DNA of 64,000 bases from an uncultured bacterium (GTDB taxonomy: Bacteria > Patescibacteriota > Microgenomatia > Levybacterales > UBA12049): NCBI GenBank assembly GCA_963826535.1, contig CAWGXL010000011.1:384809-448808 (forward strand), in the 5' to 3' direction. How positions within the stretch are numbered: the stretch's first letter is position 1; every line of letters begins with the position of its first letter. The notes beneath the pieces are model-generated. The model saw nothing but the letters and a program-made list of their open reading frames with translations, had not been told where the DNA came from and searched no databases. Both the position numbers and the translations under genes were made by a program. Below, piece by piece: positions 1 through 64,000 of this stretch.

Positions 1-1941
1 AGGAAATTTATTTTAGATCAAATTAATTTAGACCGTATAAAGCAGCTTGGGGCACATTATAGTGGATTGAATGATCCGGAAAAGAGGAAAAGAGCGGAGA
101 AACTGATTGATGCCAGCAAAAAGGAAGTTGGTGATATGTCAATAAAAGATCTCAAAGTTGCATTTGATAGTTCGAAAAAACTTGAGGAATTGTTATTGAA
201 TATTGCGAATGTGGCTTTGGGTAAGCGGATTGTCAGTGAGAAGGACAAGAGGGATTATAAGTTGGGAGACAAGGCGGTTACTACAGATGAGATAAAAAGG
301 GAAGTAAAAATACTAATGCGGAAGAATTTGAAGAAAGATTTTTTTGATCCACTGGCGGAGCTTGAGGTGGGGGGGGAGAAGATTGGAGATATGAAAGTTT
401 TGTTAGATAGAGAGAACGGTCAGGTAGTGACGAAGGAAGAATGGGATCAAATTGGTACAAATAAAAGCACGACGATAGGGGCAATAATGAATGAATTTGC
501 GAATTTTGGCAGTGACGTGGATTTAATAAAAAGCTATGAGGATGCTTGTAAGCAAGGGGACAATGCAACTATTGATAAGTATAAACAGATGTTCGAGCGG
601 AATGAGAGACTTGCGTTTGCCTTGCTGACAAAAGTGGCTAATATGTCCAGGAAAAGTTTAAACTTTTTTAACGCAACAACTCCTCCTAAGGCGTCTATAG
701 ATATTATGAGAGAGTCGCTTACGAAGAGCATTGGCGAAACTCATGGTTTGAATTTAGTTGAGGCAGATCTCGCCTGGATGTTTGCCTGGTATGGATCATC
801 TCCTTTAAGGATTAAGGCATGGAATAATACTTCAGGGGTCAGTAACGTCGATCAGGGCACACGTTTTGTGCGAACTTTGGAGTCATTGAATTCTGCACAA
901 GGACTGGGGACAATAGGGGGGATTTTTATGGGCGAGATTAATGCCACGGCGCCAGGGTCGGCACTGGTAACGATTGACGTTAAGCGTCCCGGTGAGAAGA
1001 ATGCCAAGCTGAATTTGGCCGGGATTATGCAGGGGAATGAGCCGGGGCAAAGCGCAAGAAAGATAGCTCATTTGTGGGATAGGAAATTGTCTAATGACAA
1101 TAATTCCTATTTGGTAGATTGGGATGATGAGCGAATTGGACTACTCAATAATTTACAAAATGGTAATAAGCTTTTTGATGAACTGCTTAAAAATCAGGAG
1201 ATGCATCTTCAGGCATGTGCTAAGTGGGATGAGAATGGGGTGCTGAGGATTGACCACACGAAAGCGGTAGAGATTTTTGACAATTGGTGGAATACGCTGC
1301 GGCAGATTTATGATCTGAATGGCATAGATTTTGATAAAGAGATCCGGATTGACGGGCGGGAAGTAACGATATTTGAGCACATGTTTGGCAAGAAGATTAA
1401 GGAGTCGAGGGATCTATTACATATATACTATGAGCAAAAGGCAGCTGAGCTTGAAAAGGATGCTGAAGGATTATTAGTAAGTAAGAAAAATTCAGAGAGG
1501 CTCAAAAAAGATGCTGAAGCATACAGGATGTATGCAGAGAGGATCAAGAAGGAGCCGGCGATCGCGGTCATGGCGTATATGGCAGCGACGGAAATACATG
1601 ATCATAGAAAAAAATTTAAAGGCACACATGAGGAGTGGCCAATGGATGAGATAGATAAAATTTGGGGGACTTTGGATCAATTTTTGCGCAGGTCAGGGAA
1701 GATTGATCGGCATGGTAATGAACTTGAAATTGAGGAAATGCCGTCTATGCTTCCATTTGGGGCATTAAATAAAGTATTGGGTGTGCATAAGGGCTGGTTT
1801 TTAAAGGACTCGACGGAGAAGTACGAGTTTTTTGATCTTTTATTCGCTTTTTGTGAAGGATTGGTAAACGGAGTTAAGGGAGGCCTGGAAGAGTTTTCAG
1901 ATGAAATTGTACAGCTTGAGAAAGTCGTTATAGGCCATTGA
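1..1941 (+). CDS. hypothetical protein, 5'-partial (reading frame open to window start)
   Basis: 624-aa ORF from 67; the same frame has no stop back to nt 1, so the gene probably begins upstream. I recognise no motif. Confidence 0.45.
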   Translation, partial: RKFILDQINLDRIKQLGAHYSGLNDPEKRKRAEKLIDASKKEVGDMSIKDLKVAFDSSKKLEELLLNIANVALGKRIVSEKDKRDYKLGDKAVTTDEIKREVKILMRKNLKKDFFDPLAELEVGGEKIGDMKVLLDRENGQVVTKEEWDQIGTNKSTTIGAIMNEFANFGSDVDLIKSYEDACKQGDNATIDKYKQMFERNERLAFALLTKVANMSRKSLNFFNATTPPKASIDIMRESLTKSIGETHGLNLVEADLAWMFAWYGSSPLRIKAWNNTSGVSNVDQGTRFVRTLESLNSAQGLGTIGGIFMGEINATAPGSALVTIDVKRPGEKNAKLNLAGIMQGNEPGQSARKIAHLWDRKLSNDNNSYLVDWDDERIGLLNNLQNGNKLFDELLKNQEMHLQACAKWDENGVLRIDHTKAVEIFDNWWNTLRQIYDLNGIDFDKEIRIDGREVTIFEHMFGKKIKESRDLLHIYYEQKAAELEKDAEGLLVSKKNSERLKKDAEAYRMYAERIKKEPAIAVMAYMAATEIHDHRKKFKGTHEEWPMDEIDKIWGTLDQFLRRSGKIDRHGNELEIEEMPSMLPFGALNKVLGVHKGWFLKDSTEKYEFFDLLFAFCEGLVNGVKGGLEEFSDEIVQLEKVVIGH

Positions 1942-1972
1942 CGACTAGAATATTTTTTGATTTATAATTGAG

Positions 1973-3937
1973 CTATCCGTGGCCGCCCGCTGTGCCTCCT
2001 CCGGGTGGCGTTCCTCCTCCAGAATGTCCTCCTGCATCCTGTCTATTCAGGCCGCCAAGGGCAGTGACTGCTTTACGGCGAATCTGTCTAAATCTGTTAC
2101 GAACGCCGGGTTTGACATCACCATTATCAAATGTTTCGGGCTTTTTACCCATAAGCTTGTTCCAGCCGGGGCCGGATTGTCGGGTATAGGGATTTTTCCA
2201 GAAAGCTGTATTCCACGCCCGCTGGCCTAGGCCTTTGGCAGGAGCGGATCCGCCAGCTACACTATTGGCAATAGTGGCGGCTGCCATCTTGCCTTGTTGA
2301 CCTGAAGCGTGAACACTTTCTTTTATAATTTCGAGTAAGCCGGGGGTGGCCAAAAGCAAGCCAAATGCAAGGAGGGTGCCGAAGTACTGCATGTTGGGAT
2401 TACCAACGAGGGGTGGCACGAAATTGTTGACTGCCGCGTTATTGTTGAACGCGTTCATTAGTATAGCGGCAGTGGTAAGCAGTAAGGCTGTGGCAGGGAA
2501 TATTGCAAGGTTGGCAAATATCCTTCTGAACCATTTTCCAAAGCCAAGATATGGTTTTCCCTCGCGGTCTCTGGCGGGAAGGAGGCCCATGATGATCCAA
2601 AGCGGTCCACTGATGGCGTAGAGGATTATCATGACATAAGCTTTGAGGAGCACAAACCAGATGCGGAAAAGCATGAAAAGGATGATGCAGGCGACTATGA
2701 GTACGGCGATTATTGTGGTAAGGAAGCTTAATGTAGTACTTATAACATATGAAACGCAACTATTGTCCTTACCGGGCGGATCTTGTTCTCCGCTCCAATA
2801 TGCCGGGGTAAACCATTTGATTATTGGAACATCTTTAAAGTAGGTGCCCCAATTGCATTCTATCTCCCCTGTATTTCCGGTAACAGCTTTTACCAATGTA
2901 TTTCCTACTATTCCTCCCATAGCGATAGATACGTTCCAGCTTGTTCCCCAAACGCCATCATCACATTCGATGCCACCTGTACCACCTGTGACGGGTATGG
3001 GGACATCGACTTCCTGCTCGAGGAGGGAATCTCCGTAAGAGAAGGGCGTATTTACTAAGCCCTGGCTAGCGCGTTTTTGGAGGGTTTCGTTAGTGCAGCC
3101 GAGGGGGTTGGTGATGACGGGGTTAGCTTGAGTGATGAGGTTGATACCCGTATAAGTTGAAAGCCACATGATATCAATCATAAGTCCTACAATGGCATAG
3201 GAGAAGGTGATCAGTAGAATGCTGATAATTACGCGGGGGATTTGATTCTGGATTGTCATGACAGTGCGGGGATCAATTTTTACGCGCAGCATAATGGCCA
3301 GGCCGATAATAACAAAGATGATCACAAAGATAAGGTAGGAAAGATTGCGTACAGCAATCCAGATATTCTGAATGGGCTGCAAGGCTTCGAAGCCGTTGAC
3401 TTGGGCGTGAGCCGGCTCGACGACGCCAAAATTATTGGAAAGATAACGCACATAATCCAGAGAAGATGCCGGTGGTGTATATATTTGGGCAAACATTCCG
3501 GGCGCGATCCCAAGCAGTCCGCCGAGTTGAGGTTGTCCATCGGCGGGAGGCGATAAGCCTAATTTATGTGTTTGGGGGTCTATGCCCAAGCAGCCTTGGG
3601 CGGGGGTGATAGGATCTATGCCGGTTACCAGGCAGAACGTGGCGGAGATGACTTCAATCATAACTGACTGCGCGAAGGTGTGTTGATTACGGGGGACATC
3701 GGGATTGAGTTCAGGCCTATTATATTGGGGGTTATTGGTATTTTGAGCCACTTCAATTGCAGCTAGTGCATTTGAGGATATTGCGTTGGGAGCAATGGCG
3801 AGCAAGAAAATTGAGAGAAAGACGGAAGCAAAACCGAAAATAAATGAATTTCTCCGCGGGGTCGGATCATACGATCCGATTAAAACAGGAAAATGCATAG
3901 TATATTTACTATAGATAATTTTTTTGGGCAAAGTCAA
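1973..3937 (-). CDS. large polytopic membrane protein with N-terminal signal peptide and Gly/Pro-rich C-terminal tail (TrbL/VirB6-like architecture, tentative)
   Basis: 654 aa. Hydrophobic signal-like N-terminus, at least 6 predicted TM helices, C-terminal GGHSGGGTPPGGGTAGGHG tail. The family guess rests on architecture only. Confidence 0.45.
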   Translation of the reverse strand: MTLPKKIIYSKYTMHFPVLIGSYDPTPRRNSFIFGFASVFLSIFLLAIAPNAISSNALAAIEVAQNTNNPQYNRPELNPDVPRNQHTFAQSVMIEVISATFCLVTGIDPITPAQGCLGIDPQTHKLGLSPPADGQPQLGGLLGIAPGMFAQIYTPPASSLDYVRYLSNNFGVVEPAHAQVNGFEALQPIQNIWIAVRNLSYLIFVIIFVIIGLAIMLRVKIDPRTVMTIQNQIPRVIISILLITFSYAIVGLMIDIMWLSTYTGINLITQANPVITNPLGCTNETLQKRASQGLVNTPFSYGDSLLEQEVDVPIPVTGGTGGIECDDGVWGTSWNVSIAMGGIVGNTLVKAVTGNTGEIECNWGTYFKDVPIIKWFTPAYWSGEQDPPGKDNSCVSYVISTTLSFLTTIIAVLIVACIILFMLFRIWFVLLKAYVMIILYAISGPLWIIMGLLPARDREGKPYLGFGKWFRRIFANLAIFPATALLLTTAAILMNAFNNNAAVNNFVPPLVGNPNMQYFGTLLAFGLLLATPGLLEIIKESVHASGQQGKMAAATIANSVAGGSAPAKGLGQRAWNTAFWKNPYTRQSGPGWNKLMGKKPETFDNGDVKPGVRNRFRQIRRKAVTALGGLNRQDAGGHSGGGTPPGGGTAGGHG

Positions 3938-3998
3938 GTGTGCCCGCCTTCGCTGGCGCTACGGCGAGGTGAAAGCGGAAGGGGGGAGATTCGTCCAG

Positions 3999-4283
3999 TC
4001 ATTCGACTGGACGCAGGGTCGAATGACCCTGCGAACCCATTAATACATCTCGATATTGTTGTCTAAATAGGCGTTTTCCTTCCGTTGTTTTAATAAATCT
4101 TTCTCTTCTTAAAGCATCAGACTTTAGCAAATATGCCTCATATGCAATTAGTTTCACTGGTCTAAAATTTTTAGTTGATTGAACTTTGCCGTTTTGATGA
4201 TTTTTAATTCTTAAGCGGAGATCTGATGTACATCCTTTATAAACATCTCTATTAGCAAGGAGAAGGAAGTAAACATATTGCAT
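3999..4283 (-). CDS. GIY-YIG domain nuclease (UPF0213-like)
   Basis: YVYFLL...VYKGCTSDLRLRIKNHQ...KLIAYEAY matches the GIY-YIG core. Start trimmed to the Met at 4283 because the longer ORF overlaps the tRNA-Ser gene. Confidence 0.6.
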   Translation of the reverse strand: MQYVYFLLLANRDVYKGCTSDLRLRIKNHQNGKVQSTKNFRPVKLIAYEAYLLKSDALRRERFIKTTEGKRLFRQQYRDVLMGSQGHSTLRPVE

Positions 4284-4285
4284 AG

Positions 4286-4369
4286 CGGAGGAGGTGGGAT
4301 TTGAACCCACGTGAGCTTTCGCTCGCGCGCTTTCCAAGCGCGTGGAATGAACCGCTATCCGACTCCTCC
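4286..4369 (-). tRNA. tRNA-Ser (anticodon GGA), type II with long variable arm
   Basis: Minus strand folds as GGAGGAG acceptor, anticodon loop TTGGAAA, long variable arm, T-arm GTGGG-TTCAAAT-CCCAC, 3' CTCCTCC-G. Confidence 0.8.
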
Positions 4370-4379
4370 AATTAAATAT

Positions 4380-4832
4380 CTAAATAAGTTTTTTTGCTTC
4401 AGCCCAAACTTGCTTGTCTGCTTTATATGTTAAGCGCTTTTCTACTTCATTGATGGCTAACCATTCCACGTTTTCCATTTCGGTGTCGTGCTGGGTAATA
4501 TCCCCTGCGACGTATTTCATAAGGAAATAATATACTGTTTTTTTGATTTTTTCTTTCTTCCAAACATACCAGTAGGAAACGGGTGGCAGGGTTTTGATAA
4601 TTTTTCCGTGTGCTCCTGTTTCTTCTTTTACTTCCCGTATCGCTGTTGCCTCTTTGCTTTCATTTTCGATCTGATCGCCGATAATTCCTTTGGGAAATAC
4701 CCAGCCATGATGCTGGGAATGCTGGCAGAGAAGTACCCAGATTTTATTGTCTTCTTTCTTATAGAGCACACCGCCGGCTGAGAATTCGAATTTCATAAGG
4801 TAATTGAGATTATTCTGTAAGGTTGGTATCAA
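4380..4832 (-). CDS. NUDIX hydrolase
   Basis: Nudix box GX5EX7REVKEETG is present (ESKEATAIREVKEETGAHG). Confidence 0.75.
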   Translation of the reverse strand: MIPTLQNNLNYLMKFEFSAGGVLYKKEDNKIWVLLCQHSQHHGWVFPKGIIGDQIENESKEATAIREVKEETGAHGKIIKTLPPVSYWYVWKKEKIKKTVYYFLMKYVAGDITQHDTEMENVEWLAINEVEKRLTYKADKQVWAEAKKLI

Positions 4833-4917
4833 GCTACCAGAGATAATATTTTCTATACTTACGAAGCTATTATAACGAATTTGCTTGACTTTTGCAGCAA
4901 TTTCGAGGAAGATAAAT

Positions 4918-6138
4918 ATGAAAAAAGAAGGAATTATTATGGGAGGAGAATCGGGAGATATGAATAGTGGACCAGGGCAACCAGAGAATAATCAACCACC
5001 GGATAAGTCGCAGGTAAAGGAGGTTGTATCAGGAAGTGAGGGGACAGCTGGCTCAGAGAAGGCTCAATCGAAGAGTGATCAGCAAGGGAAAAATAATCCA
5101 GCTAGAGCACGGCCTCCGGAGACTGGCAAGAAAGCGGTGGAAGATGGTGAATTAGGAAGTAAGGAGGCGGGGGGTTCAAAGGAGGCTCCATGGGAGAGAG
5201 TTATTCGGGAGCGTCATTCCCGTAGAACACTCCCTACGGAGACTGATAAGGGTGAAGCCGGAGCTAAAATGGATCCTGCAGAAAAAATGTTAATAAAATT
5301 CGAGAATATATTGGGGGAGACTGAGTTGGGGAAAAATATTAGATTTGCGAACGAACTGCTATTTCATCCGGATTCTTTTCATCCTGATGATCTGGAGGCT
5401 TTATTAGGGTTTGAGACAGAAGTTACGGGTGAGGACGGAAAACCTATAAAAATGAATATGGTCGATATTGGCCACGGATTAATTGATGAATTTAGAAATG
5501 GAAAATTATTTGGCAGGAGAAGTTTTCAACTATTAAAGGCAGCGGGAAAATTGCGGAAACAGGTTAATGCTTCAGGGAAGAAAGGATCAGACATGGACGT
5601 TTTGACAGGAGAGAAAGCAGACGATAGGAGCGAGAAGGTGGCGCAAAATGCGCTTGACGCATTGGAGCGAGGGGAAGAAATAGATAAAGTTGTAGAAGCA
5701 ATAGACGCAGATCAACTTAGAGAGGAAATGGGATTAAGTGAACAACAAGTAAAGGATCTAGCTTCGCAGGTCTTCGGTGATACGATGCCAGCACCGGGAG
5801 CTGGCGATAGAGGCGGTCAGGATGTTTTACCTACACAAGGCTCAACAGATACCAGTACCACTTCAACTGGCGGTGGAGCAGAAGGAGGGGGAACGGTACC
5901 GCCAGTTGCTCCGCTTAGTAGAGGAGAGGGAGTGCCTAGAATTTCACCAGAAGAACTGGATAGATTAAAGAAGAGTAGTTCGGATTGGTTAGATAAAGTG
6001 GATTTTGGTGCGTGGGGTTATAACGCCGGTATGTTAGCGCTTATACTTATGCTTATGTATTTAGGAGCTATGGGTAGCATGGCAAGATTTCTGGAAAGAA
6101 ACTCAGAGAGAACGAGAGCCCAGGTTCAGAATGTTTAA
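4918..6138 (+). CDS. hypothetical low-complexity (E/K/G-rich) protein with C-terminal transmembrane anchor
   Basis: Start moved to the ATG at 4918, which has an upstream GAGGAAG Shine-Dalgarno. The C-terminus LALILMLMYLGAMG is a single hydrophobic segment. Confidence 0.45.
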   Translation: MKKEGIIMGGESGDMNSGPGQPENNQPPDKSQVKEVVSGSEGTAGSEKAQSKSDQQGKNNPARARPPETGKKAVEDGELGSKEAGGSKEAPWERVIRERHSRRTLPTETDKGEAGAKMDPAEKMLIKFENILGETELGKNIRFANELLFHPDSFHPDDLEALLGFETEVTGEDGKPIKMNMVDIGHGLIDEFRNGKLFGRRSFQLLKAAGKLRKQVNASGKKGSDMDVLTGEKADDRSEKVAQNALDALERGEEIDKVVEAIDADQLREEMGLSEQQVKDLASQVFGDTMPAPGAGDRGGQDVLPTQGSTDTSTTSTGGGAEGGGTVPPVAPLSRGEGVPRISPEELDRLKKSSSDWLDKVDFGAWGYNAGMLALILMLMYLGAMGSMARFLERNSERTRAQVQNV

Positions 6139-6144
6139 TTTTTG

Positions 6145-6218
6145 TGCTCTTGAGGGGGGTCGAACCCCTACTCGCCAGATCCGGAATCTGGTGCTTTATC
6201 CAATTAAGCTACAAGAGC
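6145..6218 (-). tRNA. tRNA-Arg (anticodon CCG)
   Basis: Minus strand: GCTCTTG acceptor, anticodon stem CCAGA with loop TTCCGGA, T-arm GGGGTTCGACCCC, 3' CAAGAGC-A. Confidence 0.8.
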
Positions 6219-6304
6219 AAGAGGTAAGGTGCGATCTATTGTAGCAAAAAAAATAAGTTTTTTCTTCCTTGACGCGATTAGTATAAATCGGTTAAATTAG
6301 AAGT

Positions 6305-6877
6305 ATGCTCGAAGAATTACAACAAAAAGAAATAAAAATAGAAGAAAAAGTAAAGGAATCTCCAGATACATATCCCGATGTCAATACATTGATCTCATGG
6401 CATGCTCCTGGCAGGCCGTTTAAAACGCACTCAAAAGAATATTTCGTAAATATTTTTCTTATTACAGTTGCTATTGAGGTAATTGTATTTCTATTTCACA
6501 TGTATTTGCTTATGCTTGTTATTTTATCCCTAGCATTTCTTGCTTTTGCTTTGGCAATTGTGCCTCCACATATGTTTTATTACAAAATTACCAGCGAAGG
6601 AATTAGAATTGAAGACAGTTTTTTTATTTGGGATGAGCTTTATGATTTCTACTTTACCAAACAAAACGGTATTGAGTTAGTAAAAATAGGTACAAAGTCT
6701 TATTTCCCTGGTGAACTTACGCTTATGCTGGGTGATATTACGCCTCAACAACTAAAAATGGCTCTAATATCTTATCTTCCATTTCGTGAGTATGTCAAGC
6801 CTACCTTTACTCAGAAAGCCGGGGACTGGCTGGAAAAGAATTTCCCCCTCGAAAAAACTTCACACGAACTTCATTGA
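6305..6877 (+). CDS. hypothetical membrane protein (2 TM)
   Basis: 190-aa ORF with two hydrophobic helices. A TTGACG / TATAAA promoter-like pair lies at about 6269-6292. Confidence 0.5.
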   Translation: MLEELQQKEIKIEEKVKESPDTYPDVNTLISWHAPGRPFKTHSKEYFVNIFLITVAIEVIVFLFHMYLLMLVILSLAFLAFALAIVPPHMFYYKITSEGIRIEDSFFIWDELYDFYFTKQNGIELVKIGTKSYFPGELTLMLGDITPQQLKMALISYLPFREYVKPTFTQKAGDWLEKNFPLEKTSHELH

Positions 6878-6937
6878 CCCTATTTGTGTATCGGGTGGCA
6901 ATCGAGTAAAATACTTCTTATAATAAATGGCTAATTT

Positions 6938-7011
6938 GTGCCCGTAGCTCAGGTGGATAGAGCACGACGTTGCGGACGTCGGGGTCGAAGGTTCGAATCC
7001 TTTCGGGCACA
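6938..7011 (+). tRNA. tRNA-Arg, anticodon reads GCG (unusual; expected ACG)
   Basis: GTGCCCG-TA-GCTCAGGTGGATAGAGC-A-CGACG-TTGCGGA-CGTCG-GGGTC-GAAGG-TTCGAAT-CCTTT-CGGGCAC-A; a TATAAT box sits about 15 nt upstream. Confidence 0.7.
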
Positions 7012-7122
7012 CATTCTTAGCTTTCTGCTTTCAGCTGTCAGCTATTAGATTTCAGTTGCCGGAGAAAACAATTTTATATGTTGATGTCAAAAAGCAGATA
7101 GCCAATAGCTGAAGGCTAGATT

Positions 7123-7207
7123 GGAGGGTTCGCATAGTGGTTAATTGCTCGAGTTTCGAAAACTCGTGGGAGAAATCCCTACACAGGTTCGAATCCTGTA
7201 CCCTCCG
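7123..7207 (+). tRNA. tRNA-Ser (anticodon CGA), type II
   Basis: GGAGGGT acceptor, anticodon stem CGAGT with loop TTCGAAA, long variable arm, T-arm ACAGG-TTCGAAT-CCTGT, 3' ACCCTCC-G. Confidence 0.8.
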
Positions 7208-7289
7208 CAGCTTCAAATCGGGTAAAATGCGAATCAGCCAATTCTAATAGAAATTAGGCAGGAAGTAGAAATTTTGCTAAAATTAATGC

Positions 7290-7630
7290 ATGAATTATTT
7301 AGGAGATGTACTCAATAAATTACCCGGTATTGTGCTTATAATTATTGCAGCTTCTTGTGTAATTACCGGTGATTATTTTGCTAAGTCGTGGTCAGTAACA
7401 CATCGGCAAATTTTTTACGTACTCGCACTTGTGGCATATTTGGGATAAGGTCTATTTTATACTCCAGTGTTACTAAAACAAGGATTAATAACCAGTTCAC
7501 TTATATGGAGTATTTTATCAATTGCGGGATTTGTCTTTATTGGTTTTATTATATTTCATGAAACGCTTACTAAATTACAGATAGGAGGTATGATCTTAGG
7601 AATTATATCGGTAATAATATTGAGTATATA
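7290..7630 (+). pseudogene. small 4-TM SMR/EamA (ArnE/ArnF-like) transporter gene interrupted by an in-frame TAA at 7446-7448
   Basis: MNYLGDVLNKLPGIVLIIIAASCVITGDYFAKSWSVTHRQIFYVLALVAYLG, then TAA, then GLFYTPVLLKQGLITSSLIWSILSIAGFVFIGFIIFHETLTKLQIGGMILGIISVIILSI continues in the same frame. Neither half reaches 60 aa, so the ORF track does not list it. Confidence 0.5.
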
Positions 7631-7717
7631 ATAATGATTTTTTATTTATTCATCACATATTTTTTTCGAGGAACGATAAATGTGTAAAATGGTGTAAATG
7701 AATTGTATTGTGTTGGT

Positions 7718-8458
7718 TTAGAGTTTAAAAAATGTGCCGACGATGTAGGCGATTAAGGCTGCTGTTCCTCCGATGACTATAATTTCAAAAACAGATCTGA
7801 TGGCGCTTTCTTTGGTGGTGCTGTAGCGAAGTATGCCGAGAAGGATGAGGGCTATGACTGCGGCGGCAATCGAATATAGAAAGGTGTAGGGGGCGTCTTG
7901 TGCGATTATATACGGAATAAGTGGAATAAATCCGAAAGCTACAAATGAAAGACAAGTTGCAAGACCTGTGGCAAATGGATTTTCTTTTGTAGGATTAGGC
8001 AGCTCAAGTTCGTCATTCATCATAAACTGCAGCCAGTATTTTTCATTGGTCATATAGATTTCGGCGAGTTCTTTAGCTTGTTTTGGGGTAAAACCTTTCA
8101 TCGTCATAATTTCGATAGTTTCCTCTTTTTCCATTTCCGGGTGATTGCGGATTTCATGGAGTTCTTTGTCTTGTTGCGCATTATAGACGTCTTTTTCCGA
8201 ACGGAGGGAAAGGTAGTTGCTAAGTCCCATGGAAGCACCATCAGCAAGGAGATTCGCAAGGCCGAACAGGAGGACTGTCAAATATGAAAGAGATGCGACA
8301 TTGTTGGATTGCGCGCCTGTGAAGCCGGCGACAACTGCAAATGTCGTGACAATACCGTCAGTGCCGCCGTAGACAATTTCTTTGAGATAGGTTTGAACCG
8401 GTGAGATTTTGTGTTCCTTGTTAAGATGCTCTTTGAGGTCGATTGCTGTTTCTGGCAT
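7718..8458 (-). CDS. VIT1/CCC1 family iron/manganese transporter
   Basis: GGTDGIVTTFAVVAG motif and C-terminal TM helices typical of the VIT family. Confidence 0.7.
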   Translation of the reverse strand: MPETAIDLKEHLNKEHKISPVQTYLKEIVYGGTDGIVTTFAVVAGFTGAQSNNVASLSYLTVLLFGLANLLADGASMGLSNYLSLRSEKDVYNAQQDKELHEIRNHPEMEKEETIEIMTMKGFTPKQAKELAEIYMTNEKYWLQFMMNDELELPNPTKENPFATGLATCLSFVAFGFIPLIPYIIAQDAPYTFLYSIAAAVIALILLGILRYSTTKESAIRSVFEIIVIGGTAALIAYIVGTFFKL

Positions 8459-8600
8459 ATGGTTATTGTAGCATTATTGTTTTATTTATATCTATAATTG
8501 GGGTACGTAAGTTGAAAATAAAGTTGAGGATTATTGACTTGGCGGGAAATTGTTATTTTCCTTCGCACATTCGATCTGCTGATCTCAGTACTTCCTCGCT

Positions 8601-9554
8601 CTACGCTCGGTCGTATGCCCTTTTGAGCGTGGCGATATCAAATTTTTTCATTTTGAGAAACGCCTCAGTCACCCGCCCAATTTTTTCTTTGTCTTTGCTT
8701 TTCATCATTTCGTCCATAACGCTCGGAACTATTTGCCACGACAGGCCGTATTTGTCTTTGAGCCAACCGCATTGTTCTGCTTCCGGAACCGCAGAGAGCT
8801 TTTCCCAGTAATAGTCAATTTCTTTTTGTGTATCGCAGCGTACTATAAATGAGATAGACTCGTTGAAATTGAAATTATGCTCATGCGCGCTATCCATGGC
8901 TCCGAATTCCTGCCCATCGAGGGAGAACGCCGCATACTTAACTGTTCCTTCTTTGTCAGGCTCCTCGCCTTTGCCGTAGCGGGCAAGAATGTTTGCTTTT
9001 GCACTATGTCCTCCAGAGGCGGATCCGTCTTTGGCGGAGAATACAGATGCGTAAAAGTTAACAGCTTCTTCAGCTTTGCCGCACACTTTGTCGACAAACA
9101 TGCAAACGGGGACAATTCTAGGTTTAATTTGAGCCTTGTCGACATATATAATCTGCCATGATAGTCCATATTTGTCTTTTGTCCATCCATATCTTTTACT
9201 GAAGGGATAGCTTCCAAGTTCCATAAGCACTTTTCCGCCATCCGATAATTTTTTCCATATAGCGTCAACTTCTTCTATTGTATTGCATTTGACATGAAAA
9301 GAAATGGAGGGGTTGAATTTGAAAAGCGGGCCGGCGCTGATTGCCATAAATTCGTACCCGAGGAGATCAAATGTGACAATATCCACCGAGCCTGAAGGAG
9401 TGTTTTCAAGCGTTGTCAGGTTTTTTATTTTTGAATCTCCAGCTCCCCCCGAGGAGGATCCGCCTATGGCGGAAATGGTGGAAACGTAAAACTCGGCTGC
9501 CTCCTTCGCTTCTTTGTCATACCATAAATGGGGTGTAATTTTTTGTTTATCCAT
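8601..9554 (-). CDS. tandem-domain VOC/PhnB-like (3-demethylubiquinone-9 3-methyltransferase-like fold) protein
   Basis: Two repeated halves, each with PhnB-like signatures ([15 protein letters not shown]...; [18 protein letters not shown]). Confidence 0.55.
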
Positions 9555-9571
9555 AAGAGCTTCTGAAGTTG

Positions 9572-9970
9572 TTAAGCGTCAACGATTACCTTGAAGCCGC
9601 CGTAGGCCGTGCGCTTCATATCAAAAGGCATAGTAACATCTTTGAATTTTTCTGCCTGCTTATCCATTTCTGCATTCACTTTTTTATTTACTTCGTCTCG
9701 GTGCGCACGTGATTTGTAGGTGATGTATGAGAACCATACGGTTTCGTTTTTTTTAGCTTTTGTCATTTTCGAAAAGGTCAGTGCCGGCATTTTTTCCATG
9801 TTCGGATTAAGATCGTCGCCCATGCATTCTTTGTAATCAAGCGCACCATATTTTATCCACATTTTCCCCGCATCCTGAGCCATTTTTCGATATGCAGCCA
9901 CGTTCTTTTTGGGAACTACCAAAACAAATCCATCTACATATGTTGTTTTGTCTTTTGCCATATATTTCAA
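9572..9970 (-). CDS. DUF1428 (YbaA-like) family protein
   Basis: 132 aa; [21 protein letters not shown]...[12 protein letters not shown] resembles DUF1428. Confidence 0.5.
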
Positions 9971-10126
9971 TTATATATTTACAGTATTCCCCGGTAAAAA
10001 TCAAGACCAAAAATGATAAATTTACCTTGTTCTTACATTTTTATGTAGAAAGTTTATGTTGCAAGTTTTTTTCAGAGCTGTTTGTTATGTAGAAAATAGG
10101 GGGGGGAGGTTGTATAATGGGGCGAC

Positions 10127-10217
10127 GGAGGAGTCGCATAGTTGGTCCATTGCGGGGGGTTGCTAACCCCCTGAGCCCTTTAACAGGCTCGCGCAGGTTC
10201 GAATCCTGTCTCCTCCG
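10127..10217 (+). tRNA. tRNA-Ser (anticodon GCU), type II
   Basis: GGAGGAG acceptor, anticodon stem GGGGG with loop TTGCTAA, long variable arm, T-arm GCAGG-TTCGAAT-CCTGT, 3' CTCCTCC-G. An extended -10 TGTATAAT sits about 8 nt upstream. Confidence 0.8.
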
Positions 10218-10288
10218 CTGTGTCAAACGTGATTGGGACTTTTGACCCCCCGTCAACTTCTGGATTTTGCTACACTTTAGTTAGATAT

Positions 10289-11026
10289 ATGTCTCTTTTT
10301 GATCTAATTTATCCTAAGCGTTGTGTAGGATGCGGGGGTTTTGGGTCTTATATTTGTTCCAAGTGTTTTTCTTATATAACTTTCATTGACCGCGGGTTTT
10401 GTAGTGTTTGTCAGCGGGCGGCGATTGGCGGAATTACTCATCCGGTGTGTAAGACTAAATATGAGATTGACGGTATTTTTGCGAGCGTTGCTTATGCCGG
10501 CGTTGTAAAGCGGTTGATTCATCAGTTTAAGTACAGGCCTTATGTTTTGGATCTCAGGAGTTTCTTGGTGGAGCTTTTTTATGAAGGGATTATTCAGAAA
10601 GAGTTATTTGTCCGGCTATTATCGGGAAAAAGCGTTTTTGTGCCGATGCCATTGCATTTTAGCCGACAGAGGACGCGCGGCTATAACCAGTCGCAGGTTT
10701 TGCTGGAAGGATTTGTAAAAAAACTAAAAAAGGAGAAATTTGTAGCTGAGGATAAAAGCGCGAGTTCAATTGTTGTCAAGGACTGCTTGGAGAGAATTAA
10801 AAAAACTAAACCTCAATTCGGGCTTTCGCAACAAGAGCGGCTCGCAAATATGGCTGGGGCTTTTGTTCTTAAGAAGAATTTTTTGGAGAACATAAAAAGC
10901 ACACCGGTAGTTTTTTTGGTTGATGATATTGTGACAACGGGTGCAACTTTACGAGAGGCAGCAAAAGTATTGAAGAGAGCGGGGGCGGGACGGGTGTATG
11001 GGTTGGCGTTTGCGCACGGGCAATAA
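10289..11026 (+). CDS. ComF family protein (double zinc-ribbon plus phosphoribosyltransferase domain)
   Basis: N-terminal CxxC...CxxC ribbons and C-terminal PRTase motif VVFLVDDIVTTGATL. Start moved to the Met at 10289. Confidence 0.65.
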   Translation: MSLFDLIYPKRCVGCGGFGSYICSKCFSYITFIDRGFCSVCQRAAIGGITHPVCKTKYEIDGIFASVAYAGVVKRLIHQFKYRPYVLDLRSFLVELFYEGIIQKELFVRLLSGKSVFVPMPLHFSRQRTRGYNQSQVLLEGFVKKLKKEKFVAEDKSASSIVVKDCLERIKKTKPQFGLSQQERLANMAGAFVLKKNFLENIKSTPVVFLVDDIVTTGATLREAAKVLKRAGAGRVYGLAFAHGQ

Positions 11027-11171
11027 GTGGGTTTTTGTGGACATTTCCGAAGAAAGTTGGAATCAAATCGAGGCTTATATCTGGAAGTGGGTTCCCTTAT
11101 TGCATAGATAAGGCCGGATCTGTGCGTAGAATGGTTTTCATACCTCCTGAGACTAGTGGAACAATTTTTGG

Positions 11172-12512
11172 TTAAAGCGTCACCTCTGCTCGAAGCTTGT
11201 CGGTTGCAAGATATCTCATATTTTTACCCACTCGTTTCTTCTCAATCAGGCTTAAGCTTTCCAGCGCCTTAAGATCTTTATTGGTTGTTTCACGACTAAC
11301 TTTATTTAATTCAATAAAGGATGATGGAGTAATATAGCTTTTTTCACCTTTTACTATTAAATATCTTAAAAGCTCATATTGTCTCTCGTTTAAGTCATAC
11401 TTTTCACGCAGTATATTCTCCATTTTAGTGTTCTCTGTTGTTTTTTTCTTAATATACTCCTCAAAATTATTAAGGGCTTCAAGCATCTTTTTAATATTAA
11501 AATCGAAGAAGTATGTTATATCTAAGTCGTCCTGTTCGGAGTACACAAACGACATTCCATAGCGATCAGGCGCATTTCTTATAACCAAAGAGATGGGTAA
11601 ATATTGAATAGCCCAATAACTTTTTTTTAGTAAATACCAATAGAAGAGTGTTCTTGCTATTCTCCCGTTGCCATCATAGAAAGGGTGTAGGTAGCCAACC
11701 CAAAAATGGATAAATATCGCCTTTATAATTGGGTGTATAAAGCCTTCATCGCTTTCGTCATTTGCATATTTAATTAGTTCCCCTATCTGTTCTTTCAAAA
11801 ACTCTTCTTTTGGGGGGACATGATATATATATTTTTGTTGATCATTAATAGTTATGCCATCTTTATCAGTTCTGTATCTCTCCTGTTTATCAGCCTCTAA
11901 AGTATCTTTTGTAATCAGTTTATGTAGCTCAAAAAGCATCTCATGCGATAAAGATTTATTTTTATAGTTTTCATTAATTGCCTGCATCGTCTTATAGTTG
12001 TTCACAATCATTCGTTCAGACCTATCTTTTGGTACACGATTCTCAAGAATCAACCTCTTTGCCATTGGAGTGGTAGTAACAGCACCTTCAAGCTGGCTTG
12101 ATGCTATAGCTTCCTCAATAATACTTTTGGTCAGTAGTCTTTGCTTGCCATAAGGCGTGATGATATTGTGATAATGGGAAAATATCTCTCCACCTATCTT
12201 CATATCTATTTTATGTAAATATTCGTCGATATTATTGAGTCGAACCCAAGTAAAGAATTTACCGTTTTCAGCCTTTATTTTTGTACTTTTCGATAAAATA
12301 CTTCTCACTAGTTTTACCAAGTACCAAAACTCTTTTGTTGTAAGGCCATCTGGTCGAGGCTGGTATTTAATTTTATCCCAACAGAGATAATTATCCCCGG
12401 ATACTCGATCTATGTATTTGGCGTATTTATTTGCATCCTTGAAATACATCTCGACTGTTCGACCTTTATCAATGTCTGAGAAGTCAACTTTTTCTATTTT
12501 ATAGTTCTCCAT
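11172..12512 (-). CDS. Fic family protein
   Basis: Fic motif HPFYDGNGRIARTL. Start set at MENYKIEK, downstream of the repeat array. Confidence 0.8.
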   Translation of the reverse strand: MENYKIEKVDFSDIDKGRTVEMYFKDANKYAKYIDRVSGDNYLCWDKIKYQPRPDGLTTKEFWYLVKLVRSILSKSTKIKAENGKFFTWVRLNNIDEYLHKIDMKIGGEIFSHYHNIITPYGKQRLLTKSIIEEAIASSQLEGAVTTTPMAKRLILENRVPKDRSERMIVNNYKTMQAINENYKNKSLSHEMLFELHKLITKDTLEADKQERYRTDKDGITINDQQKYIYHVPPKEEFLKEQIGELIKYANDESDEGFIHPIIKAIFIHFWVGYLHPFYDGNGRIARTLFYWYLLKKSYWAIQYLPISLVIRNAPDRYGMSFVYSEQDDLDITYFFDFNIKKMLEALNNFEEYIKKKTTENTKMENILREKYDLNERQYELLRYLIVKGEKSYITPSSFIELNKVSRETTNKDLKALESLSLIEKKRVGKNMRYLATDKLRAEVTL

Positions 12513-12523
12513 ATTTTGGATAA

Positions 12524-12640
12524 AACATGTCAATAACATGTCAGATACATGTCAAGATCTGATATGTATCATATGTTACACCACTTTTGATCACATGTCA
12601 ACTACATGTCAACTACATGTCAAGTCTTGACATGTAGTTA
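12524..12640. promoter_or_regulatory. array of about seven direct ACATGTCAA repeats plus one 26-bp perfect palindrome (CTACATGTCAAG TC TTGACATGTAG) just upstream of the Fic start
   Basis: Read directly. On the coding strand the repeat is TTGACATGT, so it embeds -35-like TTGACA hexamers. Candidate operator or iteron. Confidence 0.5.
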
Positions 12641-12856
12641 GGTGATTATAGTTTTTTTCGTGATTTCGAGGCTAAATTATGCGTATTTGTGGGGGGAGTT
12701 AGTTTTAGGCTACGCCCATAAAAAACCCTCGCTATCTAGCTTCTGTGGCTTGCCACGCGACAGTCCCACTCCGCAGATATAATAACTGAAGTCTTCTTGG
12801 TATTAAATTGTGGCTTGCCACGCGGAGCTCTTACTTGTTATAGTAAGAGCGAAGTG

Positions 12857-13311
12857 TGGAGATGTCCGGCAGTGAACCGGAGTCCGAGTAAAATGTTCTT
12901 ATAACTTCTACAAGCTTAGTCTCCCACTTCGCCAAAGGCTTCGCGGGATCATCCTTTCGGACGAAATTTTTGAGTTTCGCTTTACTTTTTCCAATTGACA
13001 GGAGAAGTAAAGTTAAGGTTAGATAAATTCGATAAGGACGCCAACCAACTTCCTTACTAATATCCTCAACTAGGTTTCTGCCCATAACTTCCCGTTGAGG
13101 GAGGAGGGTTATGAACAAGACAAAAGTTTAAGCAGCTAGTGCTAAACTTGGTCTAACTCCAAAGAGCTCGGCACGAATTGCTTCGGCCTCAGCTTTTAGA
13201 GCTGCAATGCGGTTTTTACCAGCATTTATATTTTGATTCATTTTAACGGCTTTGAATCGTTGCCGGCTTGCAGTTTTTAAGGTACTTTTCTCGTCGAATC
13301 AAGTCATCCCC
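12857..13311 (-). ncRNA. ssrA: tmRNA (ssrA), about 455 nt, directly downstream of smpB
   Basis: Minus strand: 5' GGGGATGACTTGATTCGACG matches the conserved tmRNA 5' GGGGnnGAnnnGGATTCGACG. The internal tag frame ends ...GVRPSLALAA-TAA. GACTAAGCTTGTAG matches the E. coli ACUAAGCAUGUAG motif. The 3' T-arm is TCCGG-TTCACTG-CCGGA followed by acceptor CATCTCC-A, which pairs with the 5' GGGGATG with a G3:U70. Confidence 0.75.
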
Positions 13312-13329
13312 CTACAAAAATCAATAACT

Positions 13330-13440
13330 TTTAATTTTTAAAGGTGGACATTGATTTTTAAAATTCTAAATCCGAATATCGAAATTCGAAACAATTTTCA
13401 AAATTTTAATGATCAAAATTCAAAACGTTTTGAATTTAGT
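13330..13440. repeat. AT-rich palindromic intergenic element (copy 1; core AAATTCAAAACGTTTTGAATTT)
   Basis: 22-bp perfect palindrome centred on AAAACGTTTT. The left arm CCGAATATCGAAATTCGAAACAA is homologous to the copy at 20531-20650. Confidence 0.45.
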
Positions 13441-13876
13441 AATTGCCTTTTAGTGTTTCTTCCAGTTCTCTGTCAAGGTCCTTTTTCTTGAGCGCTTCCT
13501 TTTTTTCGAATTTCTTTTTTGGTTTGCCCAATGCCAATTCGAGCTTGATTAAGTTCCCAGTAGTATACAACGAAATAGGCACAATTGTCAAGCTCGTGCC
13601 TTCGGTTTTGCTCTTGAGAGCAAAGATTTGTTTTTTGTGTAAGAGAAGCTTGCGAGTACGCTTGGGGTCGTATTGATCCGGCCGCGCGTACTCGTAAGGA
13701 AAGATCTTGGCGTTTATCAGATAGGCTTCACTACCGACAATACGCACGAAACTTCCGCTCAGGTCAGCGTGATTGAGGCGTATGGCCTTGACTTCTGCTC
13801 CAAGCAAGTTGATACCGGCTTCGAATTTTTCATCTATTGAGTAGTTGTAGTGCGCTTTGCGGTTGATGATTTTCAC
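13436..13876 (-). CDS. smpB: SsrA-binding protein SmpB
   Basis: Full-length similarity to SmpB (NRKAHYNYSI...LLLHKKQI), 146 aa. Confidence 0.85.
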   Translation of the reverse strand: MKIINRKAHYNYSIDEKFEAGINLLGAEVKAIRLNHADLSGSFVRIVGSEAYLINAKIFPYEYARPDQYDPKRTRKLLLHKKQIFALKSKTEGTSLTIVPISLYTTGNLIKLELALGKPKKKFEKKEALKKKDLDRELEETLKGNY

Positions 13877-13916
13877 TCACTCATAATATCGAATCAGGAG
13901 TCAGGAATCAAGGATG

Positions 13917-15659
13917 TTAGAGGGGGAGTTCGTAGATTTTGTTGTCTGAAAGTACTAGGGCTTTTTGGTCTGATTCTAAGATTTCGAAGTTTTTGGCTGA
14001 TTGGATAATATCCGCATTATATTGATTTTGGTATGAGCCACTTTTTCCAAGTTTGACGATTCTTGAGTTGCCGTTGTCGAGAATGTAGATGTTGTCTATG
14101 TCTATATTTGTGAAGATCCTAGTGGGGTTTGCAAGAGGCGTAAGTAATCCGGAAATCGCGAAGTTTTCAGGTTGCCCGCTTGTGTATTTGAGTATTTTTC
14201 CATCACTAGTGAGAATCCAGATTGAACCGTCAATGCTCATGCTACGGGCGTTGGTTAGGACGGGCGGGTTTTCTTTAAAGTAAGCAGTTTTATTGAAGCC
14301 GGTTTGGGCTACAACGTATTTCAATACGCCTGCTTTTTTGTCCAGGATATAGATATTTCCTTGATAGAGGGAGAGAGCAACAGGCGAGCTCCAGTCATTA
14401 TTGTTTTCGATGATGTCTTTTTTTTCATCGTTGGATTTGTCAATTGTAGTTACAGCTTTACCTGTCAGAAGATAGATTGCTGCGTCATCCTGAGCGTAAT
14501 CGACAGCCTTATTGTTTTTTTCAATATTGAGAAGATCGGATGCGTCGGCATTTACAGCAATGGGGGAAATTTTCTTCACATTTGTCGCGGTATTTAATTC
14601 TGTTTGTACTTGAATTAATAGTGCCTGAAGATTGACTTGTTCTTTGGAGCCGGATTTAAATTTGTTCATGTTATCTTTGAGAATCTGCTCAGCTTTTACG
14701 AAGTCGTCATGAGCCAGGATTTGGTTTAGTTTTTTTAGAGCCTTTCCTTCTTCATAGTTTTTTTGAGCCTGGGGGTAGACTTGTTGGTAGAGCGCTTCGT
14801 ACTTTTCGTTTTCCTGTTTTGATTTAGTAAAAATTATACTAGTTGTGAGCAAGATTAGGATAAGTACGGCAACGATTAGTGAAATTTTCTGTAAACGCGA
14901 GAGGCGGGGGATTTGTAGTTTAAGTTTTTTTTGGAGTTTAAGAAAGGTTGAGGGTACATTCTGGTTTGCCGCAGGCTCAGGCAGAATTGGATGTTGAGTT
15001 GAAGGCATCGTAATTTCATCGTTGACAACCTGGGTTTTGGGTGCGCCATTATAGGTGATAATTATAGCTGCCTGACTTCCGTCCTCTTTTTCGTGAACAT
15101 GGGGAGAGAGACTCTCGGCTATGTCATTGGGAAGTTCTAGTTTGAGAGCTTCGTTAATTTTTTCTTCTGAGACACACTTAGTAAAATGATCGGTTTGGAG
15201 CATGATAGTATCGTGTGGTTGTAAATATCCTGAAGCTGTCGCAGGCTGTGGACCGGAAACTTTTTTTTCCAGCAATAGACCTAGTAATTCAGTTCTCTTC
15301 ATAATGATTTTTCCTTTTCCAACAACGAAGAGGTAAAGTATATTGTCTTTAAAATAAGCGATGCAGGCGTCAGCAACTATATCGGGAGGGAGATTGATGC
15401 TTTTTTCTATGGCAGTTTTGATGGTTTGAAGTTTTTTATCTTCCAGAGTGAAGAATTCAGCTTCAAGATTGTTGAACAGATCTTTTCCAATTGAAGGTAA
15501 AACTAAATCCTGTTTGTTTTGATCTGTTATTGTTAACGAGAGCGCAACGAAGAGGCTTCCTGCATTGTAGACCTGTGACCACGAAAACGGGGTGGGAGTC
15601 GCAACTATTTTTGCGTATGCGAGACTCAGTTTGGGCACATGAAGGTCCGAGTTAGGCAT
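13917..15659 (-). CDS. hypothetical membrane-anchored protein with central TM and C-terminal repeat (beta-propeller-like) region
   Basis: 580 aa; the TM helix LIVAVLILILLTTSIIF is mid-protein; the C-terminal half has repeated YILD / ILT-like beta-strand motifs. Confidence 0.45.
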   Translation of the reverse strand: MPNSDLHVPKLSLAYAKIVATPTPFSWSQVYNAGSLFVALSLTITDQNKQDLVLPSIGKDLFNNLEAEFFTLEDKKLQTIKTAIEKSINLPPDIVADACIAYFKDNILYLFVVGKGKIIMKRTELLGLLLEKKVSGPQPATASGYLQPHDTIMLQTDHFTKCVSEEKINEALKLELPNDIAESLSPHVHEKEDGSQAAIIITYNGAPKTQVVNDEITMPSTQHPILPEPAANQNVPSTFLKLQKKLKLQIPRLSRLQKISLIVAVLILILLTTSIIFTKSKQENEKYEALYQQVYPQAQKNYEEGKALKKLNQILAHDDFVKAEQILKDNMNKFKSGSKEQVNLQALLIQVQTELNTATNVKKISPIAVNADASDLLNIEKNNKAVDYAQDDAAIYLLTGKAVTTIDKSNDEKKDIIENNNDWSSPVALSLYQGNIYILDKKAGVLKYVVAQTGFNKTAYFKENPPVLTNARSMSIDGSIWILTSDGKILKYTSGQPENFAISGLLTPLANPTRIFTNIDIDNIYILDNGNSRIVKLGKSGSYQNQYNADIIQSAKNFEILESDQKALVLSDNKIYELPL

Positions 15660-15662
15660 TAT

Positions 15663-15908
15663 TTATACTATAACAAGAGTGAGGAAAAAAAGCGAGAGCA
15701 CGAGAAAGAAATATAGTAATGCAAGTGATTTAATTAAACTTGCTGAAGATTGCGGGGGGAAAATGATTATTCTATCCAAGGCGCGGATTTTGTTATAGAC
15801 GAAAAACGTAAATATAGCATACAGTGCAATTATAATCAGGAGTATTATTTTGATTAGGAACGACAGATTTGGGTTTTGTATACCAAATGTTAATTGTGGA
15901 ATTTCCAT
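15663..15908 (-). CDS. small hydrophobic membrane protein (2 TM)
   Basis: 81-aa ORF, almost entirely hydrophobic. Confidence 0.3.
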   Translation of the reverse strand: MEIPQLTFGIQNPNLSFLIKIILLIIIALYAIFTFFVYNKIRALDRIIIFPPQSSASLIKSLALLYFFLVLSLFFLTLVIV

Positions 15909-16076
15909 AGGTTAGGACTTGTAAAAAAATAACTTATACAAACTGACTCGTCTTTTTGGCGGAATTTTTCGTTGCCGATCAACTCAAGTATACACCGTAT
16001 ACTATCGCTGATCAGCGCCTTGAATTCCACTCAAAAATACTTCGTGATTTTGCATAACCTATTTTTTTACAAGTCC

Positions 16077-16733
16077 TTAGTCTGTGATTAGTTTGCTTAT
16101 AGTGTCGACGACTTGTGTGGGATGGGGGACGCTTTCAAGGACAAAATCTTCTCTACCGCTAACAGTGTGGGATATTACATCGCCATAGTTAAAATACGAA
16201 GATAAAAAGCCTTTTTGTCTATGTACAACGTCTTCAATCTCGGGTAACTGTGTAATGGCAATATCAATATAGGAGAGATGCATGAAGTCAATATCGATTA
16301 TTCTTTTTTGTGTAAGGATGCCTATATTGTAGAACCAATCGACGAAATTATAAAAAGCGAATCCAATTATTAGCAGATAATAGAAGAATACGAGGATGAT
16401 GCTCAAGGTCAGCGGGAGAGAAAATGGAGGTAGATTTAACATGTGCATAAAGATGGGGAATAGCGGAGGCAGGAGAAGCGCTATAAATGTAATGGTGATC
16501 CATAAGAAGTTGGTAATGAAGTGACGACGCATGAAAAGAAGGATTTGTTCGTCTTTTTCCTGATGAGCAAAGGAAAAACCGACAGAGTTAGAAACAAGCG
16601 CTGAGAATATACCCGGAGCGACTTTTTTGAGGTCAGGGCGCAAGACTGCATTCTGCTTCACAGGAGCTTGTTGATATGTATTGTTGAAGTTTAACTTATT
16701 TGTAGTCTTCGATGTTGTGAAAATTTCAGGCAT
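16077..16733 (-). CDS. bacterial PH domain (DUF304/YdbS-like) membrane protein
   Basis: Two TM helices followed by a PH-like domain; the architecture matches bPH_2. Confidence 0.5.
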   Translation of the reverse strand: MPEIFTTSKTTNKLNFNNTYQQAPVKQNAVLRPDLKKVAPGIFSALVSNSVGFSFAHQEKDEQILLFMRRHFITNFLWITITFIALLLPPLFPIFMHMLNLPPFSLPLTLSIILVFFYYLLIIGFAFYNFVDWFYNIGILTQKRIIDIDFMHLSYIDIAITQLPEIEDVVHRQKGFLSSYFNYGDVISHTVSGREDFVLESVPHPTQVVDTISKLITD

Positions 16734-16760
16734 ATTAGTTTAAAGTTGCAATTGACGTTT

Positions 16761-18485
16761 TCATTTTTGTTCGATGTTGAAAAAGGCAAAGCCATTTTGG
16801 GGTATAGAGAGATAACCGGGGGCGCGTAGATTGAAAGCAGTTTTGAAACTTGAGCCATTGATATGCTTTTCTCCTTTGTCGGTTTGGAAAATTACTTCGT
16901 TAGTTGAACCATTCCCCTGCAGAACTGAAACGCCTGTTACAGAATTAATTCCGCCTCCATATTTGTCTGAGATTTGGCGAAGTTCGTCCTGGCTATAGGG
17001 ATTACCGCTCCAACAGTTGGTGGTGGTTGGAGTAATTCGGTTACTATCATCGCCTGAGCCATTACTTAAAACGAAGGAAGCGTTGACAATGTCGGCGATG
17101 TCAGACCCGCTAAGCCAGGGACTATCACGACCACATTTATCACTTGAAACGCTATAGCCTTTGGTATACCAAGCTTTATAAAACCAGGGAGAGCCTGCGA
17201 TCTTTTCATAAGCGCGATCTGCAAAGCTCGCGCCGCCTTGACCATCTGTGGTGTCCCAACCCATTGTGGTCAAGTATCCGCCTGTGGTTGAAGAGTAGTA
17301 GGTCACAACGTCTTCCAATACTTGTCCTTTTGTTTCATCTACCGCTTGTTTCCATGCTTCGGGGGGGTTATCGGCTTTGCCATTATTAAACACCTGACAC
17401 GCTTCAGTGGCACAAATTTCTGAGCCTTGTTGCTTGTTGCGAAAAGCATAGGTTCTGGCAGCAACAGCTTGTGCTTTCAAGGCTTCCTTTGGCCAGCTTG
17501 AGGGCATTTCGGCAATTCCAAGTAAATACCTGCCTTCAAAGTCTATCTCACCGTATCCGGCGACTTTGATCGTTCCGCCAGTGTCTTTGCCTACCGGGTC
17601 TTTGCCATAGTAAGCTTTGAGAATTGCCTTGAAATCCTGCCCCGCATTAGCACGGGCAAATGCGCCATATTGGCTCATGCCTTTGCGGTGAGTATGAGCA
17701 CCAAAAGAAAAGACTGAAAACATTCCGGACGGTGCTGATTCACGAAAGCCTTTGATCGAGGCTTTGTAATCGTCGGCTAAATCGCTGTCTCCAATTGTCG
17801 CAGTAAAACTTCCACTTCTGGCATTGATAATGGATTGTTGTTGTTCGGAGAGTTCTTGTATTTTGGTTGTAACGTCTTTTTGATAGGCAAGCGCGCCTTT
17901 AATAACTTCATCCAGCTTGGCTGATTGTTCGTCGAGATCGGCTGAGGTCGCTATAAGCCAAATTTGCTTCTGAATAAGCTCTAGTTTTTTATTTTCGAGA
18001 TCAGTGATGGAGAGCGCGATATTAGTGATGATATTTTTGTCTTGTCTGGTTTTTGCCTCCTGATAGATTTCTTCTTGGGTTTTTTCGCCGATTTGTACTT
18101 CAGAGAGAAATATGCTTAGAGGCGATTCTGTGTAACTTTTTATATAGAATTCACGAATTGAACGAAGAACCAATTGTTGTTTCCGCGCTAGGGTTTCGTA
18201 ACCTTTGTCGATTTCCTTTTTTTTTACAAGGGTATCGGATTCAACAGAAGCAAGTTGGGTTTTCATTCCTTGAATTTGCTTCTGCATGCGAAGCAGATCT
18301 GATTGAAGTGGTTTGGTGGCGGCTATGGAATTGTCTAACGCATCTTTGAGATCATTGAGTTCTTTGGTAATTTTGTCTAAGTTACCTGAGGAGACATCTA
18401 TGTCGTCTGCGAAAGCGGGAAGGGGCATTGAAAAAAAGATGGCTGATAGAAATACACAACAAAGTAATATTAAATTTGCGGGCAT
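16761..18485 (-). CDS. SpoIID/LytB domain protein with N-terminal signal peptide and coiled coil
   Basis: HRKGMSQYGAFARANAGQDFKAILKAYY matches the SpoIID/LytB core; the N-terminal half is a long coiled coil. Confidence 0.6.
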   Translation of the reverse strand: MPANLILLCCVFLSAIFFSMPLPAFADDIDVSSGNLDKITKELNDLKDALDNSIAATKPLQSDLLRMQKQIQGMKTQLASVESDTLVKKKEIDKGYETLARKQQLVLRSIREFYIKSYTESPLSIFLSEVQIGEKTQEEIYQEAKTRQDKNIITNIALSITDLENKKLELIQKQIWLIATSADLDEQSAKLDEVIKGALAYQKDVTTKIQELSEQQQSIINARSGSFTATIGDSDLADDYKASIKGFRESAPSGMFSVFSFGAHTHRKGMSQYGAFARANAGQDFKAILKAYYGKDPVGKDTGGTIKVAGYGEIDFEGRYLLGIAEMPSSWPKEALKAQAVAARTYAFRNKQQGSEICATEACQVFNNGKADNPPEAWKQAVDETKGQVLEDVVTYYSSTTGGYLTTMGWDTTDGQGGASFADRAYEKIAGSPWFYKAWYTKGYSVSSDKCGRDSPWLSGSDIADIVNASFVLSNGSGDDSNRITPTTTNCWSGNPYSQDELRQISDKYGGGINSVTGVSVLQGNGSTNEVIFQTDKGEKHINGSSFKTAFNLRAPGYLSIPQNGFAFFNIEQK

Positions 18486-18571
18486 AGAAGTATTATAGCA
18501 AATTGGGTAAAGAAGGAGTAGTGATCAAAATAGTGATTGACAAAATGATCAATAGTTGATATAAAATACAT

Positions 18572-18871
18572 ATGACTTATATTGTTTCTATTCCACATAA
18601 TAAATTGATTCCGATAACAAAGGCAAGACGGAATTTGGGTGAATTGGTCAAGCGATTGGAGAAAGAAAAAGATTTATATTTAATGAAGGATGGTAAAATT
18701 GCAGCAAAACTTTCGCTTCCTGAAGAAGTAAGACAAGAGAGATGGATAAAAGCGCTTGATAAAGTGCGCGGGGCATGGAAGGGTACAGACTTGGATGATG
18801 ACAAGTTGTGGCATGAAATCTTGGTAACAGAACGTATAAAAGGGACAAAGAGAAAACCTGTACGATTATGA
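18572..18871 (+). CDS. type II antitoxin (Phd/YefM-like)
   Basis: IPITKARRNLGELVKRL...YLMKDGKIAAKLS resembles Phd/YefM; it overlaps the downstream PIN gene by 4 nt. Confidence 0.55.
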   Translation: MTYIVSIPHNKLIPITKARRNLGELVKRLEKEKDLYLMKDGKIAAKLSLPEEVRQERWIKALDKVRGAWKGTDLDDDKLWHEILVTERIKGTKRKPVRL

Positions 18872-19248
18872 ATTATCTTCTTGATACCTCAGTTCTTATT
18901 CCCTTAATTCGTGATAAGGTCGGGGCTTATGATCTTCTAAAAAATGTAAAAGGGCGAAGGGTGGTTAGCAGTATTTGTGTCGCAGAGTTGTATGAGGGAG
19001 TTTTCCGGTCAGATCAGGTTGAGAAAAGCAAAGAAAAATTGGAAGAATTTCTTGAAGAGTTTGATGAAATTATCCCTTTTGCTTCACGGGAGGCTGTTGT
19101 CTTTGGCAAACTGAAAGCGAAAATGAAAAGAGAACTTATTCCTGATATGGATTTACAAATTGCCGCAACGTGTATTGCTAATGAACTGGTACTTGTAACT
19201 TCCGATACCCGCCATTTTCCGAAAGTATCCGGTCTTAAACTGTATTGA
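18868..19248 (+). CDS. vapC: PIN-domain toxin VapC
   Basis: MNYLLDTSVLIPLIR...; conserved acidic residues of the PIN domain are present; 126 aa. Confidence 0.7.
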   Translation: MNYLLDTSVLIPLIRDKVGAYDLLKNVKGRRVVSSICVAELYEGVFRSDQVEKSKEKLEEFLEEFDEIIPFASREAVVFGKLKAKMKRELIPDMDLQIAATCIANELVLVTSDTRHFPKVSGLKLY

Positions 19249-19313
19249 GATAATTTCGGTTAGTAAACTGAATTATTGTTTTTGTGTATTTATTGCAGTA
19301 CAATAATATTGTT

Positions 19314-19865
19314 ATGAGTGAGGTATCTACAGAACAATTAACTCCGAGGGAGAACGCAAATAGATTGCAGGCGCAATTTGGAAGATATATTGAGTCATTG
19401 CATAATTGGGCTGGAAATGCATTTGATAAGACTGGGAGTAGGGTTATGGCACCAGATAGAGATACTAAGGAAGCTGAGTCGATTCTTGCAGAATCTCTAC
19501 TTAATAAATTTGACAGTTTTTATCGGAGTGTACCTGAGGGTTACCATCTGGCATTTGGTCTCTCGCCTCTTAAATGGCATGAGTTTCAAAGAGACGAAGA
19601 GCTAAGACTTTTAACAAGCAGAGAAATGACTCCCCTGGGTCCTCAATATTGGCTAAATGTTGCCCGACATGTTGAAAATCCAGCAACAATGGAGCCTAAT
19701 ATGCGTCGTTTAAATCTAAGTGCTATTGGCACAAATGATCCAGAAAATCCATCTGCAAAGTTAGAGCCAGTGTTTATATCGAAGGACGGATTAAAACGAA
19801 CAGCAAAGTCAATTTTTCCAGAAGATATTTTATCGGTCAAAGTTGTAGAAAATCCACGAAAGTAG
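19314..19865 (+). CDS. hypothetical protein
   Basis: ORF only; start at the second Met (MSEVSTEQ). Confidence 0.4.
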   Translation: MSEVSTEQLTPRENANRLQAQFGRYIESLHNWAGNAFDKTGSRVMAPDRDTKEAESILAESLLNKFDSFYRSVPEGYHLAFGLSPLKWHEFQRDEELRLLTSREMTPLGPQYWLNVARHVENPATMEPNMRRLNLSAIGTNDPENPSAKLEPVFISKDGLKRTAKSIFPEDILSVKVVENPRK

Positions 19866-19937
19866 TATTCGAATTTTTAAGCTATTGCTCCTGTTTTCAA
19901 ATGGAGAAAAGTGTGCTACTATTCTCCTTAGAATAAT

Positions 19938-20531
19938 ATGAGCGATAATGAAGGGGGTTATGAGGCGTTTCCAACTTATACTACGAGGTCAAGAAATGGT
20001 AATCGTTTTTTTCTGGTTTTTATCATAATTTTTGTATTGGCTGCGATTATACTTGGGGGATTATACTTTCTTGGTTCTTCAGAGAATTCTTCAAAGGAGA
20101 ATTCAATAGTAGTTAGGCCTACGTCGAAAATAGAAGCAACAGCAACTCCTTTGCCTACATCCTCAGCATCTGCTGTATTGACAGTTAGTGTGACGGGAGT
20201 ATTGACGCCTGCGGCAAAAATTTCATCTGTTGATGGGACGACGAAGCTAGATAGAAGTAAATTGGCAGTTGCTGTTCTTAATGGAAGCGGTGTGGCAGGA
20301 GCGGCGCTTGGGGTGTCAAATTATCTGGAAGGGCTGGGTTATAATATTGTTAAGGTGGATAATGCAAACGCATTTACTTATACTAATTTGACTGTTCAAG
20401 TAAAGAAAAGTAAGAGCGGTTATGCGGGGTTACTTAAGAAAGATCTAGAGGCAAATCCTGAATTAGCCAGTGTATCGGCGAGTATATCTGATGATATATC
20501 TAATGAAGCGGAAGTGATAGTTGGAAAATAA
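19938..20531 (+). CDS. LytR_C domain-containing membrane-anchored protein
   Basis: N-terminal TM; C-terminal AVLNGSGVAGAALGVSNYLEGLGYNIVKVDNA is typical of LytR C-terminal domains. Confidence 0.5.
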   Translation: MSDNEGGYEAFPTYTTRSRNGNRFFLVFIIIFVLAAIILGGLYFLGSSENSSKENSIVVRPTSKIEATATPLPTSSASAVLTVSVTGVLTPAAKISSVDGTTKLDRSKLAVAVLNGSGVAGAALGVSNYLEGLGYNIVKVDNANAFTYTNLTVQVKKSKSGYAGLLKKDLEANPELASVSASISDDISNEAEVIVGK

Positions 20532-20650
20532 ACTCGAAATTCGAATATCGAAATCCGAAACAATGACAGAAATATAAATGACCAAATGATCAAAACGTTT
20601 TTGGCATTTTGTATTTAGAACATTTGAATTTGTTTCGAATTTCGTGCTTT
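20531..20650. repeat. AT-rich palindromic intergenic element (copy 2; arms CGAAATTCGAATATCGAAATCCGAAACA / inverted, centre CAAAACGTTTTTG)
   Basis: The left arm and the reverse-complemented right arm match each other and also match copy 1. Confidence 0.45.
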
Positions 20651-20669
20651 GATATTCGGATTTTTGTTT

Positions 20670-21182
20670 ATGAAGATCTATTTAGCTACTGATCATACAG
20701 GTTTAAAACTTAAGGATAAAGTTAAAGAATTTTTACAAAAAGAAGGCTATGAGGTTGAAGATTGCGGGGCATTTAAATATGATAAGGATGATGACTACCC
20801 GGATTTTATAAATAAGGCGGCGGAAGGCGTATCGATTGACCCGGAGAATACAAGAGGAATTATTTTTGGAGGATCAGGACAGGGGGAGGCTATGGTAGCT
20901 AATAAATCAAAAAATGTGCGCTGCGCGTTATTTTATACGCCTGCCATTGCGACACAAACTATTAATATAGAAGGATCGAAAAGTACAGACCCTTTTGAAA
21001 TGATAAAACTGACTCGGGAGCATAATGGTGCTAATATGCTTTCGATCGGTTTCCGATTTGTAAAAGAAGCTGATGTGATGAAAGCAATTAAGTTTTGGCT
21101 ATCAGCGCCGGATCCAACTAGCGAACGACATAAAAGACGCATTAAGAAGATAAGCGAAATAGAAAGGAAAAAAAATGTTTGA
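20670..21182 (+). CDS. rpiB: ribose-5-phosphate isomerase B
   Basis: MKIYLATDHTGLKLK...GIIFGGSGQGEAMVANK, RpiB/LacAB family. Confidence 0.8.
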   Translation: MKIYLATDHTGLKLKDKVKEFLQKEGYEVEDCGAFKYDKDDDYPDFINKAAEGVSIDPENTRGIIFGGSGQGEAMVANKSKNVRCALFYTPAIATQTINIEGSKSTDPFEMIKLTREHNGANMLSIGFRFVKEADVMKAIKFWLSAPDPTSERHKRRIKKISEIERKKNV

Positions 21183-21822
21183 GATTTTACCCGGAATATT
21201 AGAAAAAGATTGGAATGAAATTGAGCGTAAGCTTGAGATCTATAAGCCATTTGCAAAGAGCGTGCATATTGATTTGCTTGATGGGAAATTCGCGCCGAAT
21301 ACTACTTTTCTTGACCCGGCTCCATATGCGAAATATAGTAAACATTTTTTACTTGAACTGCATATGATGGTTGAGGATCCGATTAAATATTTAAAGCCTT
21401 TTGCAGATGCGGGATTTCAGAGATTTATCGGGCATGTGGAGAAAATGCCGGACCAGGTTGAATTTGTGGCGGCAGCGGAATTGCTGGGAGGTGTTGGACT
21501 CGGGATTGATGCGGATACTGCGATTGACGGGATAAAGGTGCCGCTGGACGATTTGGATAGTATTTTGGTTATGACGGTTAAGGCAGGTCACTCGGGGCAA
21601 AGTTTTATGGAAAAGAATTTGGAGAAAGTGAAACAGCTGGCGCTCAAGACGATAGTACCAATAGAAGTTGATGGAGGGGTTAATGAGTCGACTATTAATG
21701 CCGGTTGCGCTGCAGGTGCGACGAGGTTTGTGGCGACGAGTTTCATTTTTGGCGGGGTGTCGCCAGAGCGACAATATGAGCTTCTTAAAGTGCATACACA
21801 GTCTTTCCAAAAAGGATCTTAG
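21175..21822 (+). CDS. rpe: ribulose-phosphate 3-epimerase
   Basis: VHIDLLDGKFAPN and the TIM-barrel Rpe pattern; overlaps the rpiB stop. Confidence 0.75.
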   Translation: MFEILPGILEKDWNEIERKLEIYKPFAKSVHIDLLDGKFAPNTTFLDPAPYAKYSKHFLLELHMMVEDPIKYLKPFADAGFQRFIGHVEKMPDQVEFVAAAELLGGVGLGIDADTAIDGIKVPLDDLDSILVMTVKAGHSGQSFMEKNLEKVKQLALKTIVPIEVDGGVNESTINAGCAAGATRFVATSFIFGGVSPERQYELLKVHTQSFQKGS

Positions 21823-21838
21823 GAAGTAAAGCCTGCGT

Positions 21839-24073
21839 TTAGTTATTTATCCTAAGCCTATTCTCTCTCATTGGCTGAGGAGTAAAAGTATTATTAATTG
21901 TTGGTCTGCAATCAGGGGTGTTCTCAGTTCCTTTGAGGAAGTATTCAACTTTTCCATTACATACTTTTTGAATTATTTCAGGTGGAGGATTTGGTTTGGT
22001 TGTGGGGGTAACCCCTAATAAGTTTTCCATTATTTTATGCCAAATTGGGGCGGCGCCGGTGATGCCGGATGCGAGGTTGGGACTCATGGGGGTGTTGTCA
22101 TTGTTGCCTACCCAGACGATGACTACGTAGTTATCGGTGTAGCCATTTGTCCAATTGTCTTTTTTGTAATCGGTCGTTCCAGTTTTTACGGATACGGTAT
22201 GCCCAGGTATATTTAGAGGCGAATTGGGGCCAAATGCATTGCTTCTTGCTTGATTGTCTGCCAGGATATCGGATAGGATAAACGCAACTCCTTTTTTGAG
22301 TACCTGTTGCGGGTGTACCTGTGTTTTTTCTTCAAGTACGTTGTTTCTGGAATCGGTGATTTTAAGCACAGGACTTAGGTTAACACGATTGCCATCATTG
22401 GCCAGGGTTCCGTAAACTGAAGCCAAATCCAGCATGGTTACTTCAGCTGCGCCAAGGGTTATGGATAGTCCATAGTTTTTAGGATCATCCCAAGTTGTTA
22501 TTCCCATTTTTTTTCCTAAATTTACCATGGAAGGCACTCCTATTTGGTTTAGGGTTTTAACTGCCGGAATATTAAATGAACTCGCGAGGGCAATGCGAAG
22601 CGGTACTTTGCCGTGATATTTTCCGTCGTAATTTACCGGTGAATAGGGTGTAGTATAATTTGGGAAGGTCACGGGGGTGTCTTCGAGAATAGAGGCGGCT
22701 GTGAATCCGTGTTCCAGAGCGGCTGCGTAAGTTACAACTTTTATTGATGATCCAGGTTGACGGAGGGACGCGGTGACATTGAAATTGCCGCCGTTTGGAT
22801 CGTGCCAATCACGGCTTCCGATCATGGCGATTATGTCACCGTTTTTGGGATCGGTGATAAGTACCGCTCCATTTGTGAGGTTGAGATAAGCATTGTTGTC
22901 AACTTCTTCTTTGACTATTTTTTCTGCCATTTGTTGGGTTTTGAGATCAAGTGAAGTCGTAATATTGAGGCCTCCCTTTTCAAGCATGGGCAGTCCGTAT
23001 TTTTGACTAATTTGATCTTTGATATAGGCCACAAAATGAGGTGCATGGATCGCAGTTGGTTGCTTTTTGAAATTTAACTGTTCTTTTTCCGCATTTTGGG
23101 ATTGAATTTTGGAGATGTAGTTCAGCTCGACCATTTTCGAGAGTACTTCTTTTTGTCTTTGCTTCCAGAGATTGGGGTTGCTACCGAAGGGAGAATAAAT
23201 TGTGGGCGCCGTGGTGAGTCCAGCAAGAAACGCGCTTTGGGCGAGATCAAGTTCTTTGGCAGGTTTGTCAAAATAGGTTTGGCTACCCGCTTCGATACCC
23301 CAGGCTGTTCCGCCATAAGGCACCTGATTGAAATACATTTCGAGAATTTGATTTTTGGTATAGATGCGTTCTGCCCAATATGCAAGAATCAGTTCTTTAG
23401 ATTTGCGTACGAGATTTTTTTCGGGAGTGAGAATGGAAGACTTGATCAGCTGTTGAGTGATAGTTGATCCGCCCTGGATTTTTCCTCCGGATAGATTTAC
23501 CCTAATGGCACGGATTATTGAGGGAATGTCAAAGCCGGGGTGTTTGTAAAAATTTTTATCTTCTATTGCCAGAGTTGCTTCTTGTAAATGATTAGGAATA
23601 TCGGATAGGGGTATAAGGGTTCTATTTTGTGAAGCATATATTTGGACGAGAAGTATTCCATTTTTATCAAATATTTTGGTGGTTTGCGGAATTTGACGTA
23701 GTGTTAGTTCATTTGGATTGGGGAGGTCTTGCAGAAAGATAAGAATAGTTGCGGGAAGAAAAAAAAATATGAGCGAGATGACGATGCCCGCGGCGAGGTA
23801 TTTGAGTTTGGACCGGAATGAGACGCGAGTGACAGGGAGTTTTTTTCGTTTGAATATTACTTTTGGCTTCCGCCTGTCGGCGGTTCTACGGTGTGCATCT
23901 ATGAATTTTTTAAAATAGAGATAATTATTTTTTAGATTTTTAATCCACTGAATATATTTTTTGCGGGATTTTTTAGGGAGTTTTTTAGTAAAAGAAATTA
24001 TTGCTCTTATTCCGTCTTCAATTTTTAGGAGGAAAACCAGCATGATAAATAACACGTGCAAAATTATTCGCAT
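21839..24073 (-). CDS. penicillin-binding protein 1A (bifunctional glycosyltransferase/transpeptidase)
   Basis: GT51 motifs (EDKNFYKHPGFD, GGSTITQQL) and transpeptidase motifs (SxxK: SSIK; KTGTT). Confidence 0.85.
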   Translation of the reverse strand: MRIILHVLFIMLVFLLKIEDGIRAIISFTKKLPKKSRKKYIQWIKNLKNNYLYFKKFIDAHRRTADRRKPKVIFKRKKLPVTRVSFRSKLKYLAAGIVISLIFFFLPATILIFLQDLPNPNELTLRQIPQTTKIFDKNGILLVQIYASQNRTLIPLSDIPNHLQEATLAIEDKNFYKHPGFDIPSIIRAIRVNLSGGKIQGGSTITQQLIKSSILTPEKNLVRKSKELILAYWAERIYTKNQILEMYFNQVPYGGTAWGIEAGSQTYFDKPAKELDLAQSAFLAGLTTAPTIYSPFGSNPNLWKQRQKEVLSKMVELNYISKIQSQNAEKEQLNFKKQPTAIHAPHFVAYIKDQISQKYGLPMLEKGGLNITTSLDLKTQQMAEKIVKEEVDNNAYLNLTNGAVLITDPKNGDIIAMIGSRDWHDPNGGNFNVTASLRQPGSSIKVVTYAAALEHGFTAASILEDTPVTFPNYTTPYSPVNYDGKYHGKVPLRIALASSFNIPAVKTLNQIGVPSMVNLGKKMGITTWDDPKNYGLSITLGAAEVTMLDLASVYGTLANDGNRVNLSPVLKITDSRNNVLEEKTQVHPQQVLKKGVAFILSDILADNQARSNAFGPNSPLNIPGHTVSVKTGTTDYKKDNWTNGYTDNYVVIVWVGNNDNTPMSPNLASGITGAAPIWHKIMENLLGVTPTTKPNPPPEIIQKVCNGKVEYFLKGTENTPDCRPTINNTFTPQPMRENRLRINN

Positions 24074-24160
24074 ATTTTTTAAAGGGAGTTTGGCAAGATT
24101 ATACTAAAGGGGTGGGGGATTGGAAAGGGCTATTTTTCTACACTTTCATTACGAAAATTT

Positions 24161-24394
24161 TCAGTACTGAGGTTTAGTTGATGCGGTGGGGGTTAATTCT
24201 GCTTCGATGGAGCTGGTTAGGATTTTGGGTTTTCCTATCAGGATAAGAGTGAGGATTGAGAGGATGACGATGATGGCAATCAATATCAAAGTAAAAATAA
24301 GGGTTTTTTTGCCTGATTCGCGGCTGTATTTTTTAAGACTCTGCGGGATGGGTAATTGAGACTCTTTGGACATATTTTTATCATATATGAACAA
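24161..24394 (-). CDS. small single-TM protein
   Basis: 77-aa ORF between the two PBP genes with one hydrophobic helix. Confidence 0.35.
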   Translation of the reverse strand: MFIYDKNMSKESQLPIPQSLKKYSRESGKKTLIFTLILIAIIVILSILTLILIGKPKILTSSIEAELTPTASTKPQY

Positions 24395-24425
24395 ATCTCA
24401 AATCTCAAATGTCAAAGCTATAATT

Positions 24426-26618
24426 TTAGGGTTTAGGGGTGGGGGTAGGGACGGGGCAGCTGGCGCAAAATTTGTTTCCGAGCGGATCGGTTATCACGTA
24501 TTCCTCTCTGGATTCAACGTTTTCAGTCTGTCCGTCTTTGGCTAAGTTGTTAGTGGATTTATCAATCCAGACCGATGTTTTGGCCGGGCCTGTTGTTTTG
24601 GGCTCAGTTCCTTTTACAAAATATTCGAGGCGGGTGGGGCAGCGATTTGCTGGGTCTGCCTGGGGGAGGAAGCCTGTATTGGAGCAGACAGATTTGGTTA
24701 CAACGTCAGTTGGTTTGGCCGGGTTTCTGGGCTCTTTGCCCTCCAACATATGCGTCATAAGTTTGTTCCAGATAGGGGCTGCTCCTGTAAGGCCTGAGAC
24801 AAGTCCGGTCATGGGGGTACGGTCGTTATTTCCGACCCATACGGAAACAACATATTGCGGAGTGTAGCCAATTGTCCAATTGTCTTTGTAATCATTGGTT
24901 GTTCCGGTTTTGACAGATACAAATTTTTTGCCTATTTTTAATTCTGAGTTTGGACCGAATGCCTCTTGTCTTGCATTGTTGTCGGCAAGAATATCAGAGA
25001 TGATCCAGGCGACTGCGGACGGGAGCACTTTTATCCCAAAGATCGGGCTTTTGGGAGGTTTATATTCTTCCAAAGTTTTACCATTTCGATCTGTTACTTT
25101 GAGGATAGGGTGCAGATCGACTCGATATCCTTGATTTGCAAATACTCCAAAGGCAGTTGTCATGTCAATCATTGTAACTTCACCTCCACCCAGAGTTAAT
25201 GATAACCCGTACCGGCTTGGGTCTTTAAATGACCTAATCCCCATGCTTGACGCGGTCGCAATCATGGACTCCAGGGTGTTGATCTTGAGCATTTCGACGG
25301 CGGGGATATTGAATGAGTTAGCTAAAGCATAGCGCATTTGGACAACACCATGGAAGCGGCCATCATAGTTGCGCGGGCAATACTTGACTGTGCCGGGGCT
25401 TGAGAAGCATAACGCTGTGTCAATAAAGGGAGTTGCAGCAGTATAGCCTTTTAGTAATCCAACAGCATAATTTATGGGTTTGATCGAGGATCCAGGTTGA
25501 AGCTGCTGAGCAGTCATATTCATATTTCCATCTTTGGGATCGTACCAATCTTTACTGCCAATCATTGCCAAGATTTCTCCAGTCGCGGGACTGGCGATAA
25601 GAGCAGCGCCATTGCCAACTTTATTCTGTTTTAATTTTGCTACTTCTGAAGCAACGACTAGTTGGGCAAATTCCTGGAGATCGAGGTCCAGACTTGTATA
25701 CACTTTCAACCCCCCTTGTTCTACAATATTTTCTCCATATTTATTTTGCAGGAGATCTCTTACGTAAAACACAAAATGGGGTGCTTTTATGGGATTGGTG
25801 ATTTTTTGGAATTGCAGTTCTTCGGCTGCAGCTTTATCGCGTTCTGTTTTATTGATATATCCCTGTTCAAACATTTTTTTTAGAATTTCTTTTTGTCTTT
25901 TTTTGCCGAGTTCGGGATGAGAGCCTAAAGGGGAGTATGTGCTAGGTGCTTCAGGAAGACCGGCTAAGTAGGCTTGCTGAGCAAGAGAAATGTTTTTTAC
26001 AGGTTTGCCGAAATAGGTTTGGGCTGCAGCTTCAACTCCGTACGAAGTTCCACCGTAAGGTACCTGATTGAGATACATTTCCAGGATTTCGTTTTTTGTG
26101 TACATGAATTCAACAACTACACTCAAAGCCAGTTCTTTGATCTTTCGAGTGAGAGTACGTTCAGGGGTTAGCAGTCCGTTTTTAACCAATTGCTGAGTCA
26201 GCGTAGAACCTCCTTGCAGCGTTTTCTGAAAGACGGTTGAATAGAATGCCCGAATAATTCCGCGAATGTCGACTGCGCCATGTTTATAGAAGTCTTTATC
26301 TTCGATGGCAATAGTTGCAAGTTGCAAGGTTTTGGGGATTTTTTCCAGCGGCATAAAGGTTTGGTTACGATTTGCGTAGATTGTATAGAGATGTGTTCCA
26401 TTTCTATCATAAATTTGGGTAGAATATGATACAGTAGTATTGCCTAACTTTGTCGGGGAGGGTAGGTCTTTGAGGAAGTAAAAGTAAAATGCTGTAGCAA
26501 CTATGACTGCGAGAATGCTGAGCAAAATAATACCAATTAATAGCCTTTTTCCTAAAAGATACATTTTTAGGAGTTTTGGTTTTTTTATAATTTTTTTATA
26601 GTGTTTAATTGTTGACAT
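24426..26618 (-). CDS. penicillin-binding protein 1A paralog
   Basis: EDKDFYKHGAVD, GGSTLTQQL, SSIK, KTGTT; a paralog of the adjacent gene. Confidence 0.85.
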   Translation of the reverse strand: MSTIKHYKKIIKKPKLLKMYLLGKRLLIGIILLSILAVIVATAFYFYFLKDLPSPTKLGNTTVSYSTQIYDRNGTHLYTIYANRNQTFMPLEKIPKTLQLATIAIEDKDFYKHGAVDIRGIIRAFYSTVFQKTLQGGSTLTQQLVKNGLLTPERTLTRKIKELALSVVVEFMYTKNEILEMYLNQVPYGGTSYGVEAAAQTYFGKPVKNISLAQQAYLAGLPEAPSTYSPLGSHPELGKKRQKEILKKMFEQGYINKTERDKAAAEELQFQKITNPIKAPHFVFYVRDLLQNKYGENIVEQGGLKVYTSLDLDLQEFAQLVVASEVAKLKQNKVGNGAALIASPATGEILAMIGSKDWYDPKDGNMNMTAQQLQPGSSIKPINYAVGLLKGYTAATPFIDTALCFSSPGTVKYCPRNYDGRFHGVVQMRYALANSFNIPAVEMLKINTLESMIATASSMGIRSFKDPSRYGLSLTLGGGEVTMIDMTTAFGVFANQGYRVDLHPILKVTDRNGKTLEEYKPPKSPIFGIKVLPSAVAWIISDILADNNARQEAFGPNSELKIGKKFVSVKTGTTNDYKDNWTIGYTPQYVVSVWVGNNDRTPMTGLVSGLTGAAPIWNKLMTHMLEGKEPRNPAKPTDVVTKSVCSNTGFLPQADPANRCPTRLEYFVKGTEPKTTGPAKTSVWIDKSTNNLAKDGQTENVESREEYVITDPLGNKFCASCPVPTPTPKP

Positions 26619-26733
26619 TGGAATAATAGTTTAGGATTACTGCAAAAATTTTATGCACTTACCCTTATGAATATTATAGATTGTTTTATTTTATCATGAA
26701 TTTATTATAATAGTGTGGGGCTTAGAATAAATT

Positions 26734-27780
26734 ATGCCGGACTTCGCTTTTCTTTTTGCACAAGTTATTAATTTTTTACAGTCACTTTTTCCCGAACTGC
26801 AGATTAATTTGCTGGACGTCATTATAATAATTGTCATAGTTTATTATGCTATAGAGGGATATGCTTTGGGGTTTGTATTGGCTTTTTTTGATCTTTTGAG
26901 TTTTGTTTTTTCTTTTTTTCTAGCACTCAAGTATTATATTTTTGTCGCCGGGGCTTTAACAACTTATTTTTCTATACATATAGGGTTTGCCCATGCTGTT
27001 GGTTTTTTCCTAATTGCTTTTCTTAGCGAGATCATCATAAATATTCTTTTTCGTTATTTACTACGTTATTTGCCCTCAATTCAATCTCCGAGGCGAATTT
27101 TTCAATTTTTCAGAAGCATAGATCATTTTTTGGGGATTCTTCCCGGCATAGCATCTGCTTTTATTGTGCTAGCATTTTTGCTTACGGTTATTGTGTCTCT
27201 TCCGTCCGCACCGCTAATTAAGCGATTGGTAACAGGATCAGAAATAGGTTCGATGCTAATTGCTAATACCTCGATGTTTGAGAGGAGGCTTAATGATGTT
27301 TTCGGAGGGGCGTTGAATGAGTCGCTTACGTATCTTACGGTTAAGCCGGAGAGCGATGAATTCGTTAAGTTGCGTTTCAAGGTTAACGATGGGACTGTTG
27401 AAGTCAGCGCTGAGGAGCAAATGTTGAAGATAGTTAATAGAGAGCGCGAAGCGAATGGATTACAGCCTGTGGAAATGAGCACTCGTCTTAGGACATTAGC
27501 AAGGAGTCATTCCCTGGATATGTTACAGCGAGGATATTTTTCACATTATACGCCTGATGGATTGTCACCGTTTGACCGAATGGACAGCGCAGGTATCGAG
27601 TATGCCTATGCAGGAGAAAATTTGGCTTTGGCTCCAAGTACGGAGCTGGCAATGCAGGGGCTTATGGATAGCCCGGGGCACAGGGCAAATATCCTGAATC
27701 CGAATTTTAATAAAATTGGCATTGGGGCGATTGATGGGGGGATATATGGGATTATGTTCTCGCAGGAGTTTACTAATTAA
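26734..27780 (+). CDS. CvpA-like membrane domain fused to CAP/SCP (PR-1-like) domain
   Basis: N-terminal 4-5 TM segments (CvpA-like); C-terminal ...YAGENLA...GHRANILNPNFNKIGIGA is typical of CAP domains. Confidence 0.55.
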   Translation: MPDFAFLFAQVINFLQSLFPELQINLLDVIIIIVIVYYAIEGYALGFVLAFFDLLSFVFSFFLALKYYIFVAGALTTYFSIHIGFAHAVGFFLIAFLSEIIINILFRYLLRYLPSIQSPRRIFQFFRSIDHFLGILPGIASAFIVLAFLLTVIVSLPSAPLIKRLVTGSEIGSMLIANTSMFERRLNDVFGGALNESLTYLTVKPESDEFVKLRFKVNDGTVEVSAEEQMLKIVNREREANGLQPVEMSTRLRTLARSHSLDMLQRGYFSHYTPDGLSPFDRMDSAGIEYAYAGENLALAPSTELAMQGLMDSPGHRANILNPNFNKIGIGAIDGGIYGIMFSQEFTN

Positions 27781-27804
27781 GACGTAAGACGTATGATTTG
27801 ATTC

Positions 27805-28464
27805 TTATTCTTTAATTTCTTCGAAAGTGGCGAGGTTGTAGAATTGGGGGTCGGAGTGGAGGATGAGGTCTTTGGGAGATTTTAGTCTGTCAATATTTAT
27901 AATGCCATTTAGGTGATCGATTTCGTGTTGAAAGACTCGATTGAGCATTTTGTTTGCAGGCGTGTTGTCTTTTGTAGACCAAAATTGCAATTCTCCCATT
28001 TCATCGAAATATTCAAATTCAATCCAGGAAGGACGGATGACTGGTGCGATAATAGGAGTTGTACTCATGTACATCTCGGGGTATTTTAATAACGATCGCG
28101 ACCGTTTGGTAATTTTGGGATTGATGATGGTTAAAAGTTGGTCGGGGGCATAGGTAATACTGAGGGCTTCGGGAATACCAATCTGGATGGCGGCGATGCC
28201 ACGTCCCATACCAGTAATTTTTCGGTATTTGAGCAGGCAATTTTTTAGGTAGTTAATTTTTGCTTTGAAAACTTTTGAAGTTATGTCTTTTCTAAGCACT
28301 ATTTTTGAGGGTTGGCGGAGAATCGGTGATTCGTCGAGTTGGTAAATGAATTGGGAGGTTTGGGTGAGTTGGGTGAAGTCTTGTTTTTTAAATTTTTTGT
28401 GCGGGGGTGGGGTGGGTTGCCAGTTTTGCATAGATTGGAGTATAGCATAGTTGACTGCAGGCAT
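27805..28464 (-). CDS. def: peptide deformylase
   Basis: GIAAIQIGIP, the EGCLS-like region and QHEIDHLNG motifs. The N-terminal extension suggests the true start may lie about 10 codons downstream. Confidence 0.8.
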   Translation of the reverse strand: MPAVNYAILQSMQNWQPTPPPHKKFKKQDFTQLTQTSQFIYQLDESPILRQPSKIVLRKDITSKVFKAKINYLKNCLLKYRKITGMGRGIAAIQIGIPEALSITYAPDQLLTIINPKITKRSRSLLKYPEMYMSTTPIIAPVIRPSWIEFEYFDEMGELQFWSTKDNTPANKMLNRVFQHEIDHLNGIINIDRLKSPKDLILHSDPQFYNLATFEEIKE

Positions 28465-28498
28465 AGTATATGTTTTAATGATCTAAAGGAAAATTAGT

Positions 28499-28696
28499 AT
28501 GAAAGCGATAGATTTGAGTAAAGTTCTTAAGCCATATACTGAAGGATGGGTTGCTATAAATACAAAGAACAAAAAAATTGTAGCTTATGCAAAAACTTTT
28601 GAATCTATCTCTAATAAAGTTATAGATAAAAAGGGTATAATTTTGGTGCCTGCATCGAAGAATTATTTCGGTTTTGTTACTTCTATAAATGCGTAA
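28499..28696 (+). CDS. small protein (DUF5678-like GxWVAI motif), first gene of a cassette
   Basis: 65 aa; EGWVAINTKNKKIVAYAKTFESI...GIILVPAS. Its stop overlaps the start of the downstream gene by 8 nt. Confidence 0.5.
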   Translation: MKAIDLSKVLKPYTEGWVAINTKNKKIVAYAKTFESISNKVIDKKGIILVPASKNYFGFVTSINA

Positions 28697-29105
28697 ATAC
28701 CAATACTATCTTCCTGCTCCTAAAGTTTATAAGCCTTGGATTCCGGTAAAAATTGGATATAAGAAAACTAATAAGATAACATATGCTCAGGTTACAGCTC
28801 TGATTGATTCCGGAGCAGATGTTTGTTTTTGTTCGAGAGATATTGCAGATTTTCTTGGGGTTCAAAAAAAACAAAAAGAGAAAAAGATTTTTATAACTGC
28901 AAATAATTCTCCGCTCCCCACATTTCGCGAAACATTGACCTTATTTGTAGGCGGGAGAAATTACGAATGTTCGTTTTATATTTCCGATATGTTACCGAAA
29001 GAAACTCCAATTATACTTGGTCAGTTGGGGTTTTTTGATAAGCATAAAGTTACATTTGATTTGGAGAATGAAGAGATACAAATGAGTTATTACTTGGATA
29101 ATTAG
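28689..29105 (+). CDS. retropepsin-like (clan AA) aspartic protease
   Basis: Active-site motif ALIDSGADVCF (D-S-G-A) and ILGQLGFF; 138 aa, single domain. Confidence 0.6.
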   Translation: MRKYQYYLPAPKVYKPWIPVKIGYKKTNKITYAQVTALIDSGADVCFCSRDIADFLGVQKKQKEKKIFITANNSPLPTFRETLTLFVGGRNYECSFYISDMLPKETPIILGQLGFFDKHKVTFDLENEEIQMSYYLDN

Positions 29106-29155
29106 AATTTAATGGTCAGAGTATTTAAATGATGGTATAATGAGTGTGATTTTGC

Positions 29156-29228
29156 GGGCCAGTAGTTCAGCGGCTAGAACGGGCGTCTTATACACTCCAT
29201 GTCGGAGGTTCGAGTCCTCCCTGGCCCA
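29156..29228 (+). tRNA. tRNA-Ile, anticodon reads UAU
   Basis: GGGCCAG-TA-GTTCAGCGGCTAGAAC-G-GGCGT-CTTATAC-ACTCC-ATGTC-GGAGG-TTCGAGT-CCTCC-CTGGCCC-A; one C:U mismatch in the anticodon stem. Confidence 0.55.
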
Positions 29229-29382
29229 CAAACTGTAATTTGTTATGATAAATAAAGACTTCTTTGGGTTTGTAGCCTGCTTTGCTGGTGTAAAATACCA
29301 TAATGAAACCAGAACTAGACAGAACATTAGGGTTGAGGCTATATGAAGATCGGGATAAAATTAGTAGAATGAAGACAATGAT

Positions 29383-30105
29383 TTGTCTGGCTCAAAAGGT
29401 ATGACTTTACCACTGGCAGTTTTTTGGATAATTATAGTTTCAAATTTTAGTCTAATGGGTGCGTGGTATGCGCGGCGATACAACCGGCCTGACGGGCTGA
29501 TTGCTTTTTATGTGACTTTGGGAGTTTTTGGTAATATTACGGCATCAAAGGCTATTACTTTTGATTTTGGATTTACTGAGCTTTATGCGCCGGCGGCAGT
29601 GTTGTTTTTCTCCGTTACTTTTTTACTGACTGATATAGTGAATGAAAGATTTGGGAGGAGGGAAACGCAGCGAATGATTTTGATCGCGCTTGTCATACAA
29701 TTTGCTGTAGTTCTTTTTTCTTATCTTGTGGTCAATGCGAAAGGCGCGCCATTTTTTCAGAACCAAGCAGCGTTTGAAGCAATACTGGCAAGTGTGCCGC
29801 GTATAACTATAGCTAGTATGATCGCGTTTTTTGTAAGCGAAAATTTTGACGCATATCTATTTCATTGGTTTCGTAAACTTACAGGAGGCAAACATTTATG
29901 GATGCGTAATGCTTTCAGTTCTCTTCCGGCAATGTTTTTGGATAGCGTGATCGTGGTTACTCTTGCGTTTTATGGTCTTATGCCTGTAGTTCCACTAATC
30001 CTAGGTCTGACGGTCACGAAGTGGCTTGTGGGGATTGTAGATATTCCGTTTATGTATCTGGCGCGGGCTGTGCTTGGTAAACGTATAACTACTAGCCTTA
30101 AGTAG
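29383..30105 (+). CDS. queuosine-precursor transporter (YhhQ/VUT, DUF165) family
   Basis: 6-TM protein with the LLTDIVNERFG and FDAYLFHWF motifs characteristic of YhhQ. Confidence 0.55.
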   Translation: MSGSKGMTLPLAVFWIIIVSNFSLMGAWYARRYNRPDGLIAFYVTLGVFGNITASKAITFDFGFTELYAPAAVLFFSVTFLLTDIVNERFGRRETQRMILIALVIQFAVVLFSYLVVNAKGAPFFQNQAAFEAILASVPRITIASMIAFFVSENFDAYLFHWFRKLTGGKHLWMRNAFSSLPAMFLDSVIVVTLAFYGLMPVVPLILGLTVTKWLVGIVDIPFMYLARAVLGKRITTSLK

Positions 30106-30275
30106 CGGTTTTTTTTGCAGATAAGATCTATGAAACAGTGAGAAGAATATATATCATCAGGCGATGTATGATTTGGAGAGGCGTAAGCTGTATGATGCGT
30201 CAAAAATAGATTTGGATAAGATAATATTTTAACGCGCGAGGAAATGTTTATTGTTTACAAATTCAAAGGCTCATT

Positions 30276-30578
30276 TTACTTTTTTGCGGTTTTCCAAAGG
30301 TTGTTGAATAGATTCAGGTATCCATGTACAAGTGCGGGGTTTCTGATTTTTATGGCGGTTACGGGGGTATGAGAGTCAGAGTAAATTATGTTGAGTACGG
30401 TTTGAGCTTCGGGGTAAATGTGGACTCCTGCAGGATTTTCGGTTTCATCAGGGAGATAGCGAACACTGTAATAAGCAAGATTTTGAATGTCGGGTTCAGT
30501 ATGGAATCTTTGTAGCACGTATTGCCGAACTGGAGCAAGAATTTGGTATTGGCAAAGGTGGGGGATGTTTGAATTCAT
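30276..30578 (-). CDS. hypothetical protein
   Basis: 100-aa ORF only. Confidence 0.3.
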   Translation of the reverse strand: MNSNIPHLCQYQILAPVRQYVLQRFHTEPDIQNLAYYSVRYLPDETENPAGVHIYPEAQTVLNIIYSDSHTPVTAIKIRNPALVHGYLNLFNNLWKTAKK

Positions 30579-30663
30579 GGCTGCCGATAAGTGAGGATGT
30601 TACAATCAGGACGTCGCATATTTTTGGGCTGCTTACATTTATGCGATGGTATAAAATATATTT

Positions 30664-31497
30664 TTGTTAACAATGATTATGGATTTTGAATTTTTTTCAA
30701 AAAACGGGAAAGTTCTTTCCGTGAAAGAGGCAACGGTTTCGCTTATGGATATTGAATATAGCTATGGATTCGGTGTATACGAAACACTGCGAGTTTCAAA
30801 GGGATTAATTTATTTTTTGTCTGATCATGTTGACAGGCTGTTTCAGTCGGCTCAGTTAATCGGCTTGGAACACAGCTTTACAAAAGAGGAAGTGAAGCGG
30901 TGTGCTGTGGAGCTCGCAAAAACAACTACGGTTTCGTCCTTTAATTTAAAAATTGTTTTAGTGGGTGGGTATTCACCAAAAGATGCAAGTTTGTATATAT
31001 TTTGCTCAAACCCTCTTTTTCCCAGTAAAGATTCTGTGCGCGAAGGAGTTTCGCTTCATACAGCAATTTATGAACGGTGGCAGCCGCGGGCGAAGTCACT
31101 CAATATGCTTCCGAGTTACGTTGCTTACAAAAATGCAAAAGGTGCGGGATGTTATGATGCTCTTTTGATAGACCATAATGGATTTATTACCGAAGGAACA
31201 AGAACTAACTTTTTCTTTATAAAAGATACGGTTATTTACTCTGCGCCGGAGAACAATATTCTTTCCGGTATAACGAGGAAGTTTGTGCTTAAGACAGCGG
31301 AAAAGATTGGTTTTGAAATCATGGAGAGAAATATAAAAGTTTCCGAAATTACGAATTTTGATGGCGCGTTTATTACCAGTACAGGTCAAAAAATTATACC
31401 TGTAAGGAAGATTGATGATTTTGAGTATGAAGAGATTCCACAAAATTTAAAAAGGCTTATGGAGGCGTTTGATGATTTTTTGGTAGGACTTCACTAA
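30664..31497 (+). CDS. class IV aminotransferase (branched-chain / D-amino acid aminotransferase / ADC lyase family)
   Basis: Fold-type IV pattern (YGFGVYETLRV...; EGTRTNFFFIKD). Confidence 0.7.
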   Translation: MLTMIMDFEFFSKNGKVLSVKEATVSLMDIEYSYGFGVYETLRVSKGLIYFLSDHVDRLFQSAQLIGLEHSFTKEEVKRCAVELAKTTTVSSFNLKIVLVGGYSPKDASLYIFCSNPLFPSKDSVREGVSLHTAIYERWQPRAKSLNMLPSYVAYKNAKGAGCYDALLIDHNGFITEGTRTNFFFIKDTVIYSAPENNILSGITRKFVLKTAEKIGFEIMERNIKVSEITNFDGAFITSTGQKIIPVRKIDDFEYEEIPQNLKRLMEAFDDFLVGLH

Positions 31498-31569
31498 CAT
31501 AAGTAGTTTTAACTTGTAGTTTGTAAAATTAGTCTGGAATTAAAGTGAGGTTTGGTGCATAATTAAATT

Positions 31570-32112
31570 ATGAATCATACGGAAAATGGTTATTTGCCGC
31601 TGCATGATACTTCCGCGTTTCACCGCAGACTTAAGAGCAGAAAACGGGTAATTAAAAGTTTTGAGGCAAAGGAAAAATCTAATAGAAAACTCGTGGAGCG
31701 AATCGCGGATTTTATGACTGCCCGATTTGGGAGTATGACGTTTCTGACTATTAATGCGGTATGGTTTGTTATATGGGTTATATTAAACACTGGATTAATA
31801 CCAGGCATCAAACCGTTTGACCCCTTTCCTTTTGGATTGCTGACTATGATTGTATCGCTCCAGGCGATTTGTTTGGCAATTTTTGTACTAATATCGCAAA
31901 ACCGGGCAGCAAGAATTGATGATTTACGTGATGAGATCGAGTTGCAAATTAGCACAATTGCCGAGGAGGAAATTACGAAAATGATGGAGTTGCAAGTAAT
32001 GCTGCTTAAAAAACACGGCATTGATGTGTCCGAAGACCGAGAGCTACAGCAGATGCTTGAGCCAACGAATACGGATACAATAGAGAGGGCGCTGGAAAAG
32101 GAATTCAGTTAA
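31570..32112 (+). CDS. DUF1003 membrane protein
   Basis: Two TM helices plus a C-terminal coiled coil; matches the DUF1003 pattern (FLTINAVWFVIWVILN...PFPFGLLTMIVSLQAI). Confidence 0.5.
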   Translation: MNHTENGYLPLHDTSAFHRRLKSRKRVIKSFEAKEKSNRKLVERIADFMTARFGSMTFLTINAVWFVIWVILNTGLIPGIKPFDPFPFGLLTMIVSLQAICLAIFVLISQNRAARIDDLRDEIELQISTIAEEEITKMMELQVMLLKKHGIDVSEDRELQQMLEPTNTDTIERALEKEFS

Positions 32113-32118
32113 TAGGGG

Positions 32119-32499
32119 TTATTTAAATTTTTCAATTTTATATTTCCATCTTGCTCTTCTAATTGCATCTTTACTTGCCCCTCCGCCTCCAACCCTTCCC
32201 CCACTTCGTTTGAATTCACGAGTTAGTGACTGTTTAAACAATGGGGTTACAAGCTCTCCTTGTGAAGTGTTTCCGGTGTGATTTCTTAGAAGAAATGGCT
32301 TTCTTTCTGCTAGGCCAATGGGTTCTCCGTTCAACCTATTTCCGGGAACAAATTTAGATAATGCTGGAGTTGCTACACTTTTTATTTTAGGAACATCGGA
32401 CCTTCTTTCTGCCGGGCCATAATTGCTGCGGTTTCTTGGACCATATTTATTACGGTTTACCGGAAAAGTTCTACTTCCTTCAAAAGATTCCTTACTCAT
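32119..32499 (-). CDS. hypothetical basic protein
   Basis: 126-aa ORF rich in R/K/G/N; no motif recognised. Confidence 0.35.
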   Translation of the reverse strand: MSKESFEGSRTFPVNRNKYGPRNRSNYGPAERRSDVPKIKSVATPALSKFVPGNRLNGEPIGLAERKPFLLRNHTGNTSQGELVTPLFKQSLTREFKRSGGRVGGGGASKDAIRRARWKYKIEKFK

Positions 32500-32522
32500 A
32501 AAAATAATTTATCATAGAATGT

Positions 32523-33383
32523 TTATAGTTCGCTGAGGCTTGTGGTGTCTTTGGCGCGGTCTTGGACGTAGCTGAGGTAGCGTTCTGTGGTTGATAGGCG
32601 TTTGTGGCCGAGAATTTTGGAGAGGAGGATGAGAGAGACGCCGTGCTTGAGGTGATGAGCGACAAAAGTGTGGCGAAGATCATTGACTTTGGCATTTTCT
32701 ATACCGGCTATGCGGAAGTAGCGTTCGATGGCGGTGCGGATATTGCGAACCAGGAAAGGCTTGCCGGATTTGGTGACAAAGACATGGTCGTCCTGAACAT
32801 TTGGTCTTACCTGTAAATATCTAGCGAGGGCCTCTTTGGCTGATTTGTTGAGAGGGACTAATCGCTCTGTGTGTTTTTCATGAGGACGGATAAGAATGTT
32901 ATCGCTTTTTGCATCAGTGGTTCTAACATCAGCTAACTCACCAATGCGTATACCTGTTTGCAGAAGTAATTCTATGATGGCATACATTCTGGCGTCGTTA
33001 CGGGCTGCGTCGCGAAGAGCTCTATATTCAGTCGGTTTGAGAATACGCGGAGTAGCTAGTTCGTAGTGCGGGTGGGAAACTAAGAGCGAGGGGTCATCGG
33101 TTACATACTCGTTCATTTTTAGGAAGCGATAGAATGTACGGGTAGAATTGAGTTTGCGGGAAAGAGACTTGGGAGTATAGCCCTTATTGGAAAGTTTACC
33201 TAAAAAGGCGTTAATATCATCTTTGCTGATATCGTGGATATGGTGCTTATCTAACTCTTCGAGGAATGATGCCAGCTGATCAATGTCTTTTCCATATGCC
33301 AGAACAGTAGCAGTTGAGTGCTTTTTACCTTTAAGGAATTCTATGAATTGTTTATGGGCATTTCTGATTTTTTCCTCTTTCAT
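32523..33383 (-). CDS. tyrosine recombinase XerC/XerD family
   Basis: C-terminal catalytic region LRHTFVAHHLKHGVSLILLSKILGHKRLSTTERYLS (R..H..R..Y). Confidence 0.75.
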   Translation of the reverse strand: MKEEKIRNAHKQFIEFLKGKKHSTATVLAYGKDIDQLASFLEELDKHHIHDISKDDINAFLGKLSNKGYTPKSLSRKLNSTRTFYRFLKMNEYVTDDPSLLVSHPHYELATPRILKPTEYRALRDAARNDARMYAIIELLLQTGIRIGELADVRTTDAKSDNILIRPHEKHTERLVPLNKSAKEALARYLQVRPNVQDDHVFVTKSGKPFLVRNIRTAIERYFRIAGIENAKVNDLRHTFVAHHLKHGVSLILLSKILGHKRLSTTERYLSYVQDRAKDTTSLSEL

Positions 33384-33459
33384 AACTTAGAGATCCTATA
33401 ATATCAATTAATTGGCTTATAGTCAAGCAGTAATATACAGGATATAATTATAATACATT

Positions 33460-33810
33460 ATGGTCATAAAGAAAATAGTGTTTTTTGTCGTTATTATTTT
33501 TTCGCTTTTTGTGATTAATGACTTAGTTCATTCGATATATAATTTGTGGCAAAAGAATGATTTAATAGAGAAGTTTGAGCTTGCACTCGGAATGGAGAAA
33601 AAGAAGAATATTGAGATGAAAGAGAGGCTAAAAGTGGTAACACAGCCTCAATTTATTGAGAAGGAGGCAAGAAATAAATTGTTTATGGCTCGCCCTGGGG
33701 AGGGGATTGTTGTTGTTGCGCCGACAGTGTATATGCAAGCAAAATCTACTACAAAGCGACATGTTGACACACGTCCTAACTGGCAACAATGGTGGGAGAC
33801 ATTCTTTTAG
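33460..33810 (+). CDS. FtsB/DivIC-like septum formation initiator
   Basis: N-terminal TM, coiled coil, and the FIEKEARNKLFMARPGE motif. Confidence 0.45.
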   Translation: MVIKKIVFFVVIIFSLFVINDLVHSIYNLWQKNDLIEKFELALGMEKKKNIEMKERLKVVTQPQFIEKEARNKLFMARPGEGIVVVAPTVYMQAKSTTKRHVDTRPNWQQWWETFF

Positions 33811-33944
33811 ACTTACGACGTATGACTTAAGACTTAAGATTTAAGATGTACGAGGAAGTGGATTTTTGCAAATTTTCTTACTTCGCTAATTCATACTTAT
33901 TAACCTGCTTTTACAATGGCTTTTTAGCATGAATAGGGTGGTTA

Positions 33945-34124
33945 ATGATGGCTAAATATGGGAAGAAGGCTCAAGAGTTGGTTAAAGAAGCAATGCATAA
34001 GATGAAACGGGGGAAGTTGAAGTCGGGAAATTCGGGTATGAAAGTAAAATCAAGACGACAAGCTATTGCCATTGGTCTTTCTGAGGCAAGAGAAAAAGGA
34101 GCAAAAGTGCCTAAAATGAACTAA
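33945..34124 (+). CDS. small conserved protein (DUF6496-like)
   Basis: 59-aa ORF, not in the ORF track; MAKYGKKAQELVKEAMHKMKRGKLKSG...AIAIGLSEAREKGAKVPK. Confidence 0.45.
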   Translation: MMAKYGKKAQELVKEAMHKMKRGKLKSGNSGMKVKSRRQAIAIGLSEAREKGAKVPKMN

Positions 34125-34212
34125 TTGATGAGAATTCTGTAAAGAGAGTTTCAGGCACGTTGCATGCGTAAATCTTCGAAGAGATGAAGATATTATTGGG
34201 CTTTATTGCTAT

Positions 34213-35346
34213 TTGATGCCTGGCAATGTTTATGTTATAATGCCCAACAATATGGCGGAACATACCGAAAGGAAGGGACGACCACAAGAAATGTCTCCAG
34301 TGGAATGGGTTAGAGGAACTACGCCAAATGAATTAGTTACAAGGGATTTTTCTCGTCCTACAATATTTAATGACCGAACGCTTGTCGCAGCAGTAGAAGG
34401 CGGCGAAATTGGGGTCGGAGTTTTTGCGCTTCCGCCAGTAGATACTTCTAGTAGTAAATTTTGGGAGGGATTAATGCGAAGCCTTGGTAGGCGAGGTGAA
34501 GAGGCTCCTAAACCACAACCAACTCGTTTACGAATAGAAGCAAAAATACCTTCAGACGAAGCTATAAGAGGTGAACATGCACCTATAAGTATTTTACATC
34601 CTCATGTGGTAATGGAGGATGGTACCAGATATGGAATTGGTGTTATGATACCAAAAGGAATGATTGGGCAATGGTCAGAGCCTAGAGAGCGAATGGCTGA
34701 AGGCTCATATTTAAGAGGAGAAAGGGAAATATATAAACAAAAAAAATCTGTAGCGGTTTTGATTCGTGTGGATGGGGAACATCCACTTGCAGAGCAGGAA
34801 GTGTCACTACATGGGAGAAAAACGGCTCGACATGAAATGTTATTGGGCATTCCTGATCCACAGCCAGATTCTCCAGATGATATATTTGTAAGTATTTCAA
34901 GCAGAACTGTTAATAGAAGAGATCTTAGCGGTAAGATTCCAAATGTAGGCGATACTACTGGCATAAAAGCCGAAGTATCAGATCTAGTATTCCATACGGT
35001 CGCGCAAGCTGGTACTGATGAAAATACAATACTTGATAAAAAAGGATTGGTTCAGGTAGTTGTAGCAGGTATCATTGAGGATGAGGTAATTGAATTAATA
35101 CATGAGCCTGTTGTAGTTCCATATAGTCCAAGAGAGGATATGTGGGGTGGACAATTAAAATCTATGGGTGTGCCAGCGCGTGGGTCAACAGTGAGGGGTG
35201 AAACAGAGTTCTCAAATACAAGAAAGGAACAAGTATCAGTGAGTACGGTAAAAGATGTTAAGCCACTAGCGGTATTCAACCTTGCTCTGGTTGGTCATGG
35301 TGGTCCAGTAACTGCTGAGATGACTGAGGCTCCAATATCTGCATGA
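34213..35346 (+). CDS. hypothetical protein
   Basis: 377-aa ORF; no motif recognised; composition differs slightly from neighbouring genes. Confidence 0.45.
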   Translation: MMPGNVYVIMPNNMAEHTERKGRPQEMSPVEWVRGTTPNELVTRDFSRPTIFNDRTLVAAVEGGEIGVGVFALPPVDTSSSKFWEGLMRSLGRRGEEAPKPQPTRLRIEAKIPSDEAIRGEHAPISILHPHVVMEDGTRYGIGVMIPKGMIGQWSEPRERMAEGSYLRGEREIYKQKKSVAVLIRVDGEHPLAEQEVSLHGRKTARHEMLLGIPDPQPDSPDDIFVSISSRTVNRRDLSGKIPNVGDTTGIKAEVSDLVFHTVAQAGTDENTILDKKGLVQVVVAGIIEDEVIELIHEPVVVPYSPREDMWGGQLKSMGVPARGSTVRGETEFSNTRKEQVSVSTVKDVKPLAVFNLALVGHGGPVTAEMTEAPISA

Positions 35347-35563
35347 AGAAGACCTCGAAAAATAGTTTGGCCTAAAGAATCAGTCTAATTGTTTATCTAT
35401 TGCCGGGGTTGGAGGAAATTGTAAGCGAAATTAATATCCAAAATTTTTGTATATTTATACGTGTTTTAGCTTAATTATGCAATCTAAAGTTATTTTTTAG
35501 TAAGTGAGCTTATAGTGGTTGACATATTAATTATGCAGTAATATAATCCATGATCTAATATTT

Positions 35564-36196
35564 ATGAGTGAAAGACTAAGAAATCAATCAGAAAATTTTG
35601 TAAGAAAAGCAACTGTTTTAGTTGGTGAAGTTATTCGTGTTGCGCCAATAATGGCGGGAACTGGATATTTTGCTTCAGAAGCAATAAAGTCAGCCTCAAA
35701 CGGTAAATTTGGAAAAGCCGGATTTGAAGGGTATTTAGCATGTATTTTTCTTAGTGCAGAATTAATACTGAGAAAGGGAGAAAGAGAAAGGGCTGTAGAT
35801 TTTGGATTTCAGGCTGGAGCAGAGTTAGTAATGGAACAATTGAAGAGTAGAGGGCAGATGGGTGCAGTGGAAATATCAATCAAAGCACCACCTGAAGGGG
35901 AGCCTTTCTATCGATCTTTAGATGGAGGTCTTGAAATACATAACCCAATGGAATTAATGCAAAGGATTGGATCTAAAGAAGGGGCAGCTGTAAGGATAGG
36001 AACAATACTTCAGCATGCAGATAAAAGAGCACTTAACGAGAAAGAAATTGAATATTTGAGACTTGTTCAAGCAGGTTTGAATATGTTACCTCAGGTAAAA
36101 GAAACTTTTTGCGAAACTGGAGGAGAAGTGTTTGATAGAATGGATAGCTTAGTGTCTGAGTACGAGAAAAAGCGCAAAGGATCACAAGAGCAATAA
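35564..36196 (+). CDS. hypothetical protein
   Basis: 210-aa ORF only. Confidence 0.45.
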   Translation: MSERLRNQSENFVRKATVLVGEVIRVAPIMAGTGYFASEAIKSASNGKFGKAGFEGYLACIFLSAELILRKGERERAVDFGFQAGAELVMEQLKSRGQMGAVEISIKAPPEGEPFYRSLDGGLEIHNPMELMQRIGSKEGAAVRIGTILQHADKRALNEKEIEYLRLVQAGLNMLPQVKETFCETGGEVFDRMDSLVSEYEKKRKGSQEQ

Positions 36197-36358
36197 TTTC
36201 AAGTCAAGATATAACATATCAATAAGTGATCTTCATATTTGGCTTCAAACGAGTATATATTCTATTTCTTTTTCGAAGCGTAAAAGAGGGTTGAACCTAA
36301 TGATTTGGTTGTTAATTCAATAAAAATGGAGACTTATTATGCCTCCATTCCAAGTGTG

Positions 36359-36611
36359 TTGCGGGGCTAGGAGTTGAACCTAGCCTGTGAGATTATGCAT
36401 CGGTTGCTCCGATTACTCGGAGTGTCGGACTATATCATTCCCGATTAAATCGGGATTCAGCGTATAGTCTCTACGGGTTCTCGCCTAGGCGAGTCTTCCC
36501 TCGGTATTGCCCAGCTAAGCTGGGTTTCACCGATATAGCTGAATTCTCTGTTATATGTTGCCATATAAAGGGCCCATTTTGAGCCTCACGTGCGCCGTAC
36601 ACTACCCCGCG
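36359..36611 (-). tRNA. initiator tRNA-fMet (CAU) interrupted by a ~184-nt group I intron in the anticodon loop
   Basis: Minus strand. Exon 1 is CGCGGGG-TA-GTG-TACGGCG-CAC-G-TGAGG-CT (36611..36582). Exon 2 is CATAA-TCTCA-CAGG-CTAGG-TTCAACT-CCTAG-CCCCGCA-A (36397..36359). The 5' CGCGGGG and 3' CCCCGCAA are identical to E. coli tRNA-fMet and give the C1xA72 mismatch. The spliced anticodon loop is CUCAUAA. Confidence 0.7.
36398..36581 (-). other. group I intron (inserted between nt 33 and 34 of tRNA-fMet)
   Basis: U at -1 of the 5' splice site; the intron ends in G (omega G). GGGCC at intron nt 8-12 can pair with exon GGCU to form P1. GUAGAGACUA and AUAUAGUCCGAC match the conserved P7 strands (AGACUA / UAGUC) of Azoarcus and Tetrahymena group I introns. 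Confidence 0.65.
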
Positions 36612-36680
36612 ATATTATTTTCATTATTATAACAATTGATTCATTCAAGGTCAAATGTTATACTTTTACCACTAAAATAA

Positions 36681-36752
36681 GCCAACGTAGCTCAGTGGTA
36701 GAGCAATCGTTTCATAAGCGATCGGTCACAGGTTCGAATCCTGTCGTTGGTA
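36681..36752 (+). tRNA. elongator tRNA-Met (CAU), or tRNA-Ile2 if C34 is modified
   Basis: GCCAACG-TA-GCTCAGTGGTAGAGC-A-ATCGT-TTCATAA-GCGAT-CGGTC-ACAGG-TTCGAAT-CCTGT-CGTTGGT-A. Confidence 0.8.
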
Positions 36753-36822
36753 CTATGCTTTGTAAAGCAAAACAAATGTAGATTAGTAAAGGAGCTCGCG
36801 GGAGGCGAGTTTTATTTTAATT

Positions 36823-38259
36823 ATGATTAAAGATTGGAAAAATAAAAAAGTTGGGATTTTGGGATTTGGTTTAGAAGGATTGTCTTCAGCTCGGTTTTTG
36901 TATAATAAAGGTGCAGAGATTTGGATTTTAGATAAAAAGAAAAGCGAAGATTTTGCACAAGATTTTTTAGCATTGGGAAGAAAGATAGCAAAGGGATCAG
37001 TTTTGGGAGAAAACTATCTGGAAAATTTGGGAACTTATGACGTCATTGTGAGAAGCCCGGATGTTAAGAGAAATATGAAGGAACTGATAGCTGCTGAGAA
37101 AAAGGGAGTGGAAGTAAGCTCGCATATTAAGATATTTTTTGATTTATGTCCAGCAATGATAATAGGGGTAACGGGCACCAAAGGCAAAGGAACGACTACT
37201 ACTCTTATTTACGAGATGCTTAAGAGAAGCGAGCGGGATGCTTATTTGGGTGGGAATATAGGAATACCGCCCTTGGATTTTCTGGATAAACTTACAGAGC
37301 AATCTGTAGCTGTACTAGAATTGTCCAGCTTTCAGCTTGAAGATCTGCATAAGAGTCCTGCAGATGTTAAAGCTTTGGCGGGTAAGCCTCATATTGCGGT
37401 GATGCTGATGGTGGTGCCTGAACATTTGGCTCGCGATAAGTTTGGAAACCAGAACTACCACGAGACAATGGAAGAGTATGTGGAGGCAAAGCGAAATATT
37501 TTGCGCTTCCAAAAAACTTCGGACTACGCGATTTTAAACCGCGACTATATTCCTACTAATGAATCGGATATTCATACGCTGGGAAAAGTTTTTTTTATCA
37601 CGCGGGAAAGAACGACAACTGAGCAAGGGACTTTTGTGAAGAATAAGGCGATTTGGATGCGGATACAAGGTACGGAGTGGAAGATTATAGATACTGATAA
37701 AATCGCGCTGATAGGGAAACATAACTGGGAGAATGCGGGCACAGCAGCAATGGCGGCTACTTTGGGAGGCGCCAATAGAGAGGATATAACTTCTGTTTTG
37801 CGCATGTTTAAGGGCTTGGAGCATAGATTGGAATTAGTGAGAGAAGTTAAGGGAGTGAAGTATTATAATGATTCTTTTTCTACTACGCCTGAGACGGTGA
37901 TTGCGGCTATTGAAGCTTTTACACAACCTGAGATTTTGATATTGGGCGGATCGAGTAAGAAAAGCGATTTTGGTGAGTTGGGAAAAGTTATAGCCAAGGC
38001 TAAGAATATTAAAGCAATTATAGGGGTTGGGAAAGAATGGATGCGGATAAAATCCGTACTGAAAACTAAGAACTTAGCACAAAGAACATTATTGGTTGAG
38101 GGGGCGAGGGATATGAAGACGATTGTGGCAGCGGCGGATAAAATTGCCAGGAGCGGAGATGTTGTTTTGTTGAGTCCGGGGTGCGCGAGTTTTGGAATGT
38201 TTAAGAATTATAAAGACCGCGGGGAGCAGTTTAAAAGAGAAGTGGAAAAGCTAAACTAA
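36823..38259 (+). CDS. murD: UDP-N-acetylmuramoylalanine--D-glutamate ligase MurD
   Basis: GVTGTKGKGTTTTLIYEML P-loop and Mur ligase domain order. Confidence 0.85.
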   Translation: MIKDWKNKKVGILGFGLEGLSSARFLYNKGAEIWILDKKKSEDFAQDFLALGRKIAKGSVLGENYLENLGTYDVIVRSPDVKRNMKELIAAEKKGVEVSSHIKIFFDLCPAMIIGVTGTKGKGTTTTLIYEMLKRSERDAYLGGNIGIPPLDFLDKLTEQSVAVLELSSFQLEDLHKSPADVKALAGKPHIAVMLMVVPEHLARDKFGNQNYHETMEEYVEAKRNILRFQKTSDYAILNRDYIPTNESDIHTLGKVFFITRERTTTEQGTFVKNKAIWMRIQGTEWKIIDTDKIALIGKHNWENAGTAAMAATLGGANREDITSVLRMFKGLEHRLELVREVKGVKYYNDSFSTTPETVIAAIEAFTQPEILILGGSSKKSDFGELGKVIAKAKNIKAIIGVGKEWMRIKSVLKTKNLAQRTLLVEGARDMKTIVAAADKIARSGDVVLLSPGCASFGMFKNYKDRGEQFKREVEKLN

Positions 38260-38286
38260 TTGTGTTTTAATTGGGAAAATTAAACT

Positions 38287-39192
38287 ATGACCTTTCTTGA
38301 AAAATACGAGCTACTTAAAAAATCTATTCCTGTTCCGGCTGTTAATGCCAGCTCGTCTGTTGACTGCGATTATACTGATTTTGTCGATCGATGCAAGAAT
38401 TGCTACTATGCCTTCGATGCGTATTATCTTGAAAACAATATTTATACATACTATGGAGCATATAACAAAATGTTATTAGATTGTCATGGAATGGGTGAAT
38501 GTGAGAAATGTTATGAAAGTGCCGACTGTACCAAATGCCACAGCTGCACTTATTTAATAAACTGCAATAGCAGTAGTGACTGTCATTTTTCAGCCTACCT
38601 AAATTCATGCAATGATTGCTTCGGTTGTGTTGATTTAACTCATAAAAAATATTGCATATTTAACCGTCAATATACAAAGGAGGAATACTTCAAAAAAATT
38701 GAAGAGCTAAAAACAGAAAATCCAAAGAATTTACTAGAGCAAATGTCAGATCTCGAACGAAAGTTGCCGCATCCTGCAACTTACCAATCCAATAGCGAAA
38801 ATTGTCCATACGGTAATAATATTTATAATTCAAAGAATTGTTTTTGGTCTTTCAATACATATTATTTTGAAAACTCGGGCTATTCTTATTATGTATCATA
38901 CGCAAAGAATTGTTGGGATGTCTCTGAATTTGGAGGAAACCCGGGAGTAAAAACAATTTCGGAGAGATGTTATGAGAATTTAAATACAGAGACTTGTTAC
39001 GATTGCACATTTCTTGTGTCAAGCAAGAGTTGTACAAACTGTCATTATAGTAATCAGCTTATAAATTGCTCTGATTGTTTCGGCTGTACCGGGCTAAAAA
39101 ATAAAAAATATTGTGTTTTAAATAATCAACTAACGAAAGAACAATACGAACAAGCCCTAAGAGAGATTAAAAAAGAGTTGGGGTGGAAATAA
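38287..39192 (+). CDS. cysteine-rich internally duplicated repeat protein (paralog 1 of 3)
   Basis: 301 aa with about 40 Cys in CxxC / CFGC motifs; two homologous halves, each ending CFGCxxLxxKKYCxxNxQxTKEQY. The N-terminus MTFLEKYELLKKSIPVPAV is shared with the genes at 62769 and 63707. Confidence 0.6.
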   Translation: MTFLEKYELLKKSIPVPAVNASSSVDCDYTDFVDRCKNCYYAFDAYYLENNIYTYYGAYNKMLLDCHGMGECEKCYESADCTKCHSCTYLINCNSSSDCHFSAYLNSCNDCFGCVDLTHKKYCIFNRQYTKEEYFKKIEELKTENPKNLLEQMSDLERKLPHPATYQSNSENCPYGNNIYNSKNCFWSFNTYYFENSGYSYYVSYAKNCWDVSEFGGNPGVKTISERCYENLNTETCYDCTFLVSSKSCTNCHYSNQLINCSDCFGCTGLKNKKYCVLNNQLTKEQYEQALREIKKELGWK

Positions 39193-39216
39193 AAGTTTTT
39201 GTAGCCTTTGAATTAA

Positions 39217-40482
<1,266 letters not shown>

Positions 40483-40531
40483 ATTAGGTTTCTGCGTTGA
40501 CTATCTTATAATAATAAGTTAAAATGCTTTT

Positions 40532-40963
40532 ATGGGAATTGAAACCAGGGCAGCTTTTTTAGCAGCAGTTTTATTTACTATTCCTGCTGAAGGACAGGGG
40601 CAAATAGTGGAGAAACGGAAATTATTAGATTGTGAAAATGGGGTTATTGAGGGGTATAAAGAGTCGCAACTTAGAGGAAACGAAACTGTAACCGTAGGTA
40701 AAGTACGTTTATGGTCTGACGGAAATGGCGGGGCAGTTATTGAGGGTCTGGGGAGGGAGATAAAAGTAGGAGAGAATCTAAAATTATCGGATGCGCCTAA
40801 TGCTATTATTATTCCATCTAATCGAATAGTTTTTCAAGACGGTGAGGAGAGGTATGATGTAAAAATATGTAAAGCAGTGCCAGAAGAGCCGCCATATACA
40901 ACAATAGAAATAAGTGCATCCTGTCAACCTGAAATAAAAAATAAACCCCGGTTAAACCACTAA
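40532..40963 (+). CDS. small secreted hypothetical protein (signal peptide)
   Basis: 143 aa with N-terminal signal sequence AAFLAAVLFTIPAEG; the upstream region is shared with the 41064 gene. Confidence 0.45.
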   Translation: MGIETRAAFLAAVLFTIPAEGQGQIVEKRKLLDCENGVIEGYKESQLRGNETVTVGKVRLWSDGNGGAVIEGLGREIKVGENLKLSDAPNAIIIPSNRIVFQDGEERYDVKICKAVPEEPPYTTIEISASCQPEIKNKPRLNH

Positions 40964-41063
40964 CGAAATAAGTATAGCAAAATATTAGAATCATTTTTTG
41001 AGTTCAACAATATAAATTATTATGTTGTATTGACGTCTTATAATTATGTGTTAAAATGCTGTT

Positions 41064-41555
41064 ATGAGTATAGAGAGGAGAGGGAGCGCAGCTTTAGTTG
41101 CGGGACTAACTTTATTTTCTCCTAGTGGAGGGGCAGAGCAAACAGGAGGATCGCAGAATGGTGGAGGGGCAGAGCATATAATTGGATCGAATCATTTAAA
41201 TTGTGCAAATGGGGAAGGAGTAGAAAGCATAACCAGGCAAGTTCGTGAAGGGGGTAATTTGGTTATAGGTCAAGGGCCTAATCAATTAATGAATTTAAAA
41301 AATATAAATAATGAAAAACTTCGCGTTTCTTATACAATACAGGGCGATAAACGCGATTCAATATTTGATTTAGATGCTGAAGGTAAAGCAAGATCAATAG
41401 AAACCGGTGCTGCTTGGGTTATGGGTGTATATTTAGACGAAGGGGGTATGGGGTATAATGTGACATTTGGACCAAAGGACCAAGGCGGACAAGGAGAGGC
41501 AAAAAGCATAGAGGTAAAAATAGATTTAAAATGTCCCTGGGTTAAACCGGGATGA
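41064..41555 (+). CDS. small secreted hypothetical protein (signal peptide), paralogous context to 40532
   Basis: 163 aa with signal sequence SAALVAGLTLFSPSGGAEQ; shares the upstream motif cttataatNatNNgttaaaatgctNttatg with the preceding gene. Confidence 0.45.
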   Translation: MSIERRGSAALVAGLTLFSPSGGAEQTGGSQNGGGAEHIIGSNHLNCANGEGVESITRQVREGGNLVIGQGPNQLMNLKNINNEKLRVSYTIQGDKRDSIFDLDAEGKARSIETGAAWVMGVYLDEGGMGYNVTFGPKDQGGQGEAKSIEVKIDLKCPWVKPG

Positions 41556-41715
41556 TTTCGCCTCAATAAAAGTTTATAAGTCATTAAAGCCACATTGCAA
41601 ATTGTTCTTGAATATATGAAGTGTTTGACATACAATAGTTGGAGTTTGACCTCATCGTGAACTCTTCTAAGCGGAGAGGGTATTAAATTGAATTGCAGGT
41701 GGATAAGCAAAAAAT

Positions 41716-42738
41716 ATGAATAAGAAACGAGTTTATTCCGGGATTAGAGCGACGGGGAGATTGCATTTGGGGAATTATCTTGGAGCTGTTAAGGGTATGA
41801 TTGAATTGCAAGACCGGTATGACTGCGTTTTTTCCGTAGTTGATTTGCACGCTATTACTACTCCTTATGAACCGAAGAACCTTCGCGATTCGGTGCGTAA
41901 TGTCGTTATAGATTACCTGGCTGCCGGACTTGACCCGAAAAAATGTTTTGTCGAGGTGCAGTCAAAAGTTCCACAACACATTGAACTTGCTTATTTGCTA
42001 TCAACTATTTATCCGGTATCAAGGCTTGAAGATTTGCCGACGTATAAAGAAAAGAAAGCGCAGTACCCAAAGTATGTGAATATGGGACTCCTATATTATC
42101 CGGTACTTATGGCTGCAGATATACTATTATATAAGGCAGAGTTGGTGCCGGTGGGGATTGACCAGGAGCCCCATTTGGAGGTATCCCGTGAGATCGCGAG
42201 GAAATTTAATAGTATGTTCGGGGTGATTTTTCCTGAGCCGAAAAGATTCCTGCCTGCCGGCAGGCAGGTGAGACAGGGAGAGTATGTGCCTTCTTTAATC
42301 GGGGCAGGCAAGATGAGTAAAACTGTTGAGGGGAGTTATATTACTTTAGCTGATGATTTGGAGATGATCCGGAAGCGTTTGGCGAAGGCGCCCACTGACA
42401 GCGGGACAAGCGGGGGAGAGATTCCGAAGGACCTGACTACCGGCAGGCAGGGGGCGGGAGTTGCAAACTTATTTAAACTGTTTAATCTGTTTGTTAATCA
42501 TGAAATGTATAATAGGTTTGTTCAGGATTATCGAGAGAAGAAAATCCGCTATTCCGAGATGAAAAATGTTTTAGCGGAGGCGATTTATAAAGAAATAAAG
42601 CCTATTCAGGAAAAAAGAAAAAAGTATGAGGAAAATCCAAAAATTGTTGATGAAATTATAATTGAGCACGCTGAAAAGTGCAGGTTGTTAGCGGACGAAA
42701 CGATGAAAGAGGTAAAAGTAAAAATGGGGCTACTTTAA
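41716..42738 (+). CDS. trpS: tryptophan--tRNA ligase
   Basis: Class I HIGH-like GRLHLGNYLG and KMSKT (GKMSKTV); 340 aa. Contains a 20-bp perfect palindrome at 42249-42268. Confidence 0.85.
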   Translation: MNKKRVYSGIRATGRLHLGNYLGAVKGMIELQDRYDCVFSVVDLHAITTPYEPKNLRDSVRNVVIDYLAAGLDPKKCFVEVQSKVPQHIELAYLLSTIYPVSRLEDLPTYKEKKAQYPKYVNMGLLYYPVLMAADILLYKAELVPVGIDQEPHLEVSREIARKFNSMFGVIFPEPKRFLPAGRQVRQGEYVPSLIGAGKMSKTVEGSYITLADDLEMIRKRLAKAPTDSGTSGGEIPKDLTTGRQGAGVANLFKLFNLFVNHEMYNRFVQDYREKKIRYSEMKNVLAEAIYKEIKPIQEKRKKYEENPKIVDEIIIEHAEKCRLLADETMKEVKVKMGLL

Positions 42739-42814
42739 TGCATTAGTTTTGGATTTGAAATAAAGCTCATTTTCCCGTTTCCGCCAAAAGCGGACAGGCG
42801 TACATGAATTTTTT

Positions 42815-42850
42815 TTTGCTCCCACTTCGCTAAAGCTTCGAGGGACAAGT
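42815..42850. repeat. GC-rich ~30-nt repeat resembling an internal tmRNA segment (TCCCACYYCGCYAARGCTTYGMGGGA family)
   Basis: cccacttcgctaaagcttcgagggacaagtgcg aligns with tmRNA segment 12921-12950 and with the copy at 54599. Followed by the hairpin cccgctgagcggg. Confidence 0.4.
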
Positions 42851-42985
42851 GCGAACCCCCCCGCTGAGCGGGAATCAAACAGTCTTGCGGCATAAAATTT
42901 TATGTACTCACTTCATTGACATTTTGAATGACAATTTTAATGGGGGTAGCAGGGGGCTGTATTTTATGATATACTGGGCTCGTTT

Positions 42986-44851
42986 ATGAGTTCAAATGGA
43001 AAAAAAAGTCCGATTCAAAATGGCCGCAAAAGAGTGGTGAAATTTAAGGCAAAATTTTCCTGGAAGAATCTTCTTCTTTATGGATTTTTGGTTATATTTT
43101 CTCTTTTTGTTTTTTCCGCATTAAGTTCTCCGTATGAGGATAGGAAAACTGTTCCTTTGTCTGAGGTTATAGCAAGTGTGAAAAAGGGGCAGGTGAAGAA
43201 AATCGCGGTTAGCGGGGACAAGTTACATGTTGATCTTAAAAACGGAACTACAATTCAGGCTGTAAAAGAACCCGGGGCGGATGTCTATTCACTTTTTAAA
43301 GATGCTGGAGTATCACCTGGCAATGCTCAGGTGATGGTGAAGGATGAGGCAATATTTAATAATTGGGTCGGTTTTATTTCCGCAGTTTTGCCTGTTGCAT
43401 TAATGATAGCTTTCTTTTACTTCATTTTTCGTCAAGCCCGGGGAACCCAAGAGAGTATTTTTTCTTTTGGTCAGTCTAGAGCCAAGCTTTATAACAAAGA
43501 CAATCCAAAAGTCACTTTTGCCGATGTTGCGGGCGTTGATGAGGCCAAGCAGGAATTAACAGAAATTGTTGATTTTCTTAAAAATCCCGTGAAGTACCGT
43601 GCTATGGGCGCGCGTACGCCAAAAGGTGTTCTCATGGTAGGTCCGGCCGGAACAGGGAAAACGTTATTGGCACGAAGCACTGCGGGGGAAGCTAATGTGG
43701 CTTTCTTCTCTATGGCAGGTTCTGAATTTATGGAGATGTTAGTAGGTGTCGGAGCAAGCAGGGTGCGTGATTTATTTAATACTGCGAAAAAATCCCAACC
43801 GTCCATTATATTCATTGACGAGATTGATGCTATTGGTAGGCAGCGAGGGGTAGGGATTATGGGGGGACATGATGAGCGCGAGCAGACACTGAATCAGATT
43901 CTTGTAGAAATGGATGGTTTTACTCCAAATGAGCATGTAATTGTCATGGCGGCAACTAACAGACCCGATGTGTTGGATCCGGCGCTTGTCAGGCCGGGAA
44001 GATTTGACCGGAGAGTGGCATTGGAACTGCCTGATATTAACGGGCGAAAGGCGATATTGGCAATTCACGCAAGAGGGAAACCTTTTGCCGCTAATGTGAA
44101 TTGGGACAAGACTGCAAAACGGACAGTGGGATTTTCCGGGGCGGATATTGAGAATATGTTGAATGAGTCGGCAATAAGGGCTGCAAGGCTTAATAAGAAG
44201 GCTATTGAAATGTCGGATTTGGAGGAGGCTGCGACAAGAGTAAAGCTGGGGCCGGAGAAAAAGCGGCTGCAGTCGGATTTGGACCGAAAGATGACAGCAT
44301 ATCATGAAGCCGGGCATGCATTGGTGGCGTGGGAAATGCCGCATGTTGACCCTATTTATCGAATGTCAATTGTTTCAAGAGGAATGTCGCTCGGGCATAC
44401 AATGACAGAGCCTGTGGATCGTGTGCATGAGACAAAGCTACATTTACTGGAGCAGATTGCAGTAATGATGGGCGGCCGGGCGGCGGAGAGTTTGGTTTTT
44501 GATGATATTACAACAGGTGCATCGGATGATATTGGAAAAGCGACGCAAGTGGCACGTGCTATGGTAACTAAGTTTGGTATGAGCGAACTTGGTCCAATTA
44601 GTCTGGATGTAGAGAGGAATTTTTATGAAGCTAGTGAAGTTTCGCCAGATATGGCAGCAAAAATTGATACTCAAGTGAAGAAGATCATGGATGAGGCGTA
44701 TAAGCAAGCAAATGCGATTTTGATGAAGCTTCGCGGTAAATTGGATACTTTGGCTGAGGAGCTTCTGAAGCGTGAGACAATTGAGGCGGAAGATTTTGTA
44801 AAATTGATTGGCCCCAAGAAAGCACTTGCTACCGCAGAGGTGAAGGTGTGA
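42986..44851 (+). CDS. ftsH: ATP-dependent zinc metalloprotease FtsH
   Basis: Walker A GPAGTGKT, the AAA second region of homology, and HEAGHALV zinc motif; two N-terminal TM segments. Confidence 0.9.
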
Positions 44852-45099
44852 GAGTATAACAAATTGTTATAGGACTTGATTATTAAGATAGATTAATATA
44901 TAAGTAAATCAACAATTTAACTAATCAAGAGTGATGGGGAGAGAATTGGCTTGATGATCCATCCAGCAACCGGCTACAAAAGCAGCGGTGCTACACCCAA
45001 CCCTGTAGGGGGAAGGATTTGTCCTTGGAGTAATCAAAGGAAAATATTTTATACCTCTCTTTACAGGAGAGGTTTTTTTGTGGGAAGGAGGCGAAATAT

Positions 45100-45891
45100 A
45101 TGCATGAAAGAGATAGGGATGGGATTAGGCGTATTCAACAAAATTTAGTTGAAAACAAAGGACAACAAGAGCAAAAGTCTTCGAGAGTGGAAGGGGTGCG
45201 AAGAGAGCTTGTGAGAATTGCCAACGAAACAAAAGCAAAATATAAGAGGGAAGAGGAGGCAATGCGTCCAGATGCAGAGGTTGCTGTTAAAGAAATAATT
45301 CAACCTTGGTTTTCAGACTTAATTGCTTCAGGTACATACGAAGACCTATTAAGGTGGTCAAGGTTTAACGAGTATAATGTCTATCTCTCGGAAACAATTT
45401 TATACTATTGGCCTAATCGTGCTCTAAAGGAGATAGCAAGTGGAGACAGTAAGCTTTATAAAGATAAAGCAGAATTCGTGGTTGAAAGATATAAAGGATC
45501 AGATATCAAAAAAGGAATTCAGTCCCACGCTGATAGAGACAATGTATGGCATGCTGGTTTTAAGATGGGTAGAGGCAGGTGGCGTGATAATACTGATGGA
45601 TTAAGAATTTGGCGGTGGCCAGTGGTAGGAGGGGGATTTGCCTTTTCTCAGAGTGCGATTTACTATGAAATTCCTGTAAATGAGCACAGCGTTGCCTTTT
45701 TTTTGGACAGGATTAGTCCAGAGGTATGGGTAGAATTTGGCAAGCAGATTGAAAGCGGAAAGGCTTGGGATGCAATAGAGCGCTCTATGAAACCGAAAAA
45801 GAGAGCGTCAGCTCGAGAAGCAACCGAAAGAGATGTAGAAGAAGAAAAAAGAGTTGCTCAAGAGTACCTAAGGAACCGGCAATGGCACTAA
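45100..45891 (+). CDS. hypothetical protein
   Basis: 263-aa ORF; charged and Trp-rich; no motif recognised. Confidence 0.4.
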   Translation: MHERDRDGIRRIQQNLVENKGQQEQKSSRVEGVRRELVRIANETKAKYKREEEAMRPDAEVAVKEIIQPWFSDLIASGTYEDLLRWSRFNEYNVYLSETILYYWPNRALKEIASGDSKLYKDKAEFVVERYKGSDIKKGIQSHADRDNVWHAGFKMGRGRWRDNTDGLRIWRWPVVGGGFAFSQSAIYYEIPVNEHSVAFFLDRISPEVWVEFGKQIESGKAWDAIERSMKPKKRASAREATERDVEEEKRVAQEYLRNRQWH

Positions 45892-45988
45892 GCCAGAGTG
45901 GCAGGAAAGACGGAAGCTAGCTGTCTTTTTCTGCCATACAGATTGTGTATTTCTCAGAAGTAGAATAAAGAAGAATCAATTTAATTTT

Positions 45989-46282
45989 GTGCTTGAAAAA
46001 AGTATCCGGGCTCCCTATAATGAAACTACTATGAATACACAAATTGTTGAAAAAATTGAATCGATTGAGAAAGAATTTAAGGAATTAAAAACTCTCTTGA
46101 AAGAAGAAGCAAAAAAGAAACCTTCTAAAAAAAGTGACGTAGCGGGATTGTGGAAAGATTTAGATAGAAAAGATGTGAAAGTTTCGGTTGCCGAGGGACT
46201 TCGAGATTATCGCGATGGAAAAGTTTATGGGCCATTTAAAAATATGGAGGAGTTTAAAGCATCTCTTAAAAAGGATTCATGA
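45989..46282 (+). CDS. putative antitoxin partner of RelE/ParE toxin
   Basis: Small coiled-coil protein immediately upstream of the toxin gene with a 4-nt overlap. The true start may be the Met at about 46031. Confidence 0.4.
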   Translation: MLEKSIRAPYNETTMNTQIVEKIESIEKEFKELKTLLKEEAKKKPSKKSDVAGLWKDLDRKDVKVSVAEGLRDYRDGKVYGPFKNMEEFKASLKKDS

Positions 46283-46524
46283 AAATCACGTTTACTTTAA
46301 AAGGACGAAAAAGCTACATTTCCCTCCCTCCAAAAATTATGTCTATCACCGATAAACAACTCAACCTTCTAATAAATGACTTCCGGCATCCTTCACTTCG
46401 TGCTAAGAAGTATGATGAGAGGCAAGATATTTGGCAAGGCAGAATAACCGGAATTTGGCGTTTTTATTTTCTCATTGAACATGATGAGTACGTTATTCTT
46501 TCGATTATAAAACATCCTAATTGA
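46279..46524 (+). CDS. RelE/ParE family toxin
   Basis: 81 aa; the C-terminus GRITGIWRFYFLIEHDEYVILSIIKH fits the RelE/ParE fold signature. Confidence 0.6.
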   Translation: MKITFTLKGRKSYISLPPKIMSITDKQLNLLINDFRHPSLRAKKYDERQDIWQGRITGIWRFYFLIEHDEYVILSIIKHPN

Positions 46525-47570
46525 TTAAACTTGTTATGAAAAAACTACTACTTATTGATGGTAATGCTATTTTACATCGGGCTTATCATGCATTGCCGCC
46601 GTTGACTAATACCAAGGGGATGGTAGTGAATGGAGTGTATGGGTTTTTTTCAATGCTTTTTAATGTTCTTATTGACCAAAAGCCTGATTATCTGGCGGTA
46701 TGTTTTGACCGTGCTGCGCCGAATTTTCGTCAGACGCTTTTCGCGGGTTATCAGCAACATAGGCCGGCAATGGCAGATGATTTTGTGCCGCAAATTATTT
46801 TGGTTCATGAATTACTGGAGAAAATGAAGGTTTCGGTTTTTGAGCTTGATGGATATGAGGCGGACGATTTGATTGGGACAATTGCGACTCTGGCGGTTTC
46901 TAGACGGGGTCCTGTCGGGCGTTTCCCCCGTCCGACGTCCTCGGTCGCAAAGCTCCCTGTGGGCGCTCGACGGGGGTCCCCCACGCCCGCCACCCCTCCA
47001 ATTTCTGATTTAGAAGTTATTATTCTAACCGGGGATCGGGATATGTTGCAACTGGTGAATGAGAGAGTTAAAATTTTGATGCCGCTGGTTGGAATTTCAA
47101 AAACAATTTTATTTGATGAGGGGAAAGTTGAAGAAAAATATGGAGTCAAGCCTTCACAGTTTATAGATTATAAGGCACTCATTGGGGATGCGTCTGATGG
47201 GTATCCGGGGGTTGCGGGGATTGGGCCTAAAACTGCGAGCAATCTGCTTAAGGAATACGAAACTTTTGAGAATTTGTATAAGCAAATTCCCAAACTTCCT
47301 GAGAGAGTTGGCTTAAAGCTTGCAACTGACGCGGAGCAAGCTGCTCTTGCTAAAAAACTTGCAACTATTGTCATAGATGTTCCCACGCAATTTGATATTC
47401 AAAAATGTGCATGCTCAGGCTTTGATATTAAGAGTTTACGCGAAGCGTTTTCGGAACAGGGATTCAAAACACTGACAAAAAGACTTGATACTATATTCGG
47501 CGCGGGAGAACAAAAAGAGATAGAAAAGATGAAGAAAAATGAAAAAAAAGATCAATTGGAGTTGTTATGA
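46521..47570 (+). CDS. 5'-3' exonuclease (Pol I N-terminal/FEN-like domain) with in-frame GC-rich insertion
   Basis: LLLIDGNAILHRAYHA, YEADDLIGT and GDRDMLQL motifs. About 110 nt of roughly 75% GC (46899-47010), encoding SRRGPVGRFPRPTSSVAKLPVGARRGSPTPATPPIS, splits the conserved ADDLIGT and TGDRD blocks. Confidence 0.75.
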   Translation: MIKLVMKKLLLIDGNAILHRAYHALPPLTNTKGMVVNGVYGFFSMLFNVLIDQKPDYLAVCFDRAAPNFRQTLFAGYQQHRPAMADDFVPQIILVHELLEKMKVSVFELDGYEADDLIGTIATLAVSRRGPVGRFPRPTSSVAKLPVGARRGSPTPATPPISDLEVIILTGDRDMLQLVNERVKILMPLVGISKTILFDEGKVEEKYGVKPSQFIDYKALIGDASDGYPGVAGIGPKTASNLLKEYETFENLYKQIPKLPERVGLKLATDAEQAALAKKLATIVIDVPTQFDIQKCACSGFDIKSLREAFSEQGFKTLTKRLDTIFGAGEQKEIEKMKKNEKKDQLELL

Positions 47571-48217
47571 AAATCCCAGAGAATATAAAAGCAGTTATTT
47601 TTGATGTTGATGAGCTTCTACTGGATACAGAGCACTTATGGTTTAAGACACATAATGAGTTCTTGAGAAGACGAAATTATGTCTATAAGGATGAAATGCA
47701 TAGAGAAATAACAGGGTTGGGACATAAAGAGGTTAGCTTGTTTTATAAACAGCGCTTTGCTCTTCCAAATAAATGGGAAGAAATTGGTTTAGAATTTCGG
47801 GGGATTTTTTATTCGCTATTAACACAAGAGATACAGTTAATGGATGGCGCACGAGTTTTAGTTGAACAATTATATAAAAAGAGATACAAGCTAGCTGTAG
47901 CAACAGGTGGTTATTCGAGAGATAAAATTACGGGAATATTGAAAGACTTAGATATGAAAAAATATTTTTCAGTTATTGTTTCGGGAGATGAGGTTGAAAG
48001 GGGAAAGCCATATCCTGATATTTATCTTGAAACAGCAAAACAGCTAAATGTATCACCACAGCAGTGTATTGTTTTAGAAGATGCGATGAACGGGATTCTT
48101 GCAGCTAAAAAAGCTAAAATGATGGTATTTGGTGTTAATAAAGACGAAAAGATGAGAGAAGAGTTGGTAAAAGCAGGAGCAGATAAAGTGTTAACAAGCT
48201 TAACGGAAATTATTTGA
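47567..48217 (+). CDS. HAD-IA family hydrolase (beta-phosphoglucomutase-like)
   Basis: Motif I FDVDELLLDTE and the ...GG....K...I... HAD pattern. Confidence 0.7.
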   Translation: MKIPENIKAVIFDVDELLLDTEHLWFKTHNEFLRRRNYVYKDEMHREITGLGHKEVSLFYKQRFALPNKWEEIGLEFRGIFYSLLTQEIQLMDGARVLVEQLYKKRYKLAVATGGYSRDKITGILKDLDMKKYFSVIVSGDEVERGKPYPDIYLETAKQLNVSPQQCIVLEDAMNGILAAKKAKMMVFGVNKDEKMREELVKAGADKVLTSLTEII

Positions 48218-49428
48218 TGAAAGTTGCTTTAGTGCACGATTACATAAAAGAATACGGCGGAGCGGAGAGGGTTTTGGAGGCGTTGCATGAGATTTATCCG
48301 GATGCGCCTGTTTTTACTTCGGTGTATATACCTTCATTTTTGGGGCCGCATAGAGAACGATTTGCGCGATGGGATATACGGACGTCGATTTTGCAGCATA
48401 TACCATTCAAGCATAAGCTTATCAGTCCATTCCGAATGTTTAGCCCATGGGTTTTTAAACAGTTTGATTTGTCGGATTATGATTTGGTGATTGTATCGGC
48501 GACGGGGGCTTACGAACCAAATATGGTTCGTACTAAGAACCAAGAACCAAGAACTAAGAACAATAAGGGAGCTATTCATATTTGTTATTGTCATACGCCG
48601 CCGAGGTATCTGTATGGTTACGCAACGGCGAGAGATTGGAAGAGGCATAGGATTTTTGCAGTTTTGGGGGCGGTTTTCAATCATTTTTTGCGGATGGTTG
48701 ATTTCGCGGCGTCAAGACATGTAGATTTTTATATTGCGAATTCAGAGGAAGTGGCGGGGAGGATTAAGAAGTTTTATAGGAGCGAAGCTACTGTTATTTA
48801 TCCTCCTGTAGAAATTCAAAATTCAAAATTACAAATCAAAAATCAAAAAGGAATGGATTCCCGCCTTTCCCACAAGGGGACTACATTCTCCGAAGGGTCG
48901 CGCGGGAATGACGATAAGAGGAAAGATTATTTTTTAACTGGGGGTAGGTTGGCGATGGCTAAGCATTTTGATCTTATTGTTCGTGCTTGTCGAGAACTAG
49001 ACGTTCCTTTAAAAGTATTTGGCAAGTCGTTTGCCGGGTATGGTGAGAAACTTGAGGATTTAGCAGGACGAAAGACTGAATTTTTTGGAGAAGTAAGTGA
49101 TGAGGAAAAGTTTAAACTTATGGCGGGAGCGAAAGCGTTTTTGTTTGCTTCAGAAGATGAGGATTTTGGGATTGTGCCGGTTGAGGCGATGGGTTGCGGG
49201 ATTCCGGTTATAGCTTATAAGTCGGGAGGGGTGAAGGAAACAGTGATAGAGGGAAAGACGGGGGTGTTTTTTGAGGAACTAACAGCGGAGAGTTTTAAAA
49301 AAGCGATACAAAAGTTTGAGAAAATGAAATTTGACCCATATGATTCTAGAAAGCAAGCTCAGAAGTTCTCGAAAGAGAGGTTTGACATGGAATTTAAAGA
49401 ATTTGTTAAAAGACTTTTTAGTGAGTAA
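48214..49428 (+). CDS. GT4 family glycosyltransferase with two in-frame repeat insertions
   Basis: C-terminal EDFGIVPVEAMGCGIPVIAYKSGG (E-x7-E region). Insertions at 48513-48566 and 48811-48912. Confidence 0.75.
   Translation: MMKVALVHDYIKEYGGAERVLEALHEIYPDAPVFTSVYIPSFLGPHRERFARWDIRTSILQHIPFKHKLISPFRMFSPWVFKQFDLSDYDLVIVSATGAYEPNMVRTKNQEPRTKNNKGAIHICYCHTPPRYLYGYATARDWKRHRIFAVLGAVFNHFLRMVDFAASRHVDFYIANSEEVAGRIKKFYRSEATVIYPPVEIQNSKLQIKNQKGMDSRLSHKGTTFSEGSRGNDDKRKDYFLTGGRLAMAKHFDLIVRACRELDVPLKVFGKSFAGYGEKLEDLAGRKTEFFGEVSDEEKFKLMAGAKAFLFASEDEDFGIVPVEAMGCGIPVIAYKSGGVKETVIEGKTGVFFEELTAESFKKAIQKFEKMKFDPYDSRKQAQKFSKERFDMEFKEFVKRLFSE
48513..48566. repeat. in-CDS insertion: palindrome cgaaccaaatatggttcg plus (c/t)aagaac heptamer repeats
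   Basis: Encodes PNMVRTKNQEPRTKNNK inside the GT4 gene; homologous to the ligase insertion at 59312-59366. Confidence 0.55.
48811..48912. repeat. in-CDS composite insertion: heptamer array (aaattca...) plus nested GC hairpin attcccgc[...cccacaaggggactac...]gcgggaat
   Basis: Shares the outer hairpin with 39619-39645 and the inner CCCACAAGGGGACTAC core with 61336-61351. Confidence 0.55.
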
Positions 49429-49465
49429 TTTTCAATTTAAAATTTGAAATTGAAATTTTTAAATT

Positions 49466-50314
49466 ATGCCGGAGTTACCCGAAGTAGAAACAATTAGAAG
49501 GGGACTGGAGAAATATCTTGTTGGACATGTTATTGAGGATGTTGAAATTCGGTTGGCGAAGCAGTTTTCAGGAAATCCGAAGTTGATTATTGGAACAAAG
49601 ATTATTTCGGTTCGGCGGTTTGGTAAAGGATTAGTCATTGATCTGGAAAACTTATACAGCGCGGCGATTCATATCAAAATGACGGGTCAGCTTATTTATC
49701 AGGGACCCGATATTCCAAAAGGAAGTAAGCCATCAGTTGCAAAGGTTGGTACTGCTCTACCTTCTCGGCATACGCATATTATTTTTCGTTTAGACAAAAA
49801 AGCGACGCTGTTCTATAACGATATCCGACAATTTGGGTGGATCAAGATAGTCAAAACAGATGAAGTGGGAAGTCTACCTTTCTTCAAAGAATTAGGACCT
49901 GAGCCATTGAAAGATCTTGATTTTGCGGGTTTTAAGAACATTATTGCGAAGATCGGCGCGCCAATAAAGTCAGTACTTATGGATCAGAAAAAAATCGGAG
50001 GGATTGGTAATATCTATGCAAATGATGCGTTATATTTAGCAAAAATTAATCCTAAAAGACCGGCTTCCTCACTTACTGCGGGAGAGTTGAGGGAACTTTT
50101 TAATGCAATAGAGAATGTGTTAAAAAAAGGTTTGGAGGTTGGCGGGGCATCGGAATGGCAATATGTTAATGCCCTGGGAGAGGCGGGGGGTTATCAGAAT
50201 TTTTTTCAAGTTTATGGACGAGATGGAAAGTTGTGTAAGCGATGTAAGAGTACAATTGAGAGGATAAAAATAGGCGGGCGGGGGACGTTTTACTGTCCAG
50301 GGTGCCAGAGCTAA
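49466..50314 (+). CDS. formamidopyrimidine-DNA glycosylase (Fpg/Nei family)
   Basis: N-terminal MPELPEVE catalytic P2/E3 and a C-terminal zinc finger CKRC...CPGC. Confidence 0.8.
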   Translation: MPELPEVETIRRGLEKYLVGHVIEDVEIRLAKQFSGNPKLIIGTKIISVRRFGKGLVIDLENLYSAAIHIKMTGQLIYQGPDIPKGSKPSVAKVGTALPSRHTHIIFRLDKKATLFYNDIRQFGWIKIVKTDEVGSLPFFKELGPEPLKDLDFAGFKNIIAKIGAPIKSVLMDQKKIGGIGNIYANDALYLAKINPKRPASSLTAGELRELFNAIENVLKKGLEVGGASEWQYVNALGEAGGYQNFFQVYGRDGKLCKRCKSTIERIKIGGRGTFYCPGCQS

Positions 50315-50373
50315 GCTCTACTTTTTTAGTCTTATAGTTTGATATTTATTATGATTTCCGTTATAATTATTGC

Positions 50374-51090
50374 ATGGGTGAATTACTTATACGACGCGAA
50401 ATTCATGAATATAATGTACATCAAGCTGTAGCTTTAGATTTAGATAGAACTTTAGGCAGTGTTAAGGCAGCTATGGCCCGATTTTATGCGGCAGCAAGGT
50501 TTTGTGGAATACCGGTAGAACAAATCGACGAAGAACGTCGCGAAGTGGAAAGTAAGGGCGGTACATTTGAACCTCTACATTCTATAGAAGATAAGCTTAC
50601 ACCAGAATTAAGACATAAATTTAATTATCGTTTTACAACTTTAAAGAATCCTCCAATTTTATATGATGATGCAATCACTTTCTTAAATAATCTAGAAAGG
50701 AACGCTATGCCTTTTCATTTGATTACTTATGGGGTAAATCCTGAGTGGCAACGACTCAAAGTAGAGGCAAGCGGTTTTCGGGGTGGCGTGACAATTTTGG
50801 ATGATTCTAATAAAGGAAGGGAAATTGCCGGTTGGAGCTCAGGAGGTAAATATGAGCTTGCTTTAGAGGGAGGTGCCGAGAAGACAGTATATCGTGCGGA
50901 TACTGTTTGTTTAATTGATGATAAAGCAGTAGCATTCAATGATCTACCACAAGACTGCAGCGGGTTTTTGCTACAACGAGGTGATGAGTTGCTTGCGAGT
51001 CAACAGGGTTCAGTGCCGGAGAATGTGAGAACTATTCATAGTTTGGATGAGTTGATAGTAGTAAATGGTGTAATTACGCCCCGGAGATAG
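50374..51090 (+). CDS. hypothetical protein (possible HAD-like DxD start)
   Basis: ALDLDRTL near the N-terminus; otherwise unassigned. Confidence 0.35.
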   Translation: MGELLIRREIHEYNVHQAVALDLDRTLGSVKAAMARFYAAARFCGIPVEQIDEERREVESKGGTFEPLHSIEDKLTPELRHKFNYRFTTLKNPPILYDDAITFLNNLERNAMPFHLITYGVNPEWQRLKVEASGFRGGVTILDDSNKGREIAGWSSGGKYELALEGGAEKTVYRADTVCLIDDKAVAFNDLPQDCSGFLLQRGDELLASQQGSVPENVRTIHSLDELIVVNGVITPRR

Positions 51091-51166
51091 AGTTTCTTCA
51101 AAAATTGTATTTATGTAAAAGTTGTGCTATCATCTTGATGGATTCGTACTTTTTCATGACATTAGT

Positions 51167-51874
51167 ATGACAAACAACGGACGGGATAGGGTTATTATAT
51201 CAGTAAGCGGTTCTCTAATCGTCCCTAATGGGGGAATTGGTACGGATTTTCTTGCTAAGCTTAATAGCTTTATCCGAGAGCAACTGACGCAACATCCAAA
51301 GCGTCAGTTTTTTTTGGTTATAGGGGGCGGATCGATCGCGCGGCATTATATTGATGCAGGCCGGGAAGTTTTGAAACATCAACTTTCGGGGGAGGATTTG
51401 GATTGGCTGGGGATTCATGCGAGCCGACTCAACGCTCATTTGGTAAGGACTATTTTTCGAGATATTGCACATGCATATATTATTGATGATTATGATGTCA
51501 TTAGAAAGGCCACGGAATCGGTTATTGTTGCTTCCGGATGGCGACCGGGATGGTCGACTGATTATTGTGCAATGTTACTCTGCGAGGATTATGCTGAAGA
51601 TACACTTATTAATTTGGGTGTTCTGAAGCAACTTTACGATCGCGATCCGAATGAGCATGTTGATGCCAGAGCACTAGAAAAAATTCGATGGGACGATTTT
51701 CGGAAATTAGTGGGTGAGAAGTGGACACCGGGAATGCATGCGCCTTTTGATCCGATTGCTACTAAGAAAGCGCAGGAATTGGGGGTCAAAGTAGTTATTA
51801 TGTCGGGAAAGGATTTTGAGAATTTGGATAAGTATTTCAGGAGAGAAAAGTTTGTGGGAACTGTGATTGAATAA
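51167..51874 (+). CDS. amino-acid kinase family protein, probable UMP kinase
   Basis: RVIISVSGSLIVP...FFLVIGGGSIARHYI resembles PyrH-type UMP kinases. Start set at MTNNG. Confidence 0.55.
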   Translation: MTNNGRDRVIISVSGSLIVPNGGIGTDFLAKLNSFIREQLTQHPKRQFFLVIGGGSIARHYIDAGREVLKHQLSGEDLDWLGIHASRLNAHLVRTIFRDIAHAYIIDDYDVIRKATESVIVASGWRPGWSTDYCAMLLCEDYAEDTLINLGVLKQLYDRDPNEHVDARALEKIRWDDFRKLVGEKWTPGMHAPFDPIATKKAQELGVKVVIMSGKDFENLDKYFRREKFVGTVIE

Positions 51875-52060
51875 AAATCCAAAATACAAAATCATAAATT
51901 CCAACAATAAATTACAAATTCAAAATTACAAATCCTAAATAAATTCAAATATTTAAATTCTAAATCCAAAACGTTTTGAATTTTTAAAATTAGAATTTTG
52001 ATATTATTTGGAATTTGGTGCTTTGAATTTGTAATTTACATCTGGCAGTTTGGATTTCGA
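51874..52060. repeat. AT-rich palindromic intergenic element (copy 3), 7-bp-periodic arms around CCAAAACGTTTTGAATTT
   Basis: The left arm (aaattca / acaaatt heptamers) and the right arm (gaatttt / aatttgt) are reverse complements around the AAAACGTTTT centre. Lies between the kinase gene and recF. Confidence 0.5.
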
Positions 52061-52065
52061 ACTTA

Positions 52066-53106
52066 ATGCTTTTAAAACATCTCTCTCTTCAAAATTTTCG
52101 TAACTACACAAAGGCTGATTTTAGTTTTGATAGAGGGGTGACGGTTGTGGTTGGGGCAAATGCTAGCGGTAAAAGCAATTTGATTGAGGCTATTTATCTT
52201 TTGGCGACAGGGCAGAGCCGACGCACGGATCACGATAAACAGCTTATTCATTTTGGCGTTACTTTTTGCCGTGTAAAAGGAGTTGCGGAGGAGGAGTTAG
52301 AGGTAGTAATTTCGACGGATGGCGAACGGCGATTGCAAAAAAAATATTTGGTCAATGGTGTTTCAAAGCGACGGATTGATTTTGCTGCTCATCTCACAAC
52401 AGTAATTTTTACACCCCTTGATCTTGATATCGCATTGGGACAGCCATCGAGCAGGCGCAGATTTCTTGATGAGATCCTCTCACAGGCGGATTACGCATAC
52501 CGTTTGGCTGTTACTACATACACTCGCGGCTTGAGACAACGTAACGCACTTTTGGAGCAGGCGCAAAAAACGGGAAAACGACAGGAGAAATTATTTGCGT
52601 ATTGGAATGACTTGTTAATAAAAAACGGGGAAATAATAACACGTAAAAGAGATGAGTTAATTACTTATATAAATAATAAAAAAAAGGATTTATTTCAATT
52701 TAAGTTGGTGTATGACAAAAGTATTATTTCCGTGGATCGTTTGCTGCAGTACGAGCAGGCAGAATTGGGGGCGGGGGTGACTTTGGTTGGTCCGCACCGT
52801 GATGATGTAACTATTCTGGCTTATTCAGAAATTTCTGACAGTCATGAAGATGTTAAATTTTTTTCATCAAGAGGACAGCAGCGGCTTGTGGTGTTGGAGC
52901 TTAAACTTTCACAGATTTCATACATAGAGGAGGTAAAACAAGTAAAGCCGCTGCTTCTTCTGGATGATATTTTTTCGGAGCTTGACGAAACGCATATACG
53001 ACATATTTTTGAAGTTGTAAGTACGCCGCAGACAATTATCACGACGACGCATGAAGATTTTATACCGAAAAAAATGTTTCCAGGTAACAAGATCATTCAG
53101 CTATAA
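52066..53106 (+). CDS. recF: DNA replication and repair protein RecF
   Basis: Walker A GANASGKSNLIEA, signature LSQGQQR-like SRGQQR, and Walker B LLLDDIFSELD. Confidence 0.85.
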   Translation: MLLKHLSLQNFRNYTKADFSFDRGVTVVVGANASGKSNLIEAIYLLATGQSRRTDHDKQLIHFGVTFCRVKGVAEEELEVVISTDGERRLQKKYLVNGVSKRRIDFAAHLTTVIFTPLDLDIALGQPSSRRRFLDEILSQADYAYRLAVTTYTRGLRQRNALLEQAQKTGKRQEKLFAYWNDLLIKNGEIITRKRDELITYINNKKKDLFQFKLVYDKSIISVDRLLQYEQAELGAGVTLVGPHRDDVTILAYSEISDSHEDVKFFSSRGQQRLVVLELKLSQISYIEEVKQVKPLLLLDDIFSELDETHIRHIFEVVSTPQTIITTTHEDFIPKKMFPGNKIIQL

Positions 53107-53149
53107 AAAACTTGAAAACTGTCTATAGTTGTGATAAAATCTGCTTATT

Positions 53150-53467
53150 ATGAGTGAAATGCCGAGATGGGGATTAGGGATATTTGAACCGAAATCAGGT
53201 GATAAGAAAGCAGATACTTTAAATTTAGATAATGAAGTTGGCAATGAGAGACCACGTACTCCGGAAGAGGTGCTCAAGGAGAGAGCAAGTAAGCATTGGG
53301 AAAGTTGGACAAGGCCTGCTCATAGACAAGTTACTCCCAGACAAGACACACCTAGACAAGTCATTCCTAGACAAGAAGCTCCTCCGGCAGTAATTGACCA
53401 AAGTAGAGAAGTAATTAAAGGTTGGAAAGCAAATCTTAATCCAAAAGCTAACGTTTTAAAACCTTAA
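53150..53467 (+). CDS. hypothetical protein containing a 4x ~15-nt tandem repeat
   Basis: tagacaagNNNNtcc is repeated four times, encoding RQVTPRQDTPRQVIPRQE. Confidence 0.35.
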   Translation: MSEMPRWGLGIFEPKSGDKKADTLNLDNEVGNERPRTPEEVLKERASKHWESWTRPAHRQVTPRQDTPRQVIPRQEAPPAVIDQSREVIKGWKANLNPKANVLKP

Positions 53468-53659
53468 TTTTTTTGTTATCCCCTTTGATCTTTTTATTTT
53501 TTTCTAGTATCCTTAAATATGGTGCGATAGTTGTACCACTCCGCATTGATTTTGCGCCTGTTTTAATGTCCCCCAAGGGGGCTAGCTTCTTTGAAGCGGC
53601 GCATAATCAAAGCTGCGGGTATTATACATTTTTTGTAATTAGAATTTATAGGAGTATAT

Positions 53660-54595
53660 ATGGATGAATTTGATGTTAGTGAATTAAAGAAGCTTTATAT
53701 ACCCCCACCTGAGTCGCATAAGGGGCAAAATGGGAAGCTCATGGTGATTGGGGGGTCGCATCTTTTTCATGCGGCATCTTTGTGGGCGCTTACGGTAGCC
53801 AGCAGGATTGTAGATATGGTGTTTTATTCTTCTGTGCCGGAGAATAATGAGATCATATACGCGCTAAAACGGGAATTCAGGAATGGTATTGTGGTGCGAA
53901 GGGATGATATTGAAAGCTACATTGAGGAGGCTGATTGTGTTTTGATCGGGCCGGGAATGGTAAGAACAGAAAGTTCAAAGTTCAAAGTTGAAAGTTCAAA
54001 GTTGAAACCTAAAGTTCAAAATTTACAAGAAATAAATAGCTTAAAAGATGAGGGGGAACTGACGCATTATCTTACAAAATATTTACTGCATAAATATCCA
54101 GAGAAGAAGTGGGTGATTGATGCGGGGGCATTGCAGATGATGGAGCCGGAATGGCTCTTGCAGTTAAATGGGAATGTGGTTTTGACGCCGCATGCGGGGG
54201 AGTTTGAACGTATTAAGTTAAAAGTTAAAAGTGAAAAGTTAAAAGTTGCCGTAAAGGATAAATCAATAGAGAAACAAGTGGAGTTATTTGCAAAAGAATT
54301 TAATTGTATTATTTTACTGAAGGGGAATGTAGATACTGTGTGTTCGTCTTCGGCATGTATAGTAGTTAAGGGTGGGAATGCGGGGATGACGAAGGGGGGG
54401 ACGGGGGATGTATTGGCTGGTTTAGTGGGTGCTTTAGGATGCAATAATGATTTGTGGCTTTCTGCAAAAGCGGGGAGTTATATAAATAAGAAAGCGGGGG
54501 AGAGGCTATTTGAAAAGGTGGGTTATTATTTTAATGCGTCGGATTTGGCTGATGAGGTACCGAGAGTTATGAAAGAGTTGACCTCACTAGGCTGA
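53660..54595 (+). CDS. ADP-dependent NAD(P)H-hydrate dehydratase (YjeF C-terminal family) with two in-frame heptamer-repeat insertions
   Basis: HKGQNGKLMVIGGS and GTGDVLAG motifs. Insertions at 53969-54028 (KFKVESSKLKPKVQNLQ) and 54215-54248 (KLKVKSEKLKV). Confidence 0.7.
   Translation: MDEFDVSELKKLYIPPPESHKGQNGKLMVIGGSHLFHAASLWALTVASRIVDMVFYSSVPENNEIIYALKREFRNGIVVRRDDIESYIEEADCVLIGPGMVRTESSKFKVESSKLKPKVQNLQEINSLKDEGELTHYLTKYLLHKYPEKKWVIDAGALQMMEPEWLLQLNGNVVLTPHAGEFERIKLKVKSEKLKVAVKDKSIEKQVELFAKEFNCIILLKGNVDTVCSSSACIVVKGGNAGMTKGGTGDVLAGLVGALGCNNDLWLSAKAGSYINKKAGERLFEKVGYYFNASDLADEVPRVMKELTSLG
53969..54028. repeat. 7-bp-periodic A/T-rich tandem repeat (aagttca/aagttga) inside a CDS
   Basis: aagttcaaagttcaaagttgaaagttcaaagttgaaacctaaagttcaaaattt. 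Confidence 0.6.
54215..54248. repeat. 7-bp-periodic repeat (aagttaa) inside a CDS; its 27-mer is identical to the copy at 55701-55727
   Basis: aagttaaaagttaaaagtgaaaagttaaaagttg. Confidence 0.6.
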
Positions 54596-54598
54596 AGC

Positions 54599-54635
54599 TT
54601 CCCACACCGCCAAGGCTTTGCGGGACGAGCCGCGG
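54599..54635. repeat. GC-rich repeat of the tmRNA-segment-like family (copy)
   Basis: cccacaccgccaaggctttgcgggacgagccgcgggg aligns with the 42823 and 12921 copies. Confidence 0.4.
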
Positions 54636-54654
54636 GGCAAGGTGGTTATAGATT

Positions 54655-55368
54655 ATGTCTAAAAATGTGTCAGTAAATAATAAAAAATTTATATTGATTT
54701 TGCAGATTTGCGCTTTCGTGCTTATTTATGTTGTTATATTTATTATTCTGCGTAATAAAATACCGGATGCATCTAAAATGGTAGGATTCGCTGAAGAAAT
54801 TTATGGCGGATACGGATACTATTTAATTTTTTTAGGAGCATTACTTGAGGGGACTTTTATTGTCGGGTTTTATATACCGGGATCTTTTATTGTTTTTTTA
54901 GGCGTGTCGCTTGCCCGGTTAGGTATTACATCTTTTCCGCTGGTTATTCTTTTTGGAACTTTGGGATTATGTTTTGGATATAGTATTAATTACTGCCTCG
55001 GAAGATTCGGCTGGTACAAGATAATAGAGGGGTTTGGTTTTGAAAAACAAATAGTGGGGGCAAAAAATAATCTAAAACATCATTATAATAAAGCTCTTTT
55101 TTGGGGTTATATTATGCCAAGTACAGGCTCTATGCTATCTACGGCTTCGGGAATTTTAAAAGTTCCATTTAAAGAATTTATTTTTAAAACCATATTAATA
55201 CAAGCTTTTTGGAGCTTGATACTTGGGGGACTAGCCTATGTATTTGGTATGACATTTATATACATGTTTCTTGTTTATTTTGGTACGATCGCTTTGATTG
55301 GAATAGGAATGTATATCTTGCATAAATTGTACAAGAAAAGGAAGAAGCGGCAGCAGATGCATACTTAA
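54655..55368 (+). CDS. DedA/TVP38 family membrane protein
   Basis: LEGTFIVGFYIPGSFIVFLG (E...PG motif) in a multi-TM protein. Confidence 0.5.
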   Translation: MSKNVSVNNKKFILILQICAFVLIYVVIFIILRNKIPDASKMVGFAEEIYGGYGYYLIFLGALLEGTFIVGFYIPGSFIVFLGVSLARLGITSFPLVILFGTLGLCFGYSINYCLGRFGWYKIIEGFGFEKQIVGAKNNLKHHYNKALFWGYIMPSTGSMLSTASGILKVPFKEFIFKTILIQAFWSLILGGLAYVFGMTFIYMFLVYFGTIALIGIGMYILHKLYKKRKKRQQMHT

Positions 55369-55410
55369 GCGTTGCCAATTTTAGGGAAATGTGCGAGAAT
55401 TGGGGGGTAA

Positions 55411-56463
55411 ATGTATACTCCAGCGTACTCCATTACTAATAAGATTCTTAAATTTATCGGGATTATTGAGGCTTGTAAGGAGGTTATAGATCATGCGCCG
55501 CTTTTGCCTTATTACGAAAAGGAATTTCAGAAAGATGCAATGGTCCGGACTGTGCATCATGGAACACATATTGAGGGGAATGAGCTTAATTTGACACAGG
55601 CGGAGAAGGCAATGTTTGGAGAGGAGATTGTGGCACGGGAGCGAGATGTGCAGGAGGTTATTAATTATAGAAAAGCGATGGAATACATAGATCAGTTTAA
55701 AGTTAAAAGTGAAAAGTTAAAAGTTGAGGAAGAGTTTATAAAGAATTTACATAAAATGATAGTTGGGAAAATATTGGAACCTGAGAGGTGTGGAACGTTT
55801 CGGACAACTCAGGTGGTGGTGCGTAATAGTGTCACAGGGGAGGTGACTTTTACTCCGCCGGTACCGATGGTTGTGCCTTATCAATTAAAGGAGCTTGCGG
55901 AGTTTATTAATAAGACCGGTACTGAAGATATTCATCCGGTATTGAAGAGCGGAGTTGTGCATTATGAATTTGTACGAATTCATCCGTTTGTTGACGGGAA
56001 TGGAAGAGTAGGACGGGTGTTGTCGACTTTTATTTTATTTCAGAGCGGTTATGATATCAGGAAGTTTTTTTCACTTGAGGAATATTTTGATCACGACGCT
56101 GCGCAATACTATGCCAGCTTGCAGAGCGTTGAGGGGAATAATGGCGATCTGACTGCGTGGCTTGAGTATTTTACCGAGGGTCTGGCGCTTGAACTTAATA
56201 AAATCAAGGAAAAGGTTGGCAAAATATCAATTGACGTAAAACTGCGAGAGAGACTCGGGGGAAAACCTGTAATGCTAACAGAGCGGCAATTGAAAATAAT
56301 TGAGTATATTCAAAAGACAGGGTATTTACAAAATAATGGATTCAAGATGCTTTTCCCATTTGTGTCGGAGGATACGGTTTTGAATGAATTGAAGTATCTT
56401 ATAAAGCACAGGATTGTGAAGAAACAGGGGAGTACTAAGGCGGCGAAGTATGTGATGGGATAA
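55411..56463 (+). CDS. Fic family protein (second copy) with an in-frame repeat insertion
   Basis: Fic motif HPFVDGNGRVGRVL; C-terminal winged-helix-like region; insertion at 55697-55727 (KVKSEKLKVEE). Confidence 0.8.
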   Translation: MYTPAYSITNKILKFIGIIEACKEVIDHAPLLPYYEKEFQKDAMVRTVHHGTHIEGNELNLTQAEKAMFGEEIVARERDVQEVINYRKAMEYIDQFKVKSEKLKVEEEFIKNLHKMIVGKILEPERCGTFRTTQVVVRNSVTGEVTFTPPVPMVVPYQLKELAEFINKTGTEDIHPVLKSGVVHYEFVRIHPFVDGNGRVGRVLSTFILFQSGYDIRKFFSLEEYFDHDAAQYYASLQSVEGNNGDLTAWLEYFTEGLALELNKIKEKVGKISIDVKLRERLGGKPVMLTERQLKIIEYIQKTGYLQNNGFKMLFPFVSEDTVLNELKYLIKHRIVKKQGSTKAAKYVMG

Positions 56464-56483
56464 TTGGTTTTGATTTTTGCGTT

Positions 56484-57686
56484 TTGAATTTTTGTATGGA
56501 AGGATCTGAAAAATTTACTGTTAAAACCTTAGAAAAACCAGAAGGATCTAAAACACTTCCGGCGAGTGAGCGACCGGCGATTTTTCGCTGGTTTAGAGAT
56601 CGCGGGCTGCCTATCTATTTGACTGCAGCTTTGTCCGTAGTAGCTCCCTTCAAGACGGAGAGACTGGAAGCTGCTGAAATTTCGCCAAATGCTACTTGGA
56701 TTGATGGAGTGGAAACCTTACATAGAGAATCGCTGAATAATGTTAATGAATCATACGGGTTATTTTTAAAAGATAATGATACCGGTAGAACAAAATGGAT
56801 TATTGGAAAAGAGGGTAAGCCTACTTTTGTGGATATTGAACCTAGGGGTATTACTAAGCCCGTCGAACTAGAAATTGCCGGACATGATGCGTCATCAATC
56901 ACTCTATGTGATATACATACCCATCCGTTAAGTAATACATATTACGGACAATCGGATAAGGAAATACTTGATATACGACAAGGGAAGCAAGTTATAGCAA
57001 AACCACCAAGCGGTGATATATGGCAGGGCGATATAAGTGTTTATAGGCATGAAGCTTTTGAATTGGCTATAGATCCAATCAGGAATAAGGGAATAACAGT
57101 TGAGATTAGCCAAGGCGTGGTTGATCCAGCCGGTATTACATATCATAGACTGCTCAAAGATCAAGAGATTCGATACCAATACCCAAATTTTCATAAAGAA
57201 CTCGAGGAAAGCCGAGTTGCTCTACGAGAATGGGAAAATACGATTAGGCCCCTTGTTGATAGTCTTGATATAGCAAAACTTAACAAACTATATGAGCTCA
57301 CAGAATACGACTACAAATCTAAATTAGATAATACATATTCGGAACAAGAAATGCAGGAAATAAAACGCCAGGTAATAATCAATACGATTATATTTGGAGT
57401 GTTCGGATATAATATAGCGCAGGAACTTCTTGCCGACCATTCGGATGGACAAAAACTGCTGCAGGATTTTAAAACTAAGATTTTCGACAAAAGATTTGTT
57501 ATGGATGAAGCAAGTTATAAATGGCGAATAAAGTCTTTGACTGTTTCACCTGAGCAATTGACTTCAACAGAAGAATATGCCAAGTTACGCGAAGCATACG
57601 TACAGAATGGGACTAAAATACGCTTTGTCCCGCACAGTCAGATACCCAACGAACCACCTTGCGCGGGAACTGATTATAAACCTTAA
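56484..57686 (+). CDS. hypothetical protein immediately downstream of Fic
   Basis: 400-aa ORF starting 20 nt after the Fic stop; no motif recognised. Confidence 0.45.
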   Translation: MNFCMEGSEKFTVKTLEKPEGSKTLPASERPAIFRWFRDRGLPIYLTAALSVVAPFKTERLEAAEISPNATWIDGVETLHRESLNNVNESYGLFLKDNDTGRTKWIIGKEGKPTFVDIEPRGITKPVELEIAGHDASSITLCDIHTHPLSNTYYGQSDKEILDIRQGKQVIAKPPSGDIWQGDISVYRHEAFELAIDPIRNKGITVEISQGVVDPAGITYHRLLKDQEIRYQYPNFHKELEESRVALREWENTIRPLVDSLDIAKLNKLYELTEYDYKSKLDNTYSEQEMQEIKRQVIINTIIFGVFGYNIAQELLADHSDGQKLLQDFKTKIFDKRFVMDEASYKWRIKSLTVSPEQLTSTEEYAKLREAYVQNGTKIRFVPHSQIPNEPPCAGTDYKP

Positions 57687-57692
57687 CATAGT

Positions 57693-59507
57693 ATGAAATT
57701 TAGTGAATTGGCGATTTATTTTGAAAAATTAGAAGCTACATCTTCAAGATTAGCACTTATTGATATACTTGCGGATCTTTTTAAGCAGGTATCTAATGAT
57801 GAGTTTGACAGAGTTATTTATTTGACGCAGGGGAGGGTGGCGCCGTTCTACGCGCCTGTGGAAATCGGTATGGCGGATAAGATGGTGGCGCAAAGCATCG
57901 GTGAAGCATTTGGTCTTACTAAAGACGAGGTGCTCACAGTTTTTTCAAAAAAAGGCGACTTGGGGTTGGTTGCGTTTGAGCTTTCAAAGAGCAAGCGAAA
58001 ACGCGGGAAAAAAGAAGAATTGTCGGTCGTAACTGTTTTTGATGAGTTATTGAAGATTGCGCATACCGGAGGAGTCGGTAGTGTTGAAAAGAAAATTACC
58101 GCATTGAAAGTATTGCTTGAACATATGGATGCTGTTTCGGCGAAACATTTGGTCAGAATCCCTCTTGGTAATACAAGACTCGGAATAGGAGACCCAACAA
58201 TATTAGATGGGTTGGCTTTGGCTATTTTAGGAGACCGCAGCAACAGAAAACTTCTTGAAAAAGCGTACAATGAGACTTCAGATTTAGGCTTGATTGGTAA
58301 GACATTGGTGGAGGGTGGGTTGAAAAAAGTTCAAAAGCTGACTGTAAATGTTGGCAGGCCGATCAGGTCAGAACTATGTGAACGTTTGCCTAATCCAGAA
58401 AAAGTTTTTAGTAAGATGAGTCCTTCGACAGGCTCAGGATCTCCCTACGGTCGAGGTGTGCATACGACTTTTAAATATGATGGGTTTCGGGTGCAGATTC
58501 ATAAAAATGGTAACAAAGTGGAGATGTTTTCCCGCAATCTAGAAGATATGACGCATATGTTTCCGGAACTTATTGAGGGGACGCTTAAGCAAGTGAAAGC
58601 TAAGACTGTGATTTTGGATACTGAGGCATTGGCATATCAGCCTGATTCGGAAGAATTTTTGCCGTTTCAAGAAACTACCAAGCGGCGTAGAAAATATAAT
58701 ATTGAAGAGATGGCCCAGAGTTTGCCATTGAAAGCATTTGTTTTTGATATTTTGTATTTAGATGGAAAATCTCTGATTGATACTCCGCTAACGGAGCGGA
58801 TGAAGATTCTAAAAAAAGTTATTCCCAATAAGGACATTTTGATTCCATCAACCGGAGAAATTCTGACAGATCCCAAAGATCTGCAATTTATGCTGGACGA
58901 TGCGATTTCAAAAGGACTTGAGGGGGTTGTGGTTAAAAAACCTGACTCATTGTATGAAGCGGGCGGACGGAATTTTAATTGGGTGAAGCTGAAAAGACAT
59001 TCTTCCGGAGAACTGCAGGATACTATTGACTGCGTGATTTTGGGATATATATTCGGCCGCGGCAAAAGAACGGCATTTGGAGCCGGAGCATTATTGGTGG
59101 GATTGTATGATAAAGCTGCTGATCAATTTGTCAGTGTCTCCCGAATAGGAACAGGGTTAAATGATGATGAGTGGAGAAGCATCAAAGAAAAAACAAAAGG
59201 CCTCGAACTTGACCATAAGCCTGCACGTGTAAATTCATTGATTACGCCGAGTGTTTGGGTAAAGCCTGAGATTGTGATTGAGGTTTTGGCGGATGAGATA
59301 ACGAGGAGTCCTTTGCATACCGCGGGTATGCAAACTAAGAACTTAGGACCTAGAACTAAGAACAAAGTGGAGGATAAATTACAAGAGGCGGGGTATGCTT
59401 TGAGGTTTCCGCGATTAATTAGCTTTCGTGATAAGGATAAAAAGGCTGAGGATGCTACTACGGTGGATGAGTTAATTGAAATGTATAAGATGCAAGGCAA
59501 GAAATAG
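57693..59507 (+). CDS. ATP-dependent DNA ligase (archaeal/eukaryotic Lig-type) with an in-frame insertion
   Basis: Motif I KYDGFR (KxDG), motif IV EGVVVK, motif V WVKLK. Insertion at 59312-59366 (palindrome tttgcataccgcgggtatgcaaa plus taagaac repeats). Confidence 0.8.
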   Translation: MKFSELAIYFEKLEATSSRLALIDILADLFKQVSNDEFDRVIYLTQGRVAPFYAPVEIGMADKMVAQSIGEAFGLTKDEVLTVFSKKGDLGLVAFELSKSKRKRGKKEELSVVTVFDELLKIAHTGGVGSVEKKITALKVLLEHMDAVSAKHLVRIPLGNTRLGIGDPTILDGLALAILGDRSNRKLLEKAYNETSDLGLIGKTLVEGGLKKVQKLTVNVGRPIRSELCERLPNPEKVFSKMSPSTGSGSPYGRGVHTTFKYDGFRVQIHKNGNKVEMFSRNLEDMTHMFPELIEGTLKQVKAKTVILDTEALAYQPDSEEFLPFQETTKRRRKYNIEEMAQSLPLKAFVFDILYLDGKSLIDTPLTERMKILKKVIPNKDILIPSTGEILTDPKDLQFMLDDAISKGLEGVVVKKPDSLYEAGGRNFNWVKLKRHSSGELQDTIDCVILGYIFGRGKRTAFGAGALLVGLYDKAADQFVSVSRIGTGLNDDEWRSIKEKTKGLELDHKPARVNSLITPSVWVKPEIVIEVLADEITRSPLHTAGMQTKNLGPRTKNKVEDKLQEAGYALRFPRLISFRDKDKKAEDATTVDELIEMYKMQGKK

Positions 59508-59558
59508 TATACTTCTACATTTGTAAATTTATCATACTGATATTATACTCGTACTATT

Positions 59559-60329
59559 ATGGAAGTTAAAACATCAGGTGAATCAAATTTCCGTATAATT
59601 AAAATTGCCAGTAAGGAACTGATTCAGGATTTAACGCAGAGACAAGAGGAGTTAGATGAATGGGTTAAAAAGACTAAGGAGGTAGTCCCAACAGATAGAA
59701 ATTTTAATTTCGAAATTAAAAAAGGAGTTGAAAATAATGTAGGTCTTAGTTTAAGAAGAAATGATGGAGCAACGATTAACGTCAATTCTTTTATACCTGA
59801 AGGAGTAAGATTTCAAATAAGAGATAAATATTTATATAATGATGCAGAGAAGGTAGTTGGTTTTCCTGAAGATCAGCTGCAATATAGGGGGTCTCTTTTG
59901 TCGCTTTTTCATGAAATTGGACATTCTAAAACGTTTGTTATGCCAAGTTATTCATTTATAGAGAAAGTGAGGGCTGAGGTTGTAAATAAACTAAATCTTT
60001 TTAGAATTATTAATCACCAAGGCAATTTAGAAGTGCCTCAACTAGATCATCTCCTACATATAATTAATATAAGTCCAGAAGTACTCTATCCTGAAGACCT
60101 GATGGAAAAGAGACTTTCTGTACATGAACAAAATGAAAGGGAAGCATGGGCATCAGGGCTACATTCCCTACGGGATCTTAATAGTAAAGGTTACAATGTT
60201 TTTGCAGGTTTTGAAAGCGTGAAGGATGTACAAGCTTTTATTGCTGCTAATCTTACATCATACAATATACTGGAGCATGCGATGACAGGTTACGAGTCTA
60301 ATCGTTTTTCAAAAAGACCCTATAAATAA
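59559..60329 (+). CDS. hypothetical protein with HExxH (HEIGH) motif
   Basis: LFHEIGHSKTF is the only recognisable feature; possible metallopeptidase. Confidence 0.4.
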   Translation: MEVKTSGESNFRIIKIASKELIQDLTQRQEELDEWVKKTKEVVPTDRNFNFEIKKGVENNVGLSLRRNDGATINVNSFIPEGVRFQIRDKYLYNDAEKVVGFPEDQLQYRGSLLSLFHEIGHSKTFVMPSYSFIEKVRAEVVNKLNLFRIINHQGNLEVPQLDHLLHIINISPEVLYPEDLMEKRLSVHEQNEREAWASGLHSLRDLNSKGYNVFAGFESVKDVQAFIAANLTSYNILEHAMTGYESNRFSKRPYK

Positions 60330-60370
60330 ATGCCCTTTTTTATTTTAATGAGATATTGATGGGTGCATTA

Positions 60371-60475
60371 TATGCAGTACGTAGCGGATTTGCATCTTCA
60401 TTCAAAATATTCGCGGGCGGTGTCGCAGAGTATGACCTTATCTGTAATGGCGCAATATTCCTTGAGAAGAAGAGT
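60371..60475 (+). pseudogene. truncated duplicate of the 5' end (~35 codons) of the EndoQ-like gene
   Basis: MQYVADLHLHSKYSRAVSQSMTLSVMAQY then stop. About 80% nt identity to 61133-61225. Confidence 0.5.
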
Positions 60476-60509
60476 TTGATTTCGCTATTTTTTATGTTAT
60501 TATAAATTA

Positions 60510-60710
60510 ATGAAAACAGTTGACTGGAGCAATATTTATAAAAATCATAAAGGCAAATGGGTAGCGTTGGCAGATGATGAGAGGACGGTTCTGGCTGTTG
60601 CGACAGACGTTAAACAGGTAATTAAAAAAGCGCTCGATGCGGGGCATAAAAATCCAATCTTAACCAAGATGCCTCAGAAATTGCTTACATATGTCGGCTC
60701 CCGTATATGA
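60510..60710 (+). CDS. small protein (DUF5678-like GKWVAL motif), first gene of cassette copy 2
   Basis: 66 aa; HKGKWVALADDERTVLAVATDVKQVIKKALDAGHKNPIL. Overlaps the downstream gene by 4 nt. Confidence 0.5.
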   Translation: MKTVDWSNIYKNHKGKWVALADDERTVLAVATDVKQVIKKALDAGHKNPILTKMPQKLLTYVGSRI

Positions 60711-61126
60711 AGTTTTCCTATAAAGATTATGGCGAAGGCATCATCCGTCCTGTTATCCCAATTACGATAGTATCTAAAAACCACTTTGTAATCTATGAAG
60801 TTCTGGTTGATTCGGGTGCTGATTCAAACATTTTGCCAGCAGAGCTTGCGGAAGTCTTGGGAATAAATCTTAGTAAAGGCGATAAGGGAGAAGTAGCAGG
60901 AATTACCGGTGAAAGTCGTGATATTTATTTCCATGATTTGAATATCCGGGTAGGAGGTGATTTATATAAAAAAGTACGGATTGGATTCTTAAAAGAAATG
61001 GGACAGTACAGTTATGGCGTTGTAGGTCAAAAGGGCTTTTTTGATATTTTTGTAGTTAAATTTGACTTAGTCAAGGAAGAAATAGACTTAAAACCGCGAG
61101 AAAGTTTTAGTTCCTATAAAAATTGA
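60707..61126 (+). CDS. retropepsin-like (clan AA) aspartic protease, paralog of 28689..29105
   Basis: VLVDSGADSNIL (D-S-G-A) and FLKEMGQ...GQKGFF; 139 aa. Confidence 0.6.
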   Translation: MKFSYKDYGEGIIRPVIPITIVSKNHFVIYEVLVDSGADSNILPAELAEVLGINLSKGDKGEVAGITGESRDIYFHDLNIRVGGDLYKKVRIGFLKEMGQYSYGVVGQKGFFDIFVVKFDLVKEEIDLKPRESFSSYKN

Positions 61127-61132
61127 GCGCTT

Positions 61133-62701
61133 ATGCATTACGTGGCGGATTTGCATTTACATAGTAAATATTCACGGGCGGTGTCGCCGAGTATGACTCT
61201 TCCGGTAATGGCGCAATTCGCGAGACAAAAGGGACTGGATATTTTGACTGTTTCGGATTGGACACATCCGATTTGGTTTAGGGAAATACAGGGACAGTTA
61301 GAGGAAGCAGGGGAAGGAGTATACAAAATCAAAGATCCCCACAAGGGGACTACCTTCAAAGAAGGGTCGCAAAGTTCAAAGATCAAAACTACAACTCACG
61401 CCGACGTTAAAGCTATGGCGGGCGGGCAAAGCTCAAAATCACAAAAAGATATTTTATTTTTGCTTTCTACAGAAATCTCAAGCATCTATAAGCAGGGGGA
61501 TAAATTACGACGGATACATAATCTTATTTTTGTACCAAATTTGGAAACTGCGGAGAAAGTTAGTAAGGAACTACTACGGCGGGGGTGTAATTTGTCGGCT
61601 GATGGGCGGCCGATTATTGGTTTGTCTGCAAAAAATTTATTGGAGCTGATTTTAGCTATTGATGAAAGGTCGTTGCTTATTCCATGTCATATTTGGACGC
61701 CGCATTTTGGGGTTTATGGATCAAAAAGTGGGTTTGATTCACTTGAGGAGGCATTTGGTGATTTGGCAAAATATGTATATGGCGTTGAGACAGGTATTTC
61801 TTCTGATCCTGAAATGAACTGGCGAGTTGAGGAGCTTAGTAACCGGTCAATACTTTCATTTTCCGATGCACATTCTCCTGCTAATATGGCACGCGAGGCC
61901 ACGGCCTTTGAACTTTCGGAGCCGAGCTATGAAAATATAAGACAGGCATTTATGCGAACATCTAAACTTGTCATTGCGAGCGACCCGCCAGCTGGCGGAG
62001 AGCGTGGCAATCCCGTTGAGAAAGGGATTGCACCCCAAGAGTACTTGCCTCTTCGAGGTGGCGCTTCGTCGTCCTTAAATAAGGGGACTCCTCGCAATGA
62101 CAATCGTATAGCTTATACAATTGAATTTTATCCTGAAGAGGGTAAGTATCATTATTCAGGTCACCGAACATGCAAAATTTCCTTTTCGCCTCAAGAAATT
62201 AAAGAGCATGGAAAGATTTGTCCAGTCTGCAAACGGGAATTTACAGAAGGGGTAGCGCTTCGCATTGAGCAACTAGCCGGAGCGGCTAATGCAGACGGAT
62301 ATGAAGAGAAAATAAGCGAAAGCGGTGTTAAGTGGTATACGGATGGGTCAAAGAGGCATCCTCCATATGTTAAGCTTGTGCGACTTGAACAGATTATAGG
62401 AAGCGGGATGGGTCTTGGAGCAAAAAGCATTAAGGTGAAAGCCGAGTATGACAAATTAATGCGTGAATTTGGGTCGGAGCTTACTATTCTTCTTAAGTCA
62501 ACATTATCTGAGATAGAAAAAATAACTAATGCAAAAATTGCTGAGGGTGTGGGAAGAGTGAGAAAGGGAAAGCTTAAAATTGACCCGGGATATGACGGGG
62601 AATACGGGGTTGTAAAAATTTGGGATTCTGCAGAGCAGAATTTAAAGGGAAAAGAGGCTGGGGAAAAAATTTCTGAAGGGCAGTTGGGGCTGGACATCTA
62701 A
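61133..62701 (+). CDS. EndoQ-like PHP-domain nuclease (TIGR00375 family) with in-frame insertions
   Basis: N-terminal YVADLHLHSKYSRAVS (PHP His cluster as in archaeal EndoQ) and a C-terminal Zn finger C...CPVC. Insertions at 61324-61448 and 61985-62100. Confidence 0.6.
   Translation: MHYVADLHLHSKYSRAVSPSMTLPVMAQFARQKGLDILTVSDWTHPIWFREIQGQLEEAGEGVYKIKDPHKGTTFKEGSQSSKIKTTTHADVKAMAGGQSSKSQKDILFLLSTEISSIYKQGDKLRRIHNLIFVPNLETAEKVSKELLRRGCNLSADGRPIIGLSAKNLLELILAIDERSLLIPCHIWTPHFGVYGSKSGFDSLEEAFGDLAKYVYGVETGISSDPEMNWRVEELSNRSILSFSDAHSPANMAREATAFELSEPSYENIRQAFMRTSKLVIASDPPAGGERGNPVEKGIAPQEYLPLRGGASSSLNKGTPRNDNRIAYTIEFYPEEGKYHYSGHRTCKISFSPQEIKEHGKICPVCKREFTEGVALRIEQLAGAANADGYEEKISESGVKWYTDGSKRHPPYVKLVRLEQIIGSGMGLGAKSIKVKAEYDKLMREFGSELTILLKSTLSEIEKITNAKIAEGVGRVRKGKLKIDPGYDGEYGVVKIWDSAEQNLKGKEAGEKISEGQLGLDI
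61324..61448. repeat. in-CDS composite insertion (heptamers plus ccccacaaggggactac core) in the EndoQ-like gene
   Basis: Encodes KIKDPHKGTTFKEGSQSSKIKTTTHADVKAMAGGQSSKSQKD. Confidence 0.5.
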
Positions 62702-62768
62702 AGAATTTTCAATTTGAAATTTTCAATTTTCAATCAATTTACAATGTTTCAATTTTCAATTAAAAATT

Positions 62769-63674
62769 ATGACCTTTCTTGAGAAATACGAACTACTGAA
62801 AAAATCTATTCCTGTTCCGGCTATTGTAACTAGAGAATCTGTTGATTGTGAGTATGTAGATTATGCTTATAGATGTAAAAATTGCTATTATTGCCCTTAT
62901 GGATTTAGACTGACTGATAGTATATATACGTATCTTGGTTGGGGCATTAAGCTTGTTGATTGTGATACTGCAACTGAATCCGAAAAGTGTTATGAGTGTA
63001 TTCATTGTAAGAAATGTTACAACTCTACATATCTGATAGATTGCAATAGTTCTACTGATTGTCATTTTTCTTCCTTACTTAACTCGTGTACTGATTGTTT
63101 TGGTTGTGTCAGTCTTACCCATAAGAAATACTGTATATTTAATAAGCAATTCACAAAACAAGAATATTTTAAGAAAGTAGAAGCGAAGAGACGAGAAAAA
63201 CCGGAAAAACTTCTTGAACAAATGCTTGAGCTTAAAAAAACAATCCCACATCCGGCGAGTCAACAATTCGATAGTGAAAACAGTCCGTATGGTAATTATA
63301 TTTACTCGACTAAAAACAGCTTTTGGTGTTTTGACAGTCATTATATGGAAAATTCAGGCTATATTTATACTAGCGGTTTTTCAAAAAGATGTTGGGATAT
63401 GTTTGCAAGCGGAGCAACAATACAAGAAGGTACTTCCTCAGAGTTGTGTTATCAAATTGCTGATTCAGGCGGTTGTTATAACTGCGCATTTCTTTATCGT
63501 TGCGAATACTGTGCTAATTGTTTTTATAGCGATAATCTCATGAATTGTAATGACTGCTTCGGGTGCGTGGGACTAACAAAGAAAAAATATTGCATATTAA
63601 ATAATCAACTTACTAAAGACCAATATGAAAAAGCAATTAAAGTGATCAGAAAAGAGCTTGGGTGGAAAAATTAG
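62769..63674 (+). CDS. cysteine-rich repeat protein (paralog 2 of 3)
   Basis: 301 aa, collinear with the 38287 gene, same N-terminus and CFGC...KKYC motifs. Confidence 0.6.
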   Translation: MTFLEKYELLKKSIPVPAIVTRESVDCEYVDYAYRCKNCYYCPYGFRLTDSIYTYLGWGIKLVDCDTATESEKCYECIHCKKCYNSTYLIDCNSSTDCHFSSLLNSCTDCFGCVSLTHKKYCIFNKQFTKQEYFKKVEAKRREKPEKLLEQMLELKKTIPHPASQQFDSENSPYGNYIYSTKNSFWCFDSHYMENSGYIYTSGFSKRCWDMFASGATIQEGTSSELCYQIADSGGCYNCAFLYRCEYCANCFYSDNLMNCNDCFGCVGLTKKKYCILNNQLTKDQYEKAIKVIRKELGWKN

Positions 63675-63706
63675 CTAAAAAATTAGGTGCTATAATACTA
63701 AGCAAT

Positions 63707-64000
63707 GACATTTCTTGATAAGTATGAACTCCTAAAAAAATCTGTTCCTGTTCCGGCTGTAACCAGGGTGGATACTTTAGAATCTGAATATTCTGATTTT
63801 ATGGGTATGAGTAAAAATTGCTTCTATTGCTTTCATGGGTACAAACTCGTAGACAGTATGTATTCAATTCACGGATGGGGTGCTGACCTAATAGACTGCC
63901 TTTATACTACGGAATCAGAGCGATGCTACGAGTGTATTGAATCCACAAAGTGTCATAGCTGCACTTATCTTATAGAGTGCAACAACTGTACCGATTGTCA
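63707..64000 (+). CDS. cysteine-rich repeat protein (paralog 3, 3'-partial at window end)
   Basis: MTFLDKYELLKKSVPVPAV...CHSCTYLIECNNCTDC; runs off the window. Confidence 0.55.

What the first reader, a model, noticed from the sequence alone, without database searches (positions are those of the whole stretch)
13330..52060. Family of AT-rich palindromic intergenic elements centred on AAAACGTTTT
Three spacers (13330-13440, 20531-20650, 51874-52060) share one architecture. An imperfect palindrome of about 50-90 bp per arm is built from 7-bp-periodic units (aaattca / cgaaatt on the left, their complements on the right) around a central CAAAACGTTTTG. Copies 1 and 2 share near-identical arms (CCGAATATCGAAATTCGAAACAA). 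Copy 1 contains the 22-bp perfect palindrome AAATTCAAAACGTTTTGAATTT. Copy 1 separates smpB from ssrA; copy 2 precedes rpiB; copy 3 precedes recF. This looks like a MITE-like dispersed element or a shared protein-binding site (bidirectional terminator, nucleoid protein or regulator site). Shorter arrays of the same heptamers occur at 24396-24425, 49429-49465, 62703-62768 and, as gacgtaa / acttaag units, at 27778-27804 and 33812-33850.
Basis: seen in the sequence. Interest (0 to 1): 0.55.

Follow-up and report, generated by a model that had tools for sequence, protein, structure and literature searches.

The report
Dispersed heptad-repeat foldback insertion elements
Three AT-rich palindromic spacers in this Levybacteria-like (CPR/Patescibacteria) genome are real copies of a widespread, small, non-coding element built from 7-bp repeats; related uncultured bacteria carry the same family inside their rRNA genes at classic intervening-sequence sites, so the copies are most likely selfish foldback inserts, not terminators or regulator sites.

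Summary
AAAACGTTTT occurs exactly three times in 64 kb (0.25 expected), each time at the centre of a 7-bp-periodic AT-rich spacer. The three copies resemble each other far beyond composition (z = 9-11). Copy 1 is only a half element: one arm plus a 22-bp palindrome.

Comparative data change the interpretation. The 22-mer core recovers about 95 metagenome stretches, and nearly all have the same arm consensus, (AAAtNcN)x4-AAAcAA-~20 nt-AAATTCAAAAC|G, mirrored. Twenty-four of these loci carry the element inside 16S or 23S rRNA genes, at helix-25, helix-45 and helix-63 type sites and others, up to four per 23S gene. Orthologous spacers in relatives either lack the element or hold a different heptad hairpin. 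Copies on one contig are more alike than copies on different contigs. The two arms of one element pair no better than arms swapped between elements, so symmetry lies in the family consensus, not in compensatory evolution.

Best reading: a MITE/IVS-like foldback insertion element with no known mobilising enzyme, probably folded and processed as double-stranded RNA when transcribed. A terminator role is contradicted. A heptad-binding protein site is not excluded.

No description of this family was found in the literature searched.

The parts
13346..13437 (.). Copy 1, a half element. One heptad arm (13346-13415; A-rich on the + strand, U-rich in the smpB-to-ssrA transcript) plus the 22-bp perfect apex palindrome AAATTCAAAACGTTTTGAATTT (13416-13437), which abuts the smpB stop codon. 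The second arm is absent.
   Evidence: nhmmer family profile hit at 13346-13426(+), E = 3e-12 against the window alone and 5.8e-11 against all held sequence. The window copies were not used to build the profile.
20532..20668 (.). Copy 2, a complete element that fills the spacer from the TAA of ORF 19938-20531 to the ATG of rpiB. Left arm 20532-20587, variant apex TCAAAACGTTTTTG at 20590-20603, right arm 20606-20668.
   Evidence: I7, I23; one hairpin, -40 kcal/mol, z = -4.4; arm hits 20519-20587(+) and 20668-20606(-).
20644..20650 (+). Extra unpaired GTGCTTT heptad in the right arm of copy 2. This is the family's arm asymmetry.
   Evidence: In rRNA-borne relatives this heptad type occurs only in the 3' arm of the sense strand (14 versus 0 of 29).
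51875..52060 (.). Copy 3, a complete and longer element between pyrH and recF. Left arm 51875-51961, core AAATCCAAAACGTTTTGAATTT 51962-51983, right arm 51984-52060.
   Evidence: I2, I3, I5, I8; one hairpin, -42 kcal/mol, z = -5.6; 51908-51972(+), 52045-51973(-). It is 86% identical to a copy on the non-syntenic metagenome contig L106.
52018..52024 (+). Extra GTGCTTT heptad in the right arm of copy 3, in the same position and orientation as in copy 2.

Best explanation
The three spacers are copies of a small (about 110-190 bp), non-coding, dyad-symmetric 'foldback' insertion element that is widespread in CPR-like (Patescibacteria-like) genomes.

Anatomy. Each arm is a run of degenerate heptads with the consensus (AAAtNcN)x4-AAAcAA-~20 nt-AAATTCAAAAC. 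The two arms meet head to head at a CG. One arm often carries extra AAGCAC-type heptads.

Shown:
- The family exists well beyond this genome.
- Its members occupy gene spacers and also the tips of rRNA helices.
- Presence varies between orthologous sites.
- Copies within one genome resemble each other more than copies elsewhere.

Inferred:
- The element spreads, or once spread, at the DNA level. The machinery is trans-acting and unidentified, because the element encodes nothing and no transposase is linked to it.
- It is tolerated because, once transcribed, its A-rich 5' arm folds onto its U-rich 3' arm. This brings the flanks back together.
- In rRNA the result would be a protruding expansion, or an RNase III-excised intervening sequence.
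- In the smpB-ssrA, X-rpiB and pyrH-recF spacers the result would be a long imperfect A-U hairpin. That hairpin is a likely double-stranded-RNA processing site that separates the cistrons; it is not a terminator or an operator.
- The copies here are dispensable passengers.
For: Family and statistics:
- Core count 3 against 0.25 expected.
- Inter-copy similarity z = 9-11.
- The profile built from metagenome arms hits all 5 window half-elements, E 3e-12 to 6e-6 against the window alone, and nothing else in the window below E = 0.04.

Breadth:
- 95 stretches carry the exact 22-mer, 96 core sites in all. Of these, 68 have both arms and 21 have one arm detected (this is circular, because the profile was built from those arms).
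- 69 further half-element hits are not adjacent to an exact 22-mer core and show variable apexes.
- Related GTDB genomes also hold copies: L001, L013 and L024.

Insertional behaviour:
- The smpB-ssrA spacer is empty in L003 (SmpB 81% identical) but holds a diverged homologous copy in L001.
- The spacer before rpiB is 2-17 nt in L001, L004 and L008.

rRNA location:
- 24 of 95 loci have the element inside rRNA genes.
- L114 has four copies in one 23S gene plus one just upstream.
- In L076 a 147-nt copy sits after E. coli 23S nt 547 (helix 25), and another after nt 1709.
- Short ORF-less inserts at such sites in CPR rRNA are reported but uncharacterised, and are presumed to be RNase III IVSs (PMC11270868).

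Intragenomic spread or homogenisation: pairs on the same contig are 77% identical, pairs on different contigs 69% (p = 2e-13).

Folding: z = -4.3 to -5.6.
Against: - No target-site duplication, autonomous partner or linked transposase was found.
- No pair of near-identical genomes with and without a copy was available, so mobility is inferred from comparisons at genus or family distance.
- The arms of one element pair no better than chimeric arms (MFE -34.7 versus -33.2, p = 0.05; apex-only test p = 0.14). They are also no more complementary to each other than to arms of other elements (69% versus 68%). There is therefore no covariation evidence that the hairpin itself is selected.
- Sense and antisense folds are equally stable.
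- RNase III cleavage is untested.
- High conservation of the consensus between unrelated contigs (86%) could equally reflect a host function.
- The taxonomic assignment of most metagenome contigs was not verified.
Confidence: 0.55

Rival explanations
1. The elements are heptad arrays that serve as binding platforms for a protein. Each AAAtNcN heptad would be contacted once. Two inverted arrays would form a dyad-symmetric nucleoprotein complex, such as a nucleoid-associated protein, a centromere-like or operator site, or an RNA-binding protein that coats the transcript.
For: - Conserved positions recur every 7 nt (AAA and C above 80%), while positions 5 and 7 vary freely and do not covary between the arms. 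This is the pattern expected from sequence read-out rather than pairing.
- The consensus is conserved between unrelated contigs (86%).
- Ribbon-helix-helix proteins such as omega of plasmid pSM19035 bind runs of direct and inverted 7-bp heptads (my own knowledge, not tested here).
- One cold-shock protein per heptamer has been proposed for other heptamer repeats (PMC4679880).
Against: - Presence is variable at orthologous sites.
- Copies lie inside rRNA genes at surface helix tips, in a fixed orientation relative to the rRNA. That pattern fits an RNA-level constraint better than a chromosomal DNA site.
- No candidate protein was identified, and no gene recurs near the elements.
Confidence: 0.17
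2. The elements are intrinsic terminators, possibly bidirectional, made of long A-U hairpins whose U-rich 3' arm doubles as the U-tract.
For: - Copies 2 and 3 start at the stop codon of the upstream gene.
- The 3' arm of copy 2 ends in UUUUUGUUU.
- A-rich 5' and U-rich 3' arms look the same on both strands.
Against: - No terminator-like site was found in any of the three spacers.
- 15 of 49 classifiable copies are between divergent genes and only 5 between convergent genes.
- Copies sit inside 16S and 23S rRNA genes, up to four per gene, and directly upstream of tRNA and tmRNA genes.
- The spacer is empty in relatives.
Confidence: 0.05
3. The elements have no common ancestry or mobility. They are local products of heptamer slippage plus fold-back template switching in weakly constrained AT-rich spacers, and they look alike only because the mutational process is biased.
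For: - Heptad arrays of many different units are strongly over-represented in the window: 15 arrays of at least 3 copies against 0.3 expected. They are also common in relatives.
- The orthologous pyrH-recF and GT-fpg spacers in relatives hold heptad arrays of other sequence.
- Over-representation of heptamer repeats, attributed to polymerase slippage, is in the literature (PMC4692102).
Against: - The non-repetitive inner 30-40 nt and the 22-mer core are shared by the three copies and by about 95 stretches from many metagenomes.
- Copy 3 is 86% identical to a copy on a non-syntenic contig of 26% GC.
- The extra GTGCTT heptad is shared by copies 2 and 3 and by many relatives.
Confidence: 0.05
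4. The elements are promoter- or leader-bearing modules. The outward-facing T-rich arm would supply promoter, UP-like or 5'-UTR functions to the downstream gene (ssrA, rpiB, recF, tRNAs).
For: - 90% of classifiable copies have a gene start on at least one side, and divergent contexts outnumber convergent ones 15 to 5.
- Arms run up to the 5' ends of tRNA-Pro (L051), tRNA-Lys (L066) and a tRNA in L024, and lie upstream of the tmRNA here.
Against: - No sigma-70-like site above chance was found in the three spacers.
- Copies occur inside rRNA genes.
- Relatives express the same genes from spacers without the element.
- The ORF calls behind the context counts are crude.
Confidence: 0.08

Closest known systems
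Intervening sequences (IVSs) and short non-intron inserts of bacterial 16S and 23S rRNA genes (helices 9, 25 and 45; excised by RNase III)
   Same: - Relatives of the window copies sit at the same rRNA sites: after E. coli 23S nt ~130, ~270, 547, ~1163 and ~1709, after 2782, and at two 16S sites.
- Like IVSs they are AT-rich and non-coding, have inverted-repeat ends and are sporadically distributed.
- CPR rRNA genes are known to hold many short uncharacterised inserts at IVS sites (PMC11270868).
- The origin of IVSs is unresolved, and a transposition remnant is one old hypothesis (PMC4990558).
   Different: - The three window copies are not in rRNA but in protein-gene, tmRNA and rpiB spacers.
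- Classical IVSs are not known as dispersed genomic repeat families.
- The arms are degenerate heptad arrays rather than a near-perfect terminal stem.
- RNase III excision was not tested.
MITEs and foldback transposable elements
   Same: They are small and non-coding. Inverted arms make up nearly the whole element. There are several copies per genome. Presence varies at orthologous sites. Copies within a genome are more alike than copies between genomes.
   Different: - No target-site duplication, related autonomous element or nearby transposase was found.
- Copies within a genome are only about 75-90% identical, so there is no sign of a recent burst.
- The consensus is shared across contigs of 26-59% GC.
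REP / BIME / REPIN elements of proteobacteria
   Same: They are intergenic, palindromic, dispersed and non-coding, and sit in transcribed spacers.
   Different: - REPs are about 35-bp GC-rich imperfect palindromes with a GTAG-type head and are linked to RAYT transposases. They avoid promoter-side spacers.
- Here the arms are AT-rich heptads 50-90 bp long, no such head or RAYT was seen, and many copies lie between divergent genes.
Heptameric tandem repeats of bacteria (cyanobacterial STRR, TAACTGA repeats of Beggiatoaceae, cyanobacteria and Bacteroidetes, GGGAATC repeats of Xanthomonas)
   Same: They have 7-bp periodicity and an intergenic position close to start or stop codons. They sometimes occur as inverted pairs. 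Their length and sequence turn over quickly between relatives (PMC4679880, PMC4692102).
   Different: - Those are simple arrays of one unit.
- This family has a fixed composite layout: degenerate heptads, AAACAA, a non-repetitive inner part and a palindromic apex. It is conserved across genomes and also lies inside rRNA genes.
Heptad operator and centromere arrays bound by ribbon-helix-helix proteins (omega of pSM19035; my own knowledge)
   Same: Runs of 7-bp units occur in direct and inverted orientation. Conservation lies at fixed positions of each heptad.
   Different: No cognate protein is known here. The location inside rRNA genes and the variable presence do not fit an operator.

Membership tests
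MITE / foldback element | Small, non-coding, several copies per genome | tested here: met
   The copies are 92-186 bp with no ORF. There are 3 copies in 64 kb, and up to 5 in 2.7 kb in L114.
MITE / foldback element | Terminal inverted repeats | tested here: met
   Both arms follow one consensus in inverted orientation. Copy 1 has lost one arm.
MITE / foldback element | Target-site duplication flanking the element | tested here: inconclusive
   No direct repeat is evident at the ends of the window copies or of 17 rRNA-borne copies. The element ends are fuzzy because the number of heptads varies.
MITE / foldback element | Presence/absence polymorphism at orthologous sites | tested here: met
   The smpB-ssrA spacer is empty in L003. 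The rpiB spacer is 2-17 nt in L001, L004 and L008. This was seen only at genus or family distance (SmpB 74-81% identical).
MITE / foldback element | Related autonomous element or transposase with the same ends | tested here: not met
   No protein family recurs within 2.5 kb of the elements except LAGLIDADG endonucleases of rRNA introns. Whole genomes could not be searched.
rRNA intervening sequence (IVS) | Located inside a 16S or 23S rRNA gene at a helix tip (H9, H25, H45) | tested here: not met
   The three window copies are in non-rRNA spacers. The feature is met by relatives of the same family in 24 of 95 metagenome loci.
rRNA intervening sequence (IVS) | Folds into an extended stem-loop formed by its ends | tested here: inconclusive
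   Predicted single hairpins have z = -4.4 and -5.6. However, there is no element-specific arm complementarity.
rRNA intervening sequence (IVS) | Excised from the transcript by RNase III without religation | not testable with these tools
REP / BIME | GC-rich imperfect palindrome of about 35 bp with a conserved head tetranucleotide | tested here: not met
   The arms are AT-rich heptads (GC 0.21-0.30). There is no Rfam match.
Intrinsic terminator | Short GC-rich stem-loop followed by a U-tract at the 3' end of a transcription unit | tested here: not met
   No sites were found in the three spacers. Family members occur in divergent spacers and inside rRNA genes.
Heptameric simple sequence repeat (STRR-like) | Head-to-tail copies of one 7-bp unit | tested here: inconclusive
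   Period 7 is detected in the arms. The units are degenerate (70-84% matches), and the inner 30-40 nt and the apex are not repetitive.

The most novel reading that the evidence does not exclude
The elements would represent a previously undescribed class of hairpin element in CPR bacteria, one that links two phenomena. The same heptad-armed foldback module would seed rRNA expansion or intervening sequences (at sites that match eukaryotic expansion-segment positions) and would also colonise operon spacers. It would be recognised through its heptads by a conserved host or element-specific factor. That would give a concrete origin for bacterial IVSs and a new mobilisation or recognition mechanism.
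Probability: 0.25. Interest if true: 0.8.

Novelty: new variant of a known kind. Interest (0 to 1): 0.6.

Why it matters
- The origin of bacterial rRNA intervening sequences has been open since 1990. The many short, ORF-less inserts in CPR rRNA genes are still described as uncharacterised.
- One recognisable sequence family in both rRNA helix tips and ordinary gene spacers makes a specific idea testable: that IVSs are dispersed foldback elements.
- A simple profile of the arm plus the core can annotate these inserts in thousands of CPR genomes. This would improve rRNA gene models and spacer annotation.
- The family also offers a defined substrate for studying RNA processing, or heptad-binding proteins, in organisms that cannot yet be cultured.

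Tried and rejected
1. Rfam: there was no family match at the elements, either at the gathering threshold over the whole window or at E <= 1 on copy 3.
2. Promoter and terminator consensus scans found nothing above chance.
3. Conservation of the core at orthologous sites: AAAACGTTTT occurs at chance frequency in 654 kb of related loci and never in the smpB-ssrA spacer.
4. Arm covariation was tested four ways: identity within versus between elements, true versus chimeric MFE, an apex-only test on copies lacking the exact 22-mer core, and sense versus antisense stability. All were negative or marginal.
5. Restriction-site avoidance: AACGTT occurs 9 times against 8.8 expected.
6. Orientation of the GTGCTT heptad relative to flanking protein genes shows no bias for intergenic copies, unlike rRNA copies.
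7. The search for a linked transposase or other recurrent neighbour found none.
8. Retrieval of the source genome failed. RecF is 100% identical to P0001 on an 894-kb contig, but the contig could not be fetched, so the genome-wide copy number is unknown.
9. The other heptad arrays in the window are not detectable family members.
10. One multi-locus Rfam call failed internally.

Full report
**Setting.** The window comes from a relative of Candidatus Levybacteria (Microgenomates, CPR/Patescibacteria).
- Its SmpB is 60-81% identical to SmpB proteins of MAGs titled Levybacteria, Levyibacteriota or Patescibacteria.
- It carries an archaeal-type UMP kinase.
- The exact RecF protein is on record on an 894-kb contig, which could not be retrieved.

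- AAAACGTTTT occurs exactly three times in 64 kb, against 0.25 expected. Each site lies in an AT-rich spacer.
- The 22-bp perfect palindrome is at 13416-13437.
- Local alignments between the three spacers score 20-28, against 9.5-11 for dinucleotide-preserving shuffles (z = 8.9-11.1).
- The five half-elements align in register. The right arms of copies 2 and 3 share an extra GTGCTTT heptad that has no partner in the left arm.
- Copies 2 and 3 fold as single long hairpins that span the whole spacer (z = -4.4 and -5.6).
- Copy 1 is different. It has the apex palindrome and one arm only, and the other side is smpB coding sequence.

**The heptad background.**
- Period-7 tandem arrays with at least 3 copies number 15 in the window. 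Local (100-nt block) dinucleotide shuffles give 0.3.
- The arrays use many different units. They sit mostly at stop/start junctions, and a few lie inside ORFs.
- They are also common in several related CPR loci and in a Rufibacter locus, sometimes as inverted pairs.
- Heptamer over-representation is known in other phyla and has been ascribed to polymerase slippage or to RNA-binding proteins (PMC4692102, PMC4679880). I found nothing about it for CPR.
They are not detectable members of the AAAACGTTTT family (E 0.04 to >1).

**Orthologous sites.**
- The smpB-ssrA arrangement is conserved across the relatives.
- In L003 (SmpB 81% identical) the spacer is TAA directly followed by the conserved box and hairpin that precede the tmRNA. 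Nothing lies in between.
- L001 (78% identical) holds a complete but diverged homologous element there.
- Upstream of rpiB the spacer is 2-17 nt in L001, L004 and L008. L003 and L027 have other fillers.
- Between pyrH and recF, relatives with 73-75% identical RecF carry a hairpin of other heptads (AATTCAG/CTGAATT) without the core.
- The elements are therefore dispensable and turn over. They are not conserved regulatory sites.

**The family elsewhere.**
- A scan of metagenome contigs with AAATYCAAAACGTTTTGRATTT returned 95 stretches. My rough composition-based expectation is a handful (inference).
- Almost all show the same flanks. From 145 distinct half-elements, the consensus reading toward the centre is (AAAtNcN)x4 AAAcAAa ttcaAAa ttcNAAa NttcNAA ATTCAAAAC|G. 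The AAA and C positions are above 80% conserved, and positions 5 and 7 of each heptad are free.
- A profile HMM of these arms was built without the window. It hits all five window half-elements (E 3e-12 to 6e-6) and nothing else convincing in the window.
- The same profile finds L001, L013 and L024 among the GTDB loci, and 69 further half-element hits on the metagenome contigs that are not adjacent to an exact 22-mer core.
- In those further copies the apex varies: AAAAC-loop-GTTTT, TTCTAAA/TTTAGAA, TTCCAAA/TTTGGAA and others.
- Typical length is 150 bp, with a range of 110-190.

**rRNA location.**
- Twenty-four of the 95 loci contain rRNA genes with the element inside them.
- Rfam places a 23S rRNA at L114:3412-6572, with four elements inside it and one just upstream.
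- Aligning the L076 23S gene to E. coli puts a 147-nt family member after nt 547, the tip of helix 25. Another lies after nt 1709 (helix 63 region). A different heptad hairpin lies after nt 1163 (helix 45).
- BLAST boundaries indicate further recurrent sites: after about nt 130 and 270, after nt 2782 of 23S, and at about nt 69-242 and 1114-1174 of 16S.
- Helices 9, 25 and 45 are the classic IVS sites (PMC4990558).
- Tsurumaki et al. report many short ORF-less non-intron inserts at such sites in CPR. They call them uncharacterised and presume they are RNase III IVSs (PMC11270868).
- The rRNA-borne copies form a specialised subset.
  - 18 of 28 carry covarying GC-rich 7-bp triloop hairpins at the outer ends of the arms. 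Only 2 of 44 intergenic copies do, and neither complete window copy (2 or 3) does.
  - The GTGCTT-type heptad is found only in the 3' arm of the rRNA sense strand (14 versus 0 of 29). Several of these loci are the same site from different assemblies.
  - Intergenic copies show no such polarity.

**What the symmetry means.**
- The two arms of one element are no more complementary to each other than to arms of other elements (69% versus 68%).
- True elements fold no better than chimeras (-34.7 versus -33.2 kcal/mol). The same holds for the apex in copies lacking the exact 22-mer core.
- The sense strand is not more stable than the antisense strand.
- Pairing potential is therefore a property of the family consensus, A-tract heptads facing T-tract heptads. 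It has not been maintained by compensatory change.
- This fits inverted ends constrained by recognition, or a helix that tolerates periodic mismatches. It leaves a heptad-reading protein possible.

**Genomic behaviour.**
- By crude ORF calls, intergenic copies lie between tandem (29), divergent (15) and convergent (5) genes.
- Several abut the 5' ends of tRNA genes, as copy 1 lies upstream of the tmRNA gene.
- Copies on one contig are more alike than copies on different contigs (77% versus 69%, p = 2e-13).
- Yet copy 3 is 86% identical to a copy on a non-syntenic contig of 26% GC.
- No transposase or other gene recurs nearby, and no target-site duplication is evident.

**Conclusion.**
- The elements are best described as members of a widespread, non-autonomous foldback insertion family. 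It combines MITE-like genomic behaviour with IVS-like residence in rRNA.
- Shown: the family, its layout, its variable presence, its rRNA sites and its within-genome similarity.
- Inferred: DNA-level spread by unknown machinery, and harmlessness through self-folding of the transcript. For the three window copies, I also infer a long A-U hairpin that is a likely dsRNA-processing site between smpB and ssrA, before rpiB and before recF.
- A terminator role is contradicted by the rRNA and divergent-spacer locations and by the scans.
- A gene-specific operator role is contradicted by the orthologous comparisons.
- A general heptad-binding protein remains the main rival.
- I found no description of this family in the searched literature or in Rfam. 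That search covers open-access papers only.

Noticed in passing
window 7019-7055, 13891-13910, 24392-24416, 27778-27793, 33809-33846, 49434-49465, 56467-56492, 62704-62761 (intergenic); 38058-38089, 48535-48561, 48812-48848, 53970-54020, 54215-54247, 55694-55725, 59333-59367 (inside ORFs): There is a general excess of 7-bp tandem arrays of many different units: 15 arrays of at least 3 copies against 0.3 expected. Most start within a few nt of a stop codon or fill the whole stop-to-start spacer. The in-ORF arrays are A-rich on the coding strand and encode K/N/Q-rich loops. Orthologous spacers in relatives also hold heptad arrays, but of different sequence.
   Followed up: partly
window 36406-36591 (-), within about 36378-36640: A group I intron (Rfam RF00028, 60.4 bits, E = 6e-15) interrupts what looks like a tRNA gene on the minus strand. 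The flanks read GCGGGGTAGTG...GGCTCAAAA and ...AGGTTCAACTCCTAGCCCCGCA. The whole-window Rfam scan and ARAGORN both missed it.
   Followed up: partly
window 48850-48918 (in the GT4 glycosyltransferase ORF 48214-49428); related copies at 61338-61370 (in ORF 61133-62701), 53570-53602 (intergenic), 24836-24868, 62032-62064: A second small repeat family has the core CCCACAAGGGGACTAC-TTC...GAAGGGTCGC inside an 8-bp GC-rich stem ATTCCCGC...GCGGGAAT. In the glycosyltransferase it is a 69-nt in-frame insertion encoding GMDSRLSHKGTTFSEGSRGNDDK, which is absent from the 66%-identical orthologue in L143.
   Followed up: partly
window 1-64000: GC skew is strongly positive in every 2-kb bin but one (-0.01 at 8001-10000; otherwise up to +0.37), whatever the gene orientation. 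An unusual strand compositional disparity has been reported for a complete Microgenomates genome (PMC7143001; title seen, paper not read).
   Followed up: no
window 13312-13360 (-) and loci L001-L037 downstream of smpB: A conserved box, AATC(A/G)ATATTC(G/A)C, followed by a variable hairpin lies directly upstream of the tmRNA 5' end in one Levybacteria clade. Another clade has a plain TTGACT-17-TATTAT promoter there. The heptads CGATATTCG of copies 1 and 2 resemble this box.
   Followed up: no
window 12524-12639: An 11-bp tandem repeat, ACATGTCAACT (2.8 perfect copies), lies next to the palindrome AACTACATGTCAAG/CTTGACATGTAGTT. They sit between the tmRNA gene and ORF 11172-12539(-). The arrangement looks operator-like.
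   Followed up: no
window 60371-60456 versus 61132-61217: The first 86 nt of the TIGR00375-family gene (61133-62701) are duplicated at 84% identity about 760 bp upstream, in an otherwise non-coding stretch.
   Followed up: no
window 38263-39189 versus 62745-63668: Two paralogous 301-aa genes are 64-76% identical at the DNA level and have an internal 459-bp periodicity. Neither has an NCBIfam match.
   Followed up: no
window 29156-29229; 44919-45023; 42249-42269: Three further features: a tRNA-Ile with anticodon UAU; a SAM riboswitch upstream of ORF 45100-45891; and the GC-rich palindrome CCTGCCTGCCGGCAGGCAGG inside ORF 41716-42738.
   Followed up: no
L114 3220-5888, L076 5334-7439, L050/L110/L126, L088, L096, L104 (metagenome loci): rRNA-borne copies of the family carry covarying GC-rich triloop hairpins (CC-NNN-GC-nnn-GC-NNN-GG) at both outer ends and have a fixed orientation in the rRNA. 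The insertion sites coincide with positions where eukaryotic rRNAs carry expansion segments (that last point is my own knowledge). L114:4707-4820 also gives a tRNA-like Rfam hit inside the 23S gene.
   Followed up: partly
L043 10440-10570 (Rufibacter roseus), L040 6235-6365, L042 700-810, 1920-1995 and 6010-6250: Hairpins whose two arms are arrays of other heptads (AATTAGA, ATTCAGG, AGTAACC, GACTGGA) occur just downstream of smpB and elsewhere in distant lineages, including a cultured Bacteroidota species. The heptad-armed hairpin layout is therefore broader than this family.
   Followed up: no

Follow-up and report, generated by a model that had tools for sequence, protein, structure and literature searches.

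A gene pair of a DUF5678 small protein and a retropepsin-like aspartic protease recurring at variable sites in Patescibacteria

In the window analysed here, by which the whole stretch of 64,000 nucleotides is meant, a short gene overlapping the gene of a single-domain aspartic protease occurs twice, each time in a different setting. The question raised by the locus is whether these two genes form a module of their own that moves between genomic sites, and what the two proteins might then do to each other.

Pair 1 is situated on the forward strand between peptide deformylase (def; 27805..28464, reverse strand) and tRNA-Ile(tat) (29156..29229). It consists of a DUF5678-type protein of 65 aa (small protein 1; 28499..28696, pI 9.9) with the C-terminal tail ...NYFGFVTSINA, and of a single-domain retropepsin-like aspartic protease of 138 aa (protease 1; 28689..29105) with the active site LIDSGADV and a second motif ILGQLGFFD. 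The two ORFs overlap by 8 nt, ATGCGTAA. When the flanks of pair 1 were searched for repeats and for duplication of a tRNA fragment, neither was found. Pair 2, also on the forward strand, includes a DUF5678 protein of 66 aa (small protein 2; 60510..60710, pI 9.9, tail ...LLTYVGSRI) and a second single-domain retropepsin-like aspartic protease, of 139 aa (protease 2; 60707..61126), in which the active site reads LVDSGADS and the second motif VVGQKGFFD; here the overlap is 4 nt, ATGA. The ORF calls agreed with the preliminary description of this DNA in coordinates, lengths and both overlaps, and its placing of pair 1 between def and a tRNA and of pair 2 in a duplicated EndoQ 5' region was likewise correct.

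The surroundings of pair 2 record how it is placed. The pair is bracketed by a direct repeat of 86 nt, the arms of which are 84% identical and differ mainly at synonymous positions (dN 0.12, dS 0.52). The right arm (61132..61217, forward strand), beginning 6 nt past the stop codon of protease 2, is the true 5' end of EndoQ, an intact gene of 522 aa (61133..62701, forward strand) the identity of which was confirmed against PDB entries 5zb8 and 7k30. The left arm (60371..60456, forward strand) is an orphan copy of this 5' end, encoding MQYVADLHLHSKYSRAVSQSMTLSVMAQ and then reaching a stop. In relatives, a DNA ligase gene is present directly upstream of EndoQ without the pair between them, and the pair was absent from this position in 80 of the 80 related EndoQ loci. 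Pair 2 lies within 1.6 kb of DNA inserted in this lineage only, which splits the conserved DNA ligase–EndoQ pair and leaves behind the orphan EndoQ 5' fragment.

The two proteases of the window are 27% identical (E=2e-12). Similarity between the two small proteins was undetectable by BLASTP, and in profile alignment they are clearly homologous. Against the Pfam family DUF5678 (PF18929, gathering score 23.2), small protein 2 scored 26.0 bits, above the cut-off, and small protein 1 scored 20.0 bits (E=6e-4), slightly under it; small protein 1 could nevertheless be aligned over its full length with small protein 2 and with 11 further upstream ORFs, and it reached 100.8 bits against the family HMM. 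DUF5678 was matched by 13 of the 13 partner proteins tested (best E=3.5e-11), and the precomputed Pfam labels of called upstream genes agree with this. Both proteases exceeded the gathering score of Asp_protease_2 (PF13650; 24.3), protease 1 with 24.6 bits and protease 2 with 27.5 bits, and the Pfam scan of the proteases detected no domain beyond the aspartic protease domain. Homologues numbered 97 for protease 1, every one of them from CPR, and 410 for protease 2. The DUF5678-like nature claimed earlier for the small proteins was hereby confirmed, for copy 2 by the Pfam cut-off and for copy 1 by the family alignment, as was the claim of clan-AA retropepsin-like proteases by the Asp_protease_2 scores together with the fold model described below. 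No function is assigned to DUF5678 in Pfam and none was found in the searched literature; the retropepsin partner and a conserved C-terminal tail are new for the family.

Whether the pairing holds beyond the two loci had been set beforehand as a test in the preliminary description. In a sample of 100 fetched related loci with 102 protease hits, a DUF5678 ORF was present directly upstream on the same strand at 99 hits, and the remaining three were contig-end or fragment cases, so that co-occurrence is close to 100% and far above chance. Also in the reverse check, a distant small protein (L184) was found to have a protease partner. Altogether, the pair is present at at least 404 loci among species-representative genomes, and an exhaustive profile search with the small protein gave 326 clusters. 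Among 84 unique pairs, the spacing between the genes ranged from -26 to +15 nt, the 4-nt overlap ATGA being present in 59.

The small ORFs, which had earlier been in doubt as translated genes, are, as judged from the sequences, real, since they are intact in the 84 unique pairs and the comparison of small protein 1 with its counterpart in L019 (a relative with a pair of 83% identity) gave a dN/dS of approximately 0.18. For the protease the value was approximately 0.07, and both genes are under purifying selection. The pairwise identities of small protein and protease are correlated (r=0.84, a value reached by 0 of 300 permutations), with means of 54% and 52%, respectively, and the pairs are divided into two subfamilies in which tails and proteases are matched. 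Because of these correlated identities and matched subfamilies, the partners seem to be specific to each other and to be inherited as a unit.

The AF2 model of protease 2 (pLDDT 90.7) had 81 matches at E<=1e-3 in a Foldseek search against PDB, the top ones being APRc, the HIV and FIV proteases and DDI2. In an alignment of 40 protease sequences, D35, S36, G37, D39 and G107-Q108-x-G110-F111-F112 were invariant. The protease is predicted to be a single-lobe retropepsin with an intact D-S-G-A-D site; the geometry of the catalytic aspartate had been singled out beforehand for checking, and the model has the retropepsin fold with the D-S-G-A-D motif invariant. The active site of retropepsins requires a homodimer, which is predicted to be needed also here because both the fold and the D-[ST]-G-A-D signature are as in retropepsins. 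The best structural match was APRc (RC1339) of Rickettsia conorii (PDB 5c9b, 5c9d and 5c9f; Foldseek E=5e-5 to 6e-5, TM up to 0.75 when normalised by target length), which shares the single retropepsin lobe and the D-[ST]-G-A motif. However, identity to it is only 18–19%, and the proteases of the pair are about 130 aa long and always paired, whereas APRc is larger, membrane-anchored and, to our knowledge, without a DUF5678 partner.

The retroviral proteases (HIV-1/2, FIV, RSV) and the Ddi1/DDI2 domains likewise share the fold and the D-[ST]-G-A-D signature. The likeness of fold and DSGAD motif to retroviral and Ty3 proteases, and the fact that the ORFs overlap out of frame, would fit a retroelement-like gag-pro remnant in which the small ORF and the protease are expressed as one frameshifted polyprotein. 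Nevertheless, the protease frame is offset by +1 in pair 1 and by -1 in pair 2, both proteases start at an ATG of their own within the overlap, and the ATGA overlaps of the majority of the unique pairs (59/84) are typical of translational coupling. Furthermore, no fused protein was present among the 326 small-protein clusters, and no reverse transcriptase, integrase or repeats were found near any examined locus. Unlike the retroviral proteases, those studied here are encoded by stand-alone prokaryotic genes with no polyprotein and no retroelement genes nearby, and unlike in the Ddi1-like arrangement, the partner is not a ubiquitin-like domain. The polyprotein was rejected on the differing frame offsets, the own start codons and the lack of fusions, and the probability left to a gag-pro origin is vanishingly small.

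The small protein carries an aromatic-hydrophobic-Gly motif, Y-[VF]-G, near its C-terminus in 82 of the 84 unique pairs; beyond it, the chain extends by 0–7 residues that are variable and unconserved. On both sides of the bond they cleave, retropepsins favour residues that are hydrophobic or aromatic. The small protein could be made as a precursor and serve as a dedicated substrate of the protease, which would cut at Y-[VF]-G, remove the variable extension and release the mature protein, much as ubiquitin-like proteins or small effectors are matured. The near-universal motif with its variable extension and the cleavage preference of retropepsins both fit this explanation, and strict pairing and co-divergence would be expected of an enzyme and its substrate equally well. 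However, the Gly of the motif is the last residue in seven of the 84, each with an intact protease (e.g. the Gemmataceae pair L049, ...PYVG), so trimming is not obligatory. The AF2 model of small protein 2 has a confident fold (pLDDT 93.2) for which no relative was found among solved structures, and this fold is not the beta-grasp of ubiquitin-like proteins. In addition, neither conjugation enzymes nor other recurrent partners were found nearby, and maturation without a downstream user would leave the multi-copy, site-hopping distribution of the pair unexplained. That the small protein is a dedicated substrate seems unlikely.

Most of the loci with the pair belong to Patescibacteria (CPR), and some are on contigs of Gemmataceae and Bacteroidota. 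The Gemmataceae contigs have a GC content of 59–69%, and their copies are approximately 50% identical to those of CPR. Close homologues, with 71–83% identity, occupy unrelated genomic sites, and the 135 flanking ORFs were distributed among 120 Pfam families, each seen at most three times. The distribution is patchy and multi-copy, with two copies in the window of 64 kb and, at another locus (L016), two copies no more than 3.3 kb apart. The behaviour of a mobile or selfish module, which had been proposed from the two copies of the window, is supported, because homologues differ in their sites, no flanking gene family recurs more than three times, copy 2 is part of an insertion and the pair has spread across phyla to high-GC planctomycete contigs. 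One pair (P0309) is present as a decayed fusion remnant, as is expected of dispensable selfish modules. The search of plasmids for the module gave 0 matches, and it is nearly absent from viral contigs, in which one locus had an alignment to the protease and none to the small protein.

The immediate neighbours of the pair are mostly housekeeping genes, including EF-Tu, ribosomal proteins, tRNA synthetases and cell-wall genes, and neither a conserved third gene nor defence-island enrichment was found among them. At single loci, the pair is flanked by PIN and BrnT/BrnA modules (L004) or by an MmeI-like restriction-modification gene and Phd/YafQ (L007). These neighbours would agree with an accessory housekeeping pair not involved in conflict, in which the protease, helped by a partner resembling an adaptor or chaperone, subjects particular cellular proteins to regulated proteolysis in bacteria of reduced genome, the pair just happening to be prone to rearrangement. 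The pair is also very common in Patescibacteria, and DDI-type proteases, which act in proteostasis, are among the closest solved structural relatives of the protease. Such a pair would, however, not readily account for the patchy and multi-copy occurrence, with homologues of 74–83% identity at different loci, nor for the insertion of pair 2 that is missing from all 80 related EndoQ loci (80/80), the spread into Planctomycetota and Bacteroidota or the existence of a decayed remnant. We regard a housekeeping role as improbable.

The preliminary description did not recognise the pair as a described system, and this holds for the searchable literature, in which nothing relevant was found on DUF5678, on Asp_protease_2, on retropepsins in antitoxin, defence or phage contexts or on toxin-antitoxin systems of CPR. 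A caveat concerns the protease, since PDC-M08 and PDC-M52 have B components that are relatives of it. These are candidate two-gene phage-defence cassettes in PADLOC, detected because they were embedded in BREX, DISARM or type I restriction-modification loci ('guilt-by-embedding'; Payne et al., bioRxiv 10.1101/2024.01.29.577857). PDC-M52B was matched by 27 of 40 members of the protease family (best E=5.8e-12) and PDC-M08B by 22 of 40 (best E=6e-8), the proteases of the window matching weakly (E=4.3e-5 and 6.9e-5, respectively). The small proteins of the window did not match the A components at E<=1, and among 73 relatives of the small protein a single one matched PDC-M08A (E=1.1e-3). By their sequences, PDC-M08 and PDC-M52 thus appear to be the nearest catalogued relatives through the protease only: they are alike in having two genes and a B component of about 120–140 aa, and unlike in that their A components are not matched by the small partner and that the copies of the window are located outside defence systems.

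The explanation we favour, to which we give slightly less than an even chance, is that the two genes form an autonomous module that moves horizontally and is toxin-antitoxin-like or abortive-infection-like, the small protein restraining its cognate protease. The upstream gene encodes a basic DUF5678 protein of 60–70 aa and the downstream, translationally coupled gene a retropepsin-type protease of about 130 aa, the active site of which would be formed by a homodimer. We infer that the small protein binds the cognate protease and holds it inactive, the direction of control thus being from the small protein to the protease. The likely contact would be the conserved C-terminal aromatic-hydrophobic-Gly tail, which could occupy the cleft of the protease as a pseudo-substrate or block the dimer interface as a strand. 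If the small protein were lost or depleted, through loss of the module, shut-off of translation or phage infection, the protease would be freed and could cleave cellular or invader proteins, which would make it toxic and might give the pair a role in defence.

This restrained-protease module resembles type II toxin-antitoxin systems in several respects. Co-directional, adjacent small genes are present, the small upstream gene overlaps the larger downstream one by 4–8 nt, the module is autonomous and multi-copy, variable in context and horizontally spread, and some loci adjoin bona fide toxin-antitoxin modules. It differs from them in that the putative toxin is of a class, the aspartic proteases, that is not known among toxins, and in that the putative antitoxin is basic and not acidic and is without an RHH, HTH, AbrB or Phd-type fold; also the comparison of the small protein 2 model with solved structures gave no RHH, HTH, AbrB/SpoVT or Phd/YefM antitoxin fold. 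Neither protein matched known toxin or antitoxin families in Pfam, NCBIfam or PADLOC, and no protease toxin of such a kind is described in the searched literature.

Some observations speak against a toxin-antitoxin-like reading. Antitoxins usually diverge faster than toxins, and here the small protein is conserved as much as the protease. The neighbours are mainly housekeeping and not defence genes, the module is near-absent from viral contigs and plasmids, and both proteins lack matches among the known families of toxins and antitoxins.

The even conservation of the two proteins, together with the strongly basic character of the small protein (median pI 9.8), would also suit the reversed polarity: toxicity or effector function would then lie with the small protein, for instance through binding of nucleic acids, and the protease would be an antitoxin that works as an enzyme, degrading or processing its partner. 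Among other toxin-antitoxin systems there are some in which the toxin gene comes first and some in which the antitoxin is an enzyme, and the genomic behaviour of the pair fits this explanation as well as it does restraint of the protease. The small protein, however, has no similarity to toxin families, and solitary DUF5678-like genes without a protease exist (L182, L183), which would be tolerated more easily as antitoxin-like genes than as toxins. The PADLOC candidates, moreover, are linked to the pair through the protease and not through the small protein, and we consider the reversed polarity very unlikely.

If the small protein does restrain the protease, the pair may represent an unrecognised class of toxin-antitoxin or abortive-infection systems, with a free-standing retropepsin as the effector and a new-fold DUF5678 protein as its keeper, acting by the C-terminal tail, abundant in CPR and exchanged with Planctomycetota and Bacteroidota. 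This wider proposal is rather doubtful at present. Were it true, clan AA would have its first protease-toxin module, and the small protein would be a naturally occurring inhibitor of a retropepsin; the aspartic protease would join the known toxin and effector types of prokaryotic conflict systems, and DUF5678 and hundreds of CPR genes labelled 'retroviral-like aspartic protease' would gain a role. A genetically encoded natural partner of a retropepsin, possibly an inhibitor, would also bear on the control of HIV-type proteases.

The genomes of Patescibacteria are very small and have few accessory cassettes that are abundant, of which the module is one; knowing how it works is relevant to the ways in which these episymbionts deal with phages and gene loss. 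Even without a function, strict pairing provides a rule for annotation: an ORF of 60–70 aa that contains G-x-W-V-A, carries a Y-[VF]-G tail and is located upstream of such a protease is to be treated as a real gene. The upstream small ORF is sometimes missed by gene callers, as in L001.

Both gene pairs of the window lay exactly where the preliminary description had placed them. In pair 1, the gene of a 65-aa small protein (28499-28696) overlaps by 8 nt (ATGCGTAA) that of a 138-aa protease (28689-29105), and in pair 2 the gene of a 66-aa small protein (60510-60710) overlaps by 4 nt (ATGA) that of a 139-aa protease (60707-61126). The two proteases share 27% identity (E=2e-12), and both exceeded the Pfam gathering score of Asp_protease_2 (24.6 and 27.5 bits, respectively, vs 24.3). 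Against the DUF5678 cut-off of 23.2 bits, small protein 2 reached 26.0 bits and small protein 1 fell just under it with 20.0 bits. BLASTP detected no similarity between the two small proteins; they could be aligned in full length with one another and with 11 partner ORFs found elsewhere, and each of these 13 sequences matched DUF5678 (best E=3.5e-11). The earlier identification of the small proteins as DUF5678-like was thus upheld, small protein 2 by its Pfam score and small protein 1 by its alignment with DUF5678 members.

The two genomic contexts were also as described earlier. Pair 1 is flanked by peptide deformylase (minus strand) and, directly downstream, by tRNA-Ile with anticodon TAT (UAU; 29156-29229). 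Between pair 1 and the tRNA there is a promoter-like site (29113-29141) with TGGTCA, a 17-nt spacer and TATAAT with TG upstream. Neither a partial tRNA duplication nor a flanking repeat, as of an insertion at tRNA-Ile, was found there. Pair 2 is bordered on one side by an orphan copy of the EndoQ 5' end (86 nt, 60371-60456) and on the other by the start of EndoQ proper (61132-61217); a comparison with PDB 5zb8 and 7k30 identified this 522-aa gene as EndoQ (E about 1e-41).

The two genes form a conserved module, and their pairing is no coincidence. Protease 1 had 97 homologues, every one from Microgenomates-type CPR bacteria, and protease 2 had 410, spread across Patescibacteria; a 61-66-aa ORF lay directly upstream of the protease in every neighbourhood inspected. 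At least 404 loci were confirmed in a scan with one genome per species. When HMMs built from our own alignments were run over 100 loci, 99 of the 102 protease matches were directly preceded by a DUF5678 ORF in the same orientation, the exceptions being two contig-edge cases and one fragment, and the only two 'orphan' small ORFs were both at locus ends. In 84 unique pairs the distance from the small gene's end to the protease start ranged between -26 and +15 nt, and 59 pairs had the 4-nt overlap. With clustering at 50% identity, an exhaustive profile search gave 326 clusters of small proteins; of the 150 best, almost all were 60-70 aa long and none was fused to a protease domain. On one Levybacteria contig the DUF5678 gene (L001, 3811-4008) was uncalled in the deposited annotation, with the ORF intact and overlapping the protease by 8 nt; small partner genes are probably under-annotated generally.

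Purifying selection acts on both genes: between pair 1 and its relative in L019, dN was 0.10 and dS 0.57 for the small protein, and 0.10 and 1.47 for the protease. The pairwise identities of small protein and protease were correlated (r=0.84, reached by none of 300 label permutations), two matched subfamilies accounting for part of the correlation. The longer small-protein entries that were inspected had over-extended starts, save one of 81 aa (P0309), in which the N-terminal half of a DUF5678 protein is joined to the C-terminal part of the protease (GILGQKGFFE...KFEY). It looks like a decayed deletion remnant of a pair, which indicates that the modules decay.

The protease alignment is invariant at D35-S36-G37-(A)-D39 and G107-Q108-x-G110-F111-F112, corresponding to the retroviral D-[ST]-G-A-D signature and the second hydrophobic-Gly motif. 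The AF2 model (pLDDT 90.7) matched Rickettsia APRc, HIV-1/2 and FIV proteases and human DDI2 in Foldseek, and the sequence profile weakly matched DDI1, Ty3 and RSV proteases. Together with the Pfam scores, the model bears out the retropepsin-like type proposed for both proteases. Retropepsins with a single lobe of this kind must homodimerise for an active site to form. The reading of the pair as a gag-pro remnant was contradicted by the evidence.

A confident model of the small protein (pLDDT 93.2) begins with a short helix and two strands, followed by a second helix, a third strand and a tail of 13 residues. Its model had no significant relative among solved structures (Foldseek best E=2.4), and its sequence profile found only de novo designed proteins there; by the lack of a significant structural relative, the predicted fold is not that of RHH, HTH, AbrB or Phd-type antitoxin domains, nor is it ubiquitin-like. 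The small proteins are basic (median pI 9.8), and 82 of the 84 have a C-terminal aromatic/hydrophobic-hydrophobic-Gly motif (Y-V-G or Y-F-G), after which come 0-7 variable residues. In the favoured reading this tail would act as a pseudo-substrate or as a strand blocking the dimer interface; in a rival reading the small protein would be a dedicated substrate, trimmed by the protease at the Y-[VF]-G motif.

The module-like, mobile behaviour previously suggested was borne out by close relatives at unrelated sites. The 83%-identical relative of protease 1 has TyrRS on one side and a hypothetical gene near RecG on the other, and a 71% relative is found between QRPTase and hydrolase/NadA genes; the 74% relative of protease 2 lies upstream of SmpB, and a 70% relative follows a LytR_C gene. 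The 135 immediately flanking ORFs, mostly housekeeping genes, represented 120 different Pfam families, each seen at most three times, and thus point to no third partner and no fixed context. Two pairs are carried by the 64-kb window, and one Patescibacteria contig (L016) has two within 3.3 kb (2797-3405 and 6114-6405) with PEP-utilising enzyme genes between them.

Contigs labelled Gemmataceae, Frigoriglobus or Gemmatales (59-69% GC) carry the pair with about 50% protein identity to the CPR copies, and the pair is also present on Bacteroidota-labelled contigs; this distribution indicates transfer between phyla. 'Binchicken' TPA assemblies labelled 'uncultured Gammaproteobacteria' (L022, L025, L031, L082 and others; 36-44% GC) have pairs with 50-65% identity to those of CPR bacteria, and their organism labels look unreliable. 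The sole match in the viral collection was a complete pair (64 aa and 146 aa, 4-nt overlap) at the extreme end of a predicted viral contig of 22.9 kb (L101 3735-4366; IMG/VR UViG_3300029268_002474), and it could belong to host DNA flanking a prophage instead of being phage cargo. Nothing was found when viral contigs were searched with the small-protein alignment, and the plasmids searched gave no match to the pair.

Copy 2 records an insertion into the ligase-EndoQ adjacency. In 80 EndoQ loci from metagenomes, an ATP-dependent DNA ligase gene was commonly directly upstream of EndoQ, with a gap of less than 100 nt in six (L123, L126, L128, L130, L149, L157), and in none did a pair lie between them. 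In the window the two genes are 1.6 kb apart (region 57693-62701), separated by a 256-aa ORF, the orphan EndoQ 5' fragment and pair 2. The ORF (59559-60329) has a HEIGH (HExxH-like) motif; it matched no Pfam family, and tblastn found no counterpart of it in the 80 related EndoQ loci. The EndoQ 5' copies are 84% identical; 14 of 86 nt differ, yet only three of 28 codons at the protein level (dN 0.12, dS 0.52), and the differences include a TCA/AGT switch for Ser and CTT/TTA switches for Leu. These mostly synonymous differences suggest two alleles that diverged as functional genes, and thereby recombination with foreign DNA rather than duplication in place followed by decay.

In the literature searched, no paper connected a toxin-antitoxin or defence pair with either DUF5678 or a retropepsin-like protease, in agreement with the earlier view that this is not a described system. 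Among catalogued systems, the PADLOC candidates PDC-M52 and PDC-M08 come closest; they are two-gene cassettes discovered inside BREX, DISARM or type I restriction-modification loci (10.1101/2024.01.29.577857). PDC-M52B was matched by 27 of 40 family proteases (best E=5.8e-12) and PDC-M08B by 22 (best E=6e-8), the window proteins matching the B components weakly (E=4e-5 to 7e-5). The A components matched neither window small protein, which by this test places the pair outside these candidates; one of 73 small-protein relatives matched PDC-M08A (E=1.1e-3), and a distant relationship to PDC-M08 is possible. The pair was classed as a two-gene cassette of the toxin-antitoxin-like or defence-candidate type, unusual in its effector and with a partner of unrecognised fold. 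The DUF5678-protease family is large, cleanly defined and uncharacterised, with a plausible, unusual mechanism and partial overlap with existing computational candidates.

In the genome the pair behaves as toxin-antitoxin modules and small defence cassettes do. Several traits favour a conflict module: the two genes are strictly paired with overlapping stop and start codons, fall into cognate subfamilies, occur in several copies per genome and at variable sites, have spread across phyla, leave decayed remnants and occasionally reside in toxin-antitoxin or restriction-modification clusters. One such cluster (L004 4510-5939) holds a PIN toxin gene, a neighbouring 90-aa ORF and a BrnT/BrnA (BrnT/CopG-type) module, and another (L007 850-5046) an MmeI-like type IIG restriction-modification gene with a Phd/YafQ module. 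The favoured reading, a conflict module in which the small protein binds its cognate protease and holds it in check, is given somewhat less than an even chance; release of the protease would then lead to damaging or protective proteolysis. In rival readings the polarity would be reversed, the small protein being the toxin, or the two would form an adaptor-protease pair outside conflict.

Another, unrelated overlapping small-gene pair was seen at L004 8095-8399. A more distant DUF5678-like gene of 63 aa (P0359; L182 2501-2692, also L183) stands alone; the DNA downstream is AT-rich and free of ORFs for about 1 kb, there is no protease, and its neighbours have no Pfam match. Its tail (...NNHYRYF) is without the Y-V-G motif, and it is possibly a solitary or mobile-element-borne relative.

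Follow-up and report, generated by a model that had tools for sequence, protein, structure and literature searches.

The Azoarcus pre-tRNA-Ile group I intron, a 205-nt intron of subgroup IC3 whose splicing has been demonstrated experimentally, lies in a tRNA anticodon loop and is minimal in form, without peripheral domains and with GNRA-capped P2 and P9 helices and a short P1. Bacterial tRNA introns have four classical sites, one of which is position 33/34 of tRNA-fMet (“fMet.2Ug”). In cyanobacteria and other phyla it is occupied by IC3 introns that follow U33 and precede C34; U stands at −1 and the last intron base is G. The examples seen are 233–303 nt long and interrupt canonical tRNA-fMet exons with GGG/CCC stems, and those that bear an endonuclease encode a PD-(D/E)XK enzyme. 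Nakagawa et al. (mSystems 2026, PMC13011429) listed “Met (CAU) 33/34” introns of 190 and 216 nt in two Microgenomatia genomes, GCA_001029755.1 and GCA_013426185.1; these introns are labelled Met rather than initiator and are not discussed individually.

In the 64-kb window analysed here (the whole stretch of DNA, positions 1-64000), we probably have a Levybacteria-like chromosome (Microgenomates, Patescibacteria/CPR) in which an ORF-less, compact group I intron splits an initiator-type tRNA(CAU) gene at U33/C34. The intron is a further member of the published Microgenomatia family and not a new kind of element: in the listed sequences the exons are of the same type (xGCGGGGTAGTGTAC...CCCCGCAA), insertion site and family are the same, and our family profile scored the two introns at 139.6 and 93.3 bits, the differences being length (184 nt here) and genome of origin. 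A preliminary description of the locus had taken group I introns in initiator tRNA to be known mainly from cyanobacteria, but tRNA-fMet 33/34 introns are known from several phyla, and one in this lineage is not new, the survey listing the same intron family in two Microgenomatia genomes. Compared with the Azoarcus intron, the window intron has the same minimal architecture and also lies in an anticodon loop, but it occupies a different tRNA and site, probably belongs to a different lineage and is 21 nt shorter, with self-splicing predicted. The classical fMet introns share its insertion site, the U at −1, the terminal G and, presumably, the function of the tRNA that they interrupt.

The gene and its surroundings, with the same gene coordinates as first noted, are as follows.

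36626..36654, minus strand: putative sigma-70-type promoter, TTGACC-17 nt-TATAAT with a TG extension (11/12 consensus matches), ending 15 nt upstream of tRNA position 1
36611-36359, minus strand: whole split tRNA gene, two exons and a 184-nt intron
36582..36611, minus strand: 5′ exon, 30 nt; acceptor strand CGCGGGG, UA, D arm GUGU-ACGGC-GCAC, G, anticodon-stem strand UGAGG, C32 and U33
36398..36581, minus strand: group I intron, 184 nt, from the C after U33 to the terminal (omega) G at 36398; match to RF00028
36359..36397, minus strand: 3′ exon, 39 nt; anticodon CAU, A37 and A38, stem strand UCUCA, variable loop CAGG, T arm CUAGG-UUCAACU-CCUAG, acceptor strand CCCCGCA and discriminator A
36318..36351, minus strand: terminator-like hairpin followed by a U-rich tail (−13.6 kcal/mol, z −4.5), presumably a terminator
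36681..36753, plus strand: divergently transcribed elongator-type tRNA-Met(CAU), found by ARAGORN and by the Rfam tRNA model (73.1 bits)

The minus strand reads CGCGGGGTA at 36611 and the gene terminates with CCCCGCA-A at 36359, so that the exon ends proposed earlier, CGCGGGG-TA and CCCCGCA-A with a C1×A72 mismatch, are indeed present. The 5′ exon closes with GGCU at 36582 and the 3′ exon opens with CAUAAUC. Ligation therefore gives the anticodon loop CUCAUAA that had been predicted, in a 69-nt tRNA with the anticodon CAU that folds as a cloverleaf and is called tRNA-Met(cat) by ARAGORN; CCA is not encoded in the 3′ exon. The loop of the terminator-like hairpin exceeds the length allowed by the terminator scanner, which accordingly missed it. 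Within the 69-bp spacer that separates the split gene on the minus strand from tRNA-Met on the plus strand (36612-36680), promoter-like sites overlap back to back, TTGACC-17-TATAAT on the minus strand and TTGATT-17-TATACT on the plus strand. The elongator-type neighbour is common at related loci, and the XerD-like, MurD, Tgt and tRNA-Met neighbours, shared with Levybacteria loci, place the window in the Levybacteria lineage.

All helices from P1 to P10 could be drawn, including the P4-P6 domain and the P3/P7 pseudoknot, with the following elements.

36571..36585, minus strand: P1 hairpin, exon GGCU (36585-36582) with guide GGCC (36574-36571), U.G at the splice site
36577-36575, minus strand: P10, AUG pairing with CAU of the 3′ exon
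36551..36568, minus strand: P2, 7 bp, GNRA loop GCAA; 7/7 pairs changed on both sides among relatives
36538..36544, minus strand: P3 5′ strand AUUCAGC; 6/7 pairs changed on both sides
36501..36533, minus strand: P4 (UCGGU/ACCGA), J4/5 GAAA, P5 hairpin and J5/4 CAAU; P4 99.4% paired, base of P5 covarying
36475..36500, minus strand: P6 (GGG/CCC) and P6a hairpin; P6 93.6% paired, P6a partly misaligned by MAFFT
36465..36471, minus strand: P7 5′ strand G-(A bulge)-GACUA, invariant and 100% paired, including the G of the guanosine-site G-C pair
36455..36461, minus strand: P3 3′ strand GCUGAAU, closing the P3/P7 pseudoknot
36440..36454, minus strand: P8 hairpin CCCGAU-UUA-AUCGGG; covarying, outer parts misaligned
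36427..36439, minus strand: J8/7 AAUGAUA and P7 3′ strand UAGUCC, partly fixed by the search pattern
36407..36422, minus strand: P9, 6 bp, GNRA loop GUAA; 98.8% paired, 5/6 pairs covarying

One continuous guide, AUGGGCC (36577-36571), aligns both exons, and the U33.G pair at the splice site (36582/36574) confirms the earlier proposal that an internal guide holds the 5′-exon GGCU. P8 follows directly on P3 with no P7.1 or P7.2, peripheral domains are absent from the intron, and nine bases follow P9, the last of them the terminal G. The layout of P7, GACUA with its bulged A against UAGUCC, is that of the Rfam consensus; we take its G-C pair to be the guanosine-binding position, as in the known group I mechanism. 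A P9.0 pairing was also sought: it is visible in one clade (ACC/GGU) and unconvincing in that of the window, and we make no claim for it. The 184-nt intron holds no endonuclease ORF, and the only ORF listed there, a 43-codon GTG ORF extending into the 5′ exon, we take to be spurious.

Against the Rfam group I model (RF00028, Intron_gpI) the intron scored 60.4 bits, over the cut-off of 50, with an E-value of 4.7e-15 when a 381-nt slice was searched and of 7.9e-13 for the whole window under permissive filters. GUAGAGACUA and GAUAUAGUCCGAC aligned with the P7 and J8/7 consensus of this model, in agreement with the conserved P7 strands claimed at the outset. Compared with shuffled sequences, the folding of the precursor gave a z of −5.6. 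A composite pattern, in which the P7 3′ strand is followed by G-CATAA and that by CCCCGCA, has a chance expectation of 0.00 occurrences in the window. Despite the score above cut-off, a default-filter Rfam scan of the whole 64-kb window in gathering mode left the intron (36406-36591) unreported, and neither ARAGORN nor the Rfam tRNA model called the split tRNA gene in the window, as had been foreseen for ordinary tRNA scans. Because standard tRNA finders and default Rfam filters both miss the gene, the genome would seem to lack an initiator tRNA; routine annotation would overlook the intron as well as the tRNA, and ARAGORN in intron mode returns a tRNA-Leu(CAA) instead.

We searched a genome collection with the composite pattern and obtained at least 119 loci, among which were approximately 100 homologous split genes, approximately 16 chance matches and 3 real members running off the end of the locus or contig. 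The wide host spread that the raw matches imply (OM43 Methylophilaceae, Blautia, Faecalicatena, Treponema, Acidobacteriaceae and Planctomycetales) was rejected, the approximately 16 matches concerned being unrelated DNA without an upstream exon. Real members came from Microgenomates/Patescibacteria, namely Levy-, Gottesman-, Davies-, Woese-, Ames-, Shapiro-, Roizman- and Blackburn-bacteria, bins named “Microgenomates” or “Patescibacteria group” and one Parcubacteria bin, and from records with seemingly wrong titles. The latter, titled “uncultured Gammaproteobacteria”, “Pseudomonadales”, “Lysobacterales”, “Eisenbacteria” or “Omnitrophota”, carry a Microgenomates-type tRNA with the intron and include loci L001, L002 and L004 (OZ246397.1, a 615-kb chromosome) and approximately 35 others, probably through mislabelling of the taxon or mis-binning of the contigs.

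In a MAFFT alignment of 99 homologues, 86.6% of the cells in the proposed helices could pair, compared with 32-48% when the partners were slid, and changes on both sides were seen in 38/58 pairs; these values were reached by 0/500 shuffles. Compensatory changes occurred in P2, P3, P5, P6, P8 and P9, although MAFFT misaligned distal P5, P6a and P8, where only 40-72% of cells paired. P1 was 98.7% paired, with the U.G pair in 99/99, P10 was 91.6% paired, and GNRA loops capped L2 in 88/99 and L9 in 98/99 homologues. The P3/P7 pseudoknot, whose foldability had been set as a check, thus combines a covarying P3 with an invariant, fully paired P7. Because the search pattern itself prescribed the terminal G, CAUAA, CCCCGCA and ATATAGTC in the relatives, the invariance of the terminal G and of part of J8/7-P7 within the family is not independent evidence. 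The tRNA stems were 97% paired among homologues, and 3/5 anticodon-stem pairs covaried across the intron with zero unpaired cells; since the two strands of this stem lie on opposite sides of the intron, selection acts on the spliced product. Taken as comparative sequence evidence, these results establish a group I core and the limits of exons and intron, and they show that the ribozyme helices and the anticodon stem formed on splicing are both under selection.

Considering where the junction lies, a metagenome scan for the uninterrupted form of the gene yielded more than 120 loci, and the best intron-less allele among the matches equals the predicted ligated exons at 68/69 positions, with the junction GGCT|CATAATC intact. 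This agreement fixes the splice junction and with it the intron length of 184 nt. Together with the covariance-model match and the covariation, it upholds the original claim of a CAU tRNA split after U33. ARAGORN -i reads the precursor differently, as tRNA-Leu(caa) i(34,184), which moves the intron three bases downstream to position 36/37, and PMC13011429 reports the same Leu(CAA) miscall for GCA_013426185.1. That junction gives A at −1 and U at the intron end in place of U and G, and the first intron bases vary in relatives (CAA, AGT, TAA and others) while CAUAA stays constant, partly by design of the pattern; the intron-less alleles, which read GGCTCATAATC, rule the leucine reading out, leaving it a negligible probability. 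Another account, in which the gene is decaying into a pseudogene and its intron has lost the ability to splice, draws on a relative, L086 (L086:2075-2265, minus strand, Amesbacteria GW2011_GWA1_47_20), with a 121-nt intron from which a deletion has removed the P4 3′ strand, P6, the P7 5′ strand, the P3 3′ strand and P8. It scores 34 bits on the Rfam model and is either a dead intron in an initiator-type gene or an assembly collapse, so dead copies or artefacts do exist in the family. The window copy, however, has all core helices intact, an Rfam score over cut-off and a near-consensus promoter, its exons are one base from intact genes, and the changes across the family are compensatory and not those of decay, all of which makes loss of function here very improbable. 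We therefore retain an intact group I intron at U33/C34. Fifteen distinct mature sequences were found both split and unsplit, showing that close relatives are polymorphic for presence of the intron. L171, the closest neighbour at the protein level (86% identity of the XerD-like protein), has no intron; L116 is split, with an intron 87% and a Tgt 73% identical to those of the window.

If the intron is real, its host could still be an elongator tRNA-Met, with the initiator encoded elsewhere. The acceptor stem CGCGGGG/CCCCGCA with A73 we take to be that of bacterial initiators: the 1:72 position is C1×A72, which forms no Watson-Crick pair, and G2-C71, C3-G70 and A73 are present. Among the 99 relatives G2-C71 through G7-C66 are invariant, and position 1 is U in 37/99, forming a weak U1-A72 pair (C:U roughly 60:40), which speaks for an elongator. 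A run of three G-C pairs in the anticodon stem is highly conserved in initiators, although natural exceptions are known. Here the pairs G29-C41, G30-C40 and G31-C39 are replaced by A-U, G-C and G.U, with G31.U39 in 98/99 relatives, and U11:A24 stands in 98/99 where A11:U24 would be expected, which likewise favours an elongator, as does the typing of intron-less homologues as “Met(CAT)” and not “fMet” in Table S3 of PMC13011429. Against this, the acceptor stem and A73 are of initiator type and are the same as in the otherwise wholly canonical tRNA-fMet of Parcubacteria L020, an ordinary elongator-type tRNA-Met adjoins the gene here and at many related loci, and the GGG/CCC stem occurs in 0 of approximately 170 other CAU tRNAs near homologous genes. 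The adjacent elongator-type gene is the sole other CAU tRNA in the 64-kb window, which holds no second xGCGGGG...CCCCGCA gene; BLAST of this neighbour against E. coli genomes gave sporadic tRNA matches only and no typing. The tRNA census in PMC13011429 counts Met = 2 in intron-less Microgenomatia genomes and, by tRNAscan-SE, Met = 1 in intron-bearing GCA_013426185.1, the only intron-bearing relative with cleanly readable counts there. The complete genomes checked in that census carry either two Met genes or a single one where the split gene escapes tRNAscan-SE, so that initiation must fall to one of the pair. An elongator host is therefore unlikely, and the spliced tRNA is probably an initiator. 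Since the three G-C pairs and A11:U24 are absent, we file it as a divergent initiator by function and not as a canonical member, identified partly by elimination; of the initiator identity first asserted, the acceptor stem stands, whereas the missing elements turn the word “initiator” into a matter of inference. The split gene is presumably the only initiator gene of its genome.

This initiator-type tRNA has the same build throughout the Microgenomates homologues (L001-L239), with a length of 69-72 nt, G30-C40/G31.U39, a D-loop of 5-6 nt and a variable loop of 4 nt, and we found no description of such a non-canonical tRNA in the literature. In 176 parsed homologues the third base of the D-loop (36595-36597) covaries almost perfectly with the second base of the T-loop (36376-36378), G in the former being matched by U or C in the latter, and A by G, apart from a few exceptions; this is consistent with an 18:55 tertiary pair that has been kept although the D-loop has shrunk. 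A tRNA-Ile(UAU) lies at 29156-29229 on the plus strand, and ARAGORN finds the same tRNA in 61 related loci. Its presence means that a CAU tRNA-Ile2 is not needed to read AUA, which favours the initiator role of the split gene by elimination, and suggests that this codon is read without a lysidine-modified CAU tRNA in the clade.

Family introns range from 166 to 253 nt (median 199, n = 99), with 6 shorter than the 184 nt of the window intron and 70/99 shorter than 205 nt; on the Rfam model the 176-nt intron of L094 scores 81.5 bits and the 166-nt intron of L084 41.4 bits. The 333 introns surveyed in PMC13011429 span 184-894 nt, and the window intron ties this minimum. The suggestion that it is one of the smallest natural group I introns is thus fair at 184 nt, but its own family reaches 166-183 nt; our literature search found no usable statement on the smallest group I intron. 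For ribozyme work, the family offers some 100 naturally occurring, covarying versions of this very small group I intron; most are below the 205-nt Azoarcus model and would serve as minimal scaffolds. At the other extreme, L070 (L070:504-1230, minus strand) carries a 657-nt intron with an ORF (595-1101, minus strand) for a 168-aa LAGLIDADG endonuclease that matches Pfam PF14528 and PF00961, each over cut-off. Endonuclease-bearing classical fMet introns differ in encoding PD-(D/E)XK enzymes, and PMC13011429 records only HNH enzymes in Patescibacteria tRNA introns and PD-(D/E)XK in fMet introns.

Scored with the family profile, IC3 fMet introns and the intron of L020 reached 37-50 bits, and an IA3-labelled Elusimicrobiota intron 71.5 bits, the closest core outside the family among those compared. 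The latter (tRNA-Phe 31/32; IA3 in Table S5 of PMC13011429) has GCUAUAUCGGUG, CAAUACCGAGGGAAG and ACCCGUA-GACUACACGC in common with the window family, but lies in another tRNA and site, is 246 nt long and has extra 3′ hairpins. In the same survey no Patescibacteria tRNA intron is assigned to IC. Judged by these profile scores, the window intron is probably not of the cyanobacterial IC3 lineage, and the low scores of IC3 fMet introns suggest that two intron lineages occupy the same tRNA site. Parcubacteria Gr01-1014_17 (L020:5828-6134, minus strand) has a canonical tRNA-fMet (D arm GAGC-AGCCUGGUA-GCUC) split at 33/34 by a 233-nt intron whose core is like that of the IC3 fMet introns of Omnitrophota/Desulfobacterota and unlike the Microgenomates family.

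From these features we infer guanosine-dependent self-splicing of the precursor. The split gene would be transcribed from its own promoter, and the intron would fold into P1-P10 with the P3/P7 pseudoknot, AUGGGCC holding GGCU in P1 and CAU in P10. As is standard for group I introns, splicing would start when an external guanosine, held in P7, attacks after U33; the terminal G (36398) would then replace this guanosine, and U33 would attack the 3′ splice site. Joining of the exons would give the 69-nt tRNA with the loop CUCAUAA, to be matured by RNase P and the CCA-adding enzyme. In PMC13011429, splicing tests covered only Asn and Asp introns.

For CPR biology, this would be an essential, probably single-copy gene that relies on RNA self-splicing, and its product departs from two features held to be near-universal in bacterial initiators. 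If it is the sole initiator gene, as the census suggests for GCA_013426185.1, every round of initiation would need a 184-nt protein-free ribozyme. We regard it as improbable that the intron is a regulatory gate and not a neutral passenger, linking the supply of initiator tRNA to the guanine-nucleotide and Mg2+ pool; if true, global protein synthesis in a cell dependent on scavenged nucleotides would be coupled to a splicing reaction that uses up a free guanosine nucleotide in its first step. Likewise, a minimal initiator without the three-G-C run and with a 5-nt D-loop would, if true, imply a relaxed or altered IF3/P-site checkpoint across Microgenomates.

Elsewhere in the window, which has approximately 40% G+C, GC skew is positive in all 4-kb bins (0.06-0.28) with no sign change, and nearly all long ORFs lie on the plus strand from approximately 29 kb onward. 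A tmRNA at 12854-13311 on the minus strand (101.9 bits) has large insertions relative to the Rfam model and a predicted tag AEAEAIRAELFGVRPSLALAA. Two tandem paralogues of the PBP1A family occupy 21839-26618 on the minus strand, and a SAM (S-box) riboswitch at 44919-45023 on the plus strand (52.7 bits, cut-off 44.4) precedes a 263-codon ORF (45100-45891).

Follow-up and report, generated by a model that had tools for sequence, protein, structure and literature searches.

A 675-bp cassette, holding a DUF5678 gene and a retropepsin-like protease gene alone, is bracketed by two copies of the 5' end of an EndoQ-family nuclease gene in the window (the whole 64,000-nucleotide stretch of DNA analysed here). 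Judged by their substitutions, the two copies are different functional EndoQ alleles. Our preferred reading, held with modest confidence, is that the left-hand copy was left as a scar when two related genomes, one with and one without the cassette, underwent one-sided homologous recombination.

The EndoQ 5' end is present twice

The initial annotation had reported a duplicated EndoQ 5' end, and the comparison bore this out. Positions 60371-60456 repeat positions 61132-61217, both on the forward strand, over 86 nt without gaps, at 84% identity and 761 nt from start to start; when the copies were anchored by their start codons (60372 versus 61133), 71 of 87 nt were identical. The right copy belongs to the intact gene. 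The left copy is a relic that opens the reading frame MQYVADLHLHSKYSRAVSQSMTLSVMAQYSLRRRV, with a stop codon at 60477-60479; this frame had been recognised in the annotation, and its actual stop lies six residues past the end quoted there. By tblastn, the relic was the sole trace of EndoQ in the window besides the intact gene (residues 1-33, E=1.7e-10). As originally described, the DUF5678 gene (60510-60710) and the protease gene (60707-61126) sit exactly between the copies.

No significant similarity was detected in the upstream leader (shuffle P=0.37) or past nt +87 (P=0.72). A 9-nt unit read directly from the sequence, GTGCATTAT at 60363-60371 of the forward strand, stands in tandem with the first 9 nt of the relic (ATGCAGTAC) and agrees with the ATGCATTAC of the intact gene at 7 of 9 positions; it is possibly the trace of an earlier junction. 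An assembly artefact was ruled out, as the two copies are not the same (84-96% identical) and the junction could not be supplied by either variant alone.

The 5' region of EndoQ is highly conserved. Unrelated orthologues are 67-77% identical across the same 87 nt, and the orthologue at locus L010 reaches 88.5% identity with the intact copy there, so 84% identity alone is no proof of recent duplication. The same conservation, centred on the histidine-cluster codons, is what could be said for a chance or convergent likeness between EndoQ and an unrelated short reading frame. We regard this as virtually without prospect, given that the relic has a start codon and 25 of 29 residues identical to the resident EndoQ, that the four variant residues are all common states in the family, that the tblastn match is strong, and that both ends of the repeat are identical at synonymous sites.

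The two copies differ as functional alleles

The relic and the intact copy differ at 14 nt, which include a TCA/AGT serine switch, and at merely 3 of 28 residues. On the relic branch, 12 substitutions hit 7 codons and caused 3 amino-acid changes, against 8.2 expected neutrally (P=3.7e-4), and an explicit model of in-place duplication followed by decay returned P=3.5e-4 for the relic's differences. The relic runs for 87 nt without a stop codon or indel. Its specific changes are confined to nt 25-72, with two differences in nt 1-24 and none in nt 73-85. Because the differences are mostly synonymous and confined to this internal stretch, we take the copies to be two functional alleles.

These data weigh heavily on the model first proposed for the locus, in which the cassette inserted with partial duplication of its target and the stranded copy then decayed neutrally. 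The architecture fits that model, and the bracket of cassette locus L140, with its two differences, each of which alters an amino acid and falls in the upstream copy, looks like an early stage of it. Yet only three of the seven hit codons are changed in meaning (P ~4e-4 under both neutral models), the reading frame is undamaged, and the differences are clustered, not spread. The model was accordingly set aside as very improbable. The alternative offered with it, gene conversion between nuclease copies, came nearer the truth.

A relic left by a second, tandem EndoQ gene (a paralogue or a xenologue) that was deleted from nt +87 onwards would also account for its evolution as coding sequence. Two EndoQ genes in one locus were seen at none of the approximately 86 EndoQ loci examined, however, and the window holds no further trace of one; this reading also leaves the near-identical repeat ends and the brackets at unrelated genes unexplained. 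We consider it improbable.

Comparison with relatives gave a mosaic picture. The intact copy is identical to L010 at 60 of 62 positions in nt 20-81 (97%) versus 65 of 87 in nt 88-174 (75%), and the contrast between nt 20-81 and nt 88-240 is highly significant (Fisher P ~1e-7). Further patches of high identity to L010 occur elsewhere in the gene, for example at nt 170-200, so it is merely suggestive that the boundary of this patch coincides with the repeat end. L169, a syntenic relative, agrees with the relic in codon family or residue at 5 of 6 diagnostic codons. We dropped the idea that L169 is the relic's closest relative at the DNA level, as 69 of 87 identities to L169 against 71 of 87 to the resident copy, about the same, leave the polarity ambiguous. 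In its 5' codon states L009, the closest locus by ligase and EndoQ together, resembles the intact copy and L169 resembles the relic, which makes it ambiguous which allele is native. For L010 the identities of the ligase and of EndoQ disagree (residuals of +14 and +17; standard deviation 4.7), and these sequence comparisons therefore indicate that EndoQ alleles do move between these lineages.

The EndoQ gene and its upstream neighbours

The intact gene (61133-62701, forward strand) encodes 522 residues and matches TIGR00375 at E=3.7e-45, although its 154.9 bits fall below the cut-off of 326.6. Its homologues number more than 8000, and some of them bear the name 'endonuclease Q family protein'; PF27218 (MJ0043_C) is precomputed for the exact protein and for homologues. 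Our Pfam scan of the window EndoQ did not return PF27218, and an exact-sequence look-up of the protein found no record. The protein carries every invariant column of a 119-sequence alignment, including a Cys/His cluster (H344, C347, C363, C366) and the PHP core (H186, H191, D245, H247). Its N-terminal PHP-type histidine cluster (DLHLHS) reads MHYVADLHLHSKYSRAVS in both the intact gene and the relic, and D6-S18 is nearly invariant in the 119 homologues. We assign the nuclease to the EndoQ family, whose trait, cleavage 5' of deaminated bases (dU, hypoxanthine), is predicted for it.

An ATP-dependent DNA ligase gene (57693-59507, forward strand) is, by synteny in relatives, the ancestral upstream neighbour. 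In more than 20 Microgenomates loci EndoQ is preceded by a ligase homologue of 43-74% identity, and the L169 orthologue has the Pfam domains DNA_ligase_A_N/M/C recorded. In the window, the variable gap between ligase and EndoQ is filled, directly left of the relic, by a gene for a 256-aa protein (59559-60329, forward strand). This protein had no Pfam, NCBIfam, PADLOC or PHROGs match, was its own sole match among 5.8 billion proteins, and was absent from all loci compared; a search for an empty site by way of this ORFan consequently found no relatives. Empty sites in which EndoQ follows the ligase after 4-62 nt were present at L014, L063 and L046, all in distant relatives (ligase 43-64% identical). 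Relics of the ligase 3' end were seen at none of 17 syntenic loci, and a cassette adjoined EndoQ at none of 80 EndoQ loci. Thus, of the event initially proposed, the insertion of the cassette relative to a conserved ligase-EndoQ order stands, and target duplication with subsequent divergence does not.

The cassette and its predicted products

The cassette begins with a leader (60457-60509, forward strand) in which a promoter scan found a promoter-like site of its own at 60476-60503: TTGATT, a 16-nt spacer and TATTAT, with TG before it. A TATGnTATTATAA box in the leader is conserved in L001-L004. The DUF5678 gene, on the forward strand, encodes a small protein of 66 aa (PF18929, E=8e-6, 26 bits against a cut-off of 23.2), and its stop is overlapped by 4 nt by the start of the co-directional protease gene. 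The latter encodes 139 aa (PF13650, 27.5 bits against a cut-off of 24.3). Homology of the protease to its relatives ends near 61102, and its last 7 residues, from about 61103, are missing in them. The gap to EndoQ is 6 nt and holds no terminator-like site, so EndoQ is, to judge from this layout, probably now co-transcribed from the cassette promoter.

In the protease motif VDSGADSN, residues D35, S36, G37 and D39 do not vary among 79 homologues. The AlphaFold model (pLDDT 90) gave its best fold matches to Rickettsia APRc, HIV-1 protease and the DDI1 RVP domain, and the match to TIGR03698 was far below the cut-off. With APRc (PDB 5c9b/5c9d/5c9f; Foldseek TM 0.65/0.74) the protein shares a single-domain clan AA fold and the DSG motif. 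It differs in sequence (approximately 18% identity) and in being paired with a DUF5678 gene. APRc is membrane-anchored, and the 139-aa cassette protein is little more than a protease domain. On the strength of the model and the motif, we classify it as a predicted retropepsin-like (clan AA) aspartic protease.

The cassette had no match in PHROGs or among PDB sequences and a single viral match, 36% identical, in viral contigs. The protease matched PADLOC PDC-M08B and PDC-M52B weakly (E 7e-5 to 1e-3). Short overlapping genes, a promoter-like site of their own and a variable context are features that the pair has in common with type II toxin-antitoxin-like pairs and with PADLOC PDC-M08 and PDC-M52. 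A putative likeness to toxin-antitoxin or defence modules is thus one of gene layout, context and those weak matches. We found no relevant literature on DUF5678; the DUF5678-protease cassette is uncharacterised, and the recombination process proposed below is already known.

Duplicated local sequence recurs around related cassettes

In 82 of 84 loci the protease gene is paired with a DUF5678 homologue. Across these loci the neighbours are nearly always different (113 flanking proteins fell into 102 clusters), the cassettes often adjoin tRNA genes, and occasional tandem arrays occur. None of the other cassettes has EndoQ as its neighbour. The window holds a distant family member at 28499-29105 (forward strand), 51 nt upstream of tRNA-Ile(tat), around which no flanking repeat was found. 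The initial annotation numbered it as copy 1 and the present cassette as copy 2, a loose usage: the proteases are merely 27% identical and the small proteins have no detectable similarity. The closest relatives of the cassette, at L001 and L004, lie 9 nt upstream of smpB in the same SpoIID...SmpB gene block. In the window the spacer upstream of smpB, read directly (13877-13916, reverse strand), is 40 nt long and cassette-free. No duplicated smpB 5' end was detected around the closest relatives.

Brackets of duplicated sequence were found around 8 of 49 cassettes versus 1 of 512 mock intervals, and approximately 10 independent bracketed loci are known overall. The brackets span 17-86 nt, several only 17-23 nt, and always consist of local sequence. 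The bracketed units are uniform, with a leader of 53-80 nt, a tail of 2-17 nt and a total of 659-685 nt. Several brackets are 95-100% identical (L116/L117, L109, L104, the L092 core and L140). At L141, 7 of 8 differences fall at third codon positions, and at L092 the bracket is a relic of the ftsH 3' end with solely synonymous changes. The link to mobility suggested earlier is upheld by these recurrent brackets together with the variable neighbourhoods.

No integrase gene was present in or near the unit, the unit itself encodes no transposase or recombinase, and the 10 brackets showed no conserved ends, terminal inverted repeats or shared core or motif. With no element-encoded recombinase, no conserved termini and a duplication length varying from 17 to 86 nt, a transposon or insertion sequence was rejected. 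RNA-mediated (retro) mobility was ruled out, since the bracketed unit includes its own promoter.

Two further readings were weighed. The first is a primary insertion at nt +86 of the resident gene, transposition-like or by replication-based template switching, that duplicated nt -1 to +86 of the recipient and was followed by a short conversion tract over about nt 25-72, in which one copy was altered by another EndoQ allele. It would explain why both repeat ends are nearly identical, as if the copies began as one sequence, why several brackets are 95-100% identical and why the units are so uniform, and conversion or exchange at EndoQ is independently evident. It needs two events where one suffices, however, and the allelic differences at L141 and L092 would require the second conversion to be invoked repeatedly; nor does a span of 17-86 nt, without recombinase, terminal inverted repeats or conserved ends, fit any fixed-stagger enzyme. 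We hold this to be a possible but distinctly weaker explanation.

The second, which we rate lower again and regard as doubtful, is that the DUF5678-protease pair is a self-contained mobile unit of approximately 660-685 bp, reaching from just before the promoter to just past the protease stop and lacking its own recombinase. Such a unit would land at the very starts, and sometimes the ends, of host genes in candidate-phyla-radiation bacteria, with variable target duplications of 17-86 nt keeping the host gene intact. It might travel as a small circle acted on by the recombination functions of the host, or insert at melted or nicked DNA near transcription starts. After landing, the EndoQ, SmpB or ROK-type kinase gene would be transcribed from the cassette. 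If true, this would add a hitherto unrecognised way for genes to move and for selfish modules to become entrenched.

EndoQ relics also occur without a cassette

Relics of the EndoQ 5' end were present at loci L015 and L005 without any cassette, and the L015 relic is collinear with the opening stretch of the EndoQ gene that is intact at L011. Counting that of the window, the three relics have their junctions at different positions (+27, +46 and +86). Because the relics of L015 and L005 are cassette-free, relic formation is independent of the cassette. The ligase-EndoQ gap proves to be a recurrent landing site. The initial annotation had held that the fragment occurring without the cassette in related genomes would speak against its reading. 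Analogous relics are what was found, and to that extent they do so. The EndoQ body of L015 is not clearly foreign to its flanks, as its 61% protein identity against 70-80% for the flanks is within the usual offset, and its 99-nt spacer had no BLAST match in the collected DNA. When the first 120 nt of each EndoQ gene were searched against their own locus, nothing was found, not even at L015; the search was too insensitive.

Integrative elements that insert into the ends of genes (tRNA, tmRNA or protein-coding) rely on an integrase of their own and on a conserved att core. They supply a second, slightly different gene end, which keeps the gene whole, and the displaced end stays behind as a relic. 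A site-specific element of this kind at the EndoQ 5' end, bringing a replacement 5' end in the manner of tRNA-targeting islands and served by an integrase in trans or since lost, would leave a second, non-identical end that restores gene function, and it could draw on the three EndoQ loci with 5' relics and on the frequent proximity of cassettes to tRNA genes. The window unit has neither integrase nor conserved att core, and none of the former lies nearby; the other brackets are unrelated sequences without a shared core, no other cassette adjoins EndoQ, and the junctions of the EndoQ relics differ. Such an element is unlikely, to about the same degree as a deleted tandem gene.

A recombination scar as the preferred explanation

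One-sided recombination would proceed from the ancestral order of DNA ligase, short variable gap and EndoQ. DNA of a related cell would have recombined here, donor and recipient differing by the presence of the 675-bp cassette. This could have occurred if a small circle bearing the cassette and a short stretch of EndoQ integrated by a single (Campbell-type) crossover. Homology-facilitated illegitimate recombination is an equal possibility; here a linear fragment would have been joined without homology at nt +86/87. Either route would leave the cassette bracketed by EndoQ nt 1-86 from two functional alleles, one copy remaining in the working gene and the other stranded as a 35-codon stub behind the original upstream region of the gene. 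The cassette may have come in, with or without the right-hand copy, or the end of a cassette-free donor allele may have been incorporated at the edge of a resident cassette.

The architecture of the locus, the allelic differences, shaped by selection and restricted to a central patch, the insertion relative to relatives and the recurrence of brackets are shown by the sequences; direction and route we infer, because neither a donor nor a near-identical empty site was found, the nearest EndoQ being approximately 64% identical and the flanking gene an ORFan. No donor allele turned up among the matches listed, and the junction sequences of the window had no BLAST match in the collected DNA. The scar reading draws support from the recurrence of brackets, from the synonymous bias at L141 and L092, and from the cassette-free relics of L015 and L005. 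Other points count against it. A stretch of 86 nt at 84% identity is a poor substrate for a RecA-type crossover, several brackets of the family reach no more than 17-23 nt, and the geometry of the units is more regular than random illegitimate joins predict, which hints at defined element ends.

Comparison with known recombination systems

In E. coli, a single crossover of a circular molecule, an engineered plasmid, gave rise to lacZ duplications of 109-950 bp on either side of the insert (PMC3240628). As in such Campbell-type insertion-duplication, a direct duplication of the homologous segment brackets the insert here, no element recombinase is needed, and the copies differ by whatever set donor apart from recipient. 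Unlike in it, the brackets are 17-86 nt long, natural and tied to one gene-pair family, and the case is known here from sequence alone.

[quoted passage not shown] 2002 and Meier & Wackernagel 2003. The scars proposed for Vibrio T6SS effector-immunity arrays and for Rhs orphan arrays resemble the window locus in that homology on one side anchors the exchange, an illegitimate join leaves a displaced gene fragment beside the acquired module, and alleles within one genome come from different strains, not from duplication. They sit, however, in polymorphic toxin loci and consist of displaced 3' fragments with orphan immunity genes, whereas the window locus has the 5' stub of a housekeeping repair gene, a DUF5678-protease passenger and a host from the candidate phyla radiation (Microgenomates/Levybacteria-like).

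Implications for gene gain in candidate-phyla-radiation bacteria

The window locus, the bracketed cassettes and the two cassette-free EndoQ relics would represent sequence-level scars of DNA uptake from related cells by one-sided homology. Candidate-phyla-radiation bacteria have tiny genomes with few recognisable mobile elements, and their gain of accessory genes is poorly explained. Short allelic stubs of housekeeping genes, which can be taken for duplications or pseudogenes, may serve as searchable markers of past transfer. The DUF5678-protease pair is widespread and unusually mobile, and is a candidate toxin-antitoxin or defence module.

The EndoQ 5' end is repeated across the cassette

The initial annotation had described the start of an EndoQ-like nuclease gene on both sides of a cassette, which consists of a DUF5678 small-protein gene and a retropepsin-like protease gene. 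This was confirmed, as an ungapped 86-nt direct repeat links window positions 60371-60456 and 61132-61217 with 84% identity and a period of 761 nt. The left copy opens an ORF at the ATG at 60372 that encodes MQYVADLHLHSKYSRAVSQSMTLSVMAQYSLRRRV and stops at 60477-60479, while the intact gene (61133-62701, 522 aa) begins in the right copy. Between them lie the DUF5678 gene (60510-60710, 66 aa) and the aspartic protease gene (60707-61126, 139 aa), which overlap by 4 nt. The fragment is the sole further EndoQ trace within the window (tblastn E=1.7e-10), and similarity between the copies was not significant in the leader (P=0.37) or past +87 (P=0.72). Because the same 87 nt are 67-77% identical even among unrelated EndoQ orthologues, the 84% match alone is no mark of recent duplication. 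At the start of the fragment is a 9-nt tandem repeat (60363-60380, GTGCATTAT followed by ATGCAGTAC), which may derive from slippage or from a previous junction; its upstream unit matches the first codons of the intact gene (ATGCATTAC, MHY) at 7/9 positions and the fragment's own start at 6/9.

The nuclease matched TIGR00375 with E=3.7e-45, under the curated cut-off. It has all invariant columns of a 119-sequence alignment and thousands of homologues, some annotated as endonuclease Q family protein. The protease contains a DSG motif and passed the Pfam Asp_protease_2 threshold; its structure model was confident (pLDDT 90), with best matches to the Rickettsia retropepsin-like protease APRc, HIV protease and the RVP domain of DDI1. 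No relevant literature was found for DUF5678, and the cassette gave no match in PHROGs or among PDB sequences and only weak matches in PADLOC (PDC-M08B and PDC-M52B). The cassette and EndoQ are only 6 nt apart with no terminator-like site, so co-transcription of the two is probable.

The gene directly after EndoQ (62769-63674) encodes a cysteine-rich protein of 301 aa that has no assigned family. Further copies follow murD (38287-39192) and stand in tandem at 63705-64000, running off the window; the three are 56-59% identical, and the gene has an internal repeat with 459-nt spacing. A homologue is found downstream of EndoQ in L010, a locus from a related genome.

The two copies represent different alleles

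Over 28 codons, the fragment and the intact copy differ at 14 nucleotides and in only 3 amino acids, and the codon switches include serine TCA/AGT once and leucine CTT/TTA twice. When the changes were polarised by the closest orthologue, L010, 12 substitutions in 7 codons were specific to the fragment, with 3 of those codons altered in amino acid (neutral expectation 8.2, P=3.7e-4). Under a model in which the duplicate arose in place and one copy evolved neutrally while the other was constrained, P was 3.5e-4. This codon analysis rejects an in-place duplicate that decayed neutrally, and the mechanism first proposed, a target duplication upon cassette insertion with later divergence, does not hold. 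The four variant residues (Q2, Q19, S24, Y29) are all common states in the EndoQ family, and two unrelated homologues are closer to the fragment's peptide than the resident gene is. Judged from their codons, the two copies are different EndoQ alleles.

The differences are clustered, with 2 in nt 1-24, none in nt 73-85 and all fragment-specific changes in nt 25-72. The intact copy agrees with L010, from a different species, at 60/62 positions in the core versus 65/87 over the following 87 nt (Fisher P about 1e-7 for nt 20-81 versus nt 88-240), and third-position identity is 0.88 in codons 1-30 versus about 0.6 gene-wide. Since further high-identity patches to L010 are present elsewhere in the gene, the match of the patch boundary to the repeat end is suggestive but no proof.

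EndoQ alleles and relics in related genomes

Upstream of EndoQ, over 20 genomes of Microgenomates (among them Levybacteria and Daviesbacteria) have an ATP-dependent DNA ligase gene. Empty sites, sought among related genomes as a check on insertion, were found in L014, L063 and L046, where the ligase and EndoQ are separated by 4, 25 and 62 nt, respectively; in other loci the gap reaches several kb of unrelated genes. None of 80 loci carried the DUF5678-protease cassette in this gap. In the window the gap is occupied by a 256-aa ORFan, with no counterpart among 5.8 billion proteins, followed by the fragment and then the cassette. Across loci L009-L088 the gap is a hot spot of unrelated insertions. 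L011 and L015, for example, each have a 118-aa gene, whose product we take from its sequence to be a four-helix-bundle protein of the 23S rRNA intervening-sequence type. Genes of 173-177 aa that look related to these are present in L030 and L040, whereas L043 and L070 have TatD-like genes and L010 has a 659-aa gene.

Ligase and EndoQ identities conflict for some genome pairs, and EndoQ alleles have therefore been exchanged between lineages. The EndoQ of L010 groups with those of the window and L009, whereas its ligase does not (residuals +14 and +17 versus a standard deviation of 4.7). L169 is syntenic with the window (carbohydrate kinase, Fic, ligase, EndoQ; Fic 77%, ligase 64% and EndoQ 55% identical) and has the fragment's codon family or residue at 5/6 diagnostic codons. 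L009, the closest relative by ligase and EndoQ, is like the intact copy at most diagnostic codons, as read by eye. As L169 sides with the fragment and L009 with the intact copy, the native allele is ambiguous.

A fragment could also be left by a deleted tandem EndoQ paralogue, but this is unlikely, as no second EndoQ gene was present at any locus examined. L015 contains a 46-nt EndoQ 5' relic (MEFVADLHLHSKYSR) collinear with the start of the intact EndoQ of L011, and both share the upstream 118-aa gene and a near-identical 36-nt spacer; the relic gives way to 99 nt of unrelated sequence, after which comes an intact EndoQ with different codons. In L005, a 27-nt relic (MNYTADLHL) precedes about 46 nt with a GC-rich hairpin and then the intact gene. 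Short allelic EndoQ 5' stubs therefore recur, and the cassette is not required. Ligase 3' relics were found in none of 17 loci. Each insert between relic and intact gene (L015, 3902-4000; L005, 4074-4119) has a GC-rich inverted repeat (GTCCCAC...GTGGGAC and CCCGCCCGC...GCGGGCAGG, respectively), followed by an AT-rich -10-like box directly before the ATG; the inserts could represent either miniature insertions or the terminator and promoter of a donor.

Genomic contexts of the cassette family

The cassettes most closely related to this one, with proteases 68-74% identical, lie between a variable gene and smpB, inside a SpoIID...SmpB block. The window has the block (13436-18485, minus strand) with a 40-nt spacer upstream of smpB and no cassette. 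In L001-L004 the cassette is immediately 5' of smpB in a conserved SpoIID-DUF5657-SmpB block, and its protease is conserved on par with SmpB (70%) relative to the window, the other neighbours being 30-45% identical. AT-rich 57-nt intergenic repeats form a weak family in the window (13361-13417, 20530-20586, 51909-51965 and 62704-62760; 63-79% identical), with one copy right after the smpB stop and one right after the EndoQ stop, and may be mere low-complexity sequence. Near the tmRNA gene, an iterated ACATGTCA(A/G) motif at 12525-12636 forms two 44-nt blocks 68 nt apart that overlap the 5' end of a 455-aa gene (11172-12539, minus strand) and reach upstream; it could be an operator or iteron-like array.

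A metagenome scan provided 80 further cassette loci. The gene pair was intact in 82/84 loci, EndoQ was nearby in none of the 84, and the 113 flanking proteins fell into 102 clusters. Among 2.9 million viral contigs there was one distant cassette relative only.

The window's other cassette (28499-29105), beside tRNA-Ile, is only distantly related, with 27% identity between the proteases, small proteins that could not be aligned and no flanking repeat. It ends 51 nt before the tRNA gene (29156-29229), which has a UAU (tat) anticodon (ARAGORN). Such tRNAs are uncommon in bacteria, in which AUA is usually decoded by a modified CAU tRNA. A tRNA gene lies within about 160 nt of the cassette in 6/58 scanned loci (L103, L123, L125, L145, L159 and L163), which by a rough estimate is above expectation for roughly one tRNA gene per 20 kb.

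Direct repeats bracket other cassettes

In about 10 independent cases the cassette is flanked by direct repeats of sequence local to its site, and a stricter test retained 8/49 cassettes versus 1/512 mock intervals. The proposed link of the cassette to mobility is upheld. In L140, a 45-nt bracket derives from the 5' end of the downstream ROK-like gene, with 2 differences, both amino-acid-changing, in the upstream copy. The bracket of L141, at least 53 nt, spans a membrane-protein gene's leader and 5' end, and 7/8 differences are at third codon positions. An entire small gene is duplicated in L116/L117, with an internal deletion in the upstream copy. L092 is the mirror image of the window, as roughly the last 36 nt of ftsH (a 3' rather than a 5' end) are repeated past the cassette with synonymous changes only, including AGT/TCT. 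Brackets of 17-42 nt were found in L104, L110, L164, L103 and L109. If brackets recombine unequally, tandem arrays are the expected outcome; in L128, L129 and L131 the first protease gene is followed by a second DUF5678 gene with about 300 nt of repeated leader.

The bracketed units, each a cassette with leader and tail, are uniform in geometry (leader 53-80 nt, tail 2-17 nt past the protease stop, unit 659-685 nt; 675 nt in the window). Their leaders begin 0-19 nt 5' of a TTGAyT -35-like hexamer; RNA-mediated mobility is unlikely, as the unit carries its own promoter. The repeats have no common motif, and the unit termini are neither conserved nor inverted. A site-specific integrative element is likewise unlikely, given the absence of an integrase and of a shared core. 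Of 43 cases in which the downstream gene is co-oriented, 13 have that gene beginning no more than 9 nt from the protease stop codon, and four brackets have a duplication that starts about 11 nt or less from the start codon of the target gene, which amounts to a preference for gene starts.

Proposed recombination between related genomes

The architecture and the allelic differences fit recombination between related genomes that differ by the cassette, in which homology at EndoQ would be used on one side only. Integration through a single crossover could involve a small circle that held the cassette plus a short stretch of target; in E. coli, this yields inserts flanked by 109-950-bp duplications (PMC3240628). 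Alternatively, linear DNA could enter through homology-facilitated illegitimate recombination, which has been described in transformable bacteria and proposed for effector displacements in the Vibrio T6SS, where a 3' effector fragment and orphan immunity genes are shifted downstream (PMC5361080). Both documented routes would yield exactly the product seen in the window, a bracketed insert with allelic copies. In a possible variant, a resident cassette would instead have received, at its border, the end of a donor allele that lacked a cassette, and the stub would then be the imported piece. Primary insertion with a long target duplication, later overlaid by a conversion patch, is a serious rival, favored by the near-identical repeat ends and the uniform unit geometry.

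With one-sided recombination as the preferred reading, the scar in the window is a new instance of a known process, and no description of the family-level bracket pattern was found in the searchable literature. The finding is of moderate interest in that duplications of 17-86 nt at gene ends repeatedly flank an uncharacterised, recombinase-free gene pair.
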